Shown here: in pieces, positions 1-64,000 of the stretch
Numbering within the stretch: the stretch's first letter is position 1
Layout of the letters: the number at the start of each line of letters is the position of its first letter
IMG/VR virus record: IMGVR_UViG_3300031555_010858
Span: 138,637 to 202,636 of that record
DNA length: 64,000 nt
Direction: 5' to 3' (one strand)
Source of the DNA: a virus
Lineage: Duplodnaviria > Caudoviricetes
The notes under the pieces: model-generated
Told to the model about the DNA's origin: nothing
What the model saw: the letters and a program-made list of their open reading frames with translations, nothing else
The model's database searches: none
Translations under genes and position numbers: made by a program

Positions 1-3000
1 TAATCACGGTCTGCTTTTATTTGTACGGCAAAGTTACCATTTTCATCAGGATTTATAAATATTGGATTATCGTTTACATAGTTTCTGAATGGTTCAAAAC
101 CAGTATCTCCTTTTTCAAATAATATATTTGTAAAAGTAGTAGTCTCAATACCAGCATTTACATCTAATCTACATAATACATAAGCAGTATTTGCAGGTAA
201 ATTGAATTGTGTATAATAATAAGCATCATCATGATTACCTTTGTCTTGTATAAGGTTTCTACCTATAAATCCTGTATGTTGATAAGTATCCGACAATAAT
301 AATGTATAATTACTGTCGTAGCATTGTACGTAAGCATCATATGACGCAAAACCACCTTTTGTATTATACCAGTCTGGAATGATAGTTGAGAATGTATACA
401 ATCCTCCTCCATTTACAGGAATTAAATATTTTTTATAACCGTCACTTATAGGCTTACCTATAGTTCCCGCTCCTACACCGATATTCATATAGTTGTCAAT
501 AAATGTATCAGGAGCTATTTGATTAGATCTTACAATTAATGAACCTTCTGGTGTTAATGTACAAGTACCTCTAACCATAGGAGCATTTTTATACATTTCT
601 GGATTAAATAAGTTCTTACCAGTAGCTCTACCAGTATCATTATATAAATTAATACTTATAGGTAAATTATCTGGATTATTACTTACTCTTCCTATTACAG
701 TAACAACTTTACCTTTATTAACATTTACATTCATTTCTCCTTGAGGACTTACTCCTTCTTCATCTACTCCATGAGTATAAGTTAAAGTCCTATTAGTACA
801 CATATTCTTAACAGGAATTTCATCAAACGTATTATTCATACCTTTGAAATAATCAAAATCTTTATTACTATCTATTACCATAACATTTTGTATTTTTATA
901 CCTTCTGAACCATTTACTTTTAAGTATTCATCTACTAAAGTTTCTGGTGTAGTAACCATGACTTCATTCCATCCTTCTACTACATCTAAAGGAACTAAAG
1001 TACCTCCTAGATTAATAGCGATTGAACCTGAACTATTAGCTTTAAATTTAACTTTATATTCTACATTAGGAAGTAAATAGTTAAGTTTTAATGTACAAAG
1101 GTCTTGATGATTTACTACAGGAACAACAGAATCTGAAATATTTAAATAAAGTCCTTGTTCTGCATTTAAAAGACCTACGTTTGGTTTTACTAATTCATAG
1201 TAAGGATTTGCTAGTTCATATACTAATGTAATCGGATTTGCTTTAAGCCAAGCTTTAACTCCTTCAACATTATCGTATACCAATCTAGATTTATTTAATA
1301 TAACATGAACGTTTGACGCAACTCCTGATGTCAATAAACACTCTTCGTTAATACTATTATGACCAGCGAATTTAAATTTATCAGAAGAAACTATAGCGAA
1401 AAGTTTCATACCTGTTATATTATGATATACATTTATAAATGAAGAATCTGTTGGTTGCATTGTTGCTAAATAATAATCTTTAGGTGCAACAACACCATTT
1501 AAGATTTCTAATCCCATCTTATGATAATGATATAAGTCACCATCAATAATTTCAAGTCTATCGCCTTCTAACAGTGGGCTTGACAGCTCAACTTCCAGCT
1601 TATCTTCGACTTCGTACACTTTGTACGTGATGTGGTCGTACTGTGGTAGTCCGTTGATGTCTATGTGGTTTCCTACCCATATTGTAGTAGGGTTAGTTGC
1701 TGGTACCGATGATGCAATTTTTTCAACTGTTTTGAAATTACAATAAATCATACCTATATTTGATAATGTTGTATAATCGTTTAATATTCCAGATATATCA
1801 GTTTCATCAGTTATATTAAAATTACTTATATCAAGCATTTGTAATTTTTTACATGATCTAATCATTTGTATCATAATAACCATTCTATCAGTATTAAAAC
1901 TGCTTAAATCTAATGAAGTTAATTCAAAACAAGAGCTAAACATTCCTTGTGCATCCGTAACATTTCTTGTATCAAAATTACTTACATCAACTGATTTTAA
2001 TCTATGACATTGTTCAAACATGTTCTTTAAAAACTTCATGTTACTAGTAACCCATTTACTTACATCTATTGAAGTTAATGACTCACAACTATCAAACATA
2101 GAAGTTGGGTTAATTATATTACTAGTATTCCATTTACTAACATCTATTTTATCCAGTTTAACACATCTACAGAACATATTCCAAGTATCGGTTACCTTAT
2201 TAGTATTGAAATTACTTACATCAACCGAGATTAAATTGTGACAATCTGAGAACATACCACCCATACTAATTACATTACAAGTATCCCATTTACTTACATC
2301 TATTGAAGTTAATTTATTACAATTATAGAACATATTACTCATTTGTGATACTTTACTAGTATCCCAATTACTTACATCTAATGAAGTTAATGATCGACAA
2401 TCTGAGAACATATAACCCATATTAGTTACTTTACTAGTATTCCAATTACTTACATCTAATGAAGTTAAATTGTAGCATTGTTGGAACATATATAGCATAT
2501 TAGTTACATTACTAGTATCAAATCCACTTACATCTAATGAAGTTATCGCATGACATTGATAGAACATATTACTCATGTTATTAACATTTCTAGTATCAAA
2601 ATTGCTTAAATTAATTGATGATAATACCTTACAATGTTGGAACATACCCATCATAGTAGTTACTTTGTCGGTATTCCAATTTTCTATCCCGTTTATCGTT
2701 TTTAAATTTTCACATCCTCTAAACATATCTTCCATATCAGTTACTTTATCAGTAATCCATCCACTTACATCTAATGAAGTTAATCTACTGCAATTTTCGA
2801 ATGTGCTATTTAAATTTGTAAAGTTACAAGTTTCCCAATTAGATGCATATATATTAGTAACATTATGACAATGTCTAAACATATTATTTGTTGAAACTAT
2901 TCTACTTGTATTTAGATATTCAACAGCTCTTAACGATTGTGTTCTAGGATAGTGTTTTAACTCATAGCTTTCACTTATCCAATGAACTCCAAATTGTATA

Positions 3001-4451
3001 CTTGTTGGTATATCATTTATACTAAATATAGATCTAGTTATTATGTTAGGTTCATTTTCATTTTCAATCTCATCTTCTATAAAGAAATTAACAAATTGTG
3101 AATTAAAAATAGGAACGTTATTTTTATATACATTTGCACTAAATTTATATTTAGCAATAAGAATTTGTTCTTCTAAATCAATTATATTCCAATATTTACT
3201 ACTTAAAGCACTTCTTATTTCATCAGAAATCTCAGCTTTAGTAATCAGATATCCTTGCTCTGCTTCAGTTCTAGCAGGGAAGTATTGTGCTAAATCAGCT
3301 ATTAAAGCAGCATTTTCAGTTCTTATATATCTTAGCTTAGGAACATGTTCTAATACCAAATGTTTATTAGCTGTACTAAAACTATCTAGATTTGATAAAT
3401 CCAATCCTCCGAAATCTAATGATATTAGGTTAGGGCAATAGAATAGACCAAATGAACCGTCATTTCTTTCACTTATAACCGATAGTAAGTTAGGATTTAT
3501 AATTCTAGGCAATTTTATGGCTTTTGCATTATTTTTATAGAACGTTCCTTGCATATCAGTAACTAAAGACCAATCTAGACTTGTTAAATCTACAATAGGC
3601 ATATTTATCGATGCACCGAGTTCTTTACCGTCAAACATATAACCTATAGTATTTACTTTACTCATATCCCAGTTAGCTAAGTCTAAGTCAGTTAAACTTA
3701 TACAGTCAGAGAACATAGCATACATTTCCCCAACTTTACTAACATTCCATTTACTTACATCTAACGAAGTTAATGATCGGCAATTATTAAACATACCACC
3801 CATAGTAGTTACTTTACTAGTATCAAAATTACTTACATTTAAATTTTCTAACGATTTACAGTAATAAAACATTGAATCCATATTAATTACATTTTTAGTA
3901 TCCCATTTACTTACGTCTAATGAAACTAATGATTCACAATAACTGAACATGGCATTCATAGTATTTACATTACTAACATTCCAACCACTTACATCTATTG
4001 AAGTTAATGAATGACAACCTTTGAACATAAATGCCATGTTATCGACATTACCAGTATTCCAATTACTCACATCTATTGAAGTTAATGAACGACAATTATC
4101 GAACACACTTTGCATACCAGTTACATTACTGGTATCCCAATTACTCGTATTTACCGAAGTTAATTTATTACAATTGCAAAACAAATGTGTTAAATTAGTT
4201 AGCCCACTAATATTTAATTCTAATAATTCTATTAACGATTTTGCTGCGGCTTCTGTATTTGTAGGTGTATTATTCGTGAACCCAAATTTAATAAATGACG
4301 GTACTATATCACACTCTATAGTTCTTATTATATGATTTGAATTATTTTCATCCACTATATCATTTATACTGTATCCTGTATACCAATCATCGAAAATAGG
4401 TATTAAATTCGTATATATACTTCTATCAAATTTATATTTAGCTATAATCAT
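1..4451 (-). CDS. DUF285/BspA-like leucine-rich-repeat protein, paralog 2 (3' end runs off the window, >1480 aa); probable virion fibre/adhesin
   Basis: Absent from the ORF track because no stop falls in the window. ATG at 4451 follows SD AAAGGAG and reads MIIAKYKFDRSIYTNLIPIFDDW..., then MFxxCxxLTSLDVSNWDTSxVTxM repeats. The same frame is open at the window edge (...FINPDENGNFAVQIKADRD). It shares linker and C-terminal motifs (QYDHITY, LSSPLLEGD, NPITLVYELANP) with the 4283-aa neighbour. Confidence 0.9.
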   Translation of the reverse strand, partial: MIIAKYKFDRSIYTNLIPIFDDWYTGYSINDIVDENNSNHIIRTIECDIVPSFIKFGFTNNTPTNTEAAAKSLIELLELNISGLTNLTHLFCNCNKLTSVNTSNWDTSNVTGMQSVFDNCRSLTSIDVSNWNTGNVDNMAFMFKGCHSLTSIDVSGWNVSNVNTMNAMFSYCESLVSLDVSKWDTKNVINMDSMFYYCKSLENLNVSNFDTSKVTTMGGMFNNCRSLTSLDVSKWNVSKVGEMYAMFSDCISLTDLDLANWDMSKVNTIGYMFDGKELGASINMPIVDLTSLDWSLVTDMQGTFYKNNAKAIKLPRIINPNLLSVISERNDGSFGLFYCPNLISLDFGGLDLSNLDSFSTANKHLVLEHVPKLRYIRTENAALIADLAQYFPARTEAEQGYLITKAEISDEIRSALSSKYWNIIDLEEQILIAKYKFSANVYKNNVPIFNSQFVNFFIEDEIENENEPNIITRSIFSINDIPTSIQFGVHWISESYELKHYPRTQSLRAVEYLNTSRIVSTNNMFRHCHNVTNIYASNWETCNFTNLNSTFENCSRLTSLDVSGWITDKVTDMEDMFRGCENLKTINGIENWNTDKVTTMMGMFQHCKVLSSINLSNFDTRNVNNMSNMFYQCHAITSLDVSGFDTSNVTNMLYMFQQCYNLTSLDVSNWNTSKVTNMGYMFSDCRSLTSLDVSNWDTSKVSQMSNMFYNCNKLTSIDVSKWDTCNVISMGGMFSDCHNLISVDVSNFNTNKVTDTWNMFCRCVKLDKIDVSKWNTSNIINPTSMFDSCESLTSIDVSKWVTSNMKFLKNMFEQCHRLKSVDVSNFDTRNVTDAQGMFSSCFELTSLDLSSFNTDRMVIMIQMIRSCKKLQMLDISNFNITDETDISGILNDYTTLSNIGMIYCNFKTVEKIASSVPATNPTTIWVGNHIDINGLPQYDHITYKVYEVEDKLEVELSSPLLEGDRLEIIDGDLYHYHKMGLEILNGVVAPKDYYLATMQPTDSSFINVYHNITGMKLFAIVSSDKFKFAGHNSINEECLLTSGVASNVHVILNKSRLVYDNVEGVKAWLKANPITLVYELANPYYELVKPNVGLLNAEQGLYLNISDSVVPVVNHQDLCTLKLNYLLPNVEYKVKFKANSSGSIAINLGGTLVPLDVVEGWNEVMVTTPETLVDEYLKVNGSEGIKIQNVMVIDSNKDFDYFKGMNNTFDEIPVKNMCTNRTLTYTHGVDEEGVSPQGEMNVNVNKGKVVTVIGRVSNNPDNLPISINLYNDTGRATGKNLFNPEMYKNAPMVRGTCTLTPEGSLIVRSNQIAPDTFIDNYMNIGVGAGTIGKPISDGYKKYLIPVNGGGLYTFSTIIPDWYNTKGGFASYDAYVQCYDSNYTLLLSDTYQHTGFIGRNLIQDKGNHDDAYYYTQFNLPANTAYVLCRLDVNAGIETTTFTNILFEKGDTGFEPFRNYVNDNPIFINPDENGNFAVQIKADRD

Positions 4452-4514
4452 ATTATCTTTCTCCTTTCTATATTAAATAGGCGTATAGAGAAATCTCTAT
4501 ACGCCCTTTTCTCT

Positions 4515-4526
4515 TATCTATTTGTT
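4515..4526 (-). promoter_or_regulatory. AR9-type late promoter AACA-N6-TA
   Basis: AACA-AATAGA-TA upstream of LRR paralog 2. Confidence 0.65.
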
Positions 4527-4545
4527 TTTAGATAAAAGATTAATA

Positions 4546-7500
4546 TTATTTCCTTCCAGCTTTACCAAATTGAATTGGTGAATTACTTACAACCATTTCA
4601 ACTCTGTACTTACCTTCAGTTGTTTGATATTTATCAAACGCATTTCTCATTCCACTCATTCTATTTTCAGGTAATTCATCCTCAGATAATTCACCTTCAA
4701 ATATGTTTACATTTTTAAGTTCGTGCATATTTTCTTCTGTCCAACCATCTGCAAACCCACCAAGTACCGAGAATAAACTTTCAACTTCAGATAGAGATAT
4801 AATAACAGATGAATTAGCAGCTATATCCACACCTTTACCATCAGCATTTTGTACTTCACTATTATATATTCCTATTTTTATAGGTTTATTATTAAAGTTA
4901 ACTATAGTTATAGGTTCATTTGTTATGTCATGTGAATTATAAACATATGCAACATAATTATCAACAGAATCTATAAGTTTTTCCCATCCAATTCTGTCCA
5001 TTAAGTTAACCATAGTTCTTCCGTAGAATTTAGGTCTAATAGAATTATCTTCTAATATTTCTCCTGTTTGTATAGGAGCATTAGCTTCTTCTGATAATTC
5101 AATAGAGAATTGTTGATTAGAAACGTTCACAACAGAATCTCCTTGTATTACATCTATAATCATATTACCATCAGAATCAACTCTATTTGTAGAAGCAGTT
5201 GGGTCTGACATATAAAGTACTCCATTTTCATAAAGTTCTACATCTATATTAGCTCTTGGTAAATCAATTACTTCTGTATAAGGTTCTGCTAGTTCATATA
5301 CTATAGTAACAGGATTTTCTTTAAGTTCGTTAGTAAATTCAGAAAGTGATTTAATTTCTTCTTTAGATACTCTGATATAAATAATATTTTTAAAGTAAAT
5401 ACCCAAGCCATCTATTTCATTGTTATTTTCATCAAATTTAAATAATCCAGCTTTATTGAAATCTATAGACTCTGTTGATATATAAATATCTGATTTTATA
5501 TTACAAATTATGTTATTTGTAGCATTATTATAATGGATTCTTCTAGAATAATAAGTGGCATGTGTAGCAGTATCAGTTCCATTATTATTCCAACTTTCAT
5601 CACTACTTCCGTCTAAAACAACTATTTCCATATTATGAACATGACATAATTTACCATCTACGACTTTAATTTCATCACCTTCAAGAAGTGGTGAGCTAAG
5701 TAATAATCTCTCTGCGTTTTCTAGTTGTATACTGTAAGTTATATGATCGTATTGGTCTAGTGATGCTATTTCATCTGCTGTTAAATGAGTTCCTATCCAT
5801 ATAGTAATTGGTTGTACTGGTGTCATTCCTGCTACTATATTAATAGTTCTTACATCACAGTGAACCATACCTATATCTGTTAAATTAGCAAGTTCATTAT
5901 TTTCTACGTATAAGAACTTAGTATAAGAAATACCTTCATGTATAATCATATTAGATATATCAATTGATTTAAGTTTTGCTGTTTTATCATTATTAAAGTA
6001 TAAGAAATCCTCCGCAGTGTTACAACTTTCACCAGTAAATGATGATAAATCTAACCTTTCAATTTCAAAACAATCGCCAATAAAGTCTTTAAATGTTGTT
6101 ACTTTACTAGTATCCCAATTACTTACATCAATATTTTCTAGTTTGTAAGCGTTTTTAAATACATAATTCATATAAGTTACTTTACTAGTATTAAAATTAC
6201 TTACATCTAATGAAGTTAATTTACTACAACCATTGAACATAGAACTCATATTAGTTACTTTACTAGTATCAAAATTACTTACATCTAATGAAGTTAAATT
6301 ATTACAATTATCGAACATAGCATACATATTGGTTACATTACTAGTATTCCAATTACTTACATCTAATGAAGTTAATAATTTACAATTAGAGAACATAGAA
6401 CCCATATTAGTTACTTTACCAGTATTCCAATTACTTACATCTAATGAAGTTAAATTATAACAACCATGGAACATAGAACCCATACCAGTTACATTACCAG
6501 TATCCCAATTACTTACATCTAATGAAGTTAAATTATAACATTCTTGGAACATAGCATGCATATCAGTTACATTACTAACATCCCAATTACTTACATCTAT
6601 TGAAGTTAAATTATAACAATGTTGACACATCGCTATCATATCAACAGTATTACTTACATCCCAAGTACTAGAATTTACTTTACGTAAGTAAGCATTACGT
6701 CTAAACATAGCCATCATATTAGTTACTTTACTAACATCTGCATATAAAATTTCCAATAAACTTTCATATTCTTTTCTTTGGTCAGTTGCACTGTCAATCC
6801 AGTATGTACCAAATCTCATTACTGTAGGTAATTCTCCTAAACTCCAAATAGTTCTCTTAATCAATGTCTTAACAGTACCATCAGCAGCTTCTCCTTCAAT
6901 CTCTTCATCATCTATAAAGTAGTTTATAAACTCAGCGTTGAAGTCAGGTATTAATGAAGCCCAAACATCAGGGTCGTATACATACTCAGCAACTTTAATA
7001 AATGAATCAGAAGTAACAACAGTCCAGTTCTTAGCTGCTAGAGCTGCTAGTGTTTCTTCAGATATTTCAGCATCTGATATTAATATACCAGGTTCTAATT
7101 CTGTAGTGACAGTATTAACTACCGGAACTAATTCAGGTTCTTCGTAATCTAATTCAAGAGTCATGATATCATTTTCGTACGAAGGTTTTGGTAATTCATA
7201 AGTTGTAATATTTGTAGTAACAGAACTTCTATCTGGAATCATATATAAAATACGATTTATAGTATCAATATTATCACATCTAATATATCTAACATATAGA
7301 TGAATATTACCATTTACTCCTATCAATTTATTTATATTTCCATCCGTACAATTTGAAATATCCAAATTTTTCATGTCTAATAATTTTAAATTATCAGCAT
7401 AAGCAAAAATAGAGATCATATCAGTTACTTTACTAGTATCCCAATTAGATAAATGAATATTAGATATATTATCACAACCACAGAACATAGCATACATATT

Positions 7501-10500
7501 AGTTACTTTACTAGTATCAAATCCACTTACATCTAATGAAGCCATTATTAAACAATCAGCAAACATATTTCTCATATTAGTTACTTTACTAGTATCAAAA
7601 TTACTTACATCTAATGAAGTTAATGATCTACAATTAGCGAACATATATTTCATATTAGTTACATTACTAGTATCAAAGTTACTTACATCTAATGAAGTTA
7701 ATGATTTACAGTCATGGAACATATAACACATATCAGTTACTTTACTAGTATCGAATCCACTAACATCAATTGTTTTAATTCCAATACATCCATAGAACAT
7801 ATTATGCATATCAGTTACTTTACTAGTATCAAAATTACTTACATCTAATGTAGTTAATGAATGACAACAATGGAACATATGATTCATGTCTGTTACATTA
7901 CCGGTATTAAATCCACTAACATCAACATATGTCAGTTTTTGACAACCTGTGAACATTTGACGTGTACTCGTCATTTTTTCAGTTTTCCAATCACATGATA
8001 TTTTATTTACTGAAAATACATAGCCGAACATATTTTCACCAGTAGTAAGTTCTCGTGTATCCATATCATAAACTTCCAATAATGCGTATGTGAAAACATT
8101 ATCAGTACCAAATCTCATCATTGTAGGTAACATATTACTTTCTATAGTTCTATGCATAATCCCTTGTCTTTCATTTAAGTAATCAAATACTTCAAAATCA
8201 GTAAATTCATCATTAAATACAGGTAAATAGTCGTTAGCTATTATACTATCATAAGCATAATGAGCAATCATTCCTTTTAATCCCCATCCTAATCCTTCGA
8301 TTACTCCTCTTTCTTCTTCAGTTAAGTCATGCACATGACTACTTACAAGTTCTTTAACATTGGCAAAATTATTATTTTCATCATTTAATATATTCATAAA
8401 TATTTCATTTTGAATATCTTTTACCCTTATTTTACATAATTTATTACATCCAGCGAACATTCCTTCATATGAAGTAATTCCATCATATTTCATTCCATAA
8501 ATATCAAATAATTCTAAGTTAGAACATCCTTCAAACATATGAGAAACATTTGTAGGTGTTTTTTCTCCAACACAAATATTTAGATAATTTAAATTAGTAC
8601 AGTTTTTAAACATTTCAGAATAATCAGTTATTCCAGTTAAGTTAATATCACCAATTTGCATTAATGCATTAGTTCTAGCATCTGGTTCATCTCCACCAAA
8701 TTTAATTGATGTAGGACGTTTACCTTCAAAGTTCATTATATCTCTATGAACAAAATATCCACCGTGAACATGATCAGATATTACTAAAGCTGATGTATCA
8801 TAATCTTCATTGAATAATGGCATTAAGTCGTTGTGTACAGTATTATCAAATCCATAAGCTGCAACTGTACAATCATCAATTGAATGAGCTTCCCAGTTTT
8901 TAGCTTTAATTAAATTAATATTTGTAATTGTAAGTCTTGCAGGATTATAAGTTACAACATGACCTTTATTAACTGTCGTTTTAGTTGGTAATTGATCCAT
9001 TATATTTATTAATGAAGGAACATCATCTAGTTTTAGATATTTTATAGGTATACCATCAAACATGTTACCCACAACACAATCGGCATTAATTGTAAAGTTT
9101 GATATATCTAATATTGTTAAGTTGTAACATGCATTAAACATACTTTCCATATTAATTACTTTACTAGTATCAAAATTACTTAAATCTAATGAAGTTAATG
9201 ATTGACAACCTTTGAACATAAATCTCATAGTAGTTACTTTACCAGTATCCCAATTACTTAAATCTAATGAAGCTAGTGATTGACAATATTGGAACATGAA
9301 ATTTGTGTTAGTCACTTTACTAGTATTCCAATTACTTACATCTAACGATGTTAATTTATCACAATTTTGGAACATACCTTGTGTAATTAATACATTACTT
9401 GTATCCCAACCTTCAGTATTTAGATATACTAAATTACGACAACCATGGAATGTTTGTTGTATATTGTCAGTTTTATTTGTAATAACCACACCATCAACTT
9501 TTATTAAGTTTCTACAACATCCAAATAATCTATATAAGTATGTACAGTTTTCTATATCTAAATATTTAACTTCCAATAACGAATCACTTCGATTATCGAT
9601 TATATCCCATACTCCCGTACCAAATCTAAGATAAGACGGTTTTTTCTCTTTTACATTATATATTTTTCTTCTTATTACTCTTCTAGAACTTGGTTCTTCT
9701 AATGTCATTATTCCATAATTTTCTTCGTCTATACCTAAAGTTTCAACTTCTTCGCTAGTTTCTTCTACAACATAGTTTTCAATAGTTTCATCTACTATAA
9801 CGCAACTATTTAAATAATTTCCTGAAAATGGAAGTAAACTAGGATAAATTTCTGGATCAAATATATAATCTGCAACTAACATACCTATTTCAGAAGTAAT
9901 TTCCCAGTTCTTTTCTGCTAATAATTCCATACATTCTTTATCTATTTTATCACCTGCTGTAGTAAGAAGTATACCATGTTCTTTACCAGTTCTATCAGGT
10001 ATTAATGGGATTATCTTATGTATAGTACCAATTTTATTACAGCTTATCAATTCTAGATTTTTTGTAGTCATAAATATTGTTTCATAACTAACTACATTAC
10101 TAATATCCATTTGTGATATATTTAGGTTTGTTAAAGACTCCATATCGTTAAATAAATAATCGCATTGTATACCATTATTATATTCCAATTTATCTAATAT
10201 AAAACTAGAACAGTCTAAATATGTTATAGATTTACAACCTGCGAACATAGCAGCGACATATTTAACATTTGTAGTATTAAACCCATTTAAACTTATTTCA
10301 GTTAATGAATGACAATAACGGAACATATAACATATATTTTCAAGCTTATTACTAAAGCTCCATCTACTTATATCTAATGAAACTAATGATTTACAACCAT
10401 TGAATAATGATGAAACATCAGCTATATTACTAACATCCCAATTGCTTATAGGTAATGTTGTTATTTTGTCACAGCCTAAGAACATTGCACCCATAAATCG

Positions 10501-13500
10501 CACATTACCAGTATCCCAATTTTCTAAACCTATAATTTCAGTTAATGAAGATGGATCTCTATCCCATTCAAGACCAGCAAACGTCCAACTCATATTAGTT
10601 ACATTACTAGTATCAAAACTACTTACATCTAGCGAAGTTAATTTTCTTAATCCACGGAACATACTTACCATTTCAGTTACATTAGCAGTATTCCATGTAC
10701 TTATATTTAATGACTCTAAATTAAAACATCTATAGAATAATCCATTCATAAGTCTTACGTTACTAACATCCCATTTACTTAAGTCTAACGAAGTTAATGC
10801 ATTACAGTTAAAGAACAATTGTCTCATATCGTTTACTTTTCCAGTATTAAAATCTTCTATACCTTTTATTTCTTTTAATAATGGACAGTTATCAAACATA
10901 CCATTCATAGTTTCAACTTTACTAGTATTAAAATTACGTAAATCTAAATATTCAACATTTAACCAATAGAACATACAAGCCATATTAGTTACTTTACTAG
11001 TATTAAAATTACTTACATCTAATGAAGTTAATGAAGTACATTTATAGAACATATCTTGCATATTAGTTACATTTCTAGTATCAAAATTACTTACATCTAT
11101 TGAAGTTAATTTATTACAACCAGAGAACATACCTCTCATATTAGTTGCTTTACTAGTATCCCAATTACTTACATCTATTGAAGTTAATTTAATACAATCA
11201 GTAAAAACGTGAGACATATACATTACATTACTAGTATCCCAATTACTTACATCTAATGAAGTTAAATTAATACAATGTTGGAATATTGCTCCTAAATATT
11301 CCACTTTATTTGTTACATTAAATTCATTTACTCTTACTAAATTCACACAAGCTCTAAACATTGCAGACATATTAAATAAACCTTCAACGTTAACATATTC
11401 AACATCTATCAAGCTATGACTTCTAGGTTGATATTTTACATCATCTTCTTCGTTTATCCATATATGACCAAATCTCATAGTTGTAGGTAATTCACGTAAT
11501 GTGTATAAAGTTCTAGTTACTAAGTTTCCGTCTATAACATCGTTCCAGAAATATCCGTCATAATCACCATATTCATTAGATGATGGATTATTAAATTGAG
11601 GAACGTGACTAGAATAAATACTCTTATCGAATGTATACGAAGCTAATTTAGTACCATCCTCTTCTAGGCTAACTATATTCCAGTTTTTACTATTAAGTAC
11701 TGATAATATTTCATTAGTAACGCTAGCTGTAGTTATTAAACAACCTGGTGCTTCTACGGTTCTTACTGGTAAATAATTAACTATTTTATTAAGTGTACCT
11801 GCTATATCACATCTTACATATCTGATATTAGGTGAATTTTTCATGCATAAACCTAAATCATCTTCAGCATTAGTTAAATCAAATCCACCAAAATCTATAG
11901 TTGTTAATTCGTGACAGTTTTTTAAGAATCCATGTATTGGTTGACCGTTTTCTGTATAAACAATATCAACGATATTAACATGCTTTTTAGGGAAATAAAT
12001 TGTTTTTACCTTATTTAATCCACTTATACATACTGATGCATTTATTGAATTATTAAAGTCCCATCCACTGATATCTACATTAGTAAGAGAAGTACAATTA
12101 TGAAGTATAGCATGTATAGATTCAACGTTACTTACATCCCAATTACTTATATTTATATCATTTAATTTAGTACATGATTGGAACGTATTTTCCATAGTAG
12201 TTACATTACTAGTATCCCATTTACTTACATCTCCTATAGTAGTTAATGATATACAATAATGGAACATCATTCTTAAACTAGTTACTTTACTAGTATTCCA
12301 TTTACTTACATCTAATGTTTTTAAATTAGTACAACTATGGAACATATAATGCATATTAGTTACATTACCAGTATTCCAATTACTTACATCTAATGTTGTT
12401 AATGATTTACATCCTTTGAACATATAACCCATATCAGTTACATTTCCAGTATCCCAATTTTCACCAAATGTTATACTTCTTAAGTTAGTACAATCACAGA
12501 ACATCTCATATATATGTATTGGTGCAAAATTCCATTTACTCATGTCTAATGAAGTTAACGACTGACATAATTGAAACATTTCTTGAGAGCTTTTTAATGC
12601 ACTAACATTCCACTTAGACACATCTAATGAAGTTAATTTGTTACAATTATAAAACATAGCCCAACTATTAACTAATTTACCAGTATCAAAATTACTTACA
12701 TCTAATGAAGTTAAACTATAACAATTGGAGAACATAGCGTCCATTTTGGTTACTTTACTAGTATTCCAATTACTTACATCTAATGAAGTTAATTTGTTAC
12801 AAGCTCTAAACATTCCCCCCATATTATCTACATTTCTAGTATCCCAGTTACTTACATCTATTGAAGTTAAATTATTACACCCATCAAATAAATTAAGCAT
12901 ATTAGTTACATTACTAGTATTCCAATTACTTACGTCTAACGCTGTTACATTGTTACAATTAGCGAACATATTATTCATAGTAGTTACTTTACTAGTATTC
13001 CATCTAGATACATCTAATGAAGTTAATGAGTTACATGAGTAGAACAATCTATCCATAGTAGTTACATTTCTAGTATCCCAATTGGAAACATCTAATTCTG
13101 GTATGATACTACAGCCTACAAATGCACTTGACATATTAGTTACACTACTAGTATCCCAATTACTTACATTTAGAGATTCTAAACTATTACAACAATCAAA
13201 CATATTATTGATTGTTGTTACATTATGTGTATCCCAATTACCTAAATCACCAACTGTTGTTAATTGAGGACAATGTTGGAACATATGATTCATATTAATT
13301 ACATTACTAACATCCCAGTTACTTACATCTAATGAAGTTAGTTTTTGACATTTTCTAAACATCCAATGAGATTGTAATAAACTTTCAGTATTCCAATTAC
13401 TTACATCTATTGAAGTTAATTCTAAACATTCATTAAACATATAATACATATATGCTACATTTCTAACATTCCAATTACTTACATTTAACCCATTTATTTT

Positions 13501-16500
13501 TTGACAATAAGAGAACATAGCTCCCATACCAGTTACTTTACCAGTATCCCAGTTGCTTATATCTCCTACCGTAGTTAGCATATAGCAGTTATCAAATAAA
13601 CTAGTCATATCAGTTACATTACTAACATCCCAGTTACTTAAATTTAATTCAGTTATAATTCTACATGCAGCAAACATATATCTCATAGTAGTTACTTTAC
13701 CAGTATCCCAATTACTTACATCTAATGAAGTTAATGATTGACAACCATGGAACATATTACTCATAGTAGTTACTTTACCAGTATCCCAATTACTTACATC
13801 TAATGAAGTTAAATTATAACAATTACCAAACATCACACTCATATCAGTTACATTACCAGTGTCCCAGTTACTTACATCTCCTATTGAAGTCAATTCATTA
13901 CACCCGTAGAACATATGACTCATAGTAGTTACATTACTAGTATCAAAATTACTTAAATCTAATGAAGTTAATTTATTACAAATATTGAACATTGAACTCA
14001 TATTAGTCACAATACTAGTATCAAAATTACTTAAATCTAATGAAGTTAATGATCTACAATCATAGAACATAGCATACATAGTAATTACTTTACTAGTATC
14101 AAAGTTACTTACATCTAATGAAGTTAAAGATTGACATTCACGGAACATGCCATCCATAGTAATTACTTTACTAGTATCAAAATTGCTTACATCTAATGAA
14201 GTTAAAGATTGACATCGCATAAACATTTTATCCATACGAATTACATTTCTAGTATCCCAATCACTTATGTTAAGTTCTTGTAAACTTGTACATGAATTAA
14301 ATGTATGACTCATATCAGTTACATTACTAACATCCCAATTATTAATACCTATTATAGTTGTTAAAGAATTACAACCTTTGAATAATCCTTTAAAATCTTC
14401 ACCTGCCGTAACACCTAAACTAGTTACTTTATTAGTATTCCAATTAGAAACATCTAGTGAAATTAAAGAATTACAATAACAGAACATACCTGCTATATTT
14501 TCAAGAGAATCCATAACCCAATTTTCCATACCAATAATTTCAACTAAGTTGTTACATGAATTGAACATTTGTTGAGTAGTTTTAACTTTTCTCATATCCC
14601 AATTAGTTGTATTTATTCTAACTAAACTCGGACAGAAACCAAACATAACATTCATATTAGTTACGTTACTTACATCCCAATTAGATATATCACCAACATC
14701 AATTAAATTAGTACAACCTTGGAATAAACAATGCATATTAGTTACTTTACCAACATTCCAATTACTAACATCTATTGTTGTTATTAATCTACAATTAAAA
14801 AATGTATTACGCATAGTAGTTACATTACTAGTATCCCAATTACTTACATCTATACTTTGTAATTTTTCATTCATGTGAAATAAATTATCTATATTAGTTA
14901 TTTTACTAGTAACTAAATCACTAATTCCATCTATTATTTCTAATCTATAACAATTTTGGAACATATTTCTCATATCAGTTACTTTACCAGTATTCCAATT
15001 ACTTAAATCTAACGATGTTAATGATTGGCAATTATAGAACATATTATACATATTAGTTACATTACTAGTATCCCAATGACTTACATCCAATGACTGTACT
15101 AAAAAACAATCTCTGAACATATTATCCATACTTGTAACTCTACTAGTATTGAATCCACTTACATCTAATACTTCTAATGAATTACAATAAATAAACATGT
15201 ATGTCATGTCAGTTACTTTTGCAGTATTAAATCCACTCACATCTAATAATTTCAATGATTTACAGCTGTTAAACATACCACGCATATTAGTTACTTTATA
15301 TGTCTTCCAATTTGTTACGTTTAACGTTTCTAGTTGTTCACATTCATTGAACATACCTTGCATATTGGTTACATTTTCAGTATTCCAGTTATCTACATCC
15401 AGTTTAATTAATGAATTACATTTACTGCATAAATATTTCATATCAGTAACTTTAGCAGTATTCCATCCAATCACATCTACTGATTTCAGTCCATAACAAT
15501 TTTGAAATAACGCATTCATATTTGTTACATTTCCAGTATTCCAATTACCTATACCATTTATTTCTGTAAGCACATTACAATCTTTAAACATCATAAACAT
15601 ACTAGTTACATTTCCAGTATCCCATTTACTTAAATTATCTAATGTTTGTAAAGCGTTACATCCATTAAACATACTTTGCATACTAGTTACTTTGCTAGTA
15701 TTAAAATTACCAACACCTGTTATAGTATGTAATTTGTTACAATCATTGAACATTCTATACATACTAGTTACATTTCCAGTATTCCAACTAGATACGTCCA
15801 ATGAAGTTAATTCATAGCATCTCCAGAACATTTCAAACATATTATTTATATTTTTAGTATTCCAATTTTCAATACCTATTATTTCAGTAAGAGCATTACA
15901 TTGAGAGAATAAACCTCTATCAACGTTATCAATTTTACCTACTATATGTTGTACTCCACTAACGTTAAACCCACTTACATTTAACGACTTCAATGATTTA
16001 CAATCAGCAAACATAGCCATCATTGAATGCAATGTGTTTCCTGTAACCCAAGTGCTTAAATTTAAATTTGTTAATTTTTCACAACCATAGAACATATAGT
16101 CCATTTTAGTTACTCTATTAACAGTTAAGTTTTCTATACCAATTATAGAAGTTAAGTTAATACAATCTTTAAACATATTTGATGTATATAATAACCTAGG
16201 TGTATTGAAATTACTTACATTTAATGAAGTTAAACCTGTACAACCCATAAACATACCAGTCATATTAGTTACATTATCAGTATCAAAATTAGTTAAATCT
16301 ATATTATTAAGCGTTGTACAATTTGCAAATGTATTTTGTAAAATCTCAACTTTACCAGTATCCCAAGTTATTATTCCTGAAATATCTTGTAATTTTTTAC
16401 AACCATTAAAGGTATTCATCATATCTGTAACATTTGTTACATTAAGATTTTGTAATCCTATTATTTCTGTTAACTCTTCACATTCTAAGAACATATATCC

Positions 16501-17397
16501 TATAGTAGATACATTAATAGTATTCCAATTACTTATGTTAATTGATTTTAACGAATGACATCTTCTAAATACACCATTCATATATTGTGCACTATGTGTA
16601 TCCCAATTACTTACATCTATATGTTCTAATAGGTAACAATCAAAAAATGTTCCACAGAAATCTATTACGTTACCAGTATCCCAATTACTTACATCTATAC
16701 TTTCCAGTAAGTAACAATGACCGAATGTATTGTTCATATTGGTTACTTTACCAGTATCCCAATTACTTACATCTAAGTTATTTATTTTTTCACATGCATT
16801 GAACAAATTGCCCATATTAGTTACATTACCAGTATCCCAATTACTTACATCAACAGTTAATAATGATCGACAACCTCCAAATGTATTGCTCATATTAGTT
16901 ACATTACTAGTATCCCATTTAGTTGTATTGACTGATAACAATTGATTACAATCTCTAAATGTGGAATATAATGTAGTCGGATGTAACTCAGTAATGGAAT
17001 CGAATATTCTTAAATTATAACAACTAAAGAATGCATTACTTAAATTTCCATTTACTTCAGTTAAATTTTTAACTTCAACAAGACATCGTCTTATACTAGC
17101 CGTAGGTTCTGTTCCTAAACCAAAAGTAAAATGTCCTGATATATCATAAACTCCTGCTTTTTCATATACATGTACACAGGTATCGTTTAAATATCCATCA
17201 ATATTATCTCCCCAGCTTACAAGACCTTCATCTGTTATATAGTCTGCACTAGGAACTAAAGTTAAGGAATAATTATCTTCAGGAATTTTAACAGTTATTT
17301 TAGTTACTCTATTTATAGCATCATCATGTAATAACTGTTCTATTCTTTTTTCCTCTATTTTACTATCAATAGCAATTCCTTTATATATAACTTTCAT
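4546..17397 (-). CDS. Giant (4283 aa) DUF285/BspA-like leucine-rich-repeat protein; probable virion fibre/adhesin
   Basis: Tandem ~26-aa repeats MFxxCxxLTSLDVSN(W/F)DTSxVTxM in six blocks; N-terminal PKD-like motif (VSWGD...HVYEKAGVY); C-terminal domain of the kind seen in phage tail proteins (VLDGSSDESW...NPVTIVYELAEP); SD AAGGAG; no signal peptide or sortase anchor. Confidence 0.9.
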   Translation of the reverse strand: MKVIYKGIAIDSKIEEKRIEQLLHDDAINRVTKITVKIPEDNYSLTLVPSADYITDEGLVSWGDNIDGYLNDTCVHVYEKAGVYDISGHFTFGLGTEPTASIRRCLVEVKNLTEVNGNLSNAFFSCYNLRIFDSITELHPTTLYSTFRDCNQLLSVNTTKWDTSNVTNMSNTFGGCRSLLTVDVSNWDTGNVTNMGNLFNACEKINNLDVSNWDTGKVTNMNNTFGHCYLLESIDVSNWDTGNVIDFCGTFFDCYLLEHIDVSNWDTHSAQYMNGVFRRCHSLKSINISNWNTINVSTIGYMFLECEELTEIIGLQNLNVTNVTDMMNTFNGCKKLQDISGIITWDTGKVEILQNTFANCTTLNNIDLTNFDTDNVTNMTGMFMGCTGLTSLNVSNFNTPRLLYTSNMFKDCINLTSIIGIENLTVNRVTKMDYMFYGCEKLTNLNLSTWVTGNTLHSMMAMFADCKSLKSLNVSGFNVSGVQHIVGKIDNVDRGLFSQCNALTEIIGIENWNTKNINNMFEMFWRCYELTSLDVSSWNTGNVTSMYRMFNDCNKLHTITGVGNFNTSKVTSMQSMFNGCNALQTLDNLSKWDTGNVTSMFMMFKDCNVLTEINGIGNWNTGNVTNMNALFQNCYGLKSVDVIGWNTAKVTDMKYLCSKCNSLIKLDVDNWNTENVTNMQGMFNECEQLETLNVTNWKTYKVTNMRGMFNSCKSLKLLDVSGFNTAKVTDMTYMFIYCNSLEVLDVSGFNTSRVTSMDNMFRDCFLVQSLDVSHWDTSNVTNMYNMFYNCQSLTSLDLSNWNTGKVTDMRNMFQNCYRLEIIDGISDLVTSKITNIDNLFHMNEKLQSIDVSNWDTSNVTTMRNTFFNCRLITTIDVSNWNVGKVTNMHCLFQGCTNLIDVGDISNWDVSNVTNMNVMFGFCPSLVRINTTNWDMRKVKTTQQMFNSCNNLVEIIGMENWVMDSLENIAGMFCYCNSLISLDVSNWNTNKVTSLGVTAGEDFKGLFKGCNSLTTIIGINNWDVSNVTDMSHTFNSCTSLQELNISDWDTRNVIRMDKMFMRCQSLTSLDVSNFDTSKVITMDGMFRECQSLTSLDVSNFDTSKVITMYAMFYDCRSLTSLDLSNFDTSIVTNMSSMFNICNKLTSLDLSNFDTSNVTTMSHMFYGCNELTSIGDVSNWDTGNVTDMSVMFGNCYNLTSLDVSNWDTGKVTTMSNMFHGCQSLTSLDVSNWDTGKVTTMRYMFAACRIITELNLSNWDVSNVTDMTSLFDNCYMLTTVGDISNWDTGKVTGMGAMFSYCQKINGLNVSNWNVRNVAYMYYMFNECLELTSIDVSNWNTESLLQSHWMFRKCQKLTSLDVSNWDVSNVINMNHMFQHCPQLTTVGDLGNWDTHNVTTINNMFDCCNSLESLNVSNWDTSSVTNMSSAFVGCSIIPELDVSNWDTRNVTTMDRLFYSCNSLTSLDVSRWNTSKVTTMNNMFANCNNVTALDVSNWNTSNVTNMLNLFDGCNNLTSIDVSNWDTRNVDNMGGMFRACNKLTSLDVSNWNTSKVTKMDAMFSNCYSLTSLDVSNFDTGKLVNSWAMFYNCNKLTSLDVSKWNVSALKSSQEMFQLCQSLTSLDMSKWNFAPIHIYEMFCDCTNLRSITFGENWDTGNVTDMGYMFKGCKSLTTLDVSNWNTGNVTNMHYMFHSCTNLKTLDVSKWNTSKVTSLRMMFHYCISLTTIGDVSKWDTSNVTTMENTFQSCTKLNDINISNWDVSNVESIHAILHNCTSLTNVDISGWDFNNSINASVCISGLNKVKTIYFPKKHVNIVDIVYTENGQPIHGFLKNCHELTTIDFGGFDLTNAEDDLGLCMKNSPNIRYVRCDIAGTLNKIVNYLPVRTVEAPGCLITTASVTNEILSVLNSKNWNIVSLEEDGTKLASYTFDKSIYSSHVPQFNNPSSNEYGDYDGYFWNDVIDGNLVTRTLYTLRELPTTMRFGHIWINEEDDVKYQPRSHSLIDVEYVNVEGLFNMSAMFRACVNLVRVNEFNVTNKVEYLGAIFQHCINLTSLDVSNWDTSNVMYMSHVFTDCIKLTSIDVSNWDTSKATNMRGMFSGCNKLTSIDVSNFDTRNVTNMQDMFYKCTSLTSLDVSNFNTSKVTNMACMFYWLNVEYLDLRNFNTSKVETMNGMFDNCPLLKEIKGIEDFNTGKVNDMRQLFFNCNALTSLDLSKWDVSNVRLMNGLFYRCFNLESLNISTWNTANVTEMVSMFRGLRKLTSLDVSSFDTSNVTNMSWTFAGLEWDRDPSSLTEIIGLENWDTGNVRFMGAMFLGCDKITTLPISNWDVSNIADVSSLFNGCKSLVSLDISRWSFSNKLENICYMFRYCHSLTEISLNGFNTTNVKYVAAMFAGCKSITYLDCSSFILDKLEYNNGIQCDYLFNDMESLTNLNISQMDISNVVSYETIFMTTKNLELISCNKIGTIHKIIPLIPDRTGKEHGILLTTAGDKIDKECMELLAEKNWEITSEIGMLVADYIFDPEIYPSLLPFSGNYLNSCVIVDETIENYVVEETSEEVETLGIDEENYGIMTLEEPSSRRVIRRKIYNVKEKKPSYLRFGTGVWDIIDNRSDSLLEVKYLDIENCTYLYRLFGCCRNLIKVDGVVITNKTDNIQQTFHGCRNLVYLNTEGWDTSNVLITQGMFQNCDKLTSLDVSNWNTSKVTNTNFMFQYCQSLASLDLSNWDTGKVTTMRFMFKGCQSLTSLDLSNFDTSKVINMESMFNACYNLTILDISNFTINADCVVGNMFDGIPIKYLKLDDVPSLINIMDQLPTKTTVNKGHVVTYNPARLTITNINLIKAKNWEAHSIDDCTVAAYGFDNTVHNDLMPLFNEDYDTSALVISDHVHGGYFVHRDIMNFEGKRPTSIKFGGDEPDARTNALMQIGDINLTGITDYSEMFKNCTNLNYLNICVGEKTPTNVSHMFEGCSNLELFDIYGMKYDGITSYEGMFAGCNKLCKIRVKDIQNEIFMNILNDENNNFANVKELVSSHVHDLTEEERGVIEGLGWGLKGMIAHYAYDSIIANDYLPVFNDEFTDFEVFDYLNERQGIMHRTIESNMLPTMMRFGTDNVFTYALLEVYDMDTRELTTGENMFGYVFSVNKISCDWKTEKMTSTRQMFTGCQKLTYVDVSGFNTGNVTDMNHMFHCCHSLTTLDVSNFDTSKVTDMHNMFYGCIGIKTIDVSGFDTSKVTDMCYMFHDCKSLTSLDVSNFDTSNVTNMKYMFANCRSLTSLDVSNFDTSKVTNMRNMFADCLIMASLDVSGFDTSKVTNMYAMFCGCDNISNIHLSNWDTSKVTDMISIFAYADNLKLLDMKNLDISNCTDGNINKLIGVNGNIHLYVRYIRCDNIDTINRILYMIPDRSSVTTNITTYELPKPSYENDIMTLELDYEEPELVPVVNTVTTELEPGILISDAEISEETLAALAAKNWTVVTSDSFIKVAEYVYDPDVWASLIPDFNAEFINYFIDDEEIEGEAADGTVKTLIKRTIWSLGELPTVMRFGTYWIDSATDQRKEYESLLEILYADVSKVTNMMAMFRRNAYLRKVNSSTWDVSNTVDMIAMCQHCYNLTSIDVSNWDVSNVTDMHAMFQECYNLTSLDVSNWDTGNVTGMGSMFHGCYNLTSLDVSNWNTGKVTNMGSMFSNCKLLTSLDVSNWNTSNVTNMYAMFDNCNNLTSLDVSNFDTSKVTNMSSMFNGCSKLTSLDVSNFNTSKVTYMNYVFKNAYKLENIDVSNWDTSKVTTFKDFIGDCFEIERLDLSSFTGESCNTAEDFLYFNNDKTAKLKSIDISNMIIHEGISYTKFLYVENNELANLTDIGMVHCDVRTINIVAGMTPVQPITIWIGTHLTADEIASLDQYDHITYSIQLENAERLLLSSPLLEGDEIKVVDGKLCHVHNMEIVVLDGSSDESWNNNGTDTATHATYYSRRIHYNNATNNIICNIKSDIYISTESIDFNKAGLFKFDENNNEIDGLGIYFKNIIYIRVSKEEIKSLSEFTNELKENPVTIVYELAEPYTEVIDLPRANIDVELYENGVLYMSDPTASTNRVDSDGNMIIDVIQGDSVVNVSNQQFSIELSEEANAPIQTGEILEDNSIRPKFYGRTMVNLMDRIGWEKLIDSVDNYVAYVYNSHDITNEPITIVNFNNKPIKIGIYNSEVQNADGKGVDIAANSSVIISLSEVESLFSVLGGFADGWTEENMHELKNVNIFEGELSEDELPENRMSGMRNAFDKYQTTEGKYRVEMVVSNSPIQFGKAGRK
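6100..17050 (-). repeat. Coding tandem repeats of ~78 bp (DUF285-type) with a near-invariant core and short variable segments
   Basis: The + strand core CATATTAGTTACTTTACTAGTATC(A/C)(A/C)AATTACTTACATCTAATGAAGTTAA recurs many times with minor variation; the same unit occurs at about 1850-2880 and 3650-4200. Confidence 0.9.
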
Positions 17398-17434
17398 AAT
17401 TTATCTGTCTCCTTTCTTATAATAAATTATACAT

Positions 17435-17446
17435 TATCTATTTGTT
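17435..17446 (-). promoter_or_regulatory. AR9-type late promoter AACA-N6-TA
   Basis: AACA-AATAGA-TA upstream of the 4283-aa gene; identical to the paralog's copy. Confidence 0.65.
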
Positions 17447-17454
17447 TTTGAATA

Positions 17455-17494
17455 GAAAAAATAAAGAGAAGACAAATATCGTCCTCTCTTTATT
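17455..17494 (-). terminator. Intrinsic terminator
   Basis: AATAAAGAGA.GAC / GTC.TCTCTTTATT stem followed by a U-tract on minus. Confidence 0.6.
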
Positions 17495-17500
17495 AGTTAA

Positions 17501-18115
17501 TTACTCTATTCCGTTTATTATATTTTCAATATCTGTATCTGTAACCTCAGGGCATTTACAAATTGGCTCAATAGGTTTTCTAGGAATAATAGATATTTTT
17601 CTTTCACCTTCTACTATTACAAACTCACCGAATAATAAATAAGTTTGATCACCAAGTTTAACATCAACACCATTAACTCCAAGAATACTTTCATCAAATT
17701 CCATATAGTTTCCAAATCCATCATCTTTAACAGCTATTAAGTCAAAGATTACTGGAATAGCAATTACTATAAATTGCCCTTGTTTTACATTTCCTAACGG
17801 TACTGTTCTTTGACCTGGTTTAGTTGTCATAAACTTATCATTATTAAACATGTCTATTGTTATATCCTTAAATGAATGAACATTTCCAACATCTTGAGGA
17901 TCTAATATACCATAATACATTGGAGCAGTTACATCATATTCAGGAACTGTGAATATTTGTAATAAATCATTAACTTCATTGATAGAACCTAAAATAGTTT
18001 TATCATCAGTTTTTAATTGTTCGAAGTTTTTACCTTCAATTTCAGCTCTAATTTGATTAGCTAAATTTATAACAAATTCTTCTGTAGCTAAAGTAACTAC
18101 TTTTTTAGCACCCAT
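17501..18115 (-). CDS. Probable tail fibre-associated protein
   Basis: LKTDDKTILGSINEV matches the LxTxxKxxxGAINE motif common in Firmicute phage fibre proteins; lies between the collagen and LRR genes. Confidence 0.6.
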   Translation of the reverse strand: MGAKKVVTLATEEFVINLANQIRAEIEGKNFEQLKTDDKTILGSINEVNDLLQIFTVPEYDVTAPMYYGILDPQDVGNVHSFKDITIDMFNNDKFMTTKPGQRTVPLGNVKQGQFIVIAIPVIFDLIAVKDDGFGNYMEFDESILGVNGVDVKLGDQTYLLFGEFVIVEGERKISIIPRKPIEPICKCPEVTDTDIENIINGIE

Positions 18116-18138
18116 ATATTTTCACATCCTTTCTTTAT

Positions 18139-18150
18139 TATAGGCTTGTT
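18139..18150 (-). promoter_or_regulatory. AR9-type late promoter AACA-N6-TA
   Basis: AACA-AGCCTA-TA. Confidence 0.6.
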
Positions 18151-18155
18151 TTTTC

Positions 18156-21100
18156 CTATTCTTTAGGTATAAATACTTTAGAAACTCCATCTATAGTTAC
18201 AACTAATTCTCCATTTGCGTTGAACTTAAACATATTAGCTAATTCTTTAACTGCAGAGAATAAACTTACACCATGACAGTTTTCATTAGATAAGTTGATT
18301 CTTATAACATTAGTTTCTATAATATTTCCATTTTCGTCAAGCCATTCTATTATATAATCCCAGCCTATAGGTTTTGCAGCTGTAGAATTTTTACCAAAAT
18401 AAGTCCAATTCCCTCCGTTTAAACTAGCAAGTGCTAACCATATAGTTTTAGATGTGTTACCTTCTAGTTTAATATTTCTTTCAGTAATAACACCCTTATC
18501 ACCTTCATTAAATGCAACAGCACCTTCTGGAGCTTGTGTAGTCATTGCCATATAATACATATTAGCATTACCACCATCTCCTACTTCTTGTTGAGTAAAT
18601 ACAGCATTATTTGGACACATTATTCTTATTTCATCTTCTCTGTACTCAACAATAGTTCCTTCCGGTACATTAGTTATTTTATGTTTAGGTTGTTCTAAAA
18701 TTTCAATTCTTTCTTTTATTTCAGAATCATCGTATAACAATTCATTTAACTCTTCTTCTGTGAAGTAATCTACACCTTTTACTGGAGTATAACCATCTTC
18801 ACCTTTATCTCCTTTAGGTCCTTGTTCTCCTCTAGGTCCAACTTCACCTTGTAGACCTTTTTCACCTTGGTCTCCTTTAGGTCCTTGTTGCCCTGGTTCA
18901 CCACGTAATCCTTGTGGTCCAGTTGGTCCAGGTACACCTTGTAATCCTCTTTCACCTTGAGGTCCTTGTTCACCTTGTTGACCTTTAGGTCCTTCTGGTC
19001 CAGGTACACCTTGTAGACCTTTTTCACCTTGTAATCCTTGAGGTCCTTGTTCACCTTGTAATCCTTGAATACCTTGTGGTCCTCTATCTCCTTTAGGTCC
19101 TTGTGGTCCAGCAGGTCCTTCTGGTCCTACTAAAGCAGCTAATTGAACTGCAGTAAAATCTTCATATCTAAATGGATCTCCTTTGTCACCTTTATCTCCT
19201 TTTGGTCCTTGTTCACCTTTTAAAGCAGCTTTTTGTATTTCATTAAGATCGTCAAAAGACATAGGTTCACCTTTAGGTCCTTGTGGTCCAGCAGGTCCTT
19301 CTGGTCCTCTTAATGCTTCTAATTGTTCTAATGTAAAGTCACCGTATTCAAATGGTTCACCTTTAGGTCCTCTTTCACCTTGAGGTCCTTGAGGTCCAAC
19401 ATGACCTATTTCACCTTGAGGTCCCATTTCACCTTGATCACCTTTATCTCCCTTAGGTCCTCTAGGTCCTTCTGGTCCAACTTCACCTTGGATACCTTGA
19501 GGTCCTCTTAAATATCTTAATTCTTCTATAGTGAAATCTTCATATTTAAATGGATCTCCTTTATCACCTTTATCCCCCTTAGGTCCTTTCATTTCTTCTA
19601 AGAATTCTTCTACAGTACCTTCTTCATTTCCTTCTATAGTTTTCCATGCTTGATAAGCAGAATGTCCTTGAGGTCCTTCTGGTCCTTGTATACCTTGTGG
19701 TCCCATTGGTCCTTGAGGTCCAACTTCACCTTGGATACCTTGAGGTCCTCTTAATTCTTCTAATTGATCTATAGTGAAATCACCATATTCAAAAGCATCA
19801 CCTTTAGGTCCTTGTTCTCCTTGATCTCCTTTTTCCCCTCTTATAGCCTCAATAAATTCTTCTACAGTACCTTCTTCATTTCCTTCTATAGTTCTCCATG
19901 CATGATAAGCAGAATGTCCTTGTTCACCTTTTTCTCCTTGTGGTCCTTGAGGTCCAACTTCACCTTGAGGTCCAACTTCACCTTGTATACCTTGAGGTCC
20001 TCTTAACTCAGCTAGTTGTGCTAATGTGAAATCTTCATATAAGAAAGGTTTACCTTGTGGTCCTTCTGGTCCTTGAGGTCCTTTTAATTCTATAAGTTGT
20101 TCTTTAGTAAAATCTTCATATTTAAATGGTTCTCCTTTAGGTCCTTGTTCACCTTGTGGACCAACTTCACCTTGATCACCTTTAGGTCCTTTTAAGAATT
20201 TTAATTGTTCTATAGTAAAGTCTTCATATTTAAAAGGTTCCCCTTGTGGTCCAGCAGGTCCTTCTGGTCCTTGTGGTCCTATTAAATCGACTAATTGCTC
20301 TTTAGTAAAATCTTCATATTTAAACGGATCACCTTTTTCTCCTTGTGGTCCTTTTAATAATCTTAATTGTTCTATAGTAAAATCATCGAATTTAAATGGT
20401 TCTCCTTTAGGTCCTTGCTCTCCTTGTGGACCAATTAATGATTCTAACCATTCTTTCATATCTCCTTCAAAACCAACTTCAACTGCAATATCATAAGCAG
20501 ATTTTCCTCTAGGACCTTCTGGTCCGATTAAATCTAATAATTGATCTTCAGTAAAGTCTTCATATTTAAAAGGTTCTCCTTTAGGTCCAACAGGTCCTTC
20601 TGGTCCTATTTCACCTTTAGGTCCTTGCTTACCTCTAGGTCCTCTTATAGCTTCTAATTGTTCTATAGTAAAATCGTCGAATCCGAATGCTTCACCTTGA
20701 GGTCCTTGTTCTCCTTGTGGTCCTTTTAAACTTTCAAACCACTCTTCTAAAGAACCTTCAAATCCGTTTTCTACTGCTAATTCATATGCAGATTTACCAT
20801 ATCCACCAATTACTTCTGGTTTTTCTTCTACTACTTCTAACATAGATGTATCACCATTAATAACTTCAGCGTTCATTATACATCCTTTTATTTCTGGTAT
20901 AGTAACACCATTACTAAATCCAGGAGCTAATTTATGTACAGTACCTCCATTTAATTCTATATAATGGTCGTATACTACAGATGCAGGTGATCCACCAGCA
21001 TAAAATCTATCTACAATACCTCCATTTATAACTAAGTGAGATTTATCCACAATTCCTCTATTAGCACTTTGTAATACGTTTACTGTACCTCCATTAACTA

Positions 21101-22436
21101 TTATCTCTCCAAATCTAGTGTATCCATTTGCTCCACCAGCAATAGCAAAGTTAATTATACATCCATCGTTTATTTCCATTCTTCCTTTATTTACTACGCC
21201 GAATCCTCCAGTTCCTACATAAGCGTTTCCGTTACAAACTACATTGTTAAGTTTTATATCAACTTCATGGATTATAAGTTTTTCAGGTTGTTTTTTATCT
21301 ATAGGTTTTTCACAATCACCGCAGCATATTTGTTCAACTTGACAATTTTCCATAACTAATTCTGCTTTTCCTATATTACCTTCAAAATATCCACCTACAT
21401 TAACACCATATATTTTAACATTTCTAACATCTAAGAATGTGTTAGGTAGAACTCTTCTTATTTCATGTTTTCTTGGTCCATAACCACCATATATTATAGT
21501 TTTAGGAGCATCTTCAGCAAGTATTGCTATATAACAGTGTTTTTGATTAAATTTATATCTCACTATAATAGAATCTTCTGGTTCATTTTCATCATATTTA
21601 TGATCTTTATTAATATCAACAACTGTTGGATAACCACACATAAATACTCTATTATAATTGTGTAAGTATTCTACATAAGGTTCATCGTCTAATAATAACT
21701 CTCTAATTTCTTCATCATTATAAACTAATCTATCTATTTCTTCTTCAGTGAAATAATCAACACCTTTGATAGGAGTATATCCTGGTTCACCTGGTTCTCC
21801 TTTAGGTCCTGCCACACCAGCTGGTCCTTGTATACCTTGAGGTCCCATTGGTCCTTGTGCACCAACAGGTCCTTGTGGTCCTCTTAGATTTTCTAACTGA
21901 TCTAACGTGAAATCACTAAATTTAAACGGATCTCCTTTAGGTCCAGGCTCACCTTGAGGTCCTTGTGGTCCAACCTCACCTTGAGGTCCAGTTAACAGTT
22001 CTAATTGTTCTATAGTAAAATCTTCATATTTAAAAGGCTCACCTTGAGGTCCTTGTGGTCCAACCTCACCTTGAGGTCCTACTAAAGCTGCTAACTGTTC
22101 TTCTGTAAAATCTTCATACGTAAATGCTTTTCCATTAGCTTGTAATGATTCTAACCATTCTTCTACAGTACCTTCGAATCCATTATCAACGGCAAGTTCA
22201 TACGCAGATTTACCATTTTCACCAGCAGTAGCTTCTCCACCACCAACAGATATCCATTCACCAGGCATTCCACCTTTAATACATACGAATATAGGTTCTG
22301 TTGCTTGAGTTTCACCTATGTTTACAATTATATCTCCCTTACGATACACTATTTTATTATTGGCAGTTGGTATACTATCACCAATAAAAACAAATCGTGA
22401 AGATTGATAAAATTCTCTTTCATCGTAATTACTCAT
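18156..22436 (-). CDS. Collagen-like (Gly-X-Y) phage fibre protein
   Basis: Long [10 protein letters not shown] runs interrupted by FKYEDFTxEQLxxL, [24 protein letters not shown] and [15 protein letters not shown] motifs. ATG at 22436 is better spaced from SD AAAGGTG than the track start at 22451. Confidence 0.85.
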
Positions 22437-22483
22437 AGGAATTATCAACACCTTTCTTATAAAATTTTAAGTATCTAATTACT

Positions 22484-22495
22484 TACCTAATTGTT
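22484..22495 (-). promoter_or_regulatory. AR9-type late promoter AACA-N6-TA
   Basis: AACA-ATTAGG-TA upstream of the collagen gene. Confidence 0.65.
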
Positions 22496-22500
22496 TTCTT

Positions 22501-22539
22501 AAAAGAATTATGAGTATAGACTTGGTTGTCTATACTCAT
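22501..22539 (-). terminator. Intrinsic terminator-like hairpin
   Basis: ATGAGTATAGAC / GTCTATACTCAT 12-bp stem right after the stop of the 22543 gene. Confidence 0.6.
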
Positions 22540-22542
22540 TTT

Positions 22543-22875
22543 TTATCCTTTAGCTTCTTCATCATCATCAGTTATATTATTTTCTCCTTTATAGTTATTA
22601 ATTTCAGAATCATATGCTCTAGCTTTTTGTCCATTAGCAATTTTAGATTTTTTAATACTTGCTAATAACCATAATTCTCCTGTACAGAAAGCATAAAAAC
22701 ATGTTGTAAGTGTTGGAGATATTTCAACACCTATTTTTAGTTGTAACCATATAGCAGCAGCTGTATAACTGAATAATGATATTATAACGAATAAAATTAT
22801 CAATTTACTAGTTCTACTATGTGATTTTACTCGGTTACGTTTAATTTTATCTTTTATAAGACGTATCTTAAACAT
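22543..22875 (-). CDS. Small two-TM membrane protein, putative holin
   Basis: Two hydrophobic segments and a charged C-tail; divergent from the endolysin; ATG at 22875 follows SD GGGAGTG. Confidence 0.5.
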   Translation of the reverse strand: MFKIRLIKDKIKRNRVKSHSRTSKLIILFVIISLFSYTAAAIWLQLKIGVEISPTLTTCFYAFCTGELWLLASIKKSKIANGQKARAYDSEINNYKGENNITDDDEEAKG

Positions 22876-22905
22876 TAGAATTTCACTCCCTAATTCATAA
22901 TTTAT

Positions 22906-22936
22906 TAAATATTTGTTGACATGAAACAACTAATTA
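22906..22936. promoter_or_regulatory. Back-to-back AR9-type late promoters (holin-like gene and endolysin)
   Basis: AACA-AATATT-TA on minus (22906-22917) and AACA-ACTAAT-TA on plus (22925-22936). Confidence 0.65.
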
Positions 22937-22985
22937 AATTGGATAAGAAATTCAATGTAATCAAATTTAGAAGGAGTAGATTTTT

Positions 22986-23867
22986 ATGGCAAATTATATA
23001 ATATTAGATTCAGGACATGCGAAAGCTACTGGAGGTAAAAGATCTCCTGATAGCAGTTTATTAGAATGGGAATTCAATAATGATATGCAGTATAAATTAA
23101 AAGCTAGATTAGAACAATTAGGTTTTATAGTTTATCTAGTAAACCCTAATCCTGAAAAAGGTGCCGATAAAGCATTAGCTGCTAGATGTAAAGATGCTAA
23201 TAATTATTGGGCTGGAAAAGGAAAGCCTAACTGTCTTTTCGTTAGTTTACATGCAAATGCTGCAGGTTCAGGTAGTTGGTATCAAGCTAGAGGTGTAGAA
23301 GTTTATACATGTAAAGGTTGTTCAACTAAATCAGCAAATGCAGCTAAGAAAATATGCAGTGCAATATACAAAGACGTTTATGCAGTAGATAAAGGATTTA
23401 AAAATAGAGGTTATAAACAAAATAATTACTATGTTGTTAAACATACAAATATGCCAGGTGTGTTAATTGAATACGCATTCTATGATAATAAAGAAGATAT
23501 TAAAATATTAAAAAACAAAAGAAATTTATTATGTGAAGCTACATTAAAAGGTATATGTGAACATTTCGGTGTAGCTTATAAAGCAGCTTCTAGTCAACCA
23601 ATACAAGAAGTAACTAAACCTGTTATCAATTTACCATCTAATGGTAAACCTTGGAAAAATGGAACTTATAACGCTAAAGTTAAAGTAACTGCAGGAACTT
23701 TAAATGTTAGAGCAGGAAGACCTGGAAGTCCTGAATACAATAATATAATAGGTAAACTTTCTAAAGGTACTATAGTTCAAGTTGGATATTGTCTCAACGG
23801 ATGGTTTGGTGTTGTGATCAATGGAAAACAAGGATTTATTTCAGGAGATTATGTAGTATTAGTATAA
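22986..23867 (+). CDS. N-acetylmuramoyl-L-alanine amidase (Amidase_3) with C-terminal SH3b; endolysin
   Basis: IILDSGH, E (LLEWEFN), FVSLHANA and VLIEYAFYDN zinc-amidase motifs; C-terminal LNVRAG...GWFGV...GFISGDYV SH3b signature. Confidence 0.9.
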   Translation: MANYIILDSGHAKATGGKRSPDSSLLEWEFNNDMQYKLKARLEQLGFIVYLVNPNPEKGADKALAARCKDANNYWAGKGKPNCLFVSLHANAAGSGSWYQARGVEVYTCKGCSTKSANAAKKICSAIYKDVYAVDKGFKNRGYKQNNYYVVKHTNMPGVLIEYAFYDNKEDIKILKNKRNLLCEATLKGICEHFGVAYKAASSQPIQEVTKPVINLPSNGKPWKNGTYNAKVKVTAGTLNVRAGRPGSPEYNNIIGKLSKGTIVQVGYCLNGWFGVVINGKQGFISGDYVVLV

Positions 23868-23887
23868 TTATAAGGAGAAGGATTGGT

Positions 23888-24256
23888 ATGAATAACTATG
23901 TTTATAGATACGATCAATTTGTTGTTAAAAAAACAACAGAAGGAGGATTTGTCGTTGTAAACACGAAATCCAGTTACGAATGCCATTCACATGTTAAATC
24001 AGTCCAAGCTGGTAAAGCATTGTGTAAACTAGCTGCAAAACATAAATTACCAAAGAATAACGATTTATATTTTATAGAAAGTTTAATACGTTTAACTAAT
24101 AATAAAAAATATTTATGTGAGTTAAATAAATTAAAAGCTGATATAATAAATAATAATATAATCGAAACTAAAAAATCTAAGATTTATAGAGAAAGTGAAA
24201 ATGACATAAGACGAGAAATCGCAGAAGGATTAGATGATTATTACAATGAAGATTAA
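23888..24256 (+). CDS. Hypothetical protein
   Basis: ATG at 23888 after SD AGGAGAAGG; the longer track start overlaps the endolysin. Confidence 0.65.
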   Translation: MNNYVYRYDQFVVKKTTEGGFVVVNTKSSYECHSHVKSVQAGKALCKLAAKHKLPKNNDLYFIESLIRLTNNKKYLCELNKLKADIINNNIIETKKSKIYRESENDIRREIAEGLDDYYNED

Positions 24257-24259
24257 AAT

Positions 24260-24302
24260 AAATATTCTATTATATGATCTAAGATCATATAATAGAATAT
24301 TT
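24260..24302. terminator. Bidirectional terminator
   Basis: ~20-bp perfect inverted repeat between convergent genes. Confidence 0.7.
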
Positions 24303-24311
24303 TAATTATTT

Positions 24312-24524
24312 TTAATGTTTAATCATACGTTTTATCATTACTTTTATAAATCCATATAGAACTATTACACCTACACCATATAACCCAAATAATACACCTA
24401 TAATAGCACATAAATTTGGGCTCATATCTAATTCAGGAAATTTATCATTTCCTATTCTTATAATTTCATGAGCAGCATATCCTGCAAAAATTGTTACACA
24501 TAACCAAACTAAAAAATTTATCAT
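24312..24524 (-). CDS. Small membrane protein
   Basis: 70 aa with two hydrophobic segments; SD GGATGGTG. Confidence 0.6.
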   Translation of the reverse strand: MINFLVWLCVTIFAGYAAHEIIRIGNDKFPELDMSPNLCAIIGVLFGLYGVGVIVLYGFIKVMIKRMIKH

Positions 24525-24541
24525 ATATTATACACCATCCT

Positions 24542-25204
24542 TTATAATAATTCACTTACATCTACTGATTTAGTTATGCCTCTGAATCCTGTTGGTGATA
24601 AATTTAATTCAAACTCATTTTCATCTACAACTGCTATTACACCAATATGTGCTAATTCTCCTAACGTATTTTTAAATAATACCATATTTTCTTCTGATAC
24701 TAATGCAAATTCTACTTCTATTTCTTCTTCATTTTTCATGTCACTTGTTAACGTAACTTTTAATACTTTTAAATTTACTGGTGTTACAAGATTTATACCT
24801 AATATAGGCATTGGTTTTATATTACAGTTTAAACCATCATACAACACTCTATCTTCTCCATCAACTATACATGGAATACATAAACCGTCTACTGGTTTTA
24901 AATCTTCAGTTAGTTTGTTATAATATTCTAATTCTTCCTCTGTTGGTTTATATTCTATTTCTTCTTCTTTCAATGTAATATCAGTTTCATCCATCATTTC
25001 ATTAAATGTTTTAAAATCAAATAATGGTTCTACTGCTTCTACACATGGTACATTTGTTGGATCTATAAAAGCAAATGGTTCGATAGTTTTTTCTTCACCA
25101 TCTGCATCTTTATTAGCTATTTCATAAAATCTTTCTCTTGTATATTTATTTGCAATTAACTCTTGTATAAATTGTTTTAAAGCCTCTTTTTTAGAATTAT
25201 TCAT
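24542..25204 (-). CDS. Hypothetical acidic protein
   Basis: ATG at 25204 after SD AAGGGG; AACA-N6-TA motif upstream. Confidence 0.7.
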   Translation of the reverse strand: MNNSKKEALKQFIQELIANKYTRERFYEIANKDADGEEKTIEPFAFIDPTNVPCVEAVEPLFDFKTFNEMMDETDITLKEEEIEYKPTEEELEYYNKLTEDLKPVDGLCIPCIVDGEDRVLYDGLNCNIKPMPILGINLVTPVNLKVLKVTLTSDMKNEEEIEVEFALVSEENMVLFKNTLGELAHIGVIAVVDENEFELNLSPTGFRGITKSVDVSELL

Positions 25205-25232
25205 AATTATTTCCCCTTTCATATTTTATTTC

Positions 25233-25290
25233 TATTAATTTGTTATACTATATATAATTTTTAATAAGATGCTTCAAAAACAAGTTATTA
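25233..25290. promoter_or_regulatory. Divergent AR9-type late promoters
   Basis: AACA-AATTAA-TA on minus (25233-25244) and AACA-AGTTAT-TA on plus (25279-25290). Confidence 0.65.
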
Positions 25291-25324
25291 AGGATTAAAA
25301 TAACTAAATAAAGGAGGTTTTAGT

Positions 25325-28300
25325 ATGGGTATGGACAATTATAACTTTAGATATCAGGCGTATAAAAATAATACGTTTGATTTAGATGTAGTTGAAAAAA
25401 GTTTAGATGAATCCAAAATGTCCGCATATCAATATCTAAGACAATTTCAATTAGACTCTACGGGTTATAAAAGATTCGATTTTAAGATGCAAGAAATTTA
25501 TAGAACTAACAAAGTAAATCATGTTCCTGTTTTAGTTCCTAGAAAATGGGTATTCTTTATAGATTACGAATTTATAAATGTTGGTAAGCGTCTTGCATAT
25601 AAAAGATCTAGCTTATATGAAAAAGATTTAAGCTTTGACCAAATAATAAATCGTCCTGATTTATTTGATGCAACATTCCTTGTATTTATCGACGGTAGAT
25701 TATATACTAAGGGTATAAATGTTTTATGTAAAGAAGATAAAACTTATATGATATTCACTTGTAGAGAAACACCTTCAGAAGAGGGATTTAGTATAGGTGA
25801 AATGAGAGATTATATAGAAAAAAATTCAGATGTAACTATATATTTCATACCAAATACAGGAATAAAAAATATATCTACTAATGCATATAGATTAAGAACG
25901 TTAAATAAAGATAACGGACTTCCAACTAAAAATCTAGGATTAGTTGATTATGTTGATTATTCTAAATCTATAGTTTTCTCTAGACATGTTAATGAAAACT
26001 ATTCATCATTAATAGATATTGATATAAACGATAAAGGTATGGTTGTAGATAATTCATATGTTGAAAAGATAATTCGTTATTATCCTGATAATACTGCTAT
26101 AGATATACAATTAATACCTTTAAGACATATGTTAAAAACTATAAAAATAGAATACGATAAATGGTTTGAGATACCTATGCAGGATTATCCTGTTGCAGTA
26201 GAAAACTGCCTAATTATCGATGAAGACGGATTATTTGTTCACGAAGCTAAATTAAACCATTATTATCCAAATATATATTCTATAGAAAATATAGATGATA
26301 TAATAAAAACTAAAAAATTATACATTTATGTTTTCTATTATGAAAATAACGTAGATAAATTAAAACATCTTGATATGTTAGCAGCATATCATAAATACGT
26401 ACCACATTATCTTGAAAAATATCGTGATGGTACTATATTAGATGAAATTAAAAAATTTAATCCATTATTAGTCCCATACAGTATAAAAGACTACAGAAAA
26501 GGTTTGATGAAAAATAAAGATTTCCCTTCTTCTTTTATAATGAGTACTAATGGTATTATATATAAAATATCATTACTTGATGGTGAACTAATAAGTGAAG
26601 AATATAAAGGTAGAGACATAACAGAAGTTCCTGATTGTTATTACGTGTATGATAATCTAACATCATTATCTTATAAAATATATATGGAAGGCAATCAACT
26701 TTGTTCTGAATTGTATAATAAAAATATAGATCCTGATATCCTTTACGTATATGATCCTACTAATGATTCTCATAATAGAGTTGGTGTTTATGATACAATT
26801 TTAGCATTATTTGAGTATTTACAATATGATGACCACTTTAGATATAAGATAAACAAAATGAGAGAATTTATAAAAGCTGACGTGAATAATTTTAGAAGAT
26901 ATTTACGTAACTTAGGATTAGGTAATAATTACTATTACGTTGATGTTGCTAAAATAAATTTAAACCAAAGAAAACGTAAAGATAATAAAGATACTGGTCT
27001 TATGTTATCTACATTTAAAGAAGATATGTATATGTTTATATTTAGAAATGACTTTAGAGGAATGTATGATGATATAATTATACATGTAGATGGTACACGT
27101 TACGATAATGAAATAATATTGTATAATACAGATATGTTAGATTATGTTTATATACCATGTAGATTAGTTGAACCCACAACCGTACTAGAAATAGAAAAAG
27201 TTTCAGATACAAGTAAACATTTTAATTTTATAGCAAATAACACATCTGATATATTATCAATAGATATAGGAGATCGTGCAGTTAGAAATAAGACATTATT
27301 TAATGATTTATTTATAGTTGATAATGAAACTGGAAATTACCTAGACCCATCGTCTTATCAAATAATTTTACCAATAAAATTCCATATGGATGATATTGAA
27401 TCTGATATAGTACTTGATTATATTATATCTGAAAATGATAATGGTTATTATCAATTAGCTATATTGGATAGGGGTCTAATTGAAATTTATAGGGATGACG
27501 ATGATATTGAACATGATAACGCATACTATCTTTCATTACAAGATAATAAAGATAATTTCTATCAATTTGATATGAATAATAATAAAGCTAAATTTATTAA
27601 GGTTGATTCTATAAATGGATATGCTATAAATAAAATAAGATCTATGAATAAAAAAATGATATATCAATTTAAAATGGTTAATGGTGTTGTAAAAATAGAA
27701 ATATCTGATGATGACGGTTCTGGTAAATCGTTAGCAGAGGGTGGGCTTAATTTAATTGATTTAAAAGATGTTTTCATAAACTGTCCGAGAATAATAAAAA
27801 TAAAAATAACTGATAAGCAATATCTTGATAAAAAATTAAGTCTTCATATTAAAAAAATACATAATATGGACCATATTGATAATGATATATTACGACCTGA
27901 AGATGGACCTGAAGCTAACTTTGAAGTTATAAAAGTACCTTCAGCTTGTAAAAAAGATCCTAGATATTTTAGAGTTTATAGTAACGGTAGACTTGTTCCT
28001 AGACATTTAGGTGTTGTTAAAATAGATGAATATGATTTAACTTCAAAAGTTAATCTGCTACCAGGATTCTTAAGAGAACCAGGTATTGATTATAATATAG
28101 CTGTTGAAAGTATGCCTTATATGATGAAACAAGTTTGTTATTTAGAAAAAATACCAACTGACAAGGCTATAAATTTAAAAGGTCTTATAGATAAACCGTT
28201 TGATTTTAAATGGTATGATATATATTTAAATGGTAAAAAACTTGTTAAAAAAGATGTTGAAATAATAACTGCAAATATTATTAAAATATTAAAAACTGAC

Positions 28301-28729
28301 TCTATACATAGCTTAGAGATAATAGAGAATTCTAGAGATATTGAATACTTTGGAGGTCTATATAATAGTATAGATGGTGCATTTGATGGTATATATGATA
28401 TTCTCGATGATATATATGAAAAGGATGAAGAATTTTCAGGGAATATAGATAATTCAGTTGCAGATAACGAAGATATAAAAGATACCGAAAAACCTGTAGT
28501 GGATGTGCCTATAGATCCTTTAGATTTTATAATTAGAGAATTTTATAAATATCTTACAAATTCTTTTGGATTTATAAATCCTGACTATTTACAATTAACT
28601 GAACAAGATTTAGCATTGTTTGAAGGTATAATAGATATAAACGATCCATTTGAACTTGCATTTGATAGAATGGGAGAAAATGTAATTGATACAAATAGAC
28701 TAGCTATATCTATAAATCCCGATGAATAA
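25325..28729 (+). CDS. Large hypothetical protein, probable virion structural protein
   Basis: 1134 aa; SD AAGGAGG; late-type promoter at 25279; repeated FLVFIDG/YLNGKKL beta-rich segments like those of jumbo-phage structural proteins (inference). Confidence 0.6.
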   Translation: MGMDNYNFRYQAYKNNTFDLDVVEKSLDESKMSAYQYLRQFQLDSTGYKRFDFKMQEIYRTNKVNHVPVLVPRKWVFFIDYEFINVGKRLAYKRSSLYEKDLSFDQIINRPDLFDATFLVFIDGRLYTKGINVLCKEDKTYMIFTCRETPSEEGFSIGEMRDYIEKNSDVTIYFIPNTGIKNISTNAYRLRTLNKDNGLPTKNLGLVDYVDYSKSIVFSRHVNENYSSLIDIDINDKGMVVDNSYVEKIIRYYPDNTAIDIQLIPLRHMLKTIKIEYDKWFEIPMQDYPVAVENCLIIDEDGLFVHEAKLNHYYPNIYSIENIDDIIKTKKLYIYVFYYENNVDKLKHLDMLAAYHKYVPHYLEKYRDGTILDEIKKFNPLLVPYSIKDYRKGLMKNKDFPSSFIMSTNGIIYKISLLDGELISEEYKGRDITEVPDCYYVYDNLTSLSYKIYMEGNQLCSELYNKNIDPDILYVYDPTNDSHNRVGVYDTILALFEYLQYDDHFRYKINKMREFIKADVNNFRRYLRNLGLGNNYYYVDVAKINLNQRKRKDNKDTGLMLSTFKEDMYMFIFRNDFRGMYDDIIIHVDGTRYDNEIILYNTDMLDYVYIPCRLVEPTTVLEIEKVSDTSKHFNFIANNTSDILSIDIGDRAVRNKTLFNDLFIVDNETGNYLDPSSYQIILPIKFHMDDIESDIVLDYIISENDNGYYQLAILDRGLIEIYRDDDDIEHDNAYYLSLQDNKDNFYQFDMNNNKAKFIKVDSINGYAINKIRSMNKKMIYQFKMVNGVVKIEISDDDGSGKSLAEGGLNLIDLKDVFINCPRIIKIKITDKQYLDKKLSLHIKKIHNMDHIDNDILRPEDGPEANFEVIKVPSACKKDPRYFRVYSNGRLVPRHLGVVKIDEYDLTSKVNLLPGFLREPGIDYNIAVESMPYMMKQVCYLEKIPTDKAINLKGLIDKPFDFKWYDIYLNGKKLVKKDVEIITANIIKILKTDSIHSLEIIENSRDIEYFGGLYNSIDGAFDGIYDILDDIYEKDEEFSGNIDNSVADNEDIKDTEKPVVDVPIDPLDFIIREFYKYLTNSFGFINPDYLQLTEQDLALFEGIIDINDPFELAFDRMGENVIDTNRLAISINPDE

Positions 28730-28765
28730 AAATATTATAATTGTTTTCTGGGTTAGTGCCCAGAA

Positions 28766-28777
28766 AACAATTATTTA
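28766..28777 (+). promoter_or_regulatory. AR9-type late promoter AACA-N6-TA, inside an inverted repeat
   Basis: AACA-ATTATT-TA overlaps the right arm of hairpin 28738-28773. Confidence 0.6.
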
Positions 28778-28811
28778 ATAAATTCTGTAAAATTGAAAGG
28801 AGAGTAAAAGT

Positions 28812-29432
28812 ATGAGTAATCAAGATGCTTTACGTGATTTAATACAAAGATTTGCTATCTCTGCACTTTCTAGAGAAAGAAAGCATGAAGCATTAAATGA
28901 AGAAATACTAGTTGGTAAATATACAGGTGAATTTTATATCAAATCTAAAGATGCAGTCGTAATGTCTGCTGATATAATGAACCGTATGAAAGCATCAACT
29001 GATGAGGCTATTCGTGTAGCTGAATTATTATGTATGACTGGAGAAATTTATAATGTAGAACTTCAAAATCATGTTCTTCCAGATCATATAGATTATAATG
29101 TAAATATTCTTCAAAACGATATTATTGAATTACCGAGTGATAGTAAAGAAATTTTATTAAATCTTGATATTGATGAGTATGATATTATTGATGGTAAGCC
29201 TAATATAGTATATAGTGAAGGAAAGGTTAAAATATTATTTGAAATAGTTATCGATGGCGTTATTAAATATCACCGTGTAGACAAAAATCTTGCAAATATA
29301 AATGTTTCAATAATTCCATTAGAGTTTGAAAATGCTTCATCAATAAAATTAGTAGAACTAGTTGTGAGTAATGCTGGTGGAGATAATAGAGCATTATTAT
29401 TACACAATATATTTCTATCTGTAAATAAATAG
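28812..29432 (+). CDS. Hypothetical protein, possibly structural
   Basis: SD AAGGAG; late-type promoter at 28766. Confidence 0.7.
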   Translation: MSNQDALRDLIQRFAISALSRERKHEALNEEILVGKYTGEFYIKSKDAVVMSADIMNRMKASTDEAIRVAELLCMTGEIYNVELQNHVLPDHIDYNVNILQNDIIELPSDSKEILLNLDIDEYDIIDGKPNIVYSEGKVKILFEIVIDGVIKYHRVDKNLANINVSIIPLEFENASSIKLVELVVSNAGGDNRALLLHNIFLSVNK

Positions 29433-29445
29433 GAGGTGACTATAA

Positions 29446-30216
29446 GTGGCTAAACTTAACCTAATTAAAAAATTAGTTAATGAAGATACTGTAAATAGTT
29501 TTAACTTAATATTAAACGTTTTATTTGGTGGTAAAAATCCAGAAATATATGATGAAAATAAAATATATAACAAAGGTGACTGTGTTATAATAGAAAAAGA
29601 TGGTGTTCATACAGTTGTTACTATAACTAAAGATGGTGTTACTGGACCATTTAATCCTGAAAATACTGGAGAAGTAGTATTTACAGATTTATTTAAAGAT
29701 AGTAGTATTTTAACACAAAATAATACTATAATACAAACTAAACAAGAAGCTTTATCTGACGATATAGCAACTCTTGTATATGAATTAGCAGGACTTGTAG
29801 ATCATAGATTATCATTAAAAGTTCTTTATAGAGATAATTTCAGGGATTTAGAAAATATAAATTTAATTAATGGTTTACATGTACCAGGTTCTATACAAGC
29901 AGTACCTGGAGTGGGATTAGAGTTTACATTAAATAATCCTATTCAATTATTAACACAACCTACAACTTTCAAATTAAAACATATAATAGAATTAATAGGA
30001 GTACCTACTATAGGGTGTTCTATAACATTTAACGCATTAGATGAAAAACCATATTGGTTTAATGCTAATGACGCTATATTATCAGCTGATTTCTTTGAGA
30101 TACCTAAATTTGATAAAGATGTTGATGTTCCATATGCATTAAATATAAGAATATTCGGTGAATGTGCAGCTAATTCATCATTAAAAATATCAGATTTAAT
30201 GGTGGTGTTTGTTTAA
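29446..30216 (+). CDS. Hypothetical protein, possibly structural
   Basis: GTG start after SD AGGAGGTG; co-operonic with its neighbours. Confidence 0.7.
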   Translation: MAKLNLIKKLVNEDTVNSFNLILNVLFGGKNPEIYDENKIYNKGDCVIIEKDGVHTVVTITKDGVTGPFNPENTGEVVFTDLFKDSSILTQNNTIIQTKQEALSDDIATLVYELAGLVDHRLSLKVLYRDNFRDLENINLINGLHVPGSIQAVPGVGLEFTLNNPIQLLTQPTTFKLKHIIELIGVPTIGCSITFNALDEKPYWFNANDAILSADFFEIPKFDKDVDVPYALNIRIFGECAANSSLKISDLMVVFV

Positions 30217-31208
30217 TGAAAGTCACATTTACAAAAAATTTATTTAGAAAATACTTATTAATGATAGCATGTTTGATATTATTCTTTGCTGGAGGTTTCA
30301 GAGCATTTAACTTATATAAAAATTATAAAAGTTACAATCAAGAAATAGCTACAATAGAAAAAAATGCTGATGAAAATATTCATACTATATTAAAAGCTAT
30401 ATTAATAGAAGCTTATGAAATGTCAAATAATAATACTAAAAACGATTCTATAACTTTACATCGATTAATGATAGAATCAATGTCGATGGAAGAAATATAT
30501 GATAATATTGTTAATATGAAATTAGGTGATAAATTTATAGAAATACTCGATGATGTATTTAATTTAGAAAATAAGGACGATAATATAATAATTACCGTAG
30601 GCACAAAAGATTATGTTATTTATAGTAGATCTAATATAAATTTAGATACTTATAAATATATAGAATCAGAAAATGGTTATTTGACTTGGGAAGAGTATTA
30701 TCTACAAGTTGATGACTCAGGTGTAATGAAACAAGCATATGAAGACATATCATTAAATAGAGTTGATTATGCTATACTTAGAACTGATGGATATTATCCT
30801 AATGGTACATATTACACTATAGATGATGTTATACAAGATTATCATGAAAATGGTATGAAGAATATGGATAAATACATGATAGTCACTATAGGTGTTATAA
30901 CGGATAATGGTGATATATTTGGGGAGAGGGATAGTAATTATCTAGCTAAAAACCCTAATGTTAATAAGATTTATATATTTAAATCTATATCAATTGGTAC
31001 ATTTCTATCCAATTATACTGATTTATTAGAACAATGTGACCAATCAGTAACAACAAAAATTATACAATATAGAAATAATACTGAATTTGGTAACGGTTTA
31101 ATCAATATTTTCTTAGTTACAACAACAATAATAATTCTAATGATAGTGATTAAAAGTTTAGATGATGAGAATATGAAATTAAACAACGATTTGAATAAAC
31201 CTAAGTAA
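30216..31208 (+). CDS. Membrane protein with two TM helices flanking a ~260-aa soluble domain
   Basis: Hydrophobic YLLMIACLILFFAGGF and LINIFLVTTTIIILMIVI segments; TAATG coupling to the upstream gene. Confidence 0.7.
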   Translation: MKVTFTKNLFRKYLLMIACLILFFAGGFRAFNLYKNYKSYNQEIATIEKNADENIHTILKAILIEAYEMSNNNTKNDSITLHRLMIESMSMEEIYDNIVNMKLGDKFIEILDDVFNLENKDDNIIITVGTKDYVIYSRSNINLDTYKYIESENGYLTWEEYYLQVDDSGVMKQAYEDISLNRVDYAILRTDGYYPNGTYYTIDDVIQDYHENGMKNMDKYMIVTIGVITDNGDIFGERDSNYLAKNPNVNKIYIFKSISIGTFLSNYTDLLEQCDQSVTTKIIQYRNNTEFGNGLINIFLVTTTIIILMIVIKSLDDENMKLNNDLNKPK

Positions 31209-31233
31209 AGGATTAATATGTGGAGATGGTACG

Positions 31234-31647
31234 ATGCAAGGAATGAATATTGAAGTTTTTTTATCTGTAGCTATACCATTATCTCTATATTTTTTAATCA
31301 CATTAGCAGGTTCTTTTGTCAAAGATATGTATAATAGTATTAGAGGTACTGATACATCATTTAGATTATATAGGATATTAATAGGATCTTTGTTTAGTGC
31401 TTTTGTAATGGTCGGTATTGAAGGATGGTTATTAAAGTACATGGGACTAAAGGAAATAGTTGTAATCGCATTTTTCATCGGAATACTTAGTTTTGAATTA
31501 TTTGAAAGATTATCTAATATAGATGGCTTATTTAAGTTCTATCAAACATACCAACAGATTAAACGTGGTGAAAAAGTTGACCTTAAAGATAAGCCTAATT
31601 TAACAGAATCGGTTGAAAAGAAAAATAAACCACCAGATGATAAATAA
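31234..31647 (+). CDS. Three-TM membrane protein, holin-like
   Basis: Three hydrophobic segments and a basic C-tail; 137 aa. Confidence 0.55.
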   Translation: MQGMNIEVFLSVAIPLSLYFLITLAGSFVKDMYNSIRGTDTSFRLYRILIGSLFSAFVMVGIEGWLLKYMGLKEIVVIAFFIGILSFELFERLSNIDGLFKFYQTYQQIKRGEKVDLKDKPNLTESVEKKNKPPDDK

Positions 31648-31675
31648 AAGATATATCCTTCGGGATATATCTTTT
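31646..31675 (+). terminator. Intrinsic terminator with C(UUCG)G loop
   Basis: AAAAGATATATCC-TTCG-GGATATATCTTTT. Confidence 0.75.
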
Positions 31676-31697
31676 ATATGATCCGTAATTCGTAGGA

Positions 31698-31723
31698 TTT
31701 CGATACCATATTATAACAATGAA
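31698..31723 (+). promoter_or_regulatory. Early-type phage promoter motif
   Basis: TTTCGATACCATATTAT-AACAA-TGAA; one of six copies. Confidence 0.7.
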
Positions 31724-31755
31724 ATACGATAATAATATATTAATGGAGGTAAGTT

Positions 31756-32163
31756 ATGTATAATTATAACGCTATAATAAATTATGTAAATGAAATGATA
31801 GAAGGATTTGAAAACTTTGAAATAGTTGAGAATGAAGAACATTTTGCTTATAATATGGTAGAAGATAAATTATATGTAAATAATGAAAAACATGATGATA
31901 AAGAATTTAATACATTTATGATAAACTATTTAAAAGAAGAATTTGGTTTAGAAATAGCTGAAGAAAAATTATATATATTCTATACATTACATGAATTAGG
32001 ACATAGAGAAACTATAGAGAAAGTCAATTATGATAGATATATAGAAGAAGTTGAAAGACTTGATGGTAATGATTATTTAGGATATAGAAAAATATTTGCT
32101 GAATATTTAGCAGATAATTGGGCAGCATGTTTTATAGATACATTTGGTATAGATAATTTATAG
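31756..32163 (+). CDS. HExxH zinc-metallopeptidase-like early protein
   Basis: HELGH plus downstream EYLADNWA (ExxAD) motif; directly after an early-type promoter. Confidence 0.6.
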   Translation: MYNYNAIINYVNEMIEGFENFEIVENEEHFAYNMVEDKLYVNNEKHDDKEFNTFMINYLKEEFGLEIAEEKLYIFYTLHELGHRETIEKVNYDRYIEEVERLDGNDYLGYRKIFAEYLADNWAACFIDTFGIDNL

Positions 32164-32174
32164 GAGGTAATATT

Positions 32175-32417
32175 ATGAAATATTTAGAAATAGGAATAGG
32201 TAATACTTGGTTAGTTAGAACTGAAATTGAATTAAACGATGACTATGAATTTGAAATTAAAGGTTGGCAAGGTGGAATATATGCAGAAAGCTTTTATATA
32301 AGATTATGGCTTGGTGGAAAAAGAGTATTTATATTCGATACTAAAGAAGGATTTAAAATTAAAAAGAAAAACAAAAGAAAATTTAAAATAATATTTGGAA
32401 TACAAAGTAGATTATAA
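32175..32417 (+). CDS. Small conserved protein, DUF3977-like
   Basis: MKYLEIGIGNTWLVRTEIE...E.KG pattern recognised from memory of this Firmicute family; strong SD. Confidence 0.55.
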   Translation: MKYLEIGIGNTWLVRTEIELNDDYEFEIKGWQGGIYAESFYIRLWLGGKRVFIFDTKEGFKIKKKNKRKFKIIFGIQSRL

Positions 32418-32468
32418 ATAAGAAAGTTTGTATGATCCGTAAAAAATAAATTAATGGAGGGTAATAAT

Positions 32469-32948
32469 ATGTTAAATTATATATTAAATAAATTAGAAAA
32501 TATGGAAGAAAATAATAATAATTGTTTCTATAAAGATGAAGTAAATGAATTAGGATTTATATTAAGAAAAAGTACTAGATTATTACAAGAAAATGAAATA
32601 AGATTATCAGCAGTAACAACTGTAGATTTTGCAACATTTACAGGAATGAAAACTTATTTAGTAATATTAGTAGATGAAGACTTTACAAGATTAAATAGAT
32701 TAGAACAAGAATTCTTATTACAACATGAATTAGGACATTGGGAATATCATAAAGATTCTGATAGTGAAAGAAGAATAACTGAAGAATATGAAGCTGATGA
32801 ATATAGTGCAAGTAAAATAGGTTTTGACAAAGCAATAAAAGCATTAGAAAGTTTAAAAGTTACATTAACAGAATTAGATTTACCATCAGATTTAGAAGAA
32901 GTTGATTTAAGAATAGCAAATTTAGAAAGAAAAATGGTTATATGTTAA
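32469..32948 (+). CDS. HExxH zinc-metallopeptidase-like protein (ImmA/IrrE or M48-like)
   Basis: FLLQHELGH and EYEADEY motifs; ATG at 32469 after SD GGAGGG. Confidence 0.6.
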   Translation: MLNYILNKLENMEENNNNCFYKDEVNELGFILRKSTRLLQENEIRLSAVTTVDFATFTGMKTYLVILVDEDFTRLNRLEQEFLLQHELGHWEYHKDSDSERRITEEYEADEYSASKIGFDKAIKALESLKVTLTELDLPSDLEEVDLRIANLERKMVIC

Positions 32949-32953
32949 CAAAT

Positions 32954-32991
32954 AAAAATAAAACTTACCAAAAGGTAAGTTTTATTTTTTT
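32954..32991. terminator. Bidirectional terminator
   Basis: AAAAATAAAACTTACC / GGTAAGTTTTATTTTT between convergent genes. Confidence 0.7.
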
Positions 32992-33433
32992 ATTCATAAT
33001 ATTTAGGAACTTTATTAAAAGCATCTGCTATTTGATCAAATCCTTTTTTATAAAGGAATGATGCTAATAACTGATCAGCTTTAAGATGTGCTACATTTAC
33101 ACTCATATTACCTTCTTCAACCTGTTCAGCTAAAGATATTAATTCTAATTCAATTATTTCTGCATCGTCATATATTATTTCACATATAAAGAAGTGTTCA
33201 CTTTTTTCTATTCCAACAACTTTGAATGTTCTATTACGTTTATCTTTATTGTAATATAATATAATTTTATCTCCTACATTACATGGAATATATTTAACTC
33301 CATCATAATCTATAGGTTCTACTGGAAGACCATTTGAACCAACTACAACAGTTTTACAGTCTATACTTTTTTCTAAAACTAATCCTAATCCATTATCCTC
33401 ATGTCTAGCCATTAAAACTTGATTATTTTGCAT
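32990..33433 (-). CDS. Hypothetical protein
   Basis: ORF with SD GGAGAGG, ending at a bidirectional hairpin. Confidence 0.7.
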   Translation of the reverse strand: MQNNQVLMARHEDNGLGLVLEKSIDCKTVVVGSNGLPVEPIDYDGVKYIPCNVGDKIILYYNKDKRNRTFKVVGIEKSEHFFICEIIYDDAEIIELELISLAEQVEEGNMSVNVAHLKADQLLASFLYKKGFDQIADAFNKVPKYYE

Positions 33434-33447
33434 TATTTAATCCTCTC

Positions 33448-34386
33448 CTATCTATAAAGATTTCTTAACATTTTTTCTCCAGATTTTTCTATTATAGGTT
33501 CTAATTGCATTTGATTAAACATTCTATCAGCACCTCTTCTAACTGTATTAACCATAAATATAAAATATACCATAGATTCAAGACAGAATGGTGCAGCTTC
33601 TCCATACATAGAAATATATGTATATAAATAGTTTCTTAGTTGTAATTTTCCTTCAAATCCTAAATGTAGTCTTTCATCACCTAATGCTTGTATAAATGTA
33701 CTTATATCTTGATAAGCTTCTTCATCAACTATAGCATCTACTTCTTGTAATGTATAAGGTGATACACGATTTGCTATTTTAGTTCCCACATTAAGTATAT
33801 ATTCATCGTTATCTATTCCTAATACATTTTTTAAATAAAATTTAGATGCTAAAAATAATACTTTACCTTCTCTTGTAGTATCTAAGTTAGTATTAAACAT
33901 TTTATTTATTGGTTTTATAAATATATTAGCATACATCAATGCACCTTGTTGTCTAACTAAAGTATCATTTTTTACTGCATTATAATTATCTGCAAAGTTT
34001 TTAGCTAAATATGCACTTTCTAATAAAGTATATAAAACATTACCTCTTATATTTAATAATCCATCAGATCTTTTACCACAGAATGGATTTAAAAATATTA
34101 TAACCTTATGACCCATTTGCGAAGGTACTAATATAAAAGGCATTAATTTTGATAACTGAACATTATCAGCATATATTAATTCTATTCTTCCTTCTTTAAA
34201 TTCAGTTAATACTCTTTGTTTTAATAAAGATTTTTCATAGTTTTTTATATATACAAACTGTTCTAATAAATCTTGTTCAGTATATCTTTTACCACTTGAG
34301 GCAGCATCATTTATTTTACTAGTTAAAGTATTTCCACCTAGGTTTTTAAATAAATATGTACTAGTTATAGGTTTATATCCTGCCAT
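33448..34386 (-). CDS. Hypothetical protein (late-type promoter)
   Basis: ATG at 34386 after SD AAGGAG; AACA-N6-TA at 34426-34437. Confidence 0.75.
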   Translation of the reverse strand: MAGYKPITSTYLFKNLGGNTLTSKINDAASSGKRYTEQDLLEQFVYIKNYEKSLLKQRVLTEFKEGRIELIYADNVQLSKLMPFILVPSQMGHKVIIFLNPFCGKRSDGLLNIRGNVLYTLLESAYLAKNFADNYNAVKNDTLVRQQGALMYANIFIKPINKMFNTNLDTTREGKVLFLASKFYLKNVLGIDNDEYILNVGTKIANRVSPYTLQEVDAIVDEEAYQDISTFIQALGDERLHLGFEGKLQLRNYLYTYISMYGEAAPFCLESMVYFIFMVNTVRRGADRMFNQMQLEPIIEKSGEKMLRNLYR

Positions 34387-34425
34387 AAACTGTATCAACT
34401 CCTTTATATTTATTTAGCTTAATCT

Positions 34426-34437
34426 TACTAAATTGTT
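34426..34437 (-). promoter_or_regulatory. AR9-type late promoter AACA-N6-TA
   Basis: AACA-ATTTAG-TA. Confidence 0.6.
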
Positions 34438-34444
34438 TTAGCAT

Positions 34445-34488
34445 AAAAAATATAGACAGTTGGTATTTTCAGATACCAACTGTCTATA
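34445..34488 (-). terminator. Intrinsic terminator
   Basis: TATAGACAGTTGGTAT / ATACCAACTGTCTATA 16-bp stem with U6 on minus; no protein gene ends here. Confidence 0.75.
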
Positions 34489-34638
34489 CAAAATTAAATA
34501 TGAGTTTATGGGAGGTTTTTGGGTTAAGTTGTTCATTGAAAATGAACGTACCGTCCTAACCCAAAGTCAATTATTAACAACTTATTTTTCCACTCCTCCC
34601 TTTGGAGGGAGTCGTTTCGTTAATTAATGCTTTGCATT
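34445..34638 (-). ncRNA. Candidate ~190-nt structured small RNA
   Basis: Own AACA-N6-TA promoter (34638-34649), three GC-enriched stem-loops, then a 16-bp terminator stem with U6; no convincing ORF. Confidence 0.55.
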
Positions 34639-34649
34639 AATAAGTTGTT
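34638..34649 (-). promoter_or_regulatory. AR9-type late promoter AACA-N6-TA heading the candidate sRNA
   Basis: AACA-ACTTAT-TA. Confidence 0.55.
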
Positions 34650-34736
34650 GTACTGTTGATAATTTATAATACACTTTTTATAACATTTAATTCATATAAT
34701 AATTGATACAATTAAATGAAATTATAATTTTTTACT

Positions 34737-34748
34737 AACATTATGATA
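34737..34748 (+). promoter_or_regulatory. AR9-type promoter AACA-N6-TA
   Basis: AACA-TTATGA-TA upstream of the nuclease operon. Confidence 0.6.
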
Positions 34749-34775
34749 AATTGAATATTAAAAGGAGGAATAATT

Positions 34776-35108
34776 ATGAAAACGACATTTACATTATTCA
34801 AAGAAGTTTTTGGAGATGAGAAAATATTTTTATATATTGAAGAATTACCTGAAGAAAAGACTTATTATATAAAAGTAGAAGGTGATATTATAGAAGAAGA
34901 ATTAAGTAAAATATCATTACCTGATAGATTAAAAGATGACTTACGAGGAGATATAGTAAATATAGTTAAAGGTTATAATATAATGATGAGTGGGAAAATA
35001 TATAACGAACAAAATAATGAATTATGTAAAGAATATTTTAGGTTTGCTTTAAAAAAATTTTGCCAATTACATGGAAGTTTTTATAAATTTAAAGAAGAAC
35101 TTATATAA
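34776..35108 (+). CDS. Hypothetical protein
   Basis: SD AAGGAGG; first gene of the nuclease operon. Confidence 0.7.
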   Translation: MKTTFTLFKEVFGDEKIFLYIEELPEEKTYYIKVEGDIIEEELSKISLPDRLKDDLRGDIVNIVKGYNIMMSGKIYNEQNNELCKEYFRFALKKFCQLHGSFYKFKEELI

Positions 35109-35121
35109 TAGGAGGTAGTAT

Positions 35122-35769
35122 ATGGGAAAATATTCAGATCATTCAACTTATATGAATGAAGAGGAGGTAGAAGTACCTTCAGTTACAACTATTATGAAAA
35201 TATTAAATAAACCCTTTATTGCTAAATGGGCTAATAGTTTAGGATGGAAAAGACAATCTTATGATAAGGTTCTAGAAGAATCTGCAAATAAAGGAACGTT
35301 TGTTCATGAACTTTTACATGAATATTTATTTAAAGAAGGAAAAGAATTTGATATAAGTAACCCGGATACAGTAAACTTTATATATGAAAATATAAATGCT
35401 TTTAAGGATTATTTAAAGACAGTTGAGCTTGAACCGATATGGGGAGAGAAATCATATAGTACTACACGTTATGGTGGTACAATAGACCTTTTATGTAAAA
35501 TTAATGGTGATTTAACAATTCTAGATTTTAAAACATCTAAAAGATTTTATTCATCACATTTTATTCAACTAGGTGCTTATATTCAATTATTAGAGAAACA
35601 TGATATATATGTAGAGCAAGTTGGTATATGTAGAATAAAAGACGGTGAAGTTAATGTTAAATTTAAACATAGAAGTGAAATGGAAGATTATATAGATTTA
35701 TTTAATAAGTTGACAGATGTGTTTTATATGGTTTATGAATTAAATAAAGAATGGGGTGATTTATTATAA
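35122..35769 (+). CDS. PD-(D/E)XK exonuclease (RecB/Cas4-like phage nuclease)
   Basis: PSVTTI, GTFVH, GGTIDLL, ILDFKTS and QLGAY motifs. Confidence 0.8.
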   Translation: MGKYSDHSTYMNEEEVEVPSVTTIMKILNKPFIAKWANSLGWKRQSYDKVLEESANKGTFVHELLHEYLFKEGKEFDISNPDTVNFIYENINAFKDYLKTVELEPIWGEKSYSTTRYGGTIDLLCKINGDLTILDFKTSKRFYSSHFIQLGAYIQLLEKHDIYVEQVGICRIKDGEVNVKFKHRSEMEDYIDLFNKLTDVFYMVYELNKEWGDLL

Positions 35770-36911
35770 TGATTAAAAGGTTTTTAGTAGTGGGTGATAT
35801 CCATTTTGGGTATTACCCTCCTGAATTGCTTTATAAAGAATTTCAATTAATTATCGATAATCTAAAAGATATCGATTGTGTTGTTATCGCAGGAGATTAT
35901 TATGATACAAAGTTATCAATGTCAAGTGCACATGCAATGTATTCAGTAAAAGCATTTTCGGATTTAATTAAAGTATGTGAGCAGAATGATATTAAAGTTA
36001 GACAAATTAGAGGAACTAGTTCACATGATCCTGAAAATCAATTAAAGAATTTAGCACAGATAGCTAATAGTAGCCAATGTGATTATAAATTAATATTAAC
36101 AGTTGACGAAGAGGAATTATTTCCAGGAATAAATATATTATATATTCCTGAAGAATATATGGAAGATTATAAAGATTATTATAAAGAATATTTTAACAAG
36201 AAATATCAATTTATATTTGGGCATGGAATGTTCGAAGAAACTAATTTTTCTTCAAAGAATAAATATCAAACTATGAAAAAATATCCAGTATTCAATTCTA
36301 AAGATATGGAAGATATATGTGAAGGACCTATAGTATTCGGTCATATTCATACAGCACAAAGAATAAGAAATAGAATTCAATATACAGGAAGTTTAGTTAG
36401 AAGTAGATTTGGTGAAGAAGAGGCTAAAGGTTTTTATATAGTAGAATTTGATAGTGAAACTAAAGAATCTAATTTTGAATTTATTGAAAACGAAAATACT
36501 ATGAGATATGATACGATAGAGATAAATCCAGATAATAATGTATTTTCATTAATGATAAACGAACAGATAAATTACTTTAAAAACCTAGTTAATACTTATA
36601 AAAAAGACTACTTAAGAATAAAAATAAATACACCAGAGAATATGATGAATTCAGCAACTTTTGTTGATAACATGAACGTAGTATTTCATGATATGAAAAA
36701 CGTTAAAATACAGATTATAGAAAATAGTAAAGTTAAATTAGACAAAGAACTTAGAGAAAAGGTTAATTTATTGATGGATAAGTATAATTTTATATTCGAT
36801 AAATCTGTAGGCTACGATGAAAAGATAAGAGAATATATAAAACTTAAAACAGGAAAAGAAATAAGTTTAGAAAGGATCAGGTCAATGATCTCTGGTAATG
36901 CTAGTAAATAA
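35769..36911 (+). CDS. SbcD/Mre11-like metallophosphoesterase nuclease
   Basis: GDIHFG, AGDYYD, GTSSHD, FGHG and GHIH calcineurin-like motifs; YTGS. Confidence 0.85.
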   Translation: MIKRFLVVGDIHFGYYPPELLYKEFQLIIDNLKDIDCVVIAGDYYDTKLSMSSAHAMYSVKAFSDLIKVCEQNDIKVRQIRGTSSHDPENQLKNLAQIANSSQCDYKLILTVDEEELFPGINILYIPEEYMEDYKDYYKEYFNKKYQFIFGHGMFEETNFSSKNKYQTMKKYPVFNSKDMEDICEGPIVFGHIHTAQRIRNRIQYTGSLVRSRFGEEEAKGFYIVEFDSETKESNFEFIENENTMRYDTIEINPDNNVFSLMINEQINYFKNLVNTYKKDYLRIKINTPENMMNSATFVDNMNVVFHDMKNVKIQIIENSKVKLDKELREKVNLLMDKYNFIFDKSVGYDEKIREYIKLKTGKEISLERIRSMISGNASK

Positions 36912-36913
36912 AA

Positions 36914-36957
36914 TGTTTGGAGGCTAGTCGACGGTCTCCAAGCAGTGATTTTTTATT
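36914..36957 (+). terminator. Terminator-like hairpin after the SbcD-like gene
   Basis: TGTTTGGAGGC / GTCTCCAAGCA with G.U pairs on plus, then a T-run. Confidence 0.5.
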
Positions 36958-36961
36958 TAAT

Positions 36962-36973
36962 AACATTATTATA
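36962..36973 (+). promoter_or_regulatory. AR9-type promoter AACA-N6-TA
   Basis: AACA-TTATTA-TA upstream of the DnaB-like helicase. Confidence 0.55.
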
Positions 36974-37058
36974 ACTGAATGATAAAATTGTATTTTAAAT
37001 ATAACAAATAAAATAATTAAAAATATGATTTTTTTAAATCGAAAGGAGATATGAGTTT

Positions 37059-39005
37059 ATGGAGAATATAAATTTATCACCAACGACAATCCATGGAGAT
37101 GGATCTATGTCAGGAAACAATTTAATACAAACTAATGGGAAAAATAAATTTTTAGATAATTATAATAGAATGAAAAAATCTGATACGGAGCAATTATTAA
37201 TGGGATTACCTGAATTTGTAATTAAGGATATGGTTTTATATTTTTTATTAGATGAATATCCAAAAAGAAATAATTACATTACAGGAGTTTTAGAAGTGTT
37301 CGTAAATCAATTGAATTTGAAAGATATAAAGGACGTTAAAATATTTGATATGGTGCAATGGTGTAAAACTGCAATAGAGGCAAGAAATAAAGGAATATGT
37401 TCGGGATATGCATTTTTAGATTATTGTGATACAGGAGTAGATAAAGAAATAGGGTATTTAGATTTAATGAAACATGTTAAAAATGAATTACCTATAAGTG
37501 AATATTTAACAGGTATGACAGATGAAGATATGTATAAATTTTTATCAGAGTCAGCTTTTAATTATATGGTAAATAGAATAACAAAGAATAAATTTTTATT
37601 TGAACAATGTGAAGATTATGAAGCATTACAAGCTACAATTGATGGATTAAGAGAAGGTAAAGACGTTGAAGAAGAATATCTTAATCTTAAAAAGAAAATA
37701 GAAAGAAATAGAGAAAAATATTATAGAATAAATCTTGGAAGTAAAGTTGGTAAAAGTGCTTTAGAAACAGGATTTACAGCAAACTTAAATGAAGAAGAAT
37801 GTAGAGATGAAAACCAAAGAAATTTACAATTACAAGTAAATGGTTGTAATAAATTTAAATTTGGTCATCGTTGGTTAAATATGATAACTGGTGGTGGTTT
37901 AGAATCAAAACAATTAATGGTTTATGGAGCACCTTCAGGAAATGGTAAAACTACAATGATGATAAGTTCTGCAATAGATATGGCATTATATAATCCACAA
38001 GTTAAACATGAACCAGGTTTAACTCCATGTATATTATATATATCTGCAGAAACAGGTGTTGAAGATATAAAAGGAAGATATATTAAAATGTTAACAGGAA
38101 CTGATATAACTTGGGAAGATCCGTTAACAAGAGAAAAAATGAAATTAACTGACGAAGAGATAGAAAATGAATTAGTTGAAGCAAGTAGAATATTATCAAG
38201 ACATACACCAACTAAAATAAGATTTATACAAGTACCAAATAACTCTTATTCTAAAAATGAAATAATAAGAGATATAGAAATATTAAGAGAGTCTGAAAAA
38301 TTACAAGTAGTAGCAGTAATAGCCGATTATATAAAAGGTTTCAGACCTGTAGAAAATCATGCAGAAAACAGAATAAGAATAGATAATATAACTTCAGATT
38401 TACGTGCTTTAGCAATAGAATGTGACGTAGCAGTTATAACTGCATCACAAGTTAAAGTTGAAATGAGTAATGAAGTATTTAAAGCAAGAGGAAAAATGAA
38501 TACAAGTGTTATACCTAGAGACTGTCCTGAGACAGTATTCTCTGAATCAAAAGGTGTTGTTGAATGTGCAGATTTCGCTTTAGTATTTGCACAAACATCT
38601 GAAACATATGAAAGAGATGAATTATCAGATTCAATACATTTTACACATTTAGAAGCTCTTGTAATAAAATCAAGAGCAGGGAAACATAATGCCGCAAGAT
38701 GTTTTATACCTTATGTTGAAGGAAGTCAAATAGCATTCCAAAAAGATGCTGATTTATTAGATGAAAATGGAAAACCAGTATGGTTAACAGTTAAAGAGTT
38801 ACAATTTAAAGGAGATAAAGAAGAATTAGAAAAACATAGTAGTAAGAAAAATAATAATTCTTCTTCATTATTTGCAAATGCGGCTAGAAAGAAACAAGCG
38901 ACAATAACACCAGATTGTACATTAGGAAAAGAAACAAATGTTTTAGATTCACTACCTGAAGCTGAATTTGGTAACCCAGCTTTAGCTGGTATGATAGCAG
39001 CTTAA
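37059..39005 (+). CDS. DnaB-like (SF4) replicative helicase
   Basis: Walker A GAPSGNGKTT, YISAE, IADYI, TASQ and KSR arginine finger; long divergent N-terminal region. Confidence 0.85.
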   Translation: MENINLSPTTIHGDGSMSGNNLIQTNGKNKFLDNYNRMKKSDTEQLLMGLPEFVIKDMVLYFLLDEYPKRNNYITGVLEVFVNQLNLKDIKDVKIFDMVQWCKTAIEARNKGICSGYAFLDYCDTGVDKEIGYLDLMKHVKNELPISEYLTGMTDEDMYKFLSESAFNYMVNRITKNKFLFEQCEDYEALQATIDGLREGKDVEEEYLNLKKKIERNREKYYRINLGSKVGKSALETGFTANLNEEECRDENQRNLQLQVNGCNKFKFGHRWLNMITGGGLESKQLMVYGAPSGNGKTTMMISSAIDMALYNPQVKHEPGLTPCILYISAETGVEDIKGRYIKMLTGTDITWEDPLTREKMKLTDEEIENELVEASRILSRHTPTKIRFIQVPNNSYSKNEIIRDIEILRESEKLQVVAVIADYIKGFRPVENHAENRIRIDNITSDLRALAIECDVAVITASQVKVEMSNEVFKARGKMNTSVIPRDCPETVFSESKGVVECADFALVFAQTSETYERDELSDSIHFTHLEALVIKSRAGKHNAARCFIPYVEGSQIAFQKDADLLDENGKPVWLTVKELQFKGDKEELEKHSSKKNNNSSSLFANAARKKQATITPDCTLGKETNVLDSLPEAEFGNPALAGMIAA

Positions 39006-39169
39006 TATTTAAATAACAAATGATGAATAATTAGATTATTTTTTAACTTTAAACTTTATATTAAGATTACCTATGTAGTTTGTAGGTAGGGGATGGTAAC
39101 ATTACATCCTTTCGATTAATACTTTGGTATTAATCGGTCTTAATAACAAAATAGAGATTGAATGAGTTT

Positions 39170-39607
39170 TTACTCATTCAATCTCTTTATTATCGAAACT
39201 TCATTTTCAATGAAATTTTCTGATTCAATAACCATTATTTCATTTAATAATGTTATTACTGAAGGTTTAAAAACTGTAACTTCTGTAAAGTCAAAATTGA
39301 TAACAGAATAGACATGATTTAATCTTAATAACATATAATGTAATTCTATAGTACCATATAAGTCTTTAGATAGTAATCTAGGATTAAATCTATATTTCAT
39401 TTGTTCTTCTTCAGATAATACAACTCTTGCAGTATGTTCTAATAATAATTCATAGTATTTTTCGTATAAATTATACATATTGACAACAATTTTTTCACCT
39501 ACACTATTAACCATAATTTCTTTTAAAGAAAGTTCTCTGTTTATTATTTTTAAGTTTTTACCTTCATCTATAATACTTTTTATTGTTGACCTATTTCTAT
39601 AGGACAT
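39170..39607 (-). CDS. Putative baseplate wedge protein (T4 gp53/LysM-like)
   Basis: YRFNPRLLSKDLYGTIELHYMLLRLN resembles the gp53/LysM-type RPDxxSxxxYG...L..N pattern. Confidence 0.5.
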   Translation of the reverse strand: MSYRNRSTIKSIIDEGKNLKIINRELSLKEIMVNSVGEKIVVNMYNLYEKYYELLLEHTARVVLSEEEQMKYRFNPRLLSKDLYGTIELHYMLLRLNHVYSVINFDFTEVTVFKPSVITLLNEIMVIESENFIENEVSIIKRLNE

Positions 39608-39620
39608 TCACATCACCTCA

Positions 39621-40067
39621 TTATATAAAGTTCGTTAGATAAGCATCGTTTATATTACCATCCATAAAACAAACTATCATCTGAGCACCTTTTGGTAAAT
39701 AAGCTTCTACTATATGACCGTCTATAAATGTCATTTCATCCCCCCGACAATCTTTTATTAATACGTGATTTACTACCTTACATCCACATTCTTTTTTCTT
39801 TAATACCGCAGATTTAGATAACTCTAATCCTGAGAATGTTTTTACAGTTATAGTATCTAATAGTTTTATAGGGTTTACTACTTTAGGTTTACATTCAGGG
39901 TCATTCACCAATATAGATTCGTTTGCTCTAACAGTACATTTACTTGTATCTATATTTAATTTAGGTATATATACTTTAACACTGTCTGCTGGTAAATAAG
40001 TTTTCTCAGCTATTATACAGTATTCTAATTGATTTATTTGAATATCATTCATATTTGTTATATCCAT
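39621..40067 (-). CDS. Putative baseplate hub/spike OB-fold protein (gp5/VgrG N-terminal-like)
   Basis: VKVYIPKL and LPKGAQMIVCFMDGN resemble gp5 OB-fold motifs; adjacent to the gp53-like gene. Confidence 0.45.
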   Translation of the reverse strand: MDITNMNDIQINQLEYCIIAEKTYLPADSVKVYIPKLNIDTSKCTVRANESILVNDPECKPKVVNPIKLLDTITVKTFSGLELSKSAVLKKKECGCKVVNHVLIKDCRGDEMTFIDGHIVEAYLPKGAQMIVCFMDGNINDAYLTNFI

Positions 40068-40145
40068 AATTTTACCTCCTGTATACGATATTTATAATAT
40101 TGTATAATTTCATAGACAATAAATTATTTAAGGAGGTATGATAAT

Positions 40146-41333
40146 ATGGGAATAATATTAAATGACCAGCAAGAGGAATGTGTTAAACTTGCAGTTAAAT
40201 GGTATAAGAATTATTCGTCAAAACAGACATTTGAAATTAGTGGACCTGCAGGGTCGGGTAAAACAACTATAGTTAGAACGATAATACAAGAATTGGGATT
40301 GAAAATGGAAGATGTATTATTTGTCGCTTATGTTGGTAAAGCGGCATTACAATTAACACGAAGTGGTGTTAATGGAAGAACTATTCATAGTGCGTTTTAT
40401 AATATAGAATTTGTACCAGTAAAAGATGAGGACGGAAAAGCCGTAATTAAGAATGGTAGGGTTGTAACAAGACCGGAGTTTATTAAAAAGGAACAAATTC
40501 CTAGTAATATTAAATTGATAGTTATAGATGAAGCTCCTATGGTAAATGAATCATTTGGAGATGATATTGAATCATTTGACGTACCTATAATATGTCTAGG
40601 AGATTTACAACAATTACCTCCTGTAATAGGAGGAACTAAATATCTCATTAGACCTGATTATGTATTGACTAAGATAATGCGTCAAGCAGAAGGAAATCCT
40701 ATAATATATTTAAGTCAATTAGCTTCTAGAGGTGAACATATTCCATATGGTAAATATGGTGACAAATGTTATGTTATACCAAAGGATAAAGTTAATGACA
40801 ATATGTTATTAAGGGCAGATATGATATTAACACCTACAAATGCTAGTAGAGCTAGAATTAATAAGTATATTAGAGAAGAACTTAGATGTATAGAATCAGA
40901 ATTACCTGTTATAGGTGAAAAACTTATATGTAGAAAAAATAATAGAAATAGGATAGTAGGTGACGGTGTATATCTAGTAAATGGTATGTTGGGATTTGTT
41001 AAAGATGTGAACAAGTCAACATATAATGGTAAAACAGTAGATATAACATTTGTACCTGATTTTAATGAAGATTTAATATTTAACAATGTAAGAATAGATT
41101 ATAAAAGTTTAATTCAAAGTATACAACTTGATAACGATCATAAGAAAGGTTATTCTATGTTTGATATGTTTGAATTTGGAGATTGTATAACAGTACATCT
41201 TTCTCAGGGTTCTCAAGCAGAAAATGTTTTATTTATATCAGAACCATTTGGAAGAGGTGATAGGGATATACAAAACAAATTAAACTATACAGGAATAACT
41301 AGAGCAAGTGAAGGTTTAATATATGCCTATTAA
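40146..41333 (+). CDS. Dda/RecD2-like SF1B helicase
   Basis: GPAGSGKTT, IDEA, GDLQQLPPV, IMRQA, TVHLSQGS and YTGITRA motifs. Confidence 0.9.
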   Translation: MGIILNDQQEECVKLAVKWYKNYSSKQTFEISGPAGSGKTTIVRTIIQELGLKMEDVLFVAYVGKAALQLTRSGVNGRTIHSAFYNIEFVPVKDEDGKAVIKNGRVVTRPEFIKKEQIPSNIKLIVIDEAPMVNESFGDDIESFDVPIICLGDLQQLPPVIGGTKYLIRPDYVLTKIMRQAEGNPIIYLSQLASRGEHIPYGKYGDKCYVIPKDKVNDNMLLRADMILTPTNASRARINKYIREELRCIESELPVIGEKLICRKNNRNRIVGDGVYLVNGMLGFVKDVNKSTYNGKTVDITFVPDFNEDLIFNNVRIDYKSLIQSIQLDNDHKKGYSMFDMFEFGDCITVHLSQGSQAENVLFISEPFGRGDRDIQNKLNYTGITRASEGLIYAY

Positions 41334-41345
41334 GGAGATGATTAA

Positions 41346-41513
41346 ATGATACCAGCAAATTTACAGAAAGCCTTTAAAGGTACAGGGAGGTCTGCTAACT
41401 ATAAACCTCCCGAAACCAAGGAGGAGAGAATAGAGAGATTGATGAAACAATTAGGTATAGAAAAACATGGAAAGGGAAAAAGAAAAAAGAAGAAAGGTGG
41501 TAAAAGGAAATGA
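41346..41513 (+). CDS. Small basic protein (55 aa), not in the ORF track
   Basis: MIPANLQKAFKGTGRSANYKPPETKEERIERLMKQLGIEKHGKGKRKKKKGGKRK; SD AAGGAG; ATGA overlap with the next gene. Confidence 0.6.
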   Translation: MIPANLQKAFKGTGRSANYKPPETKEERIERLMKQLGIEKHGKGKRKKKKGGKRK

Positions 41514-41788
41514 ATAAACCAGTAATAGATGCGATAGCTGCAGAAGCAGGAGGATATGAAAATATAGTTGGTATAAGATGTGCCAATGGAACAAAATTCT
41601 ATTTTGGTAGATATGCTTTAAAAGGAGAAGATTTTGTAAATATGGGTGGATGTGATATTCTTAAACTTAGACATAAGGATACACAGAATCGTGAGGCTAT
41701 ATCATATCTTGACGTAGATGAAATAGTTCAAGTTTATGTAGTAATGGACCTAGAAGTAGGTATAACATTAAGAGATGTGCTCGATTAA
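41510..41788 (+). CDS. Hypothetical protein
   Basis: ORF translationally coupled to the upstream small gene. Confidence 0.7.
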   Translation: MNKPVIDAIAAEAGGYENIVGIRCANGTKFYFGRYALKGEDFVNMGGCDILKLRHKDTQNREAISYLDVDEIVQVYVVMDLEVGITLRDVLD

Positions 41789-41805
41789 AATTTTATAAAT
41801 ATATA

Positions 41806-41817
41806 AACAAATGTCTA
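41806..41817 (+). promoter_or_regulatory. AR9-type promoter AACA-N6-TA
   Basis: AACA-AATGTC-TA, in tandem with an early-type motif. Confidence 0.55.
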
Positions 41818-41834
41818 AAGTGTAAAACGTAAAA

Positions 41835-41860
41835 TTTCAGTACTATATTATATAAGTGAA
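41835..41860 (+). promoter_or_regulatory. Early-type phage promoter motif
   Basis: TTTCAGTACTATATTAT-ATAAG-TGAA. Confidence 0.7.
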
Positions 41861-41936
41861 TATAGAAAATAATTATAATACATTTCTATGTTCCATGAAT
41901 AAAAAATATATTAAAATTATTAGGAGGTAACAACTT

Positions 41937-42407
41937 ATGAGCCAATTAAATAATAATGTAAATAATAATAATGTACAAGGAACAGGAAACAAAGTAGCAG
42001 AAGAATTAAGACAAATGAAAATAGAAAGACAACAATTAGACAAACGTGACAAAATGATCAGATTTAGATGTGATCATAAAGATTCTCATGGAAGACCTGC
42101 AGTACAACCAGGTAAAGAAGATGGAACTCTTGTTTGTAGAATTTGTGGAACAGTTATAAATGCTAGAGTACAAACAACAGTAGAGGTAGATCGTAAACTA
42201 CGTGAAGTTTTAAATATAATAGAAAGTATCAAAATAGCAAGTAATTCAGAATTAACTCCAAGCTTAGCTAAGATAGAAGAAGGTGTTGATTCATTATTAG
42301 CTCTTTATGAAAAAGTTATCCTTAAACAAGGAAATGCTAATAAGAATAAAGGAAATAACAACAACAACAATCAAAGAAGAGCTGCATACGGAAGTAGCAA
42401 GCTTTAA
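41937..42407 (+). CDS. Putative zinc-finger protein with Asn-rich termini
   Basis: CDH...CRIC motif; strong SD; both promoter types upstream. Confidence 0.6.
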   Translation: MSQLNNNVNNNNVQGTGNKVAEELRQMKIERQQLDKRDKMIRFRCDHKDSHGRPAVQPGKEDGTLVCRICGTVINARVQTTVEVDRKLREVLNIIESIKIASNSELTPSLAKIEEGVDSLLALYEKVILKQGNANKNKGNNNNNNQRRAAYGSSKL

Positions 42408-42412
42408 GATAT

Positions 42413-42446
42413 AATAGAGGATAGAAATATCTATCCTCTATTTTTT
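42413..42446 (+). terminator. Intrinsic terminator
   Basis: AATAGAGGATAG / CTATCCTCTATT plus T-run. Confidence 0.7.
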
Positions 42447-42498
42447 ATGTTCCAAATAACAATTTAACACCAAAATAAAATTATTAGGAGGTAATAAT

Positions 42499-43473
42499 AT
42501 GAAACATTTAATAGTAGAATTAAGAGGTTTTGCTAAGGATATAGTACAATTTATGAATGATAATTTAAACTTTGTTACATCATCAGAAAATGGATTAACG
42601 TTTACATCAGAATTATTATTTGGAAATATAGTTAACCAAGCAGATGATATTTCAATGCAACAAATGTACGGAACTGATGCTAGAGTTAATTGTCATCAAG
42701 TAAACGTTGAAATATATAAAAATATGGATAGATATGAAGAAGAATTAAATGATGATAGACCAGTAGATTTATACAAATTTAGTATAGTTGATAATGGTTT
42801 TGGTGTAAGTATTAAAAAGAAATTTATCCAAGGTCAATATTTTAGAGATGATACATTCGTTTCTGATAGAATGCAATTTATGTGTGATTTCTTTAAATAT
42901 TATTCAGGAATTCAATCTTATGAGATTAAAGAGAAAAGAAAATTAGATGATTATGCACAGATAGAATTAAAAGTTATGGTTCATGAATTACCTGTAGATT
43001 TATTAGAATTATGGAAAGAAAAATATCAAGTATCTACAGGAGTATTATGTATAGACGGTAATGAAGGATATTATCAAGAATATTTCAGACATCCAATGGA
43101 TAAAACTGAAGAACCTAAAATAAAAACAGTAAATGCAAACGACGAACCGTTCTTATATTTAAAAGCATTATTAGAACAAGATTTAGCTGATACGTATAAA
43201 ATGGGTGATATGTTATGTCATATGTTATACGATATAAAAGATAAAGTTCCTTATGACATACAATTAGAATATGATGCTGAAAGAAATCATTTTAAATATA
43301 ATAAAGCTTATGCAGATATAACACATCTAGTATATTCATTAGCACGTAATGATAAAGTTCAATTAGCAAAAATCTATGTATCATTATGTAAGATATATGA
43401 TAATATAGCTGGTAAAGAATTAGATGATGTAAATTTATGTAAACAAGACAGATTTGTTGGAGATGTATTTTAA
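42499..43473 (+). CDS. Hypothetical protein
   Basis: SD AGGAGGT; 324 aa. Confidence 0.75.
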   Translation: MKHLIVELRGFAKDIVQFMNDNLNFVTSSENGLTFTSELLFGNIVNQADDISMQQMYGTDARVNCHQVNVEIYKNMDRYEEELNDDRPVDLYKFSIVDNGFGVSIKKKFIQGQYFRDDTFVSDRMQFMCDFFKYYSGIQSYEIKEKRKLDDYAQIELKVMVHELPVDLLELWKEKYQVSTGVLCIDGNEGYYQEYFRHPMDKTEEPKIKTVNANDEPFLYLKALLEQDLADTYKMGDMLCHMLYDIKDKVPYDIQLEYDAERNHFKYNKAYADITHLVYSLARNDKVQLAKIYVSLCKIYDNIAGKELDDVNLCKQDRFVGDVF

Positions 43474-43520
43474 TATATAAATATACAAAATATATAATAT
43501 AAATATAGGGAGGTAATTAT

Positions 43521-44327
43521 ATGCCAAATTGGTGTTCTAATAATATAACTGTGAAAGGTCAAGGTAAATATGTTAAAGAATTCATACAAGATAATTTTAA
43601 AACTAATAAGAATCCTTATGATTCGAATTCTAAAGAATATGATTACATTTTAGATTTTGAACAATTTGACCCAACACCATTAGATGATGCGGGAGAAGTA
43701 TTCAGTGAATGGTATACATGGAGATTAGAACATTGGGGATGTAAATGGTCCCCAAGTTATGAACAACAAGTGTATCTTATGATAGAAAAAGAAGGTGAAG
43801 AGCCAATTCAAATATTTAATGAAGGACATCATTTACATGAAGAAAATCAAATATTCAATGAAGAATTTGTTAAGAATTTAGATACAGATTGTATCATGAC
43901 ATTAGAAATACATTGTTATTGTGAAACACCATGGGGACCACCAGATAATATATTTAGAAGATGGGCTGAAAAATATAGTGAACATTTAGAAGCTAGTCTA
44001 AAATTCTATGAACCTGGATGTACAGTCATGGGTGAATTTATGTTTAAAGGAAACGAATATGATGAGTATTATGCTGATTATGATAAAAGAGCAGATTGGA
44101 TATTATATGCCTTAGAAGAAGGTTGGGAAACAACTGAATGGTATATAGATGAATGTATGGATATGATATCTGAAATGCATGATACGAAAGACGAAGTTGA
44201 AGCTATTATGAATAAGGTTAGTGATGTATTAAAGGTATGCAATAATAAACAAGCAGCATCTTTAATAGCTGATATTACAAATAAATATTTTGATTGGTTA
44301 CATGAACCTAAAGGGGAAGAAGTGTAA
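43521..44327 (+). CDS. DUF1281/YubB-like protein
   Basis: MPNWCSN, WYTWRLEHWGCKW, TPWGPP and FYEPG motifs. Confidence 0.7.
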   Translation: MPNWCSNNITVKGQGKYVKEFIQDNFKTNKNPYDSNSKEYDYILDFEQFDPTPLDDAGEVFSEWYTWRLEHWGCKWSPSYEQQVYLMIEKEGEEPIQIFNEGHHLHEENQIFNEEFVKNLDTDCIMTLEIHCYCETPWGPPDNIFRRWAEKYSEHLEASLKFYEPGCTVMGEFMFKGNEYDEYYADYDKRADWILYALEEGWETTEWYIDECMDMISEMHDTKDEVEAIMNKVSDVLKVCNNKQAASLIADITNKYFDWLHEPKGEEV

Positions 44328-44336
44328 TTCATAGGT

Positions 44337-44362
44337 TTTTGATACCATATTATAAATGTGAA
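44337..44362 (+). promoter_or_regulatory. Early-type phage promoter motif
   Basis: TTTTGATACCATATTAT-AAATG-TGAA. Confidence 0.7.
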
Positions 44363-44421
44363 TATAGATAAATAAGATATCTATATTCACATAAAAATAA
44401 AATAAATGGAGGTAATAATTT

Positions 44422-44721
44422 ATGGAAACATTAATGGGATTTGGAGTAATAATAGGATTTATAGTTTGTTATTTAGTAGGTAGAGCAGCAATGAGTGCAA
44501 TGGGTATAATAATGTTTGATACAGCAGTTGGTTTAGTAATCAAACCGATAATATTCGGATTCTTTATAATCTTTATAGGTATATGTTTAGCGTGCTTATT
44601 CTTCAAATTTATATTCTGGATATTAGGAATTCTATTAGCAATAGTTGTAGCATTATTACCATTTGCTGTAATCATAGGTTTAATAGTTGCAATAGTTAAA
44701 ATAGTAAAGAATAAGAAATAG
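44422..44721 (+). CDS. Small hydrophobic membrane protein (early-type promoter)
   Basis: Almost entirely hydrophobic with a basic C-terminus; strong SD. Confidence 0.7.
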   Translation: METLMGFGVIIGFIVCYLVGRAAMSAMGIIMFDTAVGLVIKPIIFGFFIIFIGICLACLFFKFIFWILGILLAIVVALLPFAVIIGLIVAIVKIVKNKK

Positions 44722-44792
44722 AAAAGTTTAATAGTATAAATTAGTATGTTCCAAATAAAACAAATATAAAAAATATTGGGAGGAATAATTAT

Positions 44793-45050
44793 ATGAGATT
44801 ATTTATAATAACAGAAATAGTTGAGAATGAAGAAGGATTTAATATATATACAATGACAAATCATGTTAGAGATGAAAAAGAAGCTTTAGAAATATTTGAA
44901 GCAAGAACTAAAGCATTAGTAGAATCAAAAAATACAGATAGAGTATTAAAACAACAGTACAATCCTAAAGAGTGTTGGGGATTAACAAAAGTTGATTTAG
45001 ATAGTGGTTGTACAATTGAAATAGCAATGATGGAAGCAACATTAGTATAG
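44793..45050 (+). CDS. Hypothetical protein
   Basis: SD GGGAGG. Confidence 0.65.
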   Translation: MRLFIITEIVENEEGFNIYTMTNHVRDEKEALEIFEARTKALVESKNTDRVLKQQYNPKECWGLTKVDLDSGCTIEIAMMEATLV

Positions 45051-45085
45051 ATGAAAGAGAGATTTAATCTCTCTTTCATCATTTT
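45050..45085 (+). terminator. Terminator-like hairpin
   Basis: GATGAAAGAGAGAT / ATCTCTCTTTCATC. Confidence 0.55.
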
Positions 45086-45110
45086 ATAATATAAATTTGG
45101 AGGGAATATT

Positions 45111-45305
45111 ATGAGTAAAGAATTTATGAATTTAAATGAAGAATATAGAACAATGTATCAAAATACAATCGATCAAATGTTAAAACAAATTGCTGATGAT
45201 AATAGATTTGAAGATACTATAAGAAATTTATGTAATCAAGCATTAATTAATAATTGGGAATTAGAAAAGAAAGTTAATATAATAAATATAGTAACTAATA
45301 ATTAG
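45111..45305 (+). CDS. Hypothetical protein
   Basis: SD GGAGGG. Confidence 0.6.
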   Translation: MSKEFMNLNEEYRTMYQNTIDQMLKQIADDNRFEDTIRNLCNQALINNWELEKKVNIINIVTNN

Positions 45306-45318
45306 GGAGGGTAAATTT

Positions 45319-45777
45319 ATGTATAAAATGATATTAGATTTCGTGGAAAGTAAAATAGAAGGATTTGTAAGACCAGAAATAATACTTGGTGAAAGCTTTA
45401 CTTATGGAGTAGATTCTAGAAATATATCTGTTCCAGAAGAATATATAGGTACAATAGAAGACCGTCATTGGTGGAAAAGTTTCATGATGAAATATTTAAT
45501 GGTAGAATATGGATTATTATTAACAGAACAAGATAATTATACATTCTCATTACTTCATGAAATAGGGCATTATATAACATTAGAAGATGTACCTTCTGAC
45601 GTTATACAATGTAGTTACGATAAAGATATGATGAAAATACAAAGAGCTACAACAGCTTATGAATATGAAAAAGGATATAGAGAAATAACAATAGAAAAAA
45701 TGGCTGATTTATGGGCTATAGAATTTATAGAAACTTATCCTGAAGTATTAGAATTAGGTTATACATTAAATTATTAG
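45319..45777 (+). CDS. HExxH zinc-metallopeptidase-like protein, paralog of 31756-32163
   Basis: YTFSLLHEIGH and YREITIEKMADLWA align with YIFYTLHELGH and YRKIFAEYLADNWA. Confidence 0.6.
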   Translation: MYKMILDFVESKIEGFVRPEIILGESFTYGVDSRNISVPEEYIGTIEDRHWWKSFMMKYLMVEYGLLLTEQDNYTFSLLHEIGHYITLEDVPSDVIQCSYDKDMMKIQRATTAYEYEKGYREITIEKMADLWAIEFIETYPEVLELGYTLNY

Positions 45778-45788
45778 GAGGTAATAAT

Positions 45789-46010
45789 ATGAAAACTATA
45801 AAAAGATTAATAAAAACTGCAATAATAATAGGATTAATACCAGTGATATTATGTGCACTGGTATTAGCTACAGCATTCTGTTCAGCATTATATCAAGTAG
45901 TAACAGGTAAACCAAGCCCAATAACAAAAGGTATGGAACAATATGTGATAGAAAATCAAGTAGAAACTGATGATGAATTTAATAGAACATATTGGGAAGA
46001 TAAGGAATAA
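45789..46010 (+). CDS. Small membrane protein
   Basis: N-terminal hydrophobic helix; SD AGGAGGT. Confidence 0.6.
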   Translation: MKTIKRLIKTAIIIGLIPVILCALVLATAFCSALYQVVTGKPSPITKGMEQYVIENQVETDDEFNRTYWEDKE

Positions 46011-46026
46011 TCCTTATCTTTTTTTT
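45997..46026 (+). terminator. Intrinsic terminator
   Basis: AAGATAAGGA / TCCTTATCTT plus T-run. Confidence 0.65.
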
Positions 46027-46052
46027 GTATGTTCCTTTGTAAAAAGGTTAAT

Positions 46053-46078
46053 TTTCAATTATATATTATAACAATGAA
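46053..46078 (+). promoter_or_regulatory. Early-type phage promoter motif
   Basis: TTTCAATTATATATTAT-AACAA-TGAA. Confidence 0.7.
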
Positions 46079-46109
46079 ATAAATAAAAAAAAATATTGGA
46101 GGTATTGTT

Positions 46110-46877
46110 ATGAAAAATTTAGAAGAAATAAAAAAAGAATATAGAATGTTTAGAGAAAGACAATATGATATTCATAAAGCTTTAGATGAAAATGTAAAAG
46201 AATATTCTAAAGATTATAGAAAAAGTATATTTGGTATGTTTGAAGATGAAGATTATCGTGAGTTTATCTTAGAAAATTTAGATGCCTATAGTGATGAAAT
46301 AGACCCTGATAATTTCGATGAAGAAAAACTGTATGAAGAATATCTTGAGTATATAGCATATTTAAATGACATATTGGATAGACGTATTAAATTATATGAA
46401 GAGAATGCAAATTGGTGGAGAGAATTTAATCAATGGAAAAAAGATGAAAAAATTTACGACAGATTCATTCAAAGAGATTTTGATGATTGTGAAAAGAAAT
46501 TTGAAGGAAAATGGTATGGATGGGGTTCAAATGACCTTATATTTGAAGGTATGTTTAAAACTATTAATATGACAGATGAAGAAGAAATTAGTAAACTTGT
46601 TGAAAATGCAAAGAAAATAATAAGTTTAATAAAGGAATATGACGATGAAGATTTTTGTTATTCAGAAGAATTTGTAGATGATCTTGAATATATAAATACG
46701 AAAATTAGACATAAAACATATCACGATGATTGTTGTATGCATGTATATGTTTTAGATCATTTAGAGAATGATGGTATGTGGGAAGTATATGAAGAACCAT
46801 TTCAATTATTTGTAGATAGAGTAATATCATGGGTAGATAGTGATTTCCTATTCGCTGTAAGACATTGTGAGAAATAA
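46110..46877 (+). CDS. Acidic hypothetical early protein
   Basis: Very D/E-rich; directly after an early-type promoter. Confidence 0.7.
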   Translation: MKNLEEIKKEYRMFRERQYDIHKALDENVKEYSKDYRKSIFGMFEDEDYREFILENLDAYSDEIDPDNFDEEKLYEEYLEYIAYLNDILDRRIKLYEENANWWREFNQWKKDEKIYDRFIQRDFDDCEKKFEGKWYGWGSNDLIFEGMFKTINMTDEEEISKLVENAKKIISLIKEYDDEDFCYSEEFVDDLEYINTKIRHKTYHDDCCMHVYVLDHLENDGMWEVYEEPFQLFVDRVISWVDSDFLFAVRHCEK

Positions 46878-46896
46878 AGAATAATAAATAAAAATG

Positions 46897-46944
46897 ATAT
46901 AATATTTAATACAGGGGTTACTCTGTATTAAATATTATATTTTT
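46897..46944 (+). terminator. Intrinsic terminator
   Basis: ATATAATATTTAATACAG / CTGTATTAAATATTATAT long stem plus T-run. Confidence 0.65.
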
Positions 46945-46947
46945 ATA

Positions 46948-46959
46948 AACAAATAAGTG
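46948..46959 (+). promoter_or_regulatory. AR9-type promoter AACA-N6-TG
   Basis: AACA-AATAAG-TG upstream of the endonuclease-gyrB-gyrA unit. Confidence 0.55.
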
Positions 46960-46984
46960 TAAATTATATTTATAGGAGGTATAT

Positions 46985-47809
46985 ATGTCGAAATATTTAA
47001 ATGAAAGTTTACCAATAGATGAAAGGATAGGACAGGTAGGAATTAATAAAGAAGGAGAAAAAATGCAAATTATTGAATATTACAGTTATGATAATATCAT
47101 AGTAAAATTTCTAGATGGTAAAGATTGTGAAGTTAAAACTCAGTACGTAAATTTTCAAAAAGGGTATGTTAAAAATTATAATAAAGTAGTACATGGTAAA
47201 CATGGATATTTGGGTCAAGGACCGTATGCTTCTGAACATAGAGATGAAAACGGTAAAAGAGTTTTGCATAATGAATATAAAATATGGAGTGGAATCCATA
47301 AACGAGTTGGGAATTTTGATGGTAAACACCCGTCATATGAAGATGTTACAGTTTGTGAAGAATGGTGGTGTTATCAAAATTTTGCAAAATGGTATAATGA
47401 ACATGTTTATACATTATATGATGATTTTCTATGTATAGATAAAGACATATTAAAACCCGATAGTAGGATATATTCGCCTCAGACATGTTGTTTAATTCCA
47501 AATTCAATAAATGAAGTATTCAAAGATTTTAGAAATTATAAAAATGATGATCTACCTATAGGAGTTACACGACGAAATGATATGCGTACCGTAAAATATA
47601 GAGCTAGAACAACAACAATAGATGAATATAATAACGTAGTGTATACTAGTAAAACATTTGATAACATATTTGATGCATTTATGTTTTATAAGGAAAGTAA
47701 AGAAAAATATATTAAATATTTGGCTGAAAAATATAAACAAGTATTACCCATAGACGTTTATTTAAAACTTTTAGAATTTAAAGTTACGACAACAAATAAA
47801 TTAATATAA
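46985..47809 (+). CDS. Free-standing putative homing endonuclease (HNH-variant with AP2-like C-terminus)
   Basis: YKIWSGIHKR, VCEEWWCYQNFAKW, IDKDIL...YSPQTCCLIPNSIN and LPIGV...KYRA motifs typical of this phage endonuclease family; immediately upstream of the topoisomerase genes. Confidence 0.65.
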   Translation: MSKYLNESLPIDERIGQVGINKEGEKMQIIEYYSYDNIIVKFLDGKDCEVKTQYVNFQKGYVKNYNKVVHGKHGYLGQGPYASEHRDENGKRVLHNEYKIWSGIHKRVGNFDGKHPSYEDVTVCEEWWCYQNFAKWYNEHVYTLYDDFLCIDKDILKPDSRIYSPQTCCLIPNSINEVFKDFRNYKNDDLPIGVTRRNDMRTVKYRARTTTIDEYNNVVYTSKTFDNIFDAFMFYKESKEKYIKYLAEKYKQVLPIDVYLKLLEFKVTTTNKLI

Positions 47810-47825
47810 TATGGAGGTTGATGAT

Positions 47826-50255
47826 ATGAGTAAAAATAATAAGAAGTTTATTGAAGAAGAAATGCAGGTTATGGAAAATGATTTAGATAAAATCAGAATG
47901 TCGCCTTTAATGTATATATCAAGAGTTGGTTCATTAGGAGCTATACATTTATCAAAAGAGTGTATTAATAACTGTATAGATGAATGTCTAAATATTAATT
48001 CACCAGGGGAAAATGTTTATTTATATTTAAATGAAGATGAAAATTTATTTGTTGCAGAGGATGATGGTCGTGGTCTACCATTTAATAAAATGTTAGATGC
48101 ATGTACAAAAATACAATCAAGTACAAAATTTAACAGGACTTCTAATCAGAAGTCTGCGGGGCAAAACGGTGCGGGATTAAAATGTTGTAATGCTTTATCA
48201 GAATATTTCAAACTTGAGGTATATAAATTAGGTGAATATGCAGTAGTTGAATTTAAGGACGGAGTTCAAGTACAAGATGGTAAAGTTAAACCTTGCAAAG
48301 ACAAAAAAAGACATGGTACAATAGTGACATTTAAACCTAGTGAAAAATATATGGGTAAATGTCAAATGAAAGGTGAAGATATCCTATTCTGGTTAAATAA
48401 TATAAAACATTTCTTAGATAAAAATATTACAATAGAACTTGAAATAGAAAAGAAAGGTAAAATAACAAGATATGAATTTAGTAGAAGTAAAAACGGTATA
48501 GGAGATCTAGTATATGAAATATCTCCTAAAAATCACACACCTATATATACAGGAATAGGAACTACAAAAATAGATGAAGAAATAAGAATAGTTAAATCAG
48601 GAGGTAAAGTTGACAACCAAATATTAAAAAGAGATATAGATTTAGAATTTGCATTTGCATTAAATGTAGATATGTTAGAAATGAAAACAAGATCATTCTG
48701 TAACTTTGTGCATACAGTAGATGAAGGAGATCATACGAATGCAGTAGTTACAGCTATTTGTGAATATTTAAGTAGAAAAACTAGAGATATATTAACAGAG
48801 AAAGAAAAAGAGAAATTCAATATATTATATAATGATATAACTAATTCTTTAGTATTAGCTTTAACAGTAAGTACGAGTATGGACCCAGGATTCACTGGGC
48901 AAACGAAAGAGAAGATAGAAAATAATAAAATGGTTAAACCGTTAAAAGAAATTGTTAGATCTCAATTAACAGTATTCTTTGAAAATAATCCTAAAGAACT
49001 TAAATCATACACAAGTTTAATTAAAGCCAATGCAAAAGCAAGATATGAATCTACAAAAGCAAAACAAGCAGTAATTAAAAGAGAAGTTGGAGCAGTTGCA
49101 GAACATTCAATACCAAACTATTTCCCTGCAAATAAGAAAGGTAAGAAAGATTATAGAGAATTATTCATATTTGAGGGGTTATCAGTTAAATCAAATGGTA
49201 CACAAGCAAGAGATGCTGATTATCAAGCGATGTATACAATGAGAGGTGTTCCAGGAGAAGCATATACAATGGATAGTAATGAAGTGTATACAAAGAATGA
49301 AACGTTTAAGAACTTAACAAGAGCAATTAATGCAGGTATTGGAGATAATTTTGATGTAAGTAAATGTAGATTTGATAAAGTAATAATAACATCGGATGCT
49401 GATGTGGATGGTTTCTTTATCTTCTCATTATTAGGTGGATTCTTCTTAAAGCATATGACAGATTTAATATATGATGGAAGATTATATTTATCAGTTCCAC
49501 CATTATATAAAATCAAAGATAAGAAAACTCCATTCATAACAGATAAAGAACAATATCAATCAGTTTATTTTAGAAATGTTATGGATAAGTATACAATTCA
49601 AGAAGATGGAGGCAAAGAATTAACTAAGAGAGAACTATTAGAATTCTTAAAATTAAATCAATATTATCTAGATGAACTAACTAGATGTAGTAATCATTAT
49701 AGTGCAAATCCAACGTTAATAGAATACGTTATAAAATATAAAGATGAAAAGAACTTTAAGAAGAATATGGCTAAGAAGTTCCCAGAAATAAAAATTGAAT
49801 CTGACAAAGACAATAAGATGAATACGATAATTGAAGGAATATACGAAGGAGCTTATCAGATATTTACAATAGATAGCTTATTCGATAGAAAGACAAAAGA
49901 TTTAAAAGATTTAATGGATAAGAATGATAGTATGTATTATAGAGTAGTTGAAAAATATAAGGACGGAAAAGAATTTAGAGGTAAATTAAGTATAGGAGAA
50001 TTCTTAGAATTAACAAACAAATTACAACCAGGTATAGAACTACGTTATAAAGGGTTAGGGGAGTTATCAAGCGATGATATGTGGATGAATGTAATGAATC
50101 CAGAGAAAAGAACATTAATACAATTAACAGTTAGCGATGTAAAAGAAGCATGTAAAATGTACGATACTTTACATGGAAAAGGAAAAGCTAATTCAGATAA
50201 TAGAAGAGAAATGACAGAAGCATTTGAAATTAGAAAAGATATGTTAGATAACTAG
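47826..50255 (+). CDS. gyrB: Type IIA topoisomerase subunit B (GyrB/ParE-like)
   Basis: ECINNCIDE, DDGRGLP and GQNGAG (GHKL ATPase); FEGLS and DADVDG (Toprim); RYKGLGE. ATG at 47826 after SD GGAGGT. Confidence 0.9.
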   Translation: MSKNNKKFIEEEMQVMENDLDKIRMSPLMYISRVGSLGAIHLSKECINNCIDECLNINSPGENVYLYLNEDENLFVAEDDGRGLPFNKMLDACTKIQSSTKFNRTSNQKSAGQNGAGLKCCNALSEYFKLEVYKLGEYAVVEFKDGVQVQDGKVKPCKDKKRHGTIVTFKPSEKYMGKCQMKGEDILFWLNNIKHFLDKNITIELEIEKKGKITRYEFSRSKNGIGDLVYEISPKNHTPIYTGIGTTKIDEEIRIVKSGGKVDNQILKRDIDLEFAFALNVDMLEMKTRSFCNFVHTVDEGDHTNAVVTAICEYLSRKTRDILTEKEKEKFNILYNDITNSLVLALTVSTSMDPGFTGQTKEKIENNKMVKPLKEIVRSQLTVFFENNPKELKSYTSLIKANAKARYESTKAKQAVIKREVGAVAEHSIPNYFPANKKGKKDYRELFIFEGLSVKSNGTQARDADYQAMYTMRGVPGEAYTMDSNEVYTKNETFKNLTRAINAGIGDNFDVSKCRFDKVIITSDADVDGFFIFSLLGGFFLKHMTDLIYDGRLYLSVPPLYKIKDKKTPFITDKEQYQSVYFRNVMDKYTIQEDGGKELTKRELLEFLKLNQYYLDELTRCSNHYSANPTLIEYVIKYKDEKNFKKNMAKKFPEIKIESDKDNKMNTIIEGIYEGAYQIFTIDSLFDRKTKDLKDLMDKNDSMYYRVVEKYKDGKEFRGKLSIGEFLELTNKLQPGIELRYKGLGELSSDDMWMNVMNPEKRTLIQLTVSDVKEACKMYDTLHGKGKANSDNRREMTEAFEIRKDMLDN

Positions 50256-50302
50256 ACCGATATGTTATATATCGGTCTTTTAATTTATAGGAGGTTGATA
50301 AT

Positions 50303-52699
50303 ATGAGAAAAGATGAATTTAACTTTAATGAGAATATCTCAACTATGGAATTAAAAGATAAAGCACAAGATGCTATTAGTATATATGCTCCAAATAAAAA
50401 TGTTTATAGACATATTCCATTTATGAATGATGGATTATTACCAAGTGAACGAAGAGTATTGTATGCAATGTTTAAAGATGTAAAAGCAGTACCTTGGCAA
50501 AACTATAAGAAGCTAGGTTTAACTATAGGTGCTACAATGGTATATCATCCTCATGGTGAGGTTAACATATATAATACAGCAGTTAAGTTAGCACAGTATT
50601 GGAAGAATGCTTGTGTGTTTATAGACGGATCAGGTTCTTATGGGAATGAGGTTGGTGATGACGCAGCTGCTTACCGTTATCTAGAAGCTAAGTTAAGTAA
50701 GTTTGCATATAAGTGTTATTTTGAAGATTTTAGTGAAGATTTAGTAGATATGAAAGCAGGTTATATAGAAGGTATTTATGAACCAGAATATCTACCAGCA
50801 CGATATCCAGTAGCATTAACTAAATCAATAAAAGCTATAGGATATGGAATGTATTCACAATTTCCTAACTATAACTTTAAGGAGTTAGTTGAATTTACAT
50901 TGAAGTTAATGGATAATCCAGAATACGATAAAGTGATATATCCAGATATACCTAATAACTGTGAGATAATAGATGATGGACAATTTGATGAAATAAGAAG
51001 AACTGGTAAAGGTAATTTTAGAATGAAATCTAAAGTTAAAGTAGATTATGAAAACTATAAGATAGAAGTGTTATCAGTACCTCAGGGGACAGATTTATCA
51101 TCTATAACAGAAAAGATAGTTGAAATGGGTAAATCAGGAGAATTAGTAGGGTTTGTAGACGTTCATAATATGAACGATAAAAGACAAAATAAAGGGAAGA
51201 AAAAGAATCAAGAAGGTAAATTAAGTATAGAAGTATTATTTAAACCAGGAACAGATTTAAATAAAAACTTAGAATTATTATATAAGAAAACTACAATGGT
51301 CATGACAGCTAGTTATGATTTAACATTAGTAGATGATTATAAATTAAGACATTATACAGTAAGAACATTATTATTAGATTGGATATCTTTTAGGAGAGAT
51401 ATTAAAAGAAGACAGATAAATAAAAAGATAACTAAGAAGATGGAAAGAAAACATATCTTAGAAGTTCTAATATTTATAACAAATGCTAAGAATGGTCAAA
51501 CAACAATCAAGTTAGCAACTGAATCTGAAGATGTGGTTGAATTTCAAAGTAAATTAGTTTCTACATTTGGTATTTCAACATTACAAGCGAAAACTATATC
51601 TAAGATGAGTGTAACAGCATTTAATAAAGATTCTCATAAGAAATATAAACAAGAGTTAGAAGAAATAAATAAAGAATTAGAAGAATTGTTAGTTATAACT
51701 AAATCATCTAAATTAATAGATAATATAATAAAAGATGAATTAAAAGAAGGTATAGAATTATTTAGTAAACCAAGAAGCAGTGATATAGTAACATTTGGTG
51801 ATAGTAAATTTATACCTGATTCAGAACATAAGATAGTTATAACTAAGAATAATAGAATAAAGAAATTAGATGTTAAAGTTGATGGTATAGGTTTTGTAGA
51901 AGAAGGAGATAAAGGAAAAGATTTATTCCAAGTTAATAATAGAGGAAGTATAATGGTGTTTGACAAAAGAGGTAATATGAGCAATATAGATGTTAATGAT
52001 ATAAGTTCAACACCAATAGATAGTGGTGGAGTTGATTTAGGAACAATGGTTACAGTTGCTGGAAATATAGTGACATCATTCCCTAAACCACCTGAAACTA
52101 TAAAAGATGAAGAAGTATATTTAGTATTAGTAACTAAGAAAGGATTGGCTAAGAAATTAAGTTATAAGAATTTCCAAAAGATAAGAGGTACAGTAACAGC
52201 AATAAAATTATCAGATGACGATGAATTAGTATCAGTAGATGTTTTATATGGTAAGAAAGATATAATTATATATACAAAAGAAGGTGGAGGTATAAGAATA
52301 AGTACAGAAGATATAAGAGAATGTGGTAGAGCTGCTTATGGAATAGCTACAATAGATTTAGCAGATATTGATGAAGTTGTAGGTACAGCTATAATAAATA
52401 AAAACCATAAGTTTATAGTGATAGCAACTAATAAAGGTAAATTAAAACGTTGTGCTTTAGCTCAATTTAAAACGATGAAAAGAAAGAGTGCAACATTACA
52501 ATTATCTAGATTAGAAAAGAACGAAGTTATAGTTAGTGTTAAATCAGTTAAAACTGGAGATAAAGTTATGATATATACACAATTTATGGAACATGAATTT
52601 AAAGTAAAAGATATTCCAGAATTAACAAGAAATCATCCTTGTAAGAAAATGATTACGTTAAAGAATAGGGATATTGTATTAGATTTAGTTGTAGAATAG
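50303..52699 (+). CDS. gyrA: Type IIA topoisomerase subunit A (GyrA/ParC-like)
   Basis: DGLLPSERRVLY, YHPHGE and AAAYRYLEA (catalytic Tyr); C-terminal beta-pinwheel repeats. Confidence 0.9.
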   Translation: MRKDEFNFNENISTMELKDKAQDAISIYAPNKNVYRHIPFMNDGLLPSERRVLYAMFKDVKAVPWQNYKKLGLTIGATMVYHPHGEVNIYNTAVKLAQYWKNACVFIDGSGSYGNEVGDDAAAYRYLEAKLSKFAYKCYFEDFSEDLVDMKAGYIEGIYEPEYLPARYPVALTKSIKAIGYGMYSQFPNYNFKELVEFTLKLMDNPEYDKVIYPDIPNNCEIIDDGQFDEIRRTGKGNFRMKSKVKVDYENYKIEVLSVPQGTDLSSITEKIVEMGKSGELVGFVDVHNMNDKRQNKGKKKNQEGKLSIEVLFKPGTDLNKNLELLYKKTTMVMTASYDLTLVDDYKLRHYTVRTLLLDWISFRRDIKRRQINKKITKKMERKHILEVLIFITNAKNGQTTIKLATESEDVVEFQSKLVSTFGISTLQAKTISKMSVTAFNKDSHKKYKQELEEINKELEELLVITKSSKLIDNIIKDELKEGIELFSKPRSSDIVTFGDSKFIPDSEHKIVITKNNRIKKLDVKVDGIGFVEEGDKGKDLFQVNNRGSIMVFDKRGNMSNIDVNDISSTPIDSGGVDLGTMVTVAGNIVTSFPKPPETIKDEEVYLVLVTKKGLAKKLSYKNFQKIRGTVTAIKLSDDDELVSVDVLYGKKDIIIYTKEGGGIRISTEDIRECGRAAYGIATIDLADIDEVVGTAIINKNHKFIVIATNKGKLKRCALAQFKTMKRKSATLQLSRLEKNEVIVSVKSVKTGDKVMIYTQFMEHEFKVKDIPELTRNHPCKKMITLKNRDIVLDLVVE

Positions 52700-52726
52700 A
52701 CACAATTGTGTCTATTCTTTTTTTTT
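52693..52726 (+). terminator. Intrinsic terminator after gyrA
   Basis: AGAATAGACAC / GTGTCTATTCT plus long T-run. Confidence 0.75.
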
Positions 52727-52736
52727 ATATGAACAA

Positions 52737-52748
52737 AACAAATCAATA
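52737..52748 (+). promoter_or_regulatory. AR9-type promoter AACA-N6-TA
   Basis: AACA-AATCAA-TA. Confidence 0.6.
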
Positions 52749-52774
52749 ATATAATAGCATGAAAGGAGTTAAAA

Positions 52775-53221
52775 ATGGATAATTATAATGAATATATAGA
52801 AGAAAGAGCGTTTTTTATGTATAGTGCATATGATAGTCCACTATTAGAAGGATTTGGTAAAAAAGAACAAAGTGAACATGTTAAGATGTGTAAAGCAGGA
52901 TTCTTAAATTATTTAGAAATTAAATACGGTGACAAAGATATAAGATATGAAATTAAAAGTGCTGAGACACATGCTGAAAGAGAAAGAATAGCTAAGAAAT
53001 ATGCATCTGATTTTGAAGAATGGAAAAAACATGCCAAAAAGGTAGATTTCTCTATTGTAGGTATGTATGTTTCATCAATACTAGGGATTACAACTGGTGC
53101 ACCAACGTATTTCATAGTATTCTTTTTATTCTACGGTATGCTTATAAAAGCAGGGTTGGATTTAAATAAAAAGCGTGATGATGTTGAAATAGCTAAATAT
53201 AAAAAGAAACATAAAAAATAA
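52775..53221 (+). CDS. Hypothetical protein with C-terminal hydrophobic hairpin (late-type promoter)
   Basis: SD AAGGAG; acidic N-terminus, two short hydrophobic segments, basic tail. Confidence 0.65.
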   Translation: MDNYNEYIEERAFFMYSAYDSPLLEGFGKKEQSEHVKMCKAGFLNYLEIKYGDKDIRYEIKSAETHAERERIAKKYASDFEEWKKHAKKVDFSIVGMYVSSILGITTGAPTYFIVFFLFYGMLIKAGLDLNKKRDDVEIAKYKKKHKK

Positions 53222-53244
53222 ATTATTATAAGGAGTGTTATGTT

Positions 53245-53928
53245 ATGCAATTATTTTTAACTAGTGTATCAGGTGGAGTTGAGTCAATAGATTATCTAAA
53301 AGAAAATATTAATAATAGAACACAACTAGTAATATTACCTTTAGCACATGATTTTAATTATATTAAAGATGCCGAGGGTGTTTATAAACATTATGATAGG
53401 GATTTATTTAATAAAGAATCGATATATTGGAGGACTGCAAAACCGTTTATTGATATAGGTATAAATCCTGATAGAATAGTGGTAATAAATATATATGCAG
53501 ATCCAATACCATTAATAAAACAGAAATTGTTAGCTGATAATACAATTGTATATTTACCTGGAGGATTTCCTGAAAATATAGTTAAATTATTACATGAATT
53601 TAGATTAATAGAAACTATTAAACAATGTAAAATAGTTGTAGGAGAATCGGCAGGTTCTATGTTTTGGTGTAAGAAATTTTTCGTGTATCCAGATCACGAT
53701 TATAAAAAATATAAAACTTTTAGAGGAATTAATATGACAAAAGGATTTGTTATAATACCTCATTATAATAAAGAAGATAATAAACAAGCTCAAAAGATAT
53801 TAGCCTCAACTAGAAAATTTAAAAAATTACATAAGGAAAAAGTATTTTTAATTAAAGATGGTGGTTGGGTGTGGTATGATCACGATAAAAAGAAAATAAT
53901 AGCCTATAAAGATTGTAGTATCAGATAG
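53245..53928 (+). CDS. Peptidase S51 (peptidase E-like, class I GATase fold)
   Basis: YLPGG, GESAGS nucleophile elbow and IIPHY motifs. Confidence 0.8.
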   Translation: MQLFLTSVSGGVESIDYLKENINNRTQLVILPLAHDFNYIKDAEGVYKHYDRDLFNKESIYWRTAKPFIDIGINPDRIVVINIYADPIPLIKQKLLADNTIVYLPGGFPENIVKLLHEFRLIETIKQCKIVVGESAGSMFWCKKFFVYPDHDYKKYKTFRGINMTKGFVIIPHYNKEDNKQAQKILASTRKFKKLHKEKVFLIKDGGWVWYDHDKKKIIAYKDCSIR

Positions 53929-53954
53929 ATACCTTATGGTATCTATCTTTTTTT
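53923..53954 (+). terminator. Intrinsic terminator
   Basis: AGATAGATACC / GGTATCTATCT plus T-run. Confidence 0.7.
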
Positions 53955-53963
53955 ATGTTCCAA

Positions 53964-53975
53964 AACAATTGACTA
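53964..53975 (+). promoter_or_regulatory. AR9-type promoter AACA-N6-TA
   Basis: AACA-ATTGAC-TA upstream of the RNAP-subunit operon. Confidence 0.65.
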
Positions 53976-54014
53976 AGGACAATATGAAATTATATATGAA
54001 AGGAGTAATTATTT

Positions 54015-55217
54015 ATGGCTGATCCAAAATCAACACATATTTACGATAATTTATATCCTAAAATAAATACTGCACTTGGAAGCCCTGCAAATGTAAGGAA
54101 AGTACAAGAATTCTTTAGTAATGTAAAAGGTAACCAAGTTAATTTTGAAGCGTTGAGTATGTCAGTACCGTATAAGAGTTTATTTATACATCATAAGGAG
54201 GAAGAAAAATATTTTGATGCGATAGGTATTTCAAGTCAAGAGATCATGCATGTTATTACTTCATCTCCACACATACCTAAAGATAGTTGGTTTACAGTAA
54301 AAAATCCTATGTATATGTCTTTATTAATAGTTGCATTGTGTTTTAAGAATAGAAAGAATGAGCAAATGTTTAAAGCAGTTATGCAACTATGGTCGATATA
54401 TATGTATAAGAACGTTAAATCAAAATATTTCAATCCTAGAAAAACTAGTGAGAATGCATTAAATTGTATGAACTTTACTATAAACAGATTATCTTATAAG
54501 AACGATTTAAAGAAATATAAAAATATAGAAGAAACTATAAATAAAAAAACAGAAGTGTTTATAGATAACTGGTTTAAAGAAAGAAAAAAAGAACTTGAAG
54601 GTAAAGTTACTGATGAAACATTGTGTAATATGATAAATGATAACCATAGAAGATATGATACATTATTTAAAAACTTCTACGCAGAATTTAAAAAAGACCT
54701 AGATAGTGGTAATTACTTAAACGTAGACCATGATGTTGATACAGAAGACGAATATATTGAATCAGATAACGTATCATTTATGGTTGAAAAGAATACGCAA
54801 AAAGTTATGAATAAATTTATATTAACAACATATCCTAACGGTAAGATAATGGAACAAGTTGCTTCAAGAGAACCAGGATGTTCTATAAATAACCTTAGAA
54901 ATATGATGAACTATATATACGATAATCATGAAAAAGAATTTGAAAAACTAGTAAGAGTTATAATTCAAATATACTTATTCGAATATAAAAAGAAAGTTGA
55001 TGACTTAAAAACATTTGATTTTGAACTTACAATGAGAGCACATTTTAAAAAACAAAGTGTTGGGGATAAAAACTTAAATGAACTTAAATCTATAATAGAC
55101 GATATAGTTGATAAATCAGGTTTAAGTAAAAAGATAACCAGAGCTGCGACACTTAATGATTGTAAGAGAGGTTTAATGTTATATGTTATAATATACATCA
55201 GATATTCTTTATTATAG
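54015..55217 (+). CDS. Hypothetical protein co-transcribed with the RNAP subunit
   Basis: 400 aa; SD AAGGAG; shares a promoter (53964) and terminator (55948) with the next gene. Confidence 0.75.
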   Translation: MADPKSTHIYDNLYPKINTALGSPANVRKVQEFFSNVKGNQVNFEALSMSVPYKSLFIHHKEEEKYFDAIGISSQEIMHVITSSPHIPKDSWFTVKNPMYMSLLIVALCFKNRKNEQMFKAVMQLWSIYMYKNVKSKYFNPRKTSENALNCMNFTINRLSYKNDLKKYKNIEETINKKTEVFIDNWFKERKKELEGKVTDETLCNMINDNHRRYDTLFKNFYAEFKKDLDSGNYLNVDHDVDTEDEYIESDNVSFMVEKNTQKVMNKFILTTYPNGKIMEQVASREPGCSINNLRNMMNYIYDNHEKEFEKLVRVIIQIYLFEYKKKVDDLKTFDFELTMRAHFKKQSVGDKNLNELKSIIDDIVDKSGLSKKITRAATLNDCKRGLMLYVIIYIRYSLL

Positions 55218-55232
55218 AAAGGAGTAATATAA

Positions 55233-55949
55233 ATGATAGATAAAGCTAGAAGAAAAGAAATGGAAAATTTAATTTATAATTTCTTTGATTTATTTGATCC
55301 ATCTGGTAGAAATACAGAATATTATAGAAATTTATTTAAAGGTATGGACGATGCTAAATTTGATAACTATTTTAAAAACTTATTTAAACAAGATGATCCA
55401 TATCTAACAGCTACTATGGTGGATTATGAGAATCCATTATTAATAGAAAATATAGAAAAAGCTGCTAAGTTTTTAAAAGTTCCTTTATTTGAAAGAGTTG
55501 TATTACCATATGCAAGTGAAGATCCAAGTAAACCTGTAATAACAAAGCATGAGTGTTTAGTTGGATATCTTAATATGAAACGTCTACAACAAATAAACTT
55601 TAAGAAATTAGGACTTTCTACAGACATAAGTGAAAGAAATATGATAACTGGTCAGGTTACAGGTCATGATAAAAACTCAAGAAACTCAGACCAAGAAACT
55701 ACTGCATTACTTACTTATGGTGCTAACGTATCACTAAAAGAATTAATGTCTATGAGAGCTGATGATAAGGTAATGAAAGACGAAATGAATAAAAAAATTG
55801 CTAGAGATGGTTATGTTGCAATGAACGAATTAACAGATAAACTTTCTAATAAAACTACTTTAAACTCTGCAGCAGTATTCTTTATGGGTGCAGGATTAAT
55901 GACTGACCTTGTAATGAATGATTATATGTTACCTAAAACATTAGATTAG
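55233..55949 (+). CDS. Split multisubunit RNA polymerase beta subunit, C-terminal fragment (phiKZ/AR9-type, probably virion RNAP)
   Basis: VGYLNMKRLQQ...RNMITGQVTG...SRNSDQETTALLTYGANVSLKELMSMRADD aligns by eye with RpoB GYMYxLKLxH...YSLVTQQPLGG...QRFGEMEVWALxAYGAxxTLQEMLTVKSDD. Confidence 0.75.
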   Translation: MIDKARRKEMENLIYNFFDLFDPSGRNTEYYRNLFKGMDDAKFDNYFKNLFKQDDPYLTATMVDYENPLLIENIEKAAKFLKVPLFERVVLPYASEDPSKPVITKHECLVGYLNMKRLQQINFKKLGLSTDISERNMITGQVTGHDKNSRNSDQETTALLTYGANVSLKELMSMRADDKVMKDEMNKKIARDGYVAMNELTDKLSNKTTLNSAAVFFMGAGLMTDLVMNDYMLPKTLD

Positions 55950-55980
55950 AATATGCCTTTTGGCATATTCTTTTTTTTTT
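55948..55980 (+). terminator. Intrinsic terminator
   Basis: AGAATATGCC / GGCATATTCT plus T-run. Confidence 0.75.
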
Positions 55981-55993
55981 GTAATTCTCATAA

Positions 55994-56019
55994 TTTCAAT
56001 ACCATATTATGTACATGAA
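55994..56019 (+). promoter_or_regulatory. Early-type phage promoter motif
   Basis: TTTCAATACCATATTAT-GTACA-TGAA. Confidence 0.7.
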
Positions 56020-56048
56020 TAAGACAAATAATTAAGGAGGATGGTAAT

Positions 56049-56735
56049 ATGAAACATACATTAAATATATATTTAGAGACAAAAGGAAGACAATTTAAAG
56101 AAATAAATGAAAAAGAATTAGATAGATTTATAGAAATAACAATAGAAAAATATAAAAAGTTTGATGGAGCACATGATGATAAACATGCAAGAATGGTTAT
56201 AAAGAACTCAGAATATATAGCAGCAAACATGATGAAAGACGAGAAAATAAAATTAGATATGAGAATGGTTAAAGTAATAGCAGCAATGCACGATTTAGGA
56301 TTAGCGTATGATAGAGAAACACACCATACTAAATCAGGAGAAATAGTAAGAAAAGAAAAAGAATTAAGAAGATTCTTTTCAGAGGAACAAATAGAATTAA
56401 TAGCAAAATCAGTAGAAGAACATAGAGCAAGTTATAAAGGTGAGTATACAAGTGTTTATAGTAAAATAGTTTCAGATGCAGATAGAATGAATGATATAAA
56501 CACAATGATAGAAAGAACTTATAAATGGAATAGAAAACATTATCCAGATAAAAATGATAAAGAAATATATGATGAAGTAATATCACATTTACAAGATAAA
56601 TATGGAGAAAAAGGATATGCTAGATTTAATACAAAATATGCAGAAGACGTATTAAACCAATCAAGAAAAATAATAATGAATAATGAAGAATTCGATAAAA
56701 TATATAAAGATATGTATGGAATGCCATGGAAATAA
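56049..56735 (+). CDS. HD-domain phosphohydrolase
   Basis: HxxxH, AAMHDLG, HH, EHRAS and SDADR motifs. Confidence 0.85.
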   Translation: MKHTLNIYLETKGRQFKEINEKELDRFIEITIEKYKKFDGAHDDKHARMVIKNSEYIAANMMKDEKIKLDMRMVKVIAAMHDLGLAYDRETHHTKSGEIVRKEKELRRFFSEEQIELIAKSVEEHRASYKGEYTSVYSKIVSDADRMNDINTMIERTYKWNRKHYPDKNDKEIYDEVISHLQDKYGEKGYARFNTKYAEDVLNQSRKIIMNNEEFDKIYKDMYGMPWK

Positions 56736-56759
56736 GATGCATAAGCATCTTATTTTTTT
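56731..56759 (+). terminator. Intrinsic terminator
   Basis: AATAAGATGC / GCATCTTATT plus T-run. Confidence 0.7.
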
Positions 56760-56770
56760 ATAACGTATAT

Positions 56771-56782
56771 AACAAATATTTA
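56771..56782 (+). promoter_or_regulatory. AR9-type promoter AACA-N6-TA
   Basis: AACA-AATATT-TA upstream of the lipoprotein. Confidence 0.6.
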
Positions 56783-56800
56783 GAAAGGGGATTGGTGTAA

Positions 56801-57280
56801 ATGAAAAAGATGATAATTGGAAAATTGATAAAAAACATAGCAATTATAGGTTTAGCCCTTATTTTAACTTTATGTTGTTTAGGGTTAACAGGATGTCAAA
56901 ATAATGAACCTGAACCATCAAAAGAAAATATTCAACAAGAACTTGATGTTGTTGTTTTAGAACAAGAATATTTCGCAATAATGAGATTGATAGATAATGT
57001 ATTATTTACAATAACAGAGGACGAAGATTTAACAATGAACGATGCCATTAAGTTATTTGATTATATGACAAAAAATAGAATCAAACCAACACAAAAACTA
57101 ACTATAGAATTAGATAAATGCTTAGACGATTTAATGGATCTAGGATTAAAATATACAATAGCTGCAAATGAACAAGAAAAAACTAAAGTAGCAGAAGAAA
57201 TAACATTAATATTAAATAGAATGAATGAACTAATGATTGAAATAGAAGAAATAATAAATAATAATTACGAGTTTATATAA
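56801..57280 (+). CDS. Lipoprotein
   Basis: Basic N-terminus, hydrophobic core and lipobox LTGC. Confidence 0.75.
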   Translation: MKKMIIGKLIKNIAIIGLALILTLCCLGLTGCQNNEPEPSKENIQQELDVVVLEQEYFAIMRLIDNVLFTITEDEDLTMNDAIKLFDYMTKNRIKPTQKLTIELDKCLDDLMDLGLKYTIAANEQEKTKVAEEITLILNRMNELMIEIEEIINNNYEFI

Positions 57281-57295
57281 TTTTATTTATGGTAT

Positions 57296-57307
57296 AACAA
57301 ATTAGTA
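57296..57307 (+). promoter_or_regulatory. AR9-type promoter AACA-N6-TA
   Basis: AACA-AATTAG-TA upstream of the sortase substrate. Confidence 0.6.
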
Positions 57308-57354
57308 AATAAAATAGCAACGAGGTAAAAAATAATTTAAAAGGAGAGATTTAT

Positions 57355-58209
57355 ATGAATAAAAAAATTAAAAGTTTATTAGTAGCAGGATTATTAGTAG
57401 TAGGAATGGGTTTTGGAACAGTTGATTCATATGCCGCAGAAATGACGAATAGTATAACAGAATTTAATTATGTTGACATAGATGGTGGACCTGTTGCAAG
57501 TGTTCACAGTCTTGAAGATGGAAACATAACGATAACTATTCGTAATGTAGGTGGATATTCAGGACACCCAGAAGGAACACATGAAATTTCTGCAAATTGG
57601 GATACAACTAAGATAGATATGAAGTCTATAGACGTAGTAACTATGTATAATGCTATAGAAGAAAGTAAACAAACAACTAAGTTAGAACTACAAGATGGGA
57701 AGGCTTTTTTACGTATTAAAGTTGACATAGAGCAAGCTATCGATGCAATTAATCTTGAATACGAATTAGCTGGTAGTTCTAGTGGAGAAGAACAAGAACC
57801 AACTGTATCATTTGACGATGCTGAACAAAAGGTTATAAATAAATACAGAGAATCTATGGCAGCAGTTGGTGTTTTAAATAATGGGGAAAGACAAATAGAT
57901 ACAAGTTTTATGATAGAAAAGAAAGCTTGGCTTGAGTTTATAGAAGGTGTAAACGAAGCTGATAATTATGTTACAATAGAAGAAGGAAATGAAAAAGGAG
58001 AATATCACGTATATACAAATGTAAGTGAAGAAAAGAAACTTATTGAAGTTATATTTATAGATTTCTTTGAATCAGATGCAAAAGGATGGGTGCCTGAAAT
58101 AACTCCTGGAACTGGGCAAGCAATAGCAGTAGGTGGAATGGCTGTGCTTGCAGCTGCAGGTGTAGGATTATTAGTTAATAATAAAAAGAAAAAAGATGAA
58201 GAAAAATAG
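57355..58209 (+). CDS. Secreted, sortase-anchored cell-wall protein
   Basis: Sec signal peptide (MNKKIKSLLVAGLLVVG...SYA); C-terminal sorting signal TPGTG, TM helix and KKKK tail. Confidence 0.8.
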   Translation: MNKKIKSLLVAGLLVVGMGFGTVDSYAAEMTNSITEFNYVDIDGGPVASVHSLEDGNITITIRNVGGYSGHPEGTHEISANWDTTKIDMKSIDVVTMYNAIEESKQTTKLELQDGKAFLRIKVDIEQAIDAINLEYELAGSSSGEEQEPTVSFDDAEQKVINKYRESMAAVGVLNNGERQIDTSFMIEKKAWLEFIEGVNEADNYVTIEEGNEKGEYHVYTNVSEEKKLIEVIFIDFFESDAKGWVPEITPGTGQAIAVGGMAVLAAAGVGLLVNNKKKKDEEK

Positions 58210-58211
58210 GT

Positions 58212-58245
58212 TAGAAAGAGCCTTTTAGGCTCTTTCTATTTTTTT
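58212..58245 (+). terminator. Intrinsic terminator between the sortase substrate and sortase
   Basis: TAGAAAGAGCC / GGCTCTTTCTA plus T-run. Confidence 0.7.
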
Positions 58246-58262
58246 ATTGGGAGTTGATTAAT

Positions 58263-58916
58263 GTGAGAAAAATATTTAGATGGTTAATTAATATAATATT
58301 GATAATGGTAATTATAGTTTATGCTCAACCTATAATTAATGTTATTGAAGATAGTTATCAAAGTCATAAAGCATATAAAGAAGCAGCTAAAGAAAAAGAA
58401 GCATTATTAACTAAATTCGATTGGATTACTATTACGAATACTAAAATAAATTATCCTGTTGCATGGAAAGAAAAAGATAATTTTTATTACCTTTCACATG
58501 ATATATATGATAGAGAATCTAGCCACGGAGCTATATTCTATGAAGGATCAAGAGTTCCTTTTTCTAGTCATGTGACTATATTATACGGACATTGTATGAG
58601 AGATAAAAGCATGTTTGCAACATTACATTATTTACGTGAAGATGAAACTAAATTTAAAGAGTCTAATGTTGTTATAGAAAGATCTGATGGAACTATTAAA
58701 AAATATAAACCATTAGGATTATATGTAACAAATAACAATTTCTATTATACTAAGTTATGCTCTATACCGTTAGGTGAAGGTATACAAACTATCCAAGAAA
58801 ACTCCAAATATTTTATACCAACGTTATATGATGAAGACGATGAAATATTAGTTCTTATGACATGTTCATATGAACATGAAGGTGATAGATTATTTGTATT
58901 TTATATATCGGAATAA
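58263..58916 (+). CDS. srtB: Class B sortase
   Basis: N-terminal TM anchor; WITI..TKINYPV, DNFYYLSHD, GAIF, ILYGH, MF..L and LMTC...R (His-Cys-Arg triad). GTG at 58263 or TTG at 58254. Confidence 0.85.
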   Translation: MRKIFRWLINIILIMVIIVYAQPIINVIEDSYQSHKAYKEAAKEKEALLTKFDWITITNTKINYPVAWKEKDNFYYLSHDIYDRESSHGAIFYEGSRVPFSSHVTILYGHCMRDKSMFATLHYLREDETKFKESNVVIERSDGTIKKYKPLGLYVTNNNFYYTKLCSIPLGEGIQTIQENSKYFIPTLYDEDDEILVLMTCSYEHEGDRLFVFYISE

Positions 58917-58936
58917 TGAACTGTAAAAAGGCATAA

Positions 58937-58962
58937 TTTCAATGCTATATTATATAGATGAA
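58937..58962 (+). promoter_or_regulatory. Early-type phage promoter motif
   Basis: TTTCAATGCTATATTAT-ATAGA-TGAA. Confidence 0.7.
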
Positions 58963-58992
58963 ATATAATAATTATATTTGGAGGTTGATATT

Positions 58993-59523
58993 ATGAAAAA
59001 GAATTTAAATGGTTATGGAAAACAATTTAAAGGAAATCATAGTGACGAACCTACAGATAAACAAAAGAATATTATTAAGAAATTAAGAGCTTATTATGGA
59101 TTTAATAAGATTCCTGAATGTGAAACAAAAGGAGAAGCGTGGATGCTTATTAATAAATATCAACATGTAGTAAAATATGATAAAGTAAAAAATGAATTTT
59201 ATATTGAAGACAACGTAGTAAATAATAAAACATGTTATAGAATGATAAACGAAGATGAATATGAATGTCTAAGATTAGTTAAACAAATGAGAGATTTATT
59301 AACAGGAAAAGAGCTAGATGATTATGAAGAACTTATAAGTTATCTAGGAGATTATTCAATAATAAAAGAAGTTTCACAATATATGATAGAACAGAGAATA
59401 AAAGCAGAAGCTGAGATGGAAGATGAAGAATTCGATTATGACGACGATTATGATATGTATGATCCTTATGATATGTCTACATGGGATGACAATGATTGGA
59501 TAAATTTTGAATTAGAACATTAA
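58993..59523 (+). CDS. Hypothetical early protein with acidic C-tail
   Basis: ATG at 58993 after SD GGAGGT; directly after an early-type promoter. Confidence 0.7.
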   Translation: MKKNLNGYGKQFKGNHSDEPTDKQKNIIKKLRAYYGFNKIPECETKGEAWMLINKYQHVVKYDKVKNEFYIEDNVVNNKTCYRMINEDEYECLRLVKQMRDLLTGKELDDYEELISYLGDYSIIKEVSQYMIEQRIKAEAEMEDEEFDYDDDYDMYDPYDMSTWDDNDWINFELEH

Positions 59524-59575
59524 AATAGCCAGTAATTTAAATTAAAATAAATAAAAAAATTTAGGAGGTAATTAT

Positions 59576-60484
59576 ATGAAAAATATAAATGGATTTTTAA
59601 ATGAAATGAGTTATGATTTAACAATGAATGAATTAGAAAACATAGTAATAGAATATCAACCAGTAATAATAGATTTCATAGTTAACAATCAATATAACTA
59701 TAAGATGAAAAGAGAATTTGAAGAAGTGTGTTCAGTAATAAGAGGAAATAAATTCTTTAAAACAATTTCATTATTAATACAATCTGAAGATGATAGAATC
59801 AATTATGATATGGCATATGTATTATATACAGCAACACATTTATCAGATGACGAAGAACTTAAAGGTGATGCTTTCATGTTAGGATACAGATTAAGAGAAA
59901 GAGAATTAGGAAGTGAAATAACAGGACATCTAGAAACAGATATAGCAATATTAATAGCTTCTGTAAAAGCAATAAGAAGTTATAATGTAACACCATTCTT
60001 TAGAACTAAAGAAGTTGAAAACATATTAGAAAATCTTCCAGAAGTATTATATAATGCTTATAACGAAAAATATGATGCTAAACAAGTAAATGAGAATGTT
60101 ATATCAGCAATAATAACACAAGCTGTTTTAGATGTAAAAGCTGAAGAAATAATAACAGCTTTCTGTAAAACAGACGTTGATAAAAATATAAAACCAGAAT
60201 ATAAACCATATGTTACAAGATTACAAGCATTTATATATAAAGTTTGTGCAAGTGTTCCAGAACAATTATTCATGAACGCTTTAGGTAAAGCTTGTAATTC
60301 TATAAACAAATATAATGAGAGAACAAACTCTAATAATACATTTATGGATAAATATTTAAATTATAAACTATTAGAAAAATTAGTTCAAAGTAAAGATGTT
60401 AAATTACCACAAGGTATGAAAACAGCTTATAGTAGATTAACAAAATTCAAAAATAATAATAAGAAATTTGAGTATATATTCTAA
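59576..60484 (+). CDS. Hypothetical protein
   Basis: SD AGGAGGT; 302 aa. Confidence 0.75.
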   Translation: MKNINGFLNEMSYDLTMNELENIVIEYQPVIIDFIVNNQYNYKMKREFEEVCSVIRGNKFFKTISLLIQSEDDRINYDMAYVLYTATHLSDDEELKGDAFMLGYRLRERELGSEITGHLETDIAILIASVKAIRSYNVTPFFRTKEVENILENLPEVLYNAYNEKYDAKQVNENVISAIITQAVLDVKAEEIITAFCKTDVDKNIKPEYKPYVTRLQAFIYKVCASVPEQLFMNALGKACNSINKYNERTNSNNTFMDKYLNYKLLEKLVQSKDVKLPQGMKTAYSRLTKFKNNNKKFEYIF

Positions 60485-60494
60485 GGAGAAATTA

Positions 60495-60626
60495 ATGAGT
60501 AATTTAGGAAAATATTTAATAGCTGCAGGTTCAGTATATGCTGGACCTGCAACTAAAAAAGAAATAAAAACAAATCATTTTTTTAAAATAATAAAAGGAG
60601 TTATAGCATGGGTAAAAAAGATTTAA
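60495..60626 (+). CDS. Possible 43-aa protein, not in the ORF track
   Basis: SD AAGGAG and ATG at 60495; fills the gap and overlaps the infA start. Confidence 0.4.
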   Translation: MSNLGKYLIAAGSVYAGPATKKEIKTNHFFKIIKGVIAWVKKI

Positions 60627-60826
60627 TGAAATTAACAGGAACTGTAATAAAATGTTTGCCAGGGGCAAAGTTTGTAGTAAAAGCTGATGACGTTGAAGTT
60701 ACAGCTACATGTACTCTATCTGGTAAACTTAGACAAAATAAAATAACTATAGTAGAAAACGATAAAGTTGATTTTGAAATATCTGTTTATGATATAAGTA
60801 CAGGAAGAATAGTTTGGAGACATTAA
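60608..60826 (+). CDS. infA: Translation initiation factor IF-1
   Basis: 72 aa; GTVIKCLPGAKF...LSGKLRQNKITIVENDKV...SVYDISTGRIVWR. Confidence 0.9.
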   Translation: MGKKDLMKLTGTVIKCLPGAKFVVKADDVEVTATCTLSGKLRQNKITIVENDKVDFEISVYDISTGRIVWRH

Positions 60827-60828
60827 TT

Positions 60829-60859
60829 AATAAGGAGAGAAATCTCCTTATTATTTTTT
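60829..60859 (+). terminator. Intrinsic terminator after infA
   Basis: AATAAGGAGA / TCTCCTTATT plus T-run. Confidence 0.65.
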
Positions 60860-60870
60860 ATGTTCCAAAT

Positions 60871-60882
60871 AACAAATATTTA
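60871..60882 (+). promoter_or_regulatory. AR9-type promoter AACA-N6-TA
   Basis: AACA-AATATT-TA. Confidence 0.6.
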
Positions 60883-60908
60883 GAATAAAAATAAGGGAGG
60901 TATTATTT

Positions 60909-61646
60909 ATGATGGGAGATATGTTTGCTACAATTCAATGTGAAAGCAGTCTACATTTATTAGGATTATGGCACATATGTTTATTAGTCGGAAGTTTTAC
61001 CTTTTTAAATTGGATGGTTAAATATCAAAAACAAAATATTTTTATTGAAAAAATTTCAACTTTATTTATATTAGGATTACAAATTATACTATACGGTTGG
61101 TATATAATAGGACCTGAGAGTCTGTTTCTAAAAGGATTACCTTTGTATACATGTAGAATAGTGTTGTATTTATTTACAATAGGTATATTTTGTAATAATA
61201 AGTTTTGTTTAAAATTAGGTAGTTATTGGGGATTTTATGGAGGTATAGCAGGGTTAATATTCCCTACAATATTTAAATATCCTTTCCCACATATATTACA
61301 AATAACAACTGTATTATTACACGTATATATTATGTTAATATCAGGTAACTATCTATTTGTCAAAAAGATTGGTTCAACTAGAGATGATGTGAAAATGTGT
61401 TGTATAATAACAACTATTTTATTAACGATTAATACAATAATTAATTTTATATTCGGCACAAATTATACATCGACAACTAGAATGCCATTACATTTAATAA
61501 ATTTAGGTATAAATATTCCGATTCAGTTTTGTTATTTAGCAGTTGTATTAGGTTATATTATAGTAACTATATTTCAACATTGGGTTGTTGGAAGGGTAAA
61601 TAGTAAATATGAACCTATTATAACTACAAAGGGGGTATCTAAATGA
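60909..61646 (+). CDS. YwaF/TIGR02206-like integral membrane protein
   Basis: Multi-TM protein with LPLYTCR motif, conserved His (LLHV) and GTNY. Confidence 0.65.
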   Translation: MMGDMFATIQCESSLHLLGLWHICLLVGSFTFLNWMVKYQKQNIFIEKISTLFILGLQIILYGWYIIGPESLFLKGLPLYTCRIVLYLFTIGIFCNNKFCLKLGSYWGFYGGIAGLIFPTIFKYPFPHILQITTVLLHVYIMLISGNYLFVKKIGSTRDDVKMCCIITTILLTINTIINFIFGTNYTSTTRMPLHLINLGINIPIQFCYLAVVLGYIIVTIFQHWVVGRVNSKYEPIITTKGVSK

Positions 61647-61819
61647 TTCCTGTAAATATTTTAATATTATTAATTATATTTATAATATTATATATAATAG
61701 GTGCTGGATTAACAGTTTATACATTCATTAAAAGTATCCAAGATAAAAAAATAGCATCAGCTATAATTTCATTTATAATATTGATATTTTACATTGTATT
61801 TTATTTATTTTTAGTATAA
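61643..61819 (+). CDS. Small two-TM membrane protein (58 aa), not in the ORF track
   Basis: ATGA overlap with the upstream gene; SD AAGGGGG; ends just before a terminator. Confidence 0.55.
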   Translation: MIPVNILILLIIFIILYIIGAGLTVYTFIKSIQDKKIASAIISFIILIFYIVFYLFLV

Positions 61820-61821
61820 TT

Positions 61822-61852
61822 GTTAATAAGGATTATATCCTTATTAACTTTT
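61822..61852 (+). terminator. Intrinsic terminator
   Basis: GTTAATAAGGAT / ATCCTTATTAAC plus T-run. Confidence 0.65.
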
Positions 61853-61864
61853 TATTTGTTTAAT

Positions 61865-61876
61865 AACAACTAATTA
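61865..61876 (+). promoter_or_regulatory. AR9-type promoter AACA-N6-TA
   Basis: AACA-ACTAAT-TA upstream of recA. Confidence 0.65.
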
Positions 61877-61905
61877 TAATAAAAAATATAAGGAGGTAAT
61901 TAATT

Positions 61906-62747
61906 ATGGCAAATCCTTTATTAAGTGCTTTAAGAGAGAATGATAAAGAAGGTTTATTTAACGCATCCCCTGCAATGGTATGTTATCCAACAGGGATACC
62001 AACATTAGATTATCAATTAGGATATACATTAGTATCTAAAGACCAATATGGAGCAATTACAGGTACACATGATTGTCTTGGTTTAGTTGGTGGAAGTTTT
62101 ATAACTATCATAGGTAAATCAGGAACTGCAAAAACAGCGATAGCATGTAAAATGGGAGCTGAAATAGTTAGAAATCATAAATCAAGTTTCGTTTTACATT
62201 ATGATTTAGAACAAGCATTAAACCCAACAAGGGTTATGAATGTTACGGGATTAACAAATGCAGAATACATGGACCATTATGTATTAAAATCTTCACGTTC
62301 ATATATTGAAGATATATTTGATACGATTATGGATATAGCAAATGAAAAGCAAAAGAATAAAAAACTTTATCAGTATACAACTGATTTTAAAGATGAGTTT
62401 GGTCAACCAATAACATTATATGAACCAACTGTCTTTATAATAGATTCGATACCGGTATTGGCTACAAGACCAGATCAAAAGAAAGTTAAAGCTAAGAAAG
62501 GTTCAGGTCAAGAAGATTATTATGTTGAAGACCAAGAAATAGAAGGTCAAACATATGCAATGAGGGTTGCAAGAGCATTAAAGCAATTCTTTAGTAGATT
62601 AATACCTATAATAAAAGAGTTTAATATAACTATAATAAGTATTAACCATATAAATCAAAAGATAGAAATAAATCCATTTGCAAAATCACAAGCACAAGTT
62701 TTATATTTAAAACAAGACGAAAGTTTACCAGGTGGTAACGCACCCAT
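61906..62747 (+). CDS. recA: RecA/UvsX-like recombinase, exon 1
   Basis: PTGIPTLDYQLG, Walker A GKSGTAKT, YDLEQAL, FIIDSI, INHI, PGGNAP. Confidence 0.85.
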
Positions 62748-63861
62748 TAACGCAAATTAGTGGCATATAATAGTAATATTATATGAAAACCTCTTTAATT
62801 GCTGGGAAACCTAAGTCTATATGATATGGTAATCAGCAGCCAAGGTGTGTAAATTAAAAATTTATTCTTACGCCTACAAATAAGTAAAGGGGCGTGATAA
62901 ATCATGGAATATAAAAATAATATTGAATTTGTATTTATAGATATTGATTTAGTATCAGAAGATGAAAAATTTGCTAGGTTTTATTATAATGGAGAACCAA
63001 CTGATTACGCAATTTCAACTGAAGGTAGAGTATATAACATGAAAACAGGTCGGTTGAGAAAATTAAGATCTAGACCTGATGGTAGACATGATGTGAATCT
63101 ATCGTTTGGTAGTAAAGATAATTGTAAAACATTCATGGTTTATAGAATGGTTGCAGAAACCTTCTTAGAAGGACAATGTAAAGAAGATAATGTAAATGCA
63201 GTTGATCATGTTAATGGTGATTGTACAGATGATTCTATAACAAATCTTGAATGGGTTACACATATGGAAAACACCAAACGTGCAGGAGAACAAGGCAAGA
63301 TGAAAAAAGATCTTAGTGAAAAAGGCGAGAATAATTCAAGTCATGTATATACAGAAGAACAAGTTAGGTTAGCTTGTCAGTTGAAAAGTCAGGGAGTAAG
63401 TAAACGTGAAATATGTGATCAATCAGGAATAAAATACGATTATCTAGATAAAATATTCAATGGATTGAAATGGGCTCATGTTTCATGTGAATATAACCTA
63501 GTTCATAAAAGAAAAAGAAAATATCCTGAAGGGTTAAAAGAAAGAATAGAAGAACTTGCTAATGATGGTTTTTCTAATCCCGAAATAAAGGATATTGTAG
63601 AAAAAGAATTCAATATTAAGTTAACATCTAGTTATGTTAAAGATGCTAAAAGGAATAGACGTAAAGAATAAATTAATACACACAAGGTTCAACGACTATC
63701 GAAACCACACTGTAAAGTGGAAGGGAGTAGAGTACACTCAAGCGAGTGGAAATGGGAGGGGTCCTTAATATAAGGATCGTGATATAGTCTGCTCTATATG
63801 GAAACATATAGCAGTCCTTAGAGGACGGTATGAGCGTAGCGAACTCATATGAACAAATAGG
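62748..63861 (+). mobile_element. Group I intron (IA-like) in recA/uvsX
   Basis: P1 CCAU|UAA pairs with UUAGUGG, placing a U.G pair at the 5' splice site. P4/P5 AATTGCTGGGAAACC...GGTAATCAGCAGCCAAG; P7 GACTA (63694) / TAGTC (63785); terminal G63861. Splicing restores ...GGNAP-I-YFANTLIK. Confidence 0.88.
62904..63671 (+). CDS. Intron-encoded HNH homing endonuclease (NUMOD4/I-HmuI-like)
   Basis: YAISTEGRV, VYRMVAETF and VDHVNGDCTDDSITNLEWVTHMEN motifs; C-terminal HTH-like repeats; inserted in the P6 region. Confidence 0.85.
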   Translation: MEYKNNIEFVFIDIDLVSEDEKFARFYYNGEPTDYAISTEGRVYNMKTGRLRKLRSRPDGRHDVNLSFGSKDNCKTFMVYRMVAETFLEGQCKEDNVNAVDHVNGDCTDDSITNLEWVTHMENTKRAGEQGKMKKDLSEKGENNSSHVYTEEQVRLACQLKSQGVSKREICDQSGIKYDYLDKIFNGLKWAHVSCEYNLVHKRKRKYPEGLKERIEELANDGFSNPEIKDIVEKEFNIKLTSSYVKDAKRNRRKE

Positions 63862-64000
63862 ATATTTTGCTAATACATTAATAAAACATGTTGCAGTGGG
63901 AAGTTCTAAATGTACGGTAGAAGAAGATGGATATTCAGGATTTAGAATAAATGCAGAGATAATAAAATCTAGAACAAATATATCTGGAGCAAAAGTTCCA
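63862..64000 (+). CDS. recA: RecA/UvsX-like recombinase, exon 2 (runs off the window)
   Basis: YFANTLIKHVAVGSSKCTVEEDGYSGFRINAEIIKSRTNISGAKVP continues the RecA fold (YxS/N...KxR). Confidence 0.85.

Follow-up and report, generated by a model that had tools for sequence, protein, structure and literature searches.

Bacillus phage AR9 provides the textbook example of template-strand promoter recognition by an RNA polymerase (RNAP), with uracil required in that strand. Reviews hold that uracil DNA keeps the polymerase of non-nucleus jumbo phages off host DNA, and the presence of a gp226 homolog has previously been used to call phages "putative uracil-DNA". Five AR9 proteins have been listed as exclusive to uracil-DNA phages, and Ugi is, as known so far, restricted to Bacillus jumbo phages (PMC10303552). 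The 64,000-nt stretch of DNA analysed here (the window) belongs to an uncultivated gut jumbo phage of about 275 kb, a distant true relative of AR9, and the motif AACA-N6-TA behaves as its late-gene promoter.

A merged genome was obtained from two IMG/VR records of separate sample origin, which overlap with 100% identity across 25 kb; 1.5–3 kb is still missing. Matches to AR9 were found for 48 of 157 proteins, in collinear blocks, which bears out the AR9-like jumbo phage of the preliminary description. All five subunits of the AR9-type non-virion RNAP (nvRNAP) that it had proposed were recovered, including a gp226-like specificity subunit, and virion RNAP (vRNAP) genes are present as well. The split β′N subunit matches AR9 gp270 (2e-35), and homologs of β′C, βN and βC are encoded, the latter two on the overlapping record G001, where the βC gene is truncated at the contig start. 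The gp226-like protein (genome 4689–6200) matches PDB 7S01_A over its full length (phmmer E 2e-11; residues 34–490 against 18–456) as well as phrog_25005, and belongs to a family of 442 clusters at 50% identity. Its AF2 model is poor (pLDDT 60), with 7S01_A as the top Foldseek match and phiKZ gp68 third, and the GroEL-x-gp226-primase neighbourhood of its gene is that of AR9. The nearest relatives of the endolysin are from Romboutsia, Faecalimicrobium and Clostridium, and a sortase cassette is also present; these features lend modest support to the clostridial host suggested earlier, which is probably a Gram-positive, clostridial-type gut bacterium. Chimallin (PhiPA3 gp053) had no sequence-level phmmer match in the proteomes of the merged genome, the relatives G007 and G008, or AR9, and no tblastn match in the G007, G008 and AR9 genomes.

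All 21 AACA-N6-TA/TG sites that the preliminary description had placed upstream of window genes on the correct strand are exact in sequence, coordinate and strand. A co-oriented start codon lies 19–86 nt downstream of 19 of them, the exceptions being 41806(+), which is separated from its start codon by 120 nt that include an early-type promoter, and 34638(−), which has no ORF and is a possible candidate for a small late RNA. The window holds 124 AACA-N6-TR matches in total, compared with 155 ± 11 in shuffled sequences, so the motif is not over-represented and raw counts are uninformative; the signal is positional. Among window genes preceded by a gap of 40 nt or more, the motif occurs within −90 to −11 of the start in sense orientation in 22 of 35 and in antisense in 4, where a first-order Markov null gives 2.8 ± 1.6 (maximum 9 in 1000). 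Across the whole contig, 62 of 67 fully intergenic matches face a co-oriented start, 48 of these 62 with the motif ending 19–52 nt from the start codon, and the motif precedes 50 of 102 genes in sense and 11 in antisense. The merged genome gives 71 sense and 14 antisense against a null of 12.4 ± 3.5, enrichment in position and strand being found in window and genome alike. Sense, antisense and null values were 66, 10 and 12.9 for G007, 45, 13 and 9.3 for G008, and 64, 19 and 11.5 for AR9 as a positive control.

These distributions bear directly on whether the motif might instead be a regulator-binding site, a signal at the level of the RNA or its 5′-UTR, or a consequence of AT-rich composition between genes, which we consider very improbable. 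Its low information content and its 534 matches genome-wide, mostly inside genes, would fit such an origin, but the Markov-matched null is exceeded several-fold with a marked strand bias, AACA ranks first among the 256 4-mers in the X-N6-TR frame in both G000 and the merged genome, and genes for a matching polymerase are present. The motif behaves in the same way in AR9, where it is found at 94 mapped late transcription start sites (PMC5312081). Its position is also conserved at orthologous genes: 34 of 41 orthologs in G007 and 19 of 30 in G008 retain the motif at an equal distance, compared with 2 of 43 and 4 of 28 control genes, while the flanks have drifted to 30–50% identity. The refined consensus is a-AACA-A-N5-TA-a, with TA and not TG in 52 of 53 sites, and is therefore tighter than AACA-N6-T(A/G); AAACAA-N5-TAA stands in promoter position in 32 of its 42 occurrences. 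Four sites absent from the earlier list (31715, 42466, 46070 and 59516, all on the plus strand) were added (Table 1), and two single-base variants, GACA at 40115 and TACA at 62875 (19 and 17 nt before a start, respectively), are not distinguishable from chance.

Table 1. Late-type (L-class) and early-type (E-class) promoter elements in the window and the genes they precede
Element	Position	Strand	Context
L-class promoter AACAAATAGATA	4515..4526	-	64 nt from ATG of 1483+ aa DUF285/LRR gene 3-4451
L-class promoter	17435..17446	-	38 nt from ATG of 4283-aa DUF285/LRR gene 4546-17397
L-class promoter	18139..18150	-	24 nt from gene 17501-18115
L-class promoter	22484..22495	-	before collagen-like tail-fibre gene 18156-22451
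L-class promoter	22906..22917	-	before small minus-strand gene; divergent with 22925 site
L-class promoter	22925..22936	+	before endolysin gene 22986-23867 (Amidase_3 + SH3)
L-class promoter	25233..25244	-	before gene 24542-25222
L-class promoter	25279..25290	+	before 1134-aa gene 25325-28729
L-class promoter	28766..28777	+	before operon 28812-31647
Tandem E-class (GTAA...ATACCATATTAT-N6-G) and L-class (AACAATGAAATA, 31715-31726)	31685..31726	+	before gene 31756
L-class promoter	34426..34437	-	before virion structural gene 33448-34398
L-class motif	34638..34649	-	no ORF behind; hairpins and terminator-like stem follow
L-class promoter	34737..34748	+	before operon 34776-36911
L-class promoter	36962..36973	+	86 nt before DnaB-like helicase gene 37059-39005
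Composite: L-class 41806-41817, E-class 41822-41858, TATGTTCC element 41887-41894	41806..41894	+	before gene 41937
TATGTTCC element 42446-42453, then L-class motif 42466-42477	42446..42477	+	before gene 42499
E-class promoter	44324..44360	+	before gene 44422
TATGTTCC element 46028-46035, E-class 46039-46076, overlapping L-class 46070-46081	46028..46081	+	before gene 46110
L-class promoter, sole TG variant	46948..46959	+	before operon 46985 / gyrase B / gyrase A
L-class promoter	52737..52748	+	before gene 52775
TATGTTCC element 53954-53961 and L-class promoter 53964-53975	53954..53975	+	before gene 54015
Genes	55233-55949, 56049-56735	+	homologs of portions of AR9 g078 (HD-phosphohydrolase/virion-RNAP-associated protein)
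E-class promoter	55981-56017	+	between the two AR9 g078-like genes
L-class promoter	56771..56782	+	before gene 56801
L-class promoter	57296..57307	+	before gene 57355
L-class motif (AACATTAAAATA)	59516..59527	+	48 nt before gene 59576; missing from earlier list
TATGTTCC element 60859-60866 and L-class promoter 60871-60882	60859..60882	+	before gene 60909
L-class promoter	61865..61876	+	before UvsX-like recombinase gene 61906-62760 (AR9 g086 homolog)

E-class elements (ATATTAT-N6-G) have G at +7 after ATATTAT in 28 of 29 intergenic sites. They lie upstream of the nvRNAP β′C gene, the gp226 gene and the β′N operon, while L-class elements lie upstream of the portal, sheath, capsid, tail fibre and vRNAP β genes. 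As in the early (vRNAP) promoters of AR9, AAATATATATTAT-(6N)-G(+1), an ATATTAT core is followed after six bases by a conserved G, ahead of nvRNAP and other early-type genes; the elements differ from those of AR9 in that conservation reaches upstream by about 20 nt more (GTAAAAAGGT..ATTTCRAT) and in a core reading ATAC(C/T)ATATTAT or ATTATATATTAT. AR9 shows the same split, with late promoters ahead of virion and vRNAP genes, and its tandem early and late promoters mark continuously expressed genes (PMC5312081). The element GTAA...ATATTAT-N6-G is probably the early promoter, used by the virion RNAP after its injection, and genes with both classes of promoter would be expressed throughout infection. 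The L-class promoter would be read by the phage's own nvRNAP, composed of β-N, β-C, β′-N, β′-C and the gp226-like, sigma-like subunit. On the AR9 model, the holoenzyme would bind the template-strand bases complementary to AACA, at about −11 to −8, and would start transcription at the final A of the motif.

Within the window the preliminary description had recognised no Ugi or dUTP-pathway gene; genes for dCMP deaminase, thymidylate synthase (ThyA) with adjacent DHFR, and thymidylate kinase (Tmk) lie outside it. ThyA matches PF00303 (5e-67) and B. subtilis ThyA 1B02 (2.5e-47), retains the catalytic Cys and the dUMP-specific Asn, and has DHFR as the next gene. ThyA is encoded in all four large relatives, DHFR in most of the clade and Tmk in the phage and its relatives, and none of the three is found in AR9, LPJP1, phiR1-37 or S6 (0/4). 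Conversely, the AR9 g151 5′(3′)-deoxyribonucleotidase, a candidate dTMPase, has matches in LPJP1, S6 and phiR1-37 but none in G000, G001, G007 or G008. Because a full thymidine-making pathway is encoded, thymine DNA is probable, and judged by gene content the phage probably combines ordinary thymine DNA with the AR9 "uracil-reading" promoter system.

The uracil DNA put forward in the preliminary description, with an nvRNAP reading 3′-UUGU-5′ in the template as in AR9 and thymidylate genes serving another purpose such as early manipulation of host pools, now appears unlikely. It draws on a promoter consensus identical to that of AR9, which has an absolute requirement for U at −11 and −10 (PMC5449584, PMC9209446), on the gp226 homolog, on homologs here of all five "uracil-phage-exclusive" AR9 proteins, and on a dCMP deaminase without dUTPase, as in uracil phages. 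In the expected search for a UNG inhibitor, AR9 g104 had no homolog among eight relatives, and a small ORF was likewise missing from the syntenic position. This is uninformative, since phages of hosts other than Bacillus normally lack Ugi (PMC10303552). Uracil DNA is nevertheless difficult to reconcile with the conservation of ThyA, DHFR and Tmk in this clade, as dTTP production would compete with dUTP, or with the missing g151-type nucleotidase common to all four uracil phages. A weak argument against it is that the clade has been repeatedly assembled from ordinary metagenomes, in contigs up to 264 kb, while standard library preparation failed for LPJP1 DNA (PMC8460666).

The specificity subunit also argues against uracil. 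Its 2.1bis helix reads DAQIWHQ here, compared with DxVIWx[YF] in AR9, S6, phiR1-37 and LPJP1. The uracil-selecting Val206 is V in the four aligned reference phages and Gln in this phage, and among 17 clade members the position is Q in eight, A in two, L in two and V, G, K, T or I in one each; Tyr210, which stacks on G(−9), is replaced by Gln. On this alignment, position 206 is unconstrained and evolves freely in the clade. Exclusion of thymine at −11 in AR9 is reportedly due to packing of the DNA backbone and not to Val206 by itself, so replacing this one residue does not account for tolerance of thymine. The Val206 C-beta is reported to lie 3.9 A from C5, and C-beta is retained by any non-Gly residue at this position. 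One clade lineage naturally has Gly at 206, equivalent to the laboratory V206G change.

The ThyA-family enzyme might instead make a modified form of thymine (5-hydroxymethyluracil, for example, or a hypermodified derivative) for the nvRNAP to read, a prospect we regard as quite remote. PF00303 also covers hydroxymethylases of dUMP and dCMP, the score of 312.6 bits against the NCBIfam equivalog falls just below the 327 cut-off, and the variable pocket residue could take a bulkier C5 group; the best matches, however, are true thymidylate synthases, full length including the C-terminus, and the DHFR gene directly following ThyA argues for a true synthase, since only a reaction that yields dihydrofolate calls for DHFR.

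AR9-type late promoters on probably thymine DNA, in a distant AR9 relative, are thus the best overall explanation, to which we assign a probability of about 0.72. The DNA would contain thymine and not uracil: every step from dCMP through dUMP and dTMP to dTDP is encoded, and since the gp226 homolog has lost the valine that excludes thymine, the polymerase would read 3′-TTGT-5′. The most likely reading of these analyses is that the phage uses the template-strand promoter system of AR9 in a form compatible with thymine. With somewhat less confidence, we lean towards a broader interpretation in which the clade represents a natural thymine-reading AR9-type system, the gp226 family occurs mostly in thymine-DNA phages, and uracil dependence is derived in the PBS1/phiR1-37/S6/LPJP1 branch. 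The gp226 homolog would then be no valid uracil marker, and this would be a non-nucleus, thymine-DNA jumbo phage with two RNAPs of its own, outside the nucleus-or-uracil dichotomy. As read from its genes, the clade combines the AR9 promoter and enzyme with a route to thymidine and with free variation at the position that selects uracil. Confirmation would mean that the template-strand mechanism can be separated from uracil, and the clade would then supply natural variants in which to examine thymine acceptance by the pocket. It would also caution against reading DNA chemistry from promoters or gp226, and would reopen the question of how so short a promoter tells phage DNA from host DNA.

Among known systems, the phiKZ-type nvRNAP with gp68 (Chimalliviridae) shares the split multisubunit architecture, a fifth sigma-like subunit and thymine DNA (here inferred), but uses TATG late promoters at the transcription start site and is associated with a chimallin nucleus, of which no homolog was found here by sequence. 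Among cultured phages, the other uracil-DNA jumbo phages Yersinia phiR1-37, Staphylococcus S6/MarsHill and Listeria LPJP1 are closest in their RNAP subunits (about 28% identity) and have gp226 homologs and lineage-specific proteins in common with this phage; they differ in that all keep D-x-V-I-W-x-[YF] in gp226 and have the g151-type nucleotidase without ThyA, Tmk or DHFR. Relative to AR9/PBS1 (nvRNAP gp105, gp089, gp270, gp154 and gp226), protein identity is 23–38%, −7 is A in 79–90% of sites (51% in AR9), +1 is nearly always A (16% G in AR9) and +2 is A-rich. Val206 is replaced by Gln, at a variable position, and Tyr210 by Gln in the gp226 homolog; ThyA, DHFR and Tmk are present, the g151-type nucleotidase is missing, and no Ugi homolog was found. 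The late promoters nonetheless share with AR9/PBS1 the AACA-N6-T-A(+1) core without a −35 element, the spacing to start codons, the tandem arrangement with early promoters and the placement before virion and vRNAP genes, together with the five-subunit gene set and gp226 synteny.

The DNA is the terminal 64 kb of one 202,636-bp IMG/VR viral record, and 48 of the record's 157 predicted proteins match phage AR9 in long collinear blocks. The record ends inside a UvsX-like gene, past which the next 45 kb of AR9 encode non-virion RNA polymerase (nvRNAP) beta-C, the uracil-DNA glycosylase inhibitor Ugi, nvRNAP beta-N, capsid, terminase, sheath, portal, and DNA polymerase. An overlapping IMG/VR record (G001), which matches the contig's opening 25,053 bp at 100% identity, adds 69.8 kb and encodes homologs of all of these proteins except Ugi. 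The IMG/VR label "provirus, 82% complete" was rejected as a sign of integration, since the contig is broken inside the genome and its ends continue in G001. The outer ends of the merged genome lie 1.5–3 kb apart in two relatives, which puts the phage genome at about 275 kb. No homolog of chimallin, the nucleus shell protein, was detected in this phage at the sequence level.

The phage encodes all five subunits of the AR9-type nvRNAP predicted in the preliminary description. Beta'-N (PF00623; E = 2e-35 to AR9 gp270, PDB 7S01) and beta'-C, a homolog of AR9 g154, are joined by beta-N and beta-C, both located on G001. The fifth, sigma-like specificity subunit, gp226, was recovered outside the window as a 503-aa homolog that matches 7S01 chain A over its full length (E = 2e-11) and lies in the same GroEL-x-gp226-primase neighborhood as in AR9. 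Even from a structure prediction too weak to inform on pocket geometry (pLDDT 60), its top Foldseek match is 7S01_A. Homologs of the virion RNA polymerase (vRNAP) are also encoded.

The 21 AACA-N6-T(A/G) sites listed from sequence inspection are all exact matches on the strand assigned to them. The claim that each precedes a gene start held for 19, which are directly gene-proximal, and failed for 34638 (-) and 41806 (+). At 41806 a different promoter type comes after the motif, while the motif at 34638 has no ORF downstream, only two hairpins and a terminator-like stem, making this stretch a candidate small late RNA. Raw abundance was dropped as a signal, with 124 motifs in the window against 155 ± 11 in dinucleotide shuffles (a slight under-representation), so that the promoter claim depends on position and strand. 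Among window genes preceded by a gap of 40 nt or more, and with motifs scored from -90 to -11 of the start, 22 of 35 carry the motif in sense and 4 in antisense orientation, against 2.8 ± 1.6 (maximum 9) in 1000 runs of a composition-matched Markov null, which bears out the anticipated enrichment by strand and position. The same test gave 71 sense, 14 antisense, and 12.4 null for the merged genome, 64, 19, and 11.5 for AR9, and values similar to the merged genome for relatives with 66–90% gp226 identity.

Across the 202.6-kb contig, a co-oriented start codon lies downstream of 62 of 67 fully intergenic matches, 19–52 nt from the motif end in 48 of the 62. Of the 256 possible tetramers scored in the X-N6-TR frame, AACA ranks highest. 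The consensus sharpens to a-AACA-A-N5-TA-a; 52/53 sites have TA, not TG, and the late-motif sites show no conserved -35-like element. In two relatives, orthologous genes retain the motif at an unchanged distance in 34/41 and 19/30 cases (controls, 2/43 and 4/28), within flanks that have diverged to near-random identity. Together these results make it very likely that the AACA-N6-TA motif is the late promoter of this phage, recognised by the nvRNAP-gp226 holoenzyme.

Twenty-nine intergenic sites carry a longer, early-type element, GTAAAAAGGT..ATTTCRAT...ATATTAT, and 28 of them have G at +7 after ATATTAT. Early promoters in AR9 have the same architecture, AAATATATATTAT-(6N)-G(+1) (PMC5312081). 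Promoter class also tracks gene class as in AR9: early-type elements lie upstream of nvRNAP beta'-C, the gp226 homolog, and the beta'-N operon, and late motifs upstream of portal, sheath, major capsid, protease, tail fibre, giant leucine-rich-repeat (LRR), and vRNAP beta genes, with both classes present at some genes. Early-type promoters run directly into a conserved inverted repeat, GTGAATATAGA...TCTATATTCAC, which would place a stem-loop at the 5' end of early transcripts. Another upstream element, the third to show conservation, is TATGTTCC(AAA), found at about 15 intergenic sites genome-wide, 36–54 nt ahead of start codons and co-oriented without exception, often immediately after a terminator T-run and often with the AACA motif 3–5 nt downstream. 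It contains TATG, the phiKZ late-promoter core, and could represent either a processing site or a third, perhaps middle, class of promoter; its coding-region copies stem from MF..C codons of DUF285 repeats.

Coordinates of genes and upstream elements in the window and the genome
Feature	Frame	Positions	Strand
Giant DUF285/BspA-like leucine-rich-repeat proteins	window	3-17397	-
Giant DUF285/BspA-like leucine-rich-repeat proteins	genome	41134-54456, 121796-136972	-
1431-aa collagen-repeat tail fibre, adjoining giant DUF285 genes	window	18156-22451	
Late-type motif and candidate small late RNA behind it	window	34638-34560	-
Early-type promoters with the inverted repeat that follows (examples)	window	41822-41894, 44324-44395	
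Third conserved upstream element TATGTTCC(AAA)	window	41887-41894, 42446-42453, 44745-44752, 46028-46035, 53954-53961, 60859-60866	+
Locus of sortase-domain gene and two small genes	window	56801-58916 (+)	
Sortase-domain gene	window	58254-58916	+
dCMP deaminase	genome (L005:11984-13195:+)	88984-90195	+

The proposed clostridial host stands in part. The closest bacterial relatives of the endolysin (Amidase_3-SH3) are found in Romboutsia, Faecalimicrobium, and Clostridium (48–53% identity), and the sortase-domain gene lies downstream of two small genes with late promoters, a locus that suggests a phage-encoded cell-surface display cassette and a Gram-positive host. Both observations fit a Gram-positive host, the clostridial assignment being only probable. 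A scan for tRNA genes that might hint at the host found none on loci covering most of the genome beyond the window, apart from genome positions 116–117 kb and the final 14.8 kb of G001. Among bacterial genomes, the endolysin's best match lies on a contig from a "Bacilli bacterium" fecal MAG (JBGVED010000022.1, 237,947 bp; L081), which is probably a further jumbo phage of the clade binned as bacterial DNA. The giant DUF285/BspA-like proteins (4283, 4440, 5058, and 1551 aa), each with a late promoter ahead of it, together occupy well over 40 kb of the genome.

The preliminary description also raised uracil-containing DNA, from which three lines of evidence point away. First, the phage encodes a complete thymidylate route, consisting of dCMP deaminase, thymidylate synthase (ThyA; E = 2.5e-47 to B. 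subtilis ThyA, with the catalytic Cys, dUMP-specific Asn, and C-terminus intact), DHFR in the gene directly after it, and thymidylate kinase. All large contigs of relatives, the 94%-complete G008 among them, carry ThyA, whereas the ThyA, DHFR, and thymidylate kinase families are all absent from the uracil-DNA phages AR9, LPJP1, phiR1-37, and S6. Second, direct queries with the AR9 5'(3')-deoxyribonucleotidase g151, the obvious candidate for the PBS2 dTMPase, found homologs in LPJP1, phiR1-37, and S6 but none in the clade; the protein itself was used because PF06941 (NT5C), rejected as a marker, misses even AR9 g151. The AR9 "kinase" gp209 was likewise discarded as a marker of the uracil pathway, as it is not conserved even among uracil phages. 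The phage's dCMP deaminase has a fused C-terminal domain of ~150 aa (phrog_8902, no known function) that is missing from its AR9 homolog, and the deaminase partially matches an NCBIfam model of anti-phage dCTP deaminase.

Third, gp226 Val206, which excludes the thymine methyl at -10 (an exclusion relaxed by V206G) and is invariant among homologs from uracil-DNA phages (PMC9209446), is replaced by Gln. The 2.1bis helix reads D-A-Q-I-W-H-Q here versus D-x-V-I-W-x-[YF] in the four reference phages, and across 17 clade members (64–93% identity) the residue at Val206 varies among Q, A, L, G, K, T, I, and V; the D and W that flank it do not vary, and Q hardly does (16/17). Valine is a minority residue among 126 representatives of the wider gp226 family. 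In public metagenomes this family (proteins P0025–P0179) forms 442 or more clusters at 50% identity, a diversity far exceeding the handful of cultured AR9-group phages. BetaN pocket residues were rejected as discriminators, R363 being conserved everywhere and K375 variable even among uracil phages.

Uracil DNA as in AR9 would nonetheless accord with the lack of a phage-encoded dUTPase, with the exclusion of thymine at -11 in AR9 by DNA packing rather than by Val206, and with homologs here of all five AR9 proteins termed exclusive to uracil phages (PMC10303552), which we read as lineage markers. As for a UNG inhibitor elsewhere on the genome, the G001 extension has no Ugi homolog, and the 804-nt gap at the syntenic position holds a missed 262-aa gene rather than a small inhibitor; since Ugi is known only from Bacillus phages (PMC10303552), its absence says nothing either way. 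Given the thymidylate route, the missing nucleotidase, and the variable pocket residue, uracil appears unlikely, and we place the probability of thymine DNA, as judged from gene content, at roughly three in four; a modified thymine is rated more improbable still than uracil.

The promoter code is a further member of the known AR9-type system. Its sites carry A at -7 in 79–90% of cases (51% in AR9), at +1 in 98–99% (84% in AR9), and at +2 in 59–85% (35% in AR9). A longer consensus compensating for lost uracil discrimination is unsupported, as -7 and +2 add only about 1–1.5 bits and the non-anchor information is similar (1.5–3.1 bits here versus 1.95 in AR9). No description of a thymine-type AR9 system emerged from full-text literature searches. 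The probable thymine context, together with a pocket residue that is unconstrained, sets this code apart as a variant of the AR9-type system.

Follow-up and report, generated by a model that had tools for sequence, protein, structure and literature searches.

What RNA, if any, is made from the folded stretch in the divergent intergenic region at 34387-34775, and what would it do in the phage? The initial annotation had read the stretch as a small trans-acting RNA with a promoter and a terminator of its own and with switchable pairings. We followed up this proposal in the window, that is, the whole 64,000-nt stretch of DNA analysed here, which forms the final 64 kb of the 202,636-bp IMG/VR virus record IMGVR_UViG_3300031555_010858, as well as in the remainder of that record and in its relatives. 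Judged by comparative sequence analysis, the element is a previously undescribed, strongly conserved folded RNA that occurs in 3–4 copies per genome in giant AR9-like phages of the ruminant gut.

The carrier phage and its neighbourhood

The sequence identifies the phage carrying the element as an AR9-like jumbo phage, and DNA of this phage is contained in bovine gut and faecal metagenomes. The virion structural protein encoded downstream of the element shares 21–25% identity with proteins of AR9, PBS1, Staphylococcus jumbo phages and Listeria LPJP1, while the neighbours on the plus strand encode a PD-(D/E)XK exonuclease, a metallophosphoesterase and a DnaB-like helicase. The phage also encodes a β′-like RNA polymerase (RNAP) piece and a homologue of the AR9 promoter-specificity subunit gp226, located outside the window at genome C1:4698-6197 (+). 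A direct search of the genome with AR9 gp226 returned no homologue; it was detected only by way of a relative, whose protein is 23% identical to AR9 gp226 and 90% identical to that of the present phage. At the element, a search for tRNA and tmRNA genes found none, and a DNA similarity search against phage records returned only AT-rich noise. Inside the element, contigs from bovine gut metagenomes carried the plus-strand variants T>C at 34588, G>A at 34604 and G>A at 34441, together with a 1-base deletion at 34606; these differences are natural strain variation. The segment 18000-22000 of the window exhibited a G+C content of 0.35–0.37 and a strong negative AT skew, compared with a G+C content of 0.25–0.30 elsewhere.

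A folded element on the minus strand

All parts described in the initial annotation could be located on the minus strand, namely the AACA-ACTTAT-TA motif (34649-34638), the hairpin AAUGC-AAA-GCAUU (34638-34626), a C-rich/G-rich stem (34615-34592), the stem UUUGGGUUA/UAACCCAAA enclosing GUUCAUU/AAUGAAC (34565-34521) and a terminator with a 17-bp stem (34489-34450) followed by a T run. The segment UAAGUUGUU (34584-34576) does complement both an upstream (34649-34641) and a downstream (34533-34525) sequence. The structure of the stretch exceeds chance: its 193 nt reached a minimum free energy (MFE) of –56.4 kcal/mol compared with –32.5 ± 4.1 kcal/mol for dinucleotide shuffles (z = –5.76), and 0 of 200 shuffles folded as well. 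The conserved element starts at least 10 nt upstream of the start given earlier, at 34659, and a promoter-like box reaches to about 34720. Its core comprises about 140 nt and the present copy about 210 nt. The parts, including the helices termed P0 to P3, are compiled in Table 1.

Table 1. Features of the element and its immediate surroundings (window coordinates)
Feature	Position	Strand	Basis or remark
Virion structural protein gene, phrog_21032	33448..34386	-	downstream of the element
Separate late-promoter motif AACA-ATTTAG-TA, serving the virion gene	34426..34437	-	motif list; arrangement shared with orthologues
Strong intrinsic terminator (17-bp stem, 6-nt loop, T run)	34445..34489	-	
Copy-specific 3′ tail	34490..34530	-	not kept in orthologues
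P3 hairpin GUUCAU(U)-loop-(A)AUGAAC	34531..34547	-	6/6 pairs covary
Linker, A/U-rich then purine-rich (..UGGGUUAGGACGGUAC)	34548..34575	-	
P1 3′ strand AUAAGUUGUU	34576..34585	-	read in the initial annotation as a copy of the template strand
P2 hairpin AC-GA-[CUCCC ... GGGAG]-GA-GU, invariant tandem G.A/A.G internal loop	34592..34615	-	
P0 hairpin UAAUGC-AAA-GCAUUA, stacked directly on P1	34625..34639	-	
Late-promoter-type motif AACA-ACTTAT-TA	34638..34649	-	34649-34640 form the P1 5′ strand
5′ leader UCAACAGUAC, probable start region of the long transcript	34650..34659	-	predicted
Conserved AT-rich promoter-like region	34660..34720	-	upstream alignments of 13 and 26 copies
Divergent AACA-TTATGA-TA motif ahead of the gene starting at 34776 (+)	34737..34748	+	genome position 173373

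Copies, relatives and database searches

A DNA search revealed a second copy in the genome at 22.5 kb (C1:22459-22591, +; locus L212), which is 78% identical to the first, and a listing of promoters exposed a third at 67.9 kb (C1:67895-68031, +; locus L214). Immediately downstream of this third copy are an early promoter and an RNAP β-like gene (phrog_3015), and the P3 hairpin of the copy is degenerate. A covariance model built from six sequences detected exactly three copies in the present record. Four fragmentary relatives yielded one to three copies each, and two records that are more distant, of 203 and 228 kb, yielded four each. Related IMG/VR records were reached via the virion protein and DNA patterns, and further copies came from a metagenome scan; altogether, 26 distinct sequences were collected, including those on metagenome contigs. 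Four syntenic copy types occupy conserved positions, namely before the virion protein gene, before a small gene (encoding a DNA-binding protein in the present genome), before the RNAP β-like gene and before an unknown gene that is followed by an amidase gene. The fourth copy type is absent from the present record, which is 82% complete, and present in a near-identical relative.

No Rfam family matches the element, either at gathering or at permissive E-value thresholds. The window gave no match at the gathering threshold, the region 34200-34900 gave none to 6S RNA at E ≤ 10, and the matches that appeared at permissive thresholds were chance hits on the terminator hairpin; the models of phi29 pRNA and of other phage RNAs in Rfam were not matched. 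A covariance-model search of AR9, vB_BpuM-BpSp, Listeria LPJP1 and Staphylococcus Machias detected no member (best E 0.09), and none of the 63 loci obtained by scanning GTDB, with one genome per species, for the P1 pattern matched the model. Searches of IMG/VR with the first 14-base pattern and with a looser P1 pattern returned matches that were nearly all chance. Two runs labelled RNA-Seq, one of which is probably DNA, contributed scattered contigs only.

Two look-alikes were set aside. The Kiritimatiellae MAG JAGCMU01 (yak rectum) contains an unrelated repeat of about 150 nt in 7 copies on at least 7 contigs (loci L381, L394, L397, L404, L421, L430 and L441), in which the arms AAACAACTTCTTAA ... 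AAAAAGTTGTTT surround two GC-rich hairpins; this repeat shares P1 words and was rejected as a family member, as it fails the covariance model. A borderline model match of 26 bits (L119:6108-6248; IMGVR_UViG_3300028898_000252, 390,884 bp) has the same P1 words and a similar layout on a much larger phage contig. It may represent a distant relative or chance and was excluded from the 26 sequences.

Covariation and fold

The structure is maintained in the 26 collected sequences. Four helices (P0, P1, P2 and P3) were supported on the model-based alignment, with standard pairs in 96.4% of 730 cells compared with 31–48% for slid-partner controls. Double changes occurred in 17 of 29 pairs, and the observed covariation was reached by 0 of 500 shuffles. 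The alignment used for these pair counts was fitted to the covariance model, and each sequence was therefore also folded alone: P3 was present most often in the single-sequence MFE folds (23 of the 26 members), followed by P2 (about 21) and P1 (18). A structure-blind run (MAFFT/RNAalifold) recovered only P1, because insertions and deletions misalign the hairpins.

P1 is formed by AACAACUUAU/AUAAGUUGUU with the conserved core AACAACUU/AAGUUGUU. Eight of its ten pairs never vary in the 26 sequences, and one variable pair switches between A-U and C-G in exact step (13:13). In distant copies, P0 consists of AAGC/GCUU or AAAC/GUUU stems with GAAA, GGAA or GAUA loops. P2 can be written as R-Y-G-A-[4-5 bp]-G-A-R-Y, its tandem G.A being invariant; double changes were observed in all of its pairs (7/7), the outer pair switching between A-U and G-C. 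The junction nucleotides are variable in sequence and length. As to the nested stems proposed for the 3′ part, the inner one corresponds to the covarying P3, whereas the outer linker–tail pairing UUUGGGUUA/UAACCCAAA rises only weakly above shuffles. It was rejected as a conserved helix: although present in the MFE folds of 25 of the 26 members, it comprised 12.4 pairs as observed versus 9.2 in the tail-shuffled controls, with a mean z of –1.5. A pairing of the P1 3′ strand with the 3′ side of P3, alternative to P1 itself, is available in about 4–5 of the 26 members.

A U-tract follows P3 in 12 of the 26 members and is absent in the present copy; P3 itself is thus predicted to be the terminator in about half of the members, and the present copy and several others have a further hairpin terminator. 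G.U cells outnumbered A.C cells (15 versus 7). Since this excess, the invariant tandem G.A and the terminators agree, the RNA was assigned to the minus strand.

Promoter motifs and predicted start sites

Transcription in AR9-like jumbo phages is carried out by two non-canonical multisubunit RNA polymerases. The AR9 late promoter has the consensus AACA-N6-T(A/G) (PMC5312081). In the present genome, 69 of the 391 occurrences of this motif (17.6%) are intergenic, in 7% of the genome, compared with 4–11% for control words, and 52 of these intergenic sites face the start of a gene no more than 120 nt away. In its extended form, the late consensus of this genome reads AACAA...TAA, and the motif in P1 fits it. 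A downstream complement accompanies only the three family copies among the 69 intergenic late-type motifs and none of the other 66. The AACA-ACTTAT-TA motif that was read earlier as a promoter provides the 5′ strand of P1, the best-conserved helix. Because the motif is this strand, the folded RNA must start upstream of AACAAC; a transcription start at the base of the 5′ hairpin, as originally predicted, could not be the sole one, as P1 needs sequence upstream of it.

Upstream of P1, every copy exhibits a conserved AT-rich sequence that includes a TATAAT/TAAAAT-like box, whose end is separated from the helix by about 15 nt; in the present copy the box reads TATTAT/TATAAA, at the same distance of about 15 nt. 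Most copies (paralogues) additionally show GTAAA..AAATTTCA..TATATTAT or GTAAA..AAATTTCA..TAT(A)TTAT, the upstream box differs among copy types, and a TCAACA box in the 5′ leader is kept in most copies. An early-promoter consensus, GTAAAAAGGTnAAATTTCAATTA-TATATTAT-AAAAGTG, recurs about 15 times in intergenic DNA. Written out over about 35 nt it reads GTAAAA(A/C)GGTnAAATTTC(A/G)ATTA-TATATTAT-AAnAGTG, for example at about 41844 of the window (genome 180480), and it is close to the AR9 early consensus AAATATATATTAT-N6-G (PMC5312081). At genome 21343 and 180480, the promoter regions are almost the same over about 80 nt, and in each case AACATAGAAATG faces the region from the opposite strand. By its sequence, the upstream region of the copies resembles a variant of the phage early promoter. 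Applying the spacing rule of AR9, we predict that the RNA probably starts about 10 nt before P1, at about 34659. As the motif embedded in P1 agrees with this extended late consensus, a second, late start predicted at 34638 within P1 is plausible.

The initial annotation had further presumed a uracil-reading RNAP, and this premise was weakened. The non-virion RNAP (nvRNAP) of AR9 reads the single-stranded template strand 3′-UUGU-5′ in a pocket (PMC9209446). The present phage carries a ThyA-family gene (PF00303, 222 bits; genome C1:111179-111985, +, outside the window), whose product could make dTMP or a 5-modified pyrimidine, and no dUTPase or ThyX was found in the phage genome. Moreover, the thymine-excluding V206 of AR9 gp226 has Q as its counterpart in the alignment with the homologue. 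Because of the ThyA-family gene and the change of V206 to Q, plain uracil DNA in the present phage is doubtful.

The 3′ tail and possible targets

Several attributes ascribed to the 3′ part turned out to be peculiar to this copy. Among the switchable pairings, the one with the upstream complement stands, being P1 itself, whereas the one with the downstream AACAACUUA and the pairing GGGAGG/CCUCCC are copy-specific. The same applies to the C-rich tail with its exposed anti-Shine–Dalgarno-like CCUCC. The second AACAACUU (34533-26), the CCUCCC and a complement of the helicase start (34498-34511) are all situated in the 3′ tail, and the 40-nt segment between P3 and the terminator is unalignable among orthologues. 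Searches for a conserved phage-encoded target of the P1 3′ strand and for a complement of the linker in the phage genome found none; the gene at 41937 has AACAACUU in its ribosome-binding region, but this is not retained in its orthologues.

Proposed role of the RNA

We propose that the element belongs to a new phage family of non-coding, structured RNAs, in which each copy would form its own transcription unit and the RNA would most likely act in trans, bound to protein; we assign this reading a probability of about 0.5. The conserved AT-rich promoter, which resembles the early, virion-RNAP type, would start the RNA about 10 nt before P1. The 5′ domain folds into a three-way junction that is closed by P1 and carries P0 and P2, followed by the purine-rich linker and P3; the stronger terminator of the present copy lies 40 nt beyond P3. 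Late in infection, the late-promoter motif inside P1 is probably active as well, which would give rise to a 5′-shortened isoform with an unpaired AUAAGUUGUU strand. While the comparison establishes the family, its fold, its copy number and the lack of coding, we infer from these features the start site, that there may be two isoforms, and that the RNA could act in trans as a regulatory RNA together with a protein partner.

This assignment rests on the arrangement of the copies and on the location of their invariant positions. The genes following the copy types are unrelated (virion protein, DNA-binding protein, RNAP β-like protein, and an unknown protein followed by an amidase). Each copy is followed by its own terminator and then by a consensus promoter, early or late, of the next gene. 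The same holds for the present locus, where a separate AACA-N6-TA motif for the virion gene follows the terminator, in line with the original view of a non-coding, structured, terminator-ended RNA that is not the leader of a protein gene. No reading frame is conserved among the 26 members, and invariance at the sequence level is found in the duplex and in the G.A motif, not in a single-stranded seed. Because the downstream genes differ and have promoters of their own, no open reading frame is conserved and the invariance resides in a duplex, a trans-acting, protein-bound RNA is favoured over an mRNA, a riboswitch or a simple base-pairing small RNA.

Alternative explanations

Since all copies are co-oriented with the next gene, a role in cis on the transcribing polymerase is possible. 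The folded RNA could modify or sense its own polymerase, by put-like antitermination or by attenuation, and set the read-through across P3 and the terminators. The location of every copy just upstream of a co-oriented gene, with one or two terminators following, is consistent with such a leader, and so is the ability of the P1 3′ strand to pair instead with the 3′ side of P3 in some copies. This alternative pairing is, however, limited to a few members, every downstream gene has a consensus early or late promoter of its own after the terminator, and these genes are functionally unrelated. The junctions vary in sequence and length, unlike those of ligand-binding aptamers, and no match to a riboswitch or known cis leader was obtained in Rfam. 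We therefore consider a leader function unlikely. A different significance would attach to P1 if it were a deliberate RNA copy of the late promoter (3′-UUGU-N6-A-5′) that titrates the non-virion RNAP of the phage in the manner of 6S RNA. The early long transcript would keep P1 closed, the late non-virion polymerase would start inside P1, and the free 3′-UUGUUGAAUA-5′ of the shortened late RNA would mimic the template strand and titrate, or feed back on, that polymerase. P1 is the exact RNA form of AACA-N6-TA and the sole part invariant in 26/26 sequences; the single-stranded 3′-UUGU-5′ read by AR9 nvRNAP (PMC9209446), the gp226 homologue and β′-like subunit encoded by the phage and the copy adjoining the RNAP β-like gene would all suit a decoy. 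The full-length RNA, however, buries the motif in a perfect duplex, its overall fold is not 6S-like and the uracil-DNA premise is doubtful. Promoter function and pairing could also explain the invariance of P1, and a decoy role appears decidedly improbable.

At the level of DNA, the four dispersed units might serve as origins of replication at which DNA synthesis is primed by the transcript, in the manner of oriF and oriG of T4 or RNA II of ColE1. Four dispersed copies per genome at conserved positions, each with a promoter and then a structured transcript, would be in keeping with this, and the present copy adjoins the exonuclease, phosphoesterase and DnaB-like helicase genes. The other copies, however, are not beside replication genes, neither iterons nor an unwinding element was observed, and the GC skew in the window turns near 22–26 kb, not at 34.5 kb. 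As the G.U pairs and the tandem G.A favour a folded RNA as well, we regard an origin as very unlikely. The helicase gene also figures in an explanation confined to this copy, in which the 3′ tail would act as an antisense RNA against the DnaB-like helicase mRNA, pairing with its ribosome-binding region. A perfect 14-nt complement (tail 34498-34511 versus helicase start 37050-37063) spans the start codon, and 1% of shuffled targets attained the RNAduplex energy of –27.2 kcal/mol. For the orthologous RNA and helicase start of three related phages, however, 39–71% of shuffles matched the pairing, and the tail is not conserved, which makes such a function highly improbable. The suggestion that the transcript encodes a 15-aa peptide from a UUG start, in the manner of type I toxin loci, has been practically discounted. 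The frame is open for 15 codons here and for 14–40 codons in 9 other members, but it meets a stop after 1–7 codons in 15 of the 26. The stretch LGRYVH shared between members follows from nucleotide conservation, the short ATG frames of the paralogues lie in a different register and the Shine–Dalgarno spacing is not consistent.

Comparison with known systems

In the literature examined, no regulatory RNA of the AR9-like lineage has been described. The family provides a concrete RNA candidate in these phages, and the helix that equals the late-promoter motif links it to their transcription programme. If the RNA merely marked promoter–terminator modules, it would still help to annotate giant phages from the ruminant gut that have not been cultured. 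Should the decoy prove true, it would constitute a 6S-like decoy for a non-canonical, template-strand-reading phage RNAP, encoded four times per genome.

The motif of the element matches the AR9 late promoter exactly (PMC5312081, PMC5449584, PMC9209446), as it does the extended AACAA..TAA form preferred in the present genome, and the parallel extends to its enrichment upstream of genes in the present phage and to the encoded gp226 homologue. In the element, however, the motif lies inside an RNA helix, its N6 bases are invariant and it is complemented 60 nt downstream. The likeness to 6S RNA (RF00013) consists in a small non-coding RNA of which a conserved part copies a promoter recognised by RNAP, so that a decoy is conceivable. 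Whereas 6S RNA is a long duplex with a central bubble, the element is a three-way junction plus a hairpin; its promoter copy is fully base-paired, it has no Rfam match and its polymerase would be a non-canonical phage enzyme. The put RNAs of HK022 are, like the element, multi-copy, promoter-proximal phage RNAs with two folded domains ahead of terminators, but put acts in cis on the host RNAP and has no terminator of its own, and no similarity in sequence or structure was established. Conserved structured small RNAs are also known from phiKZ-like jumbo phages, namely sRNA005 of 201phi2-1 and the phiKZ RNA upstream of gp182 (PMC11512511). These RNAs and the element are each short, structured and conserved among related giant phages, and they share an early terminator and a position just upstream of a virion or tail gene; the phiKZ-like RNAs have a start of their own, as is predicted for the element. 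The element differs in its lineage, being AR9-like with a Gram-positive-type host, and showed no sequence relation to them; it alone has 3–4 paralogues per genome and a helix that doubles as a promoter motif. We regard the element as being of the same general kind as the known small RNAs of jumbo phages.
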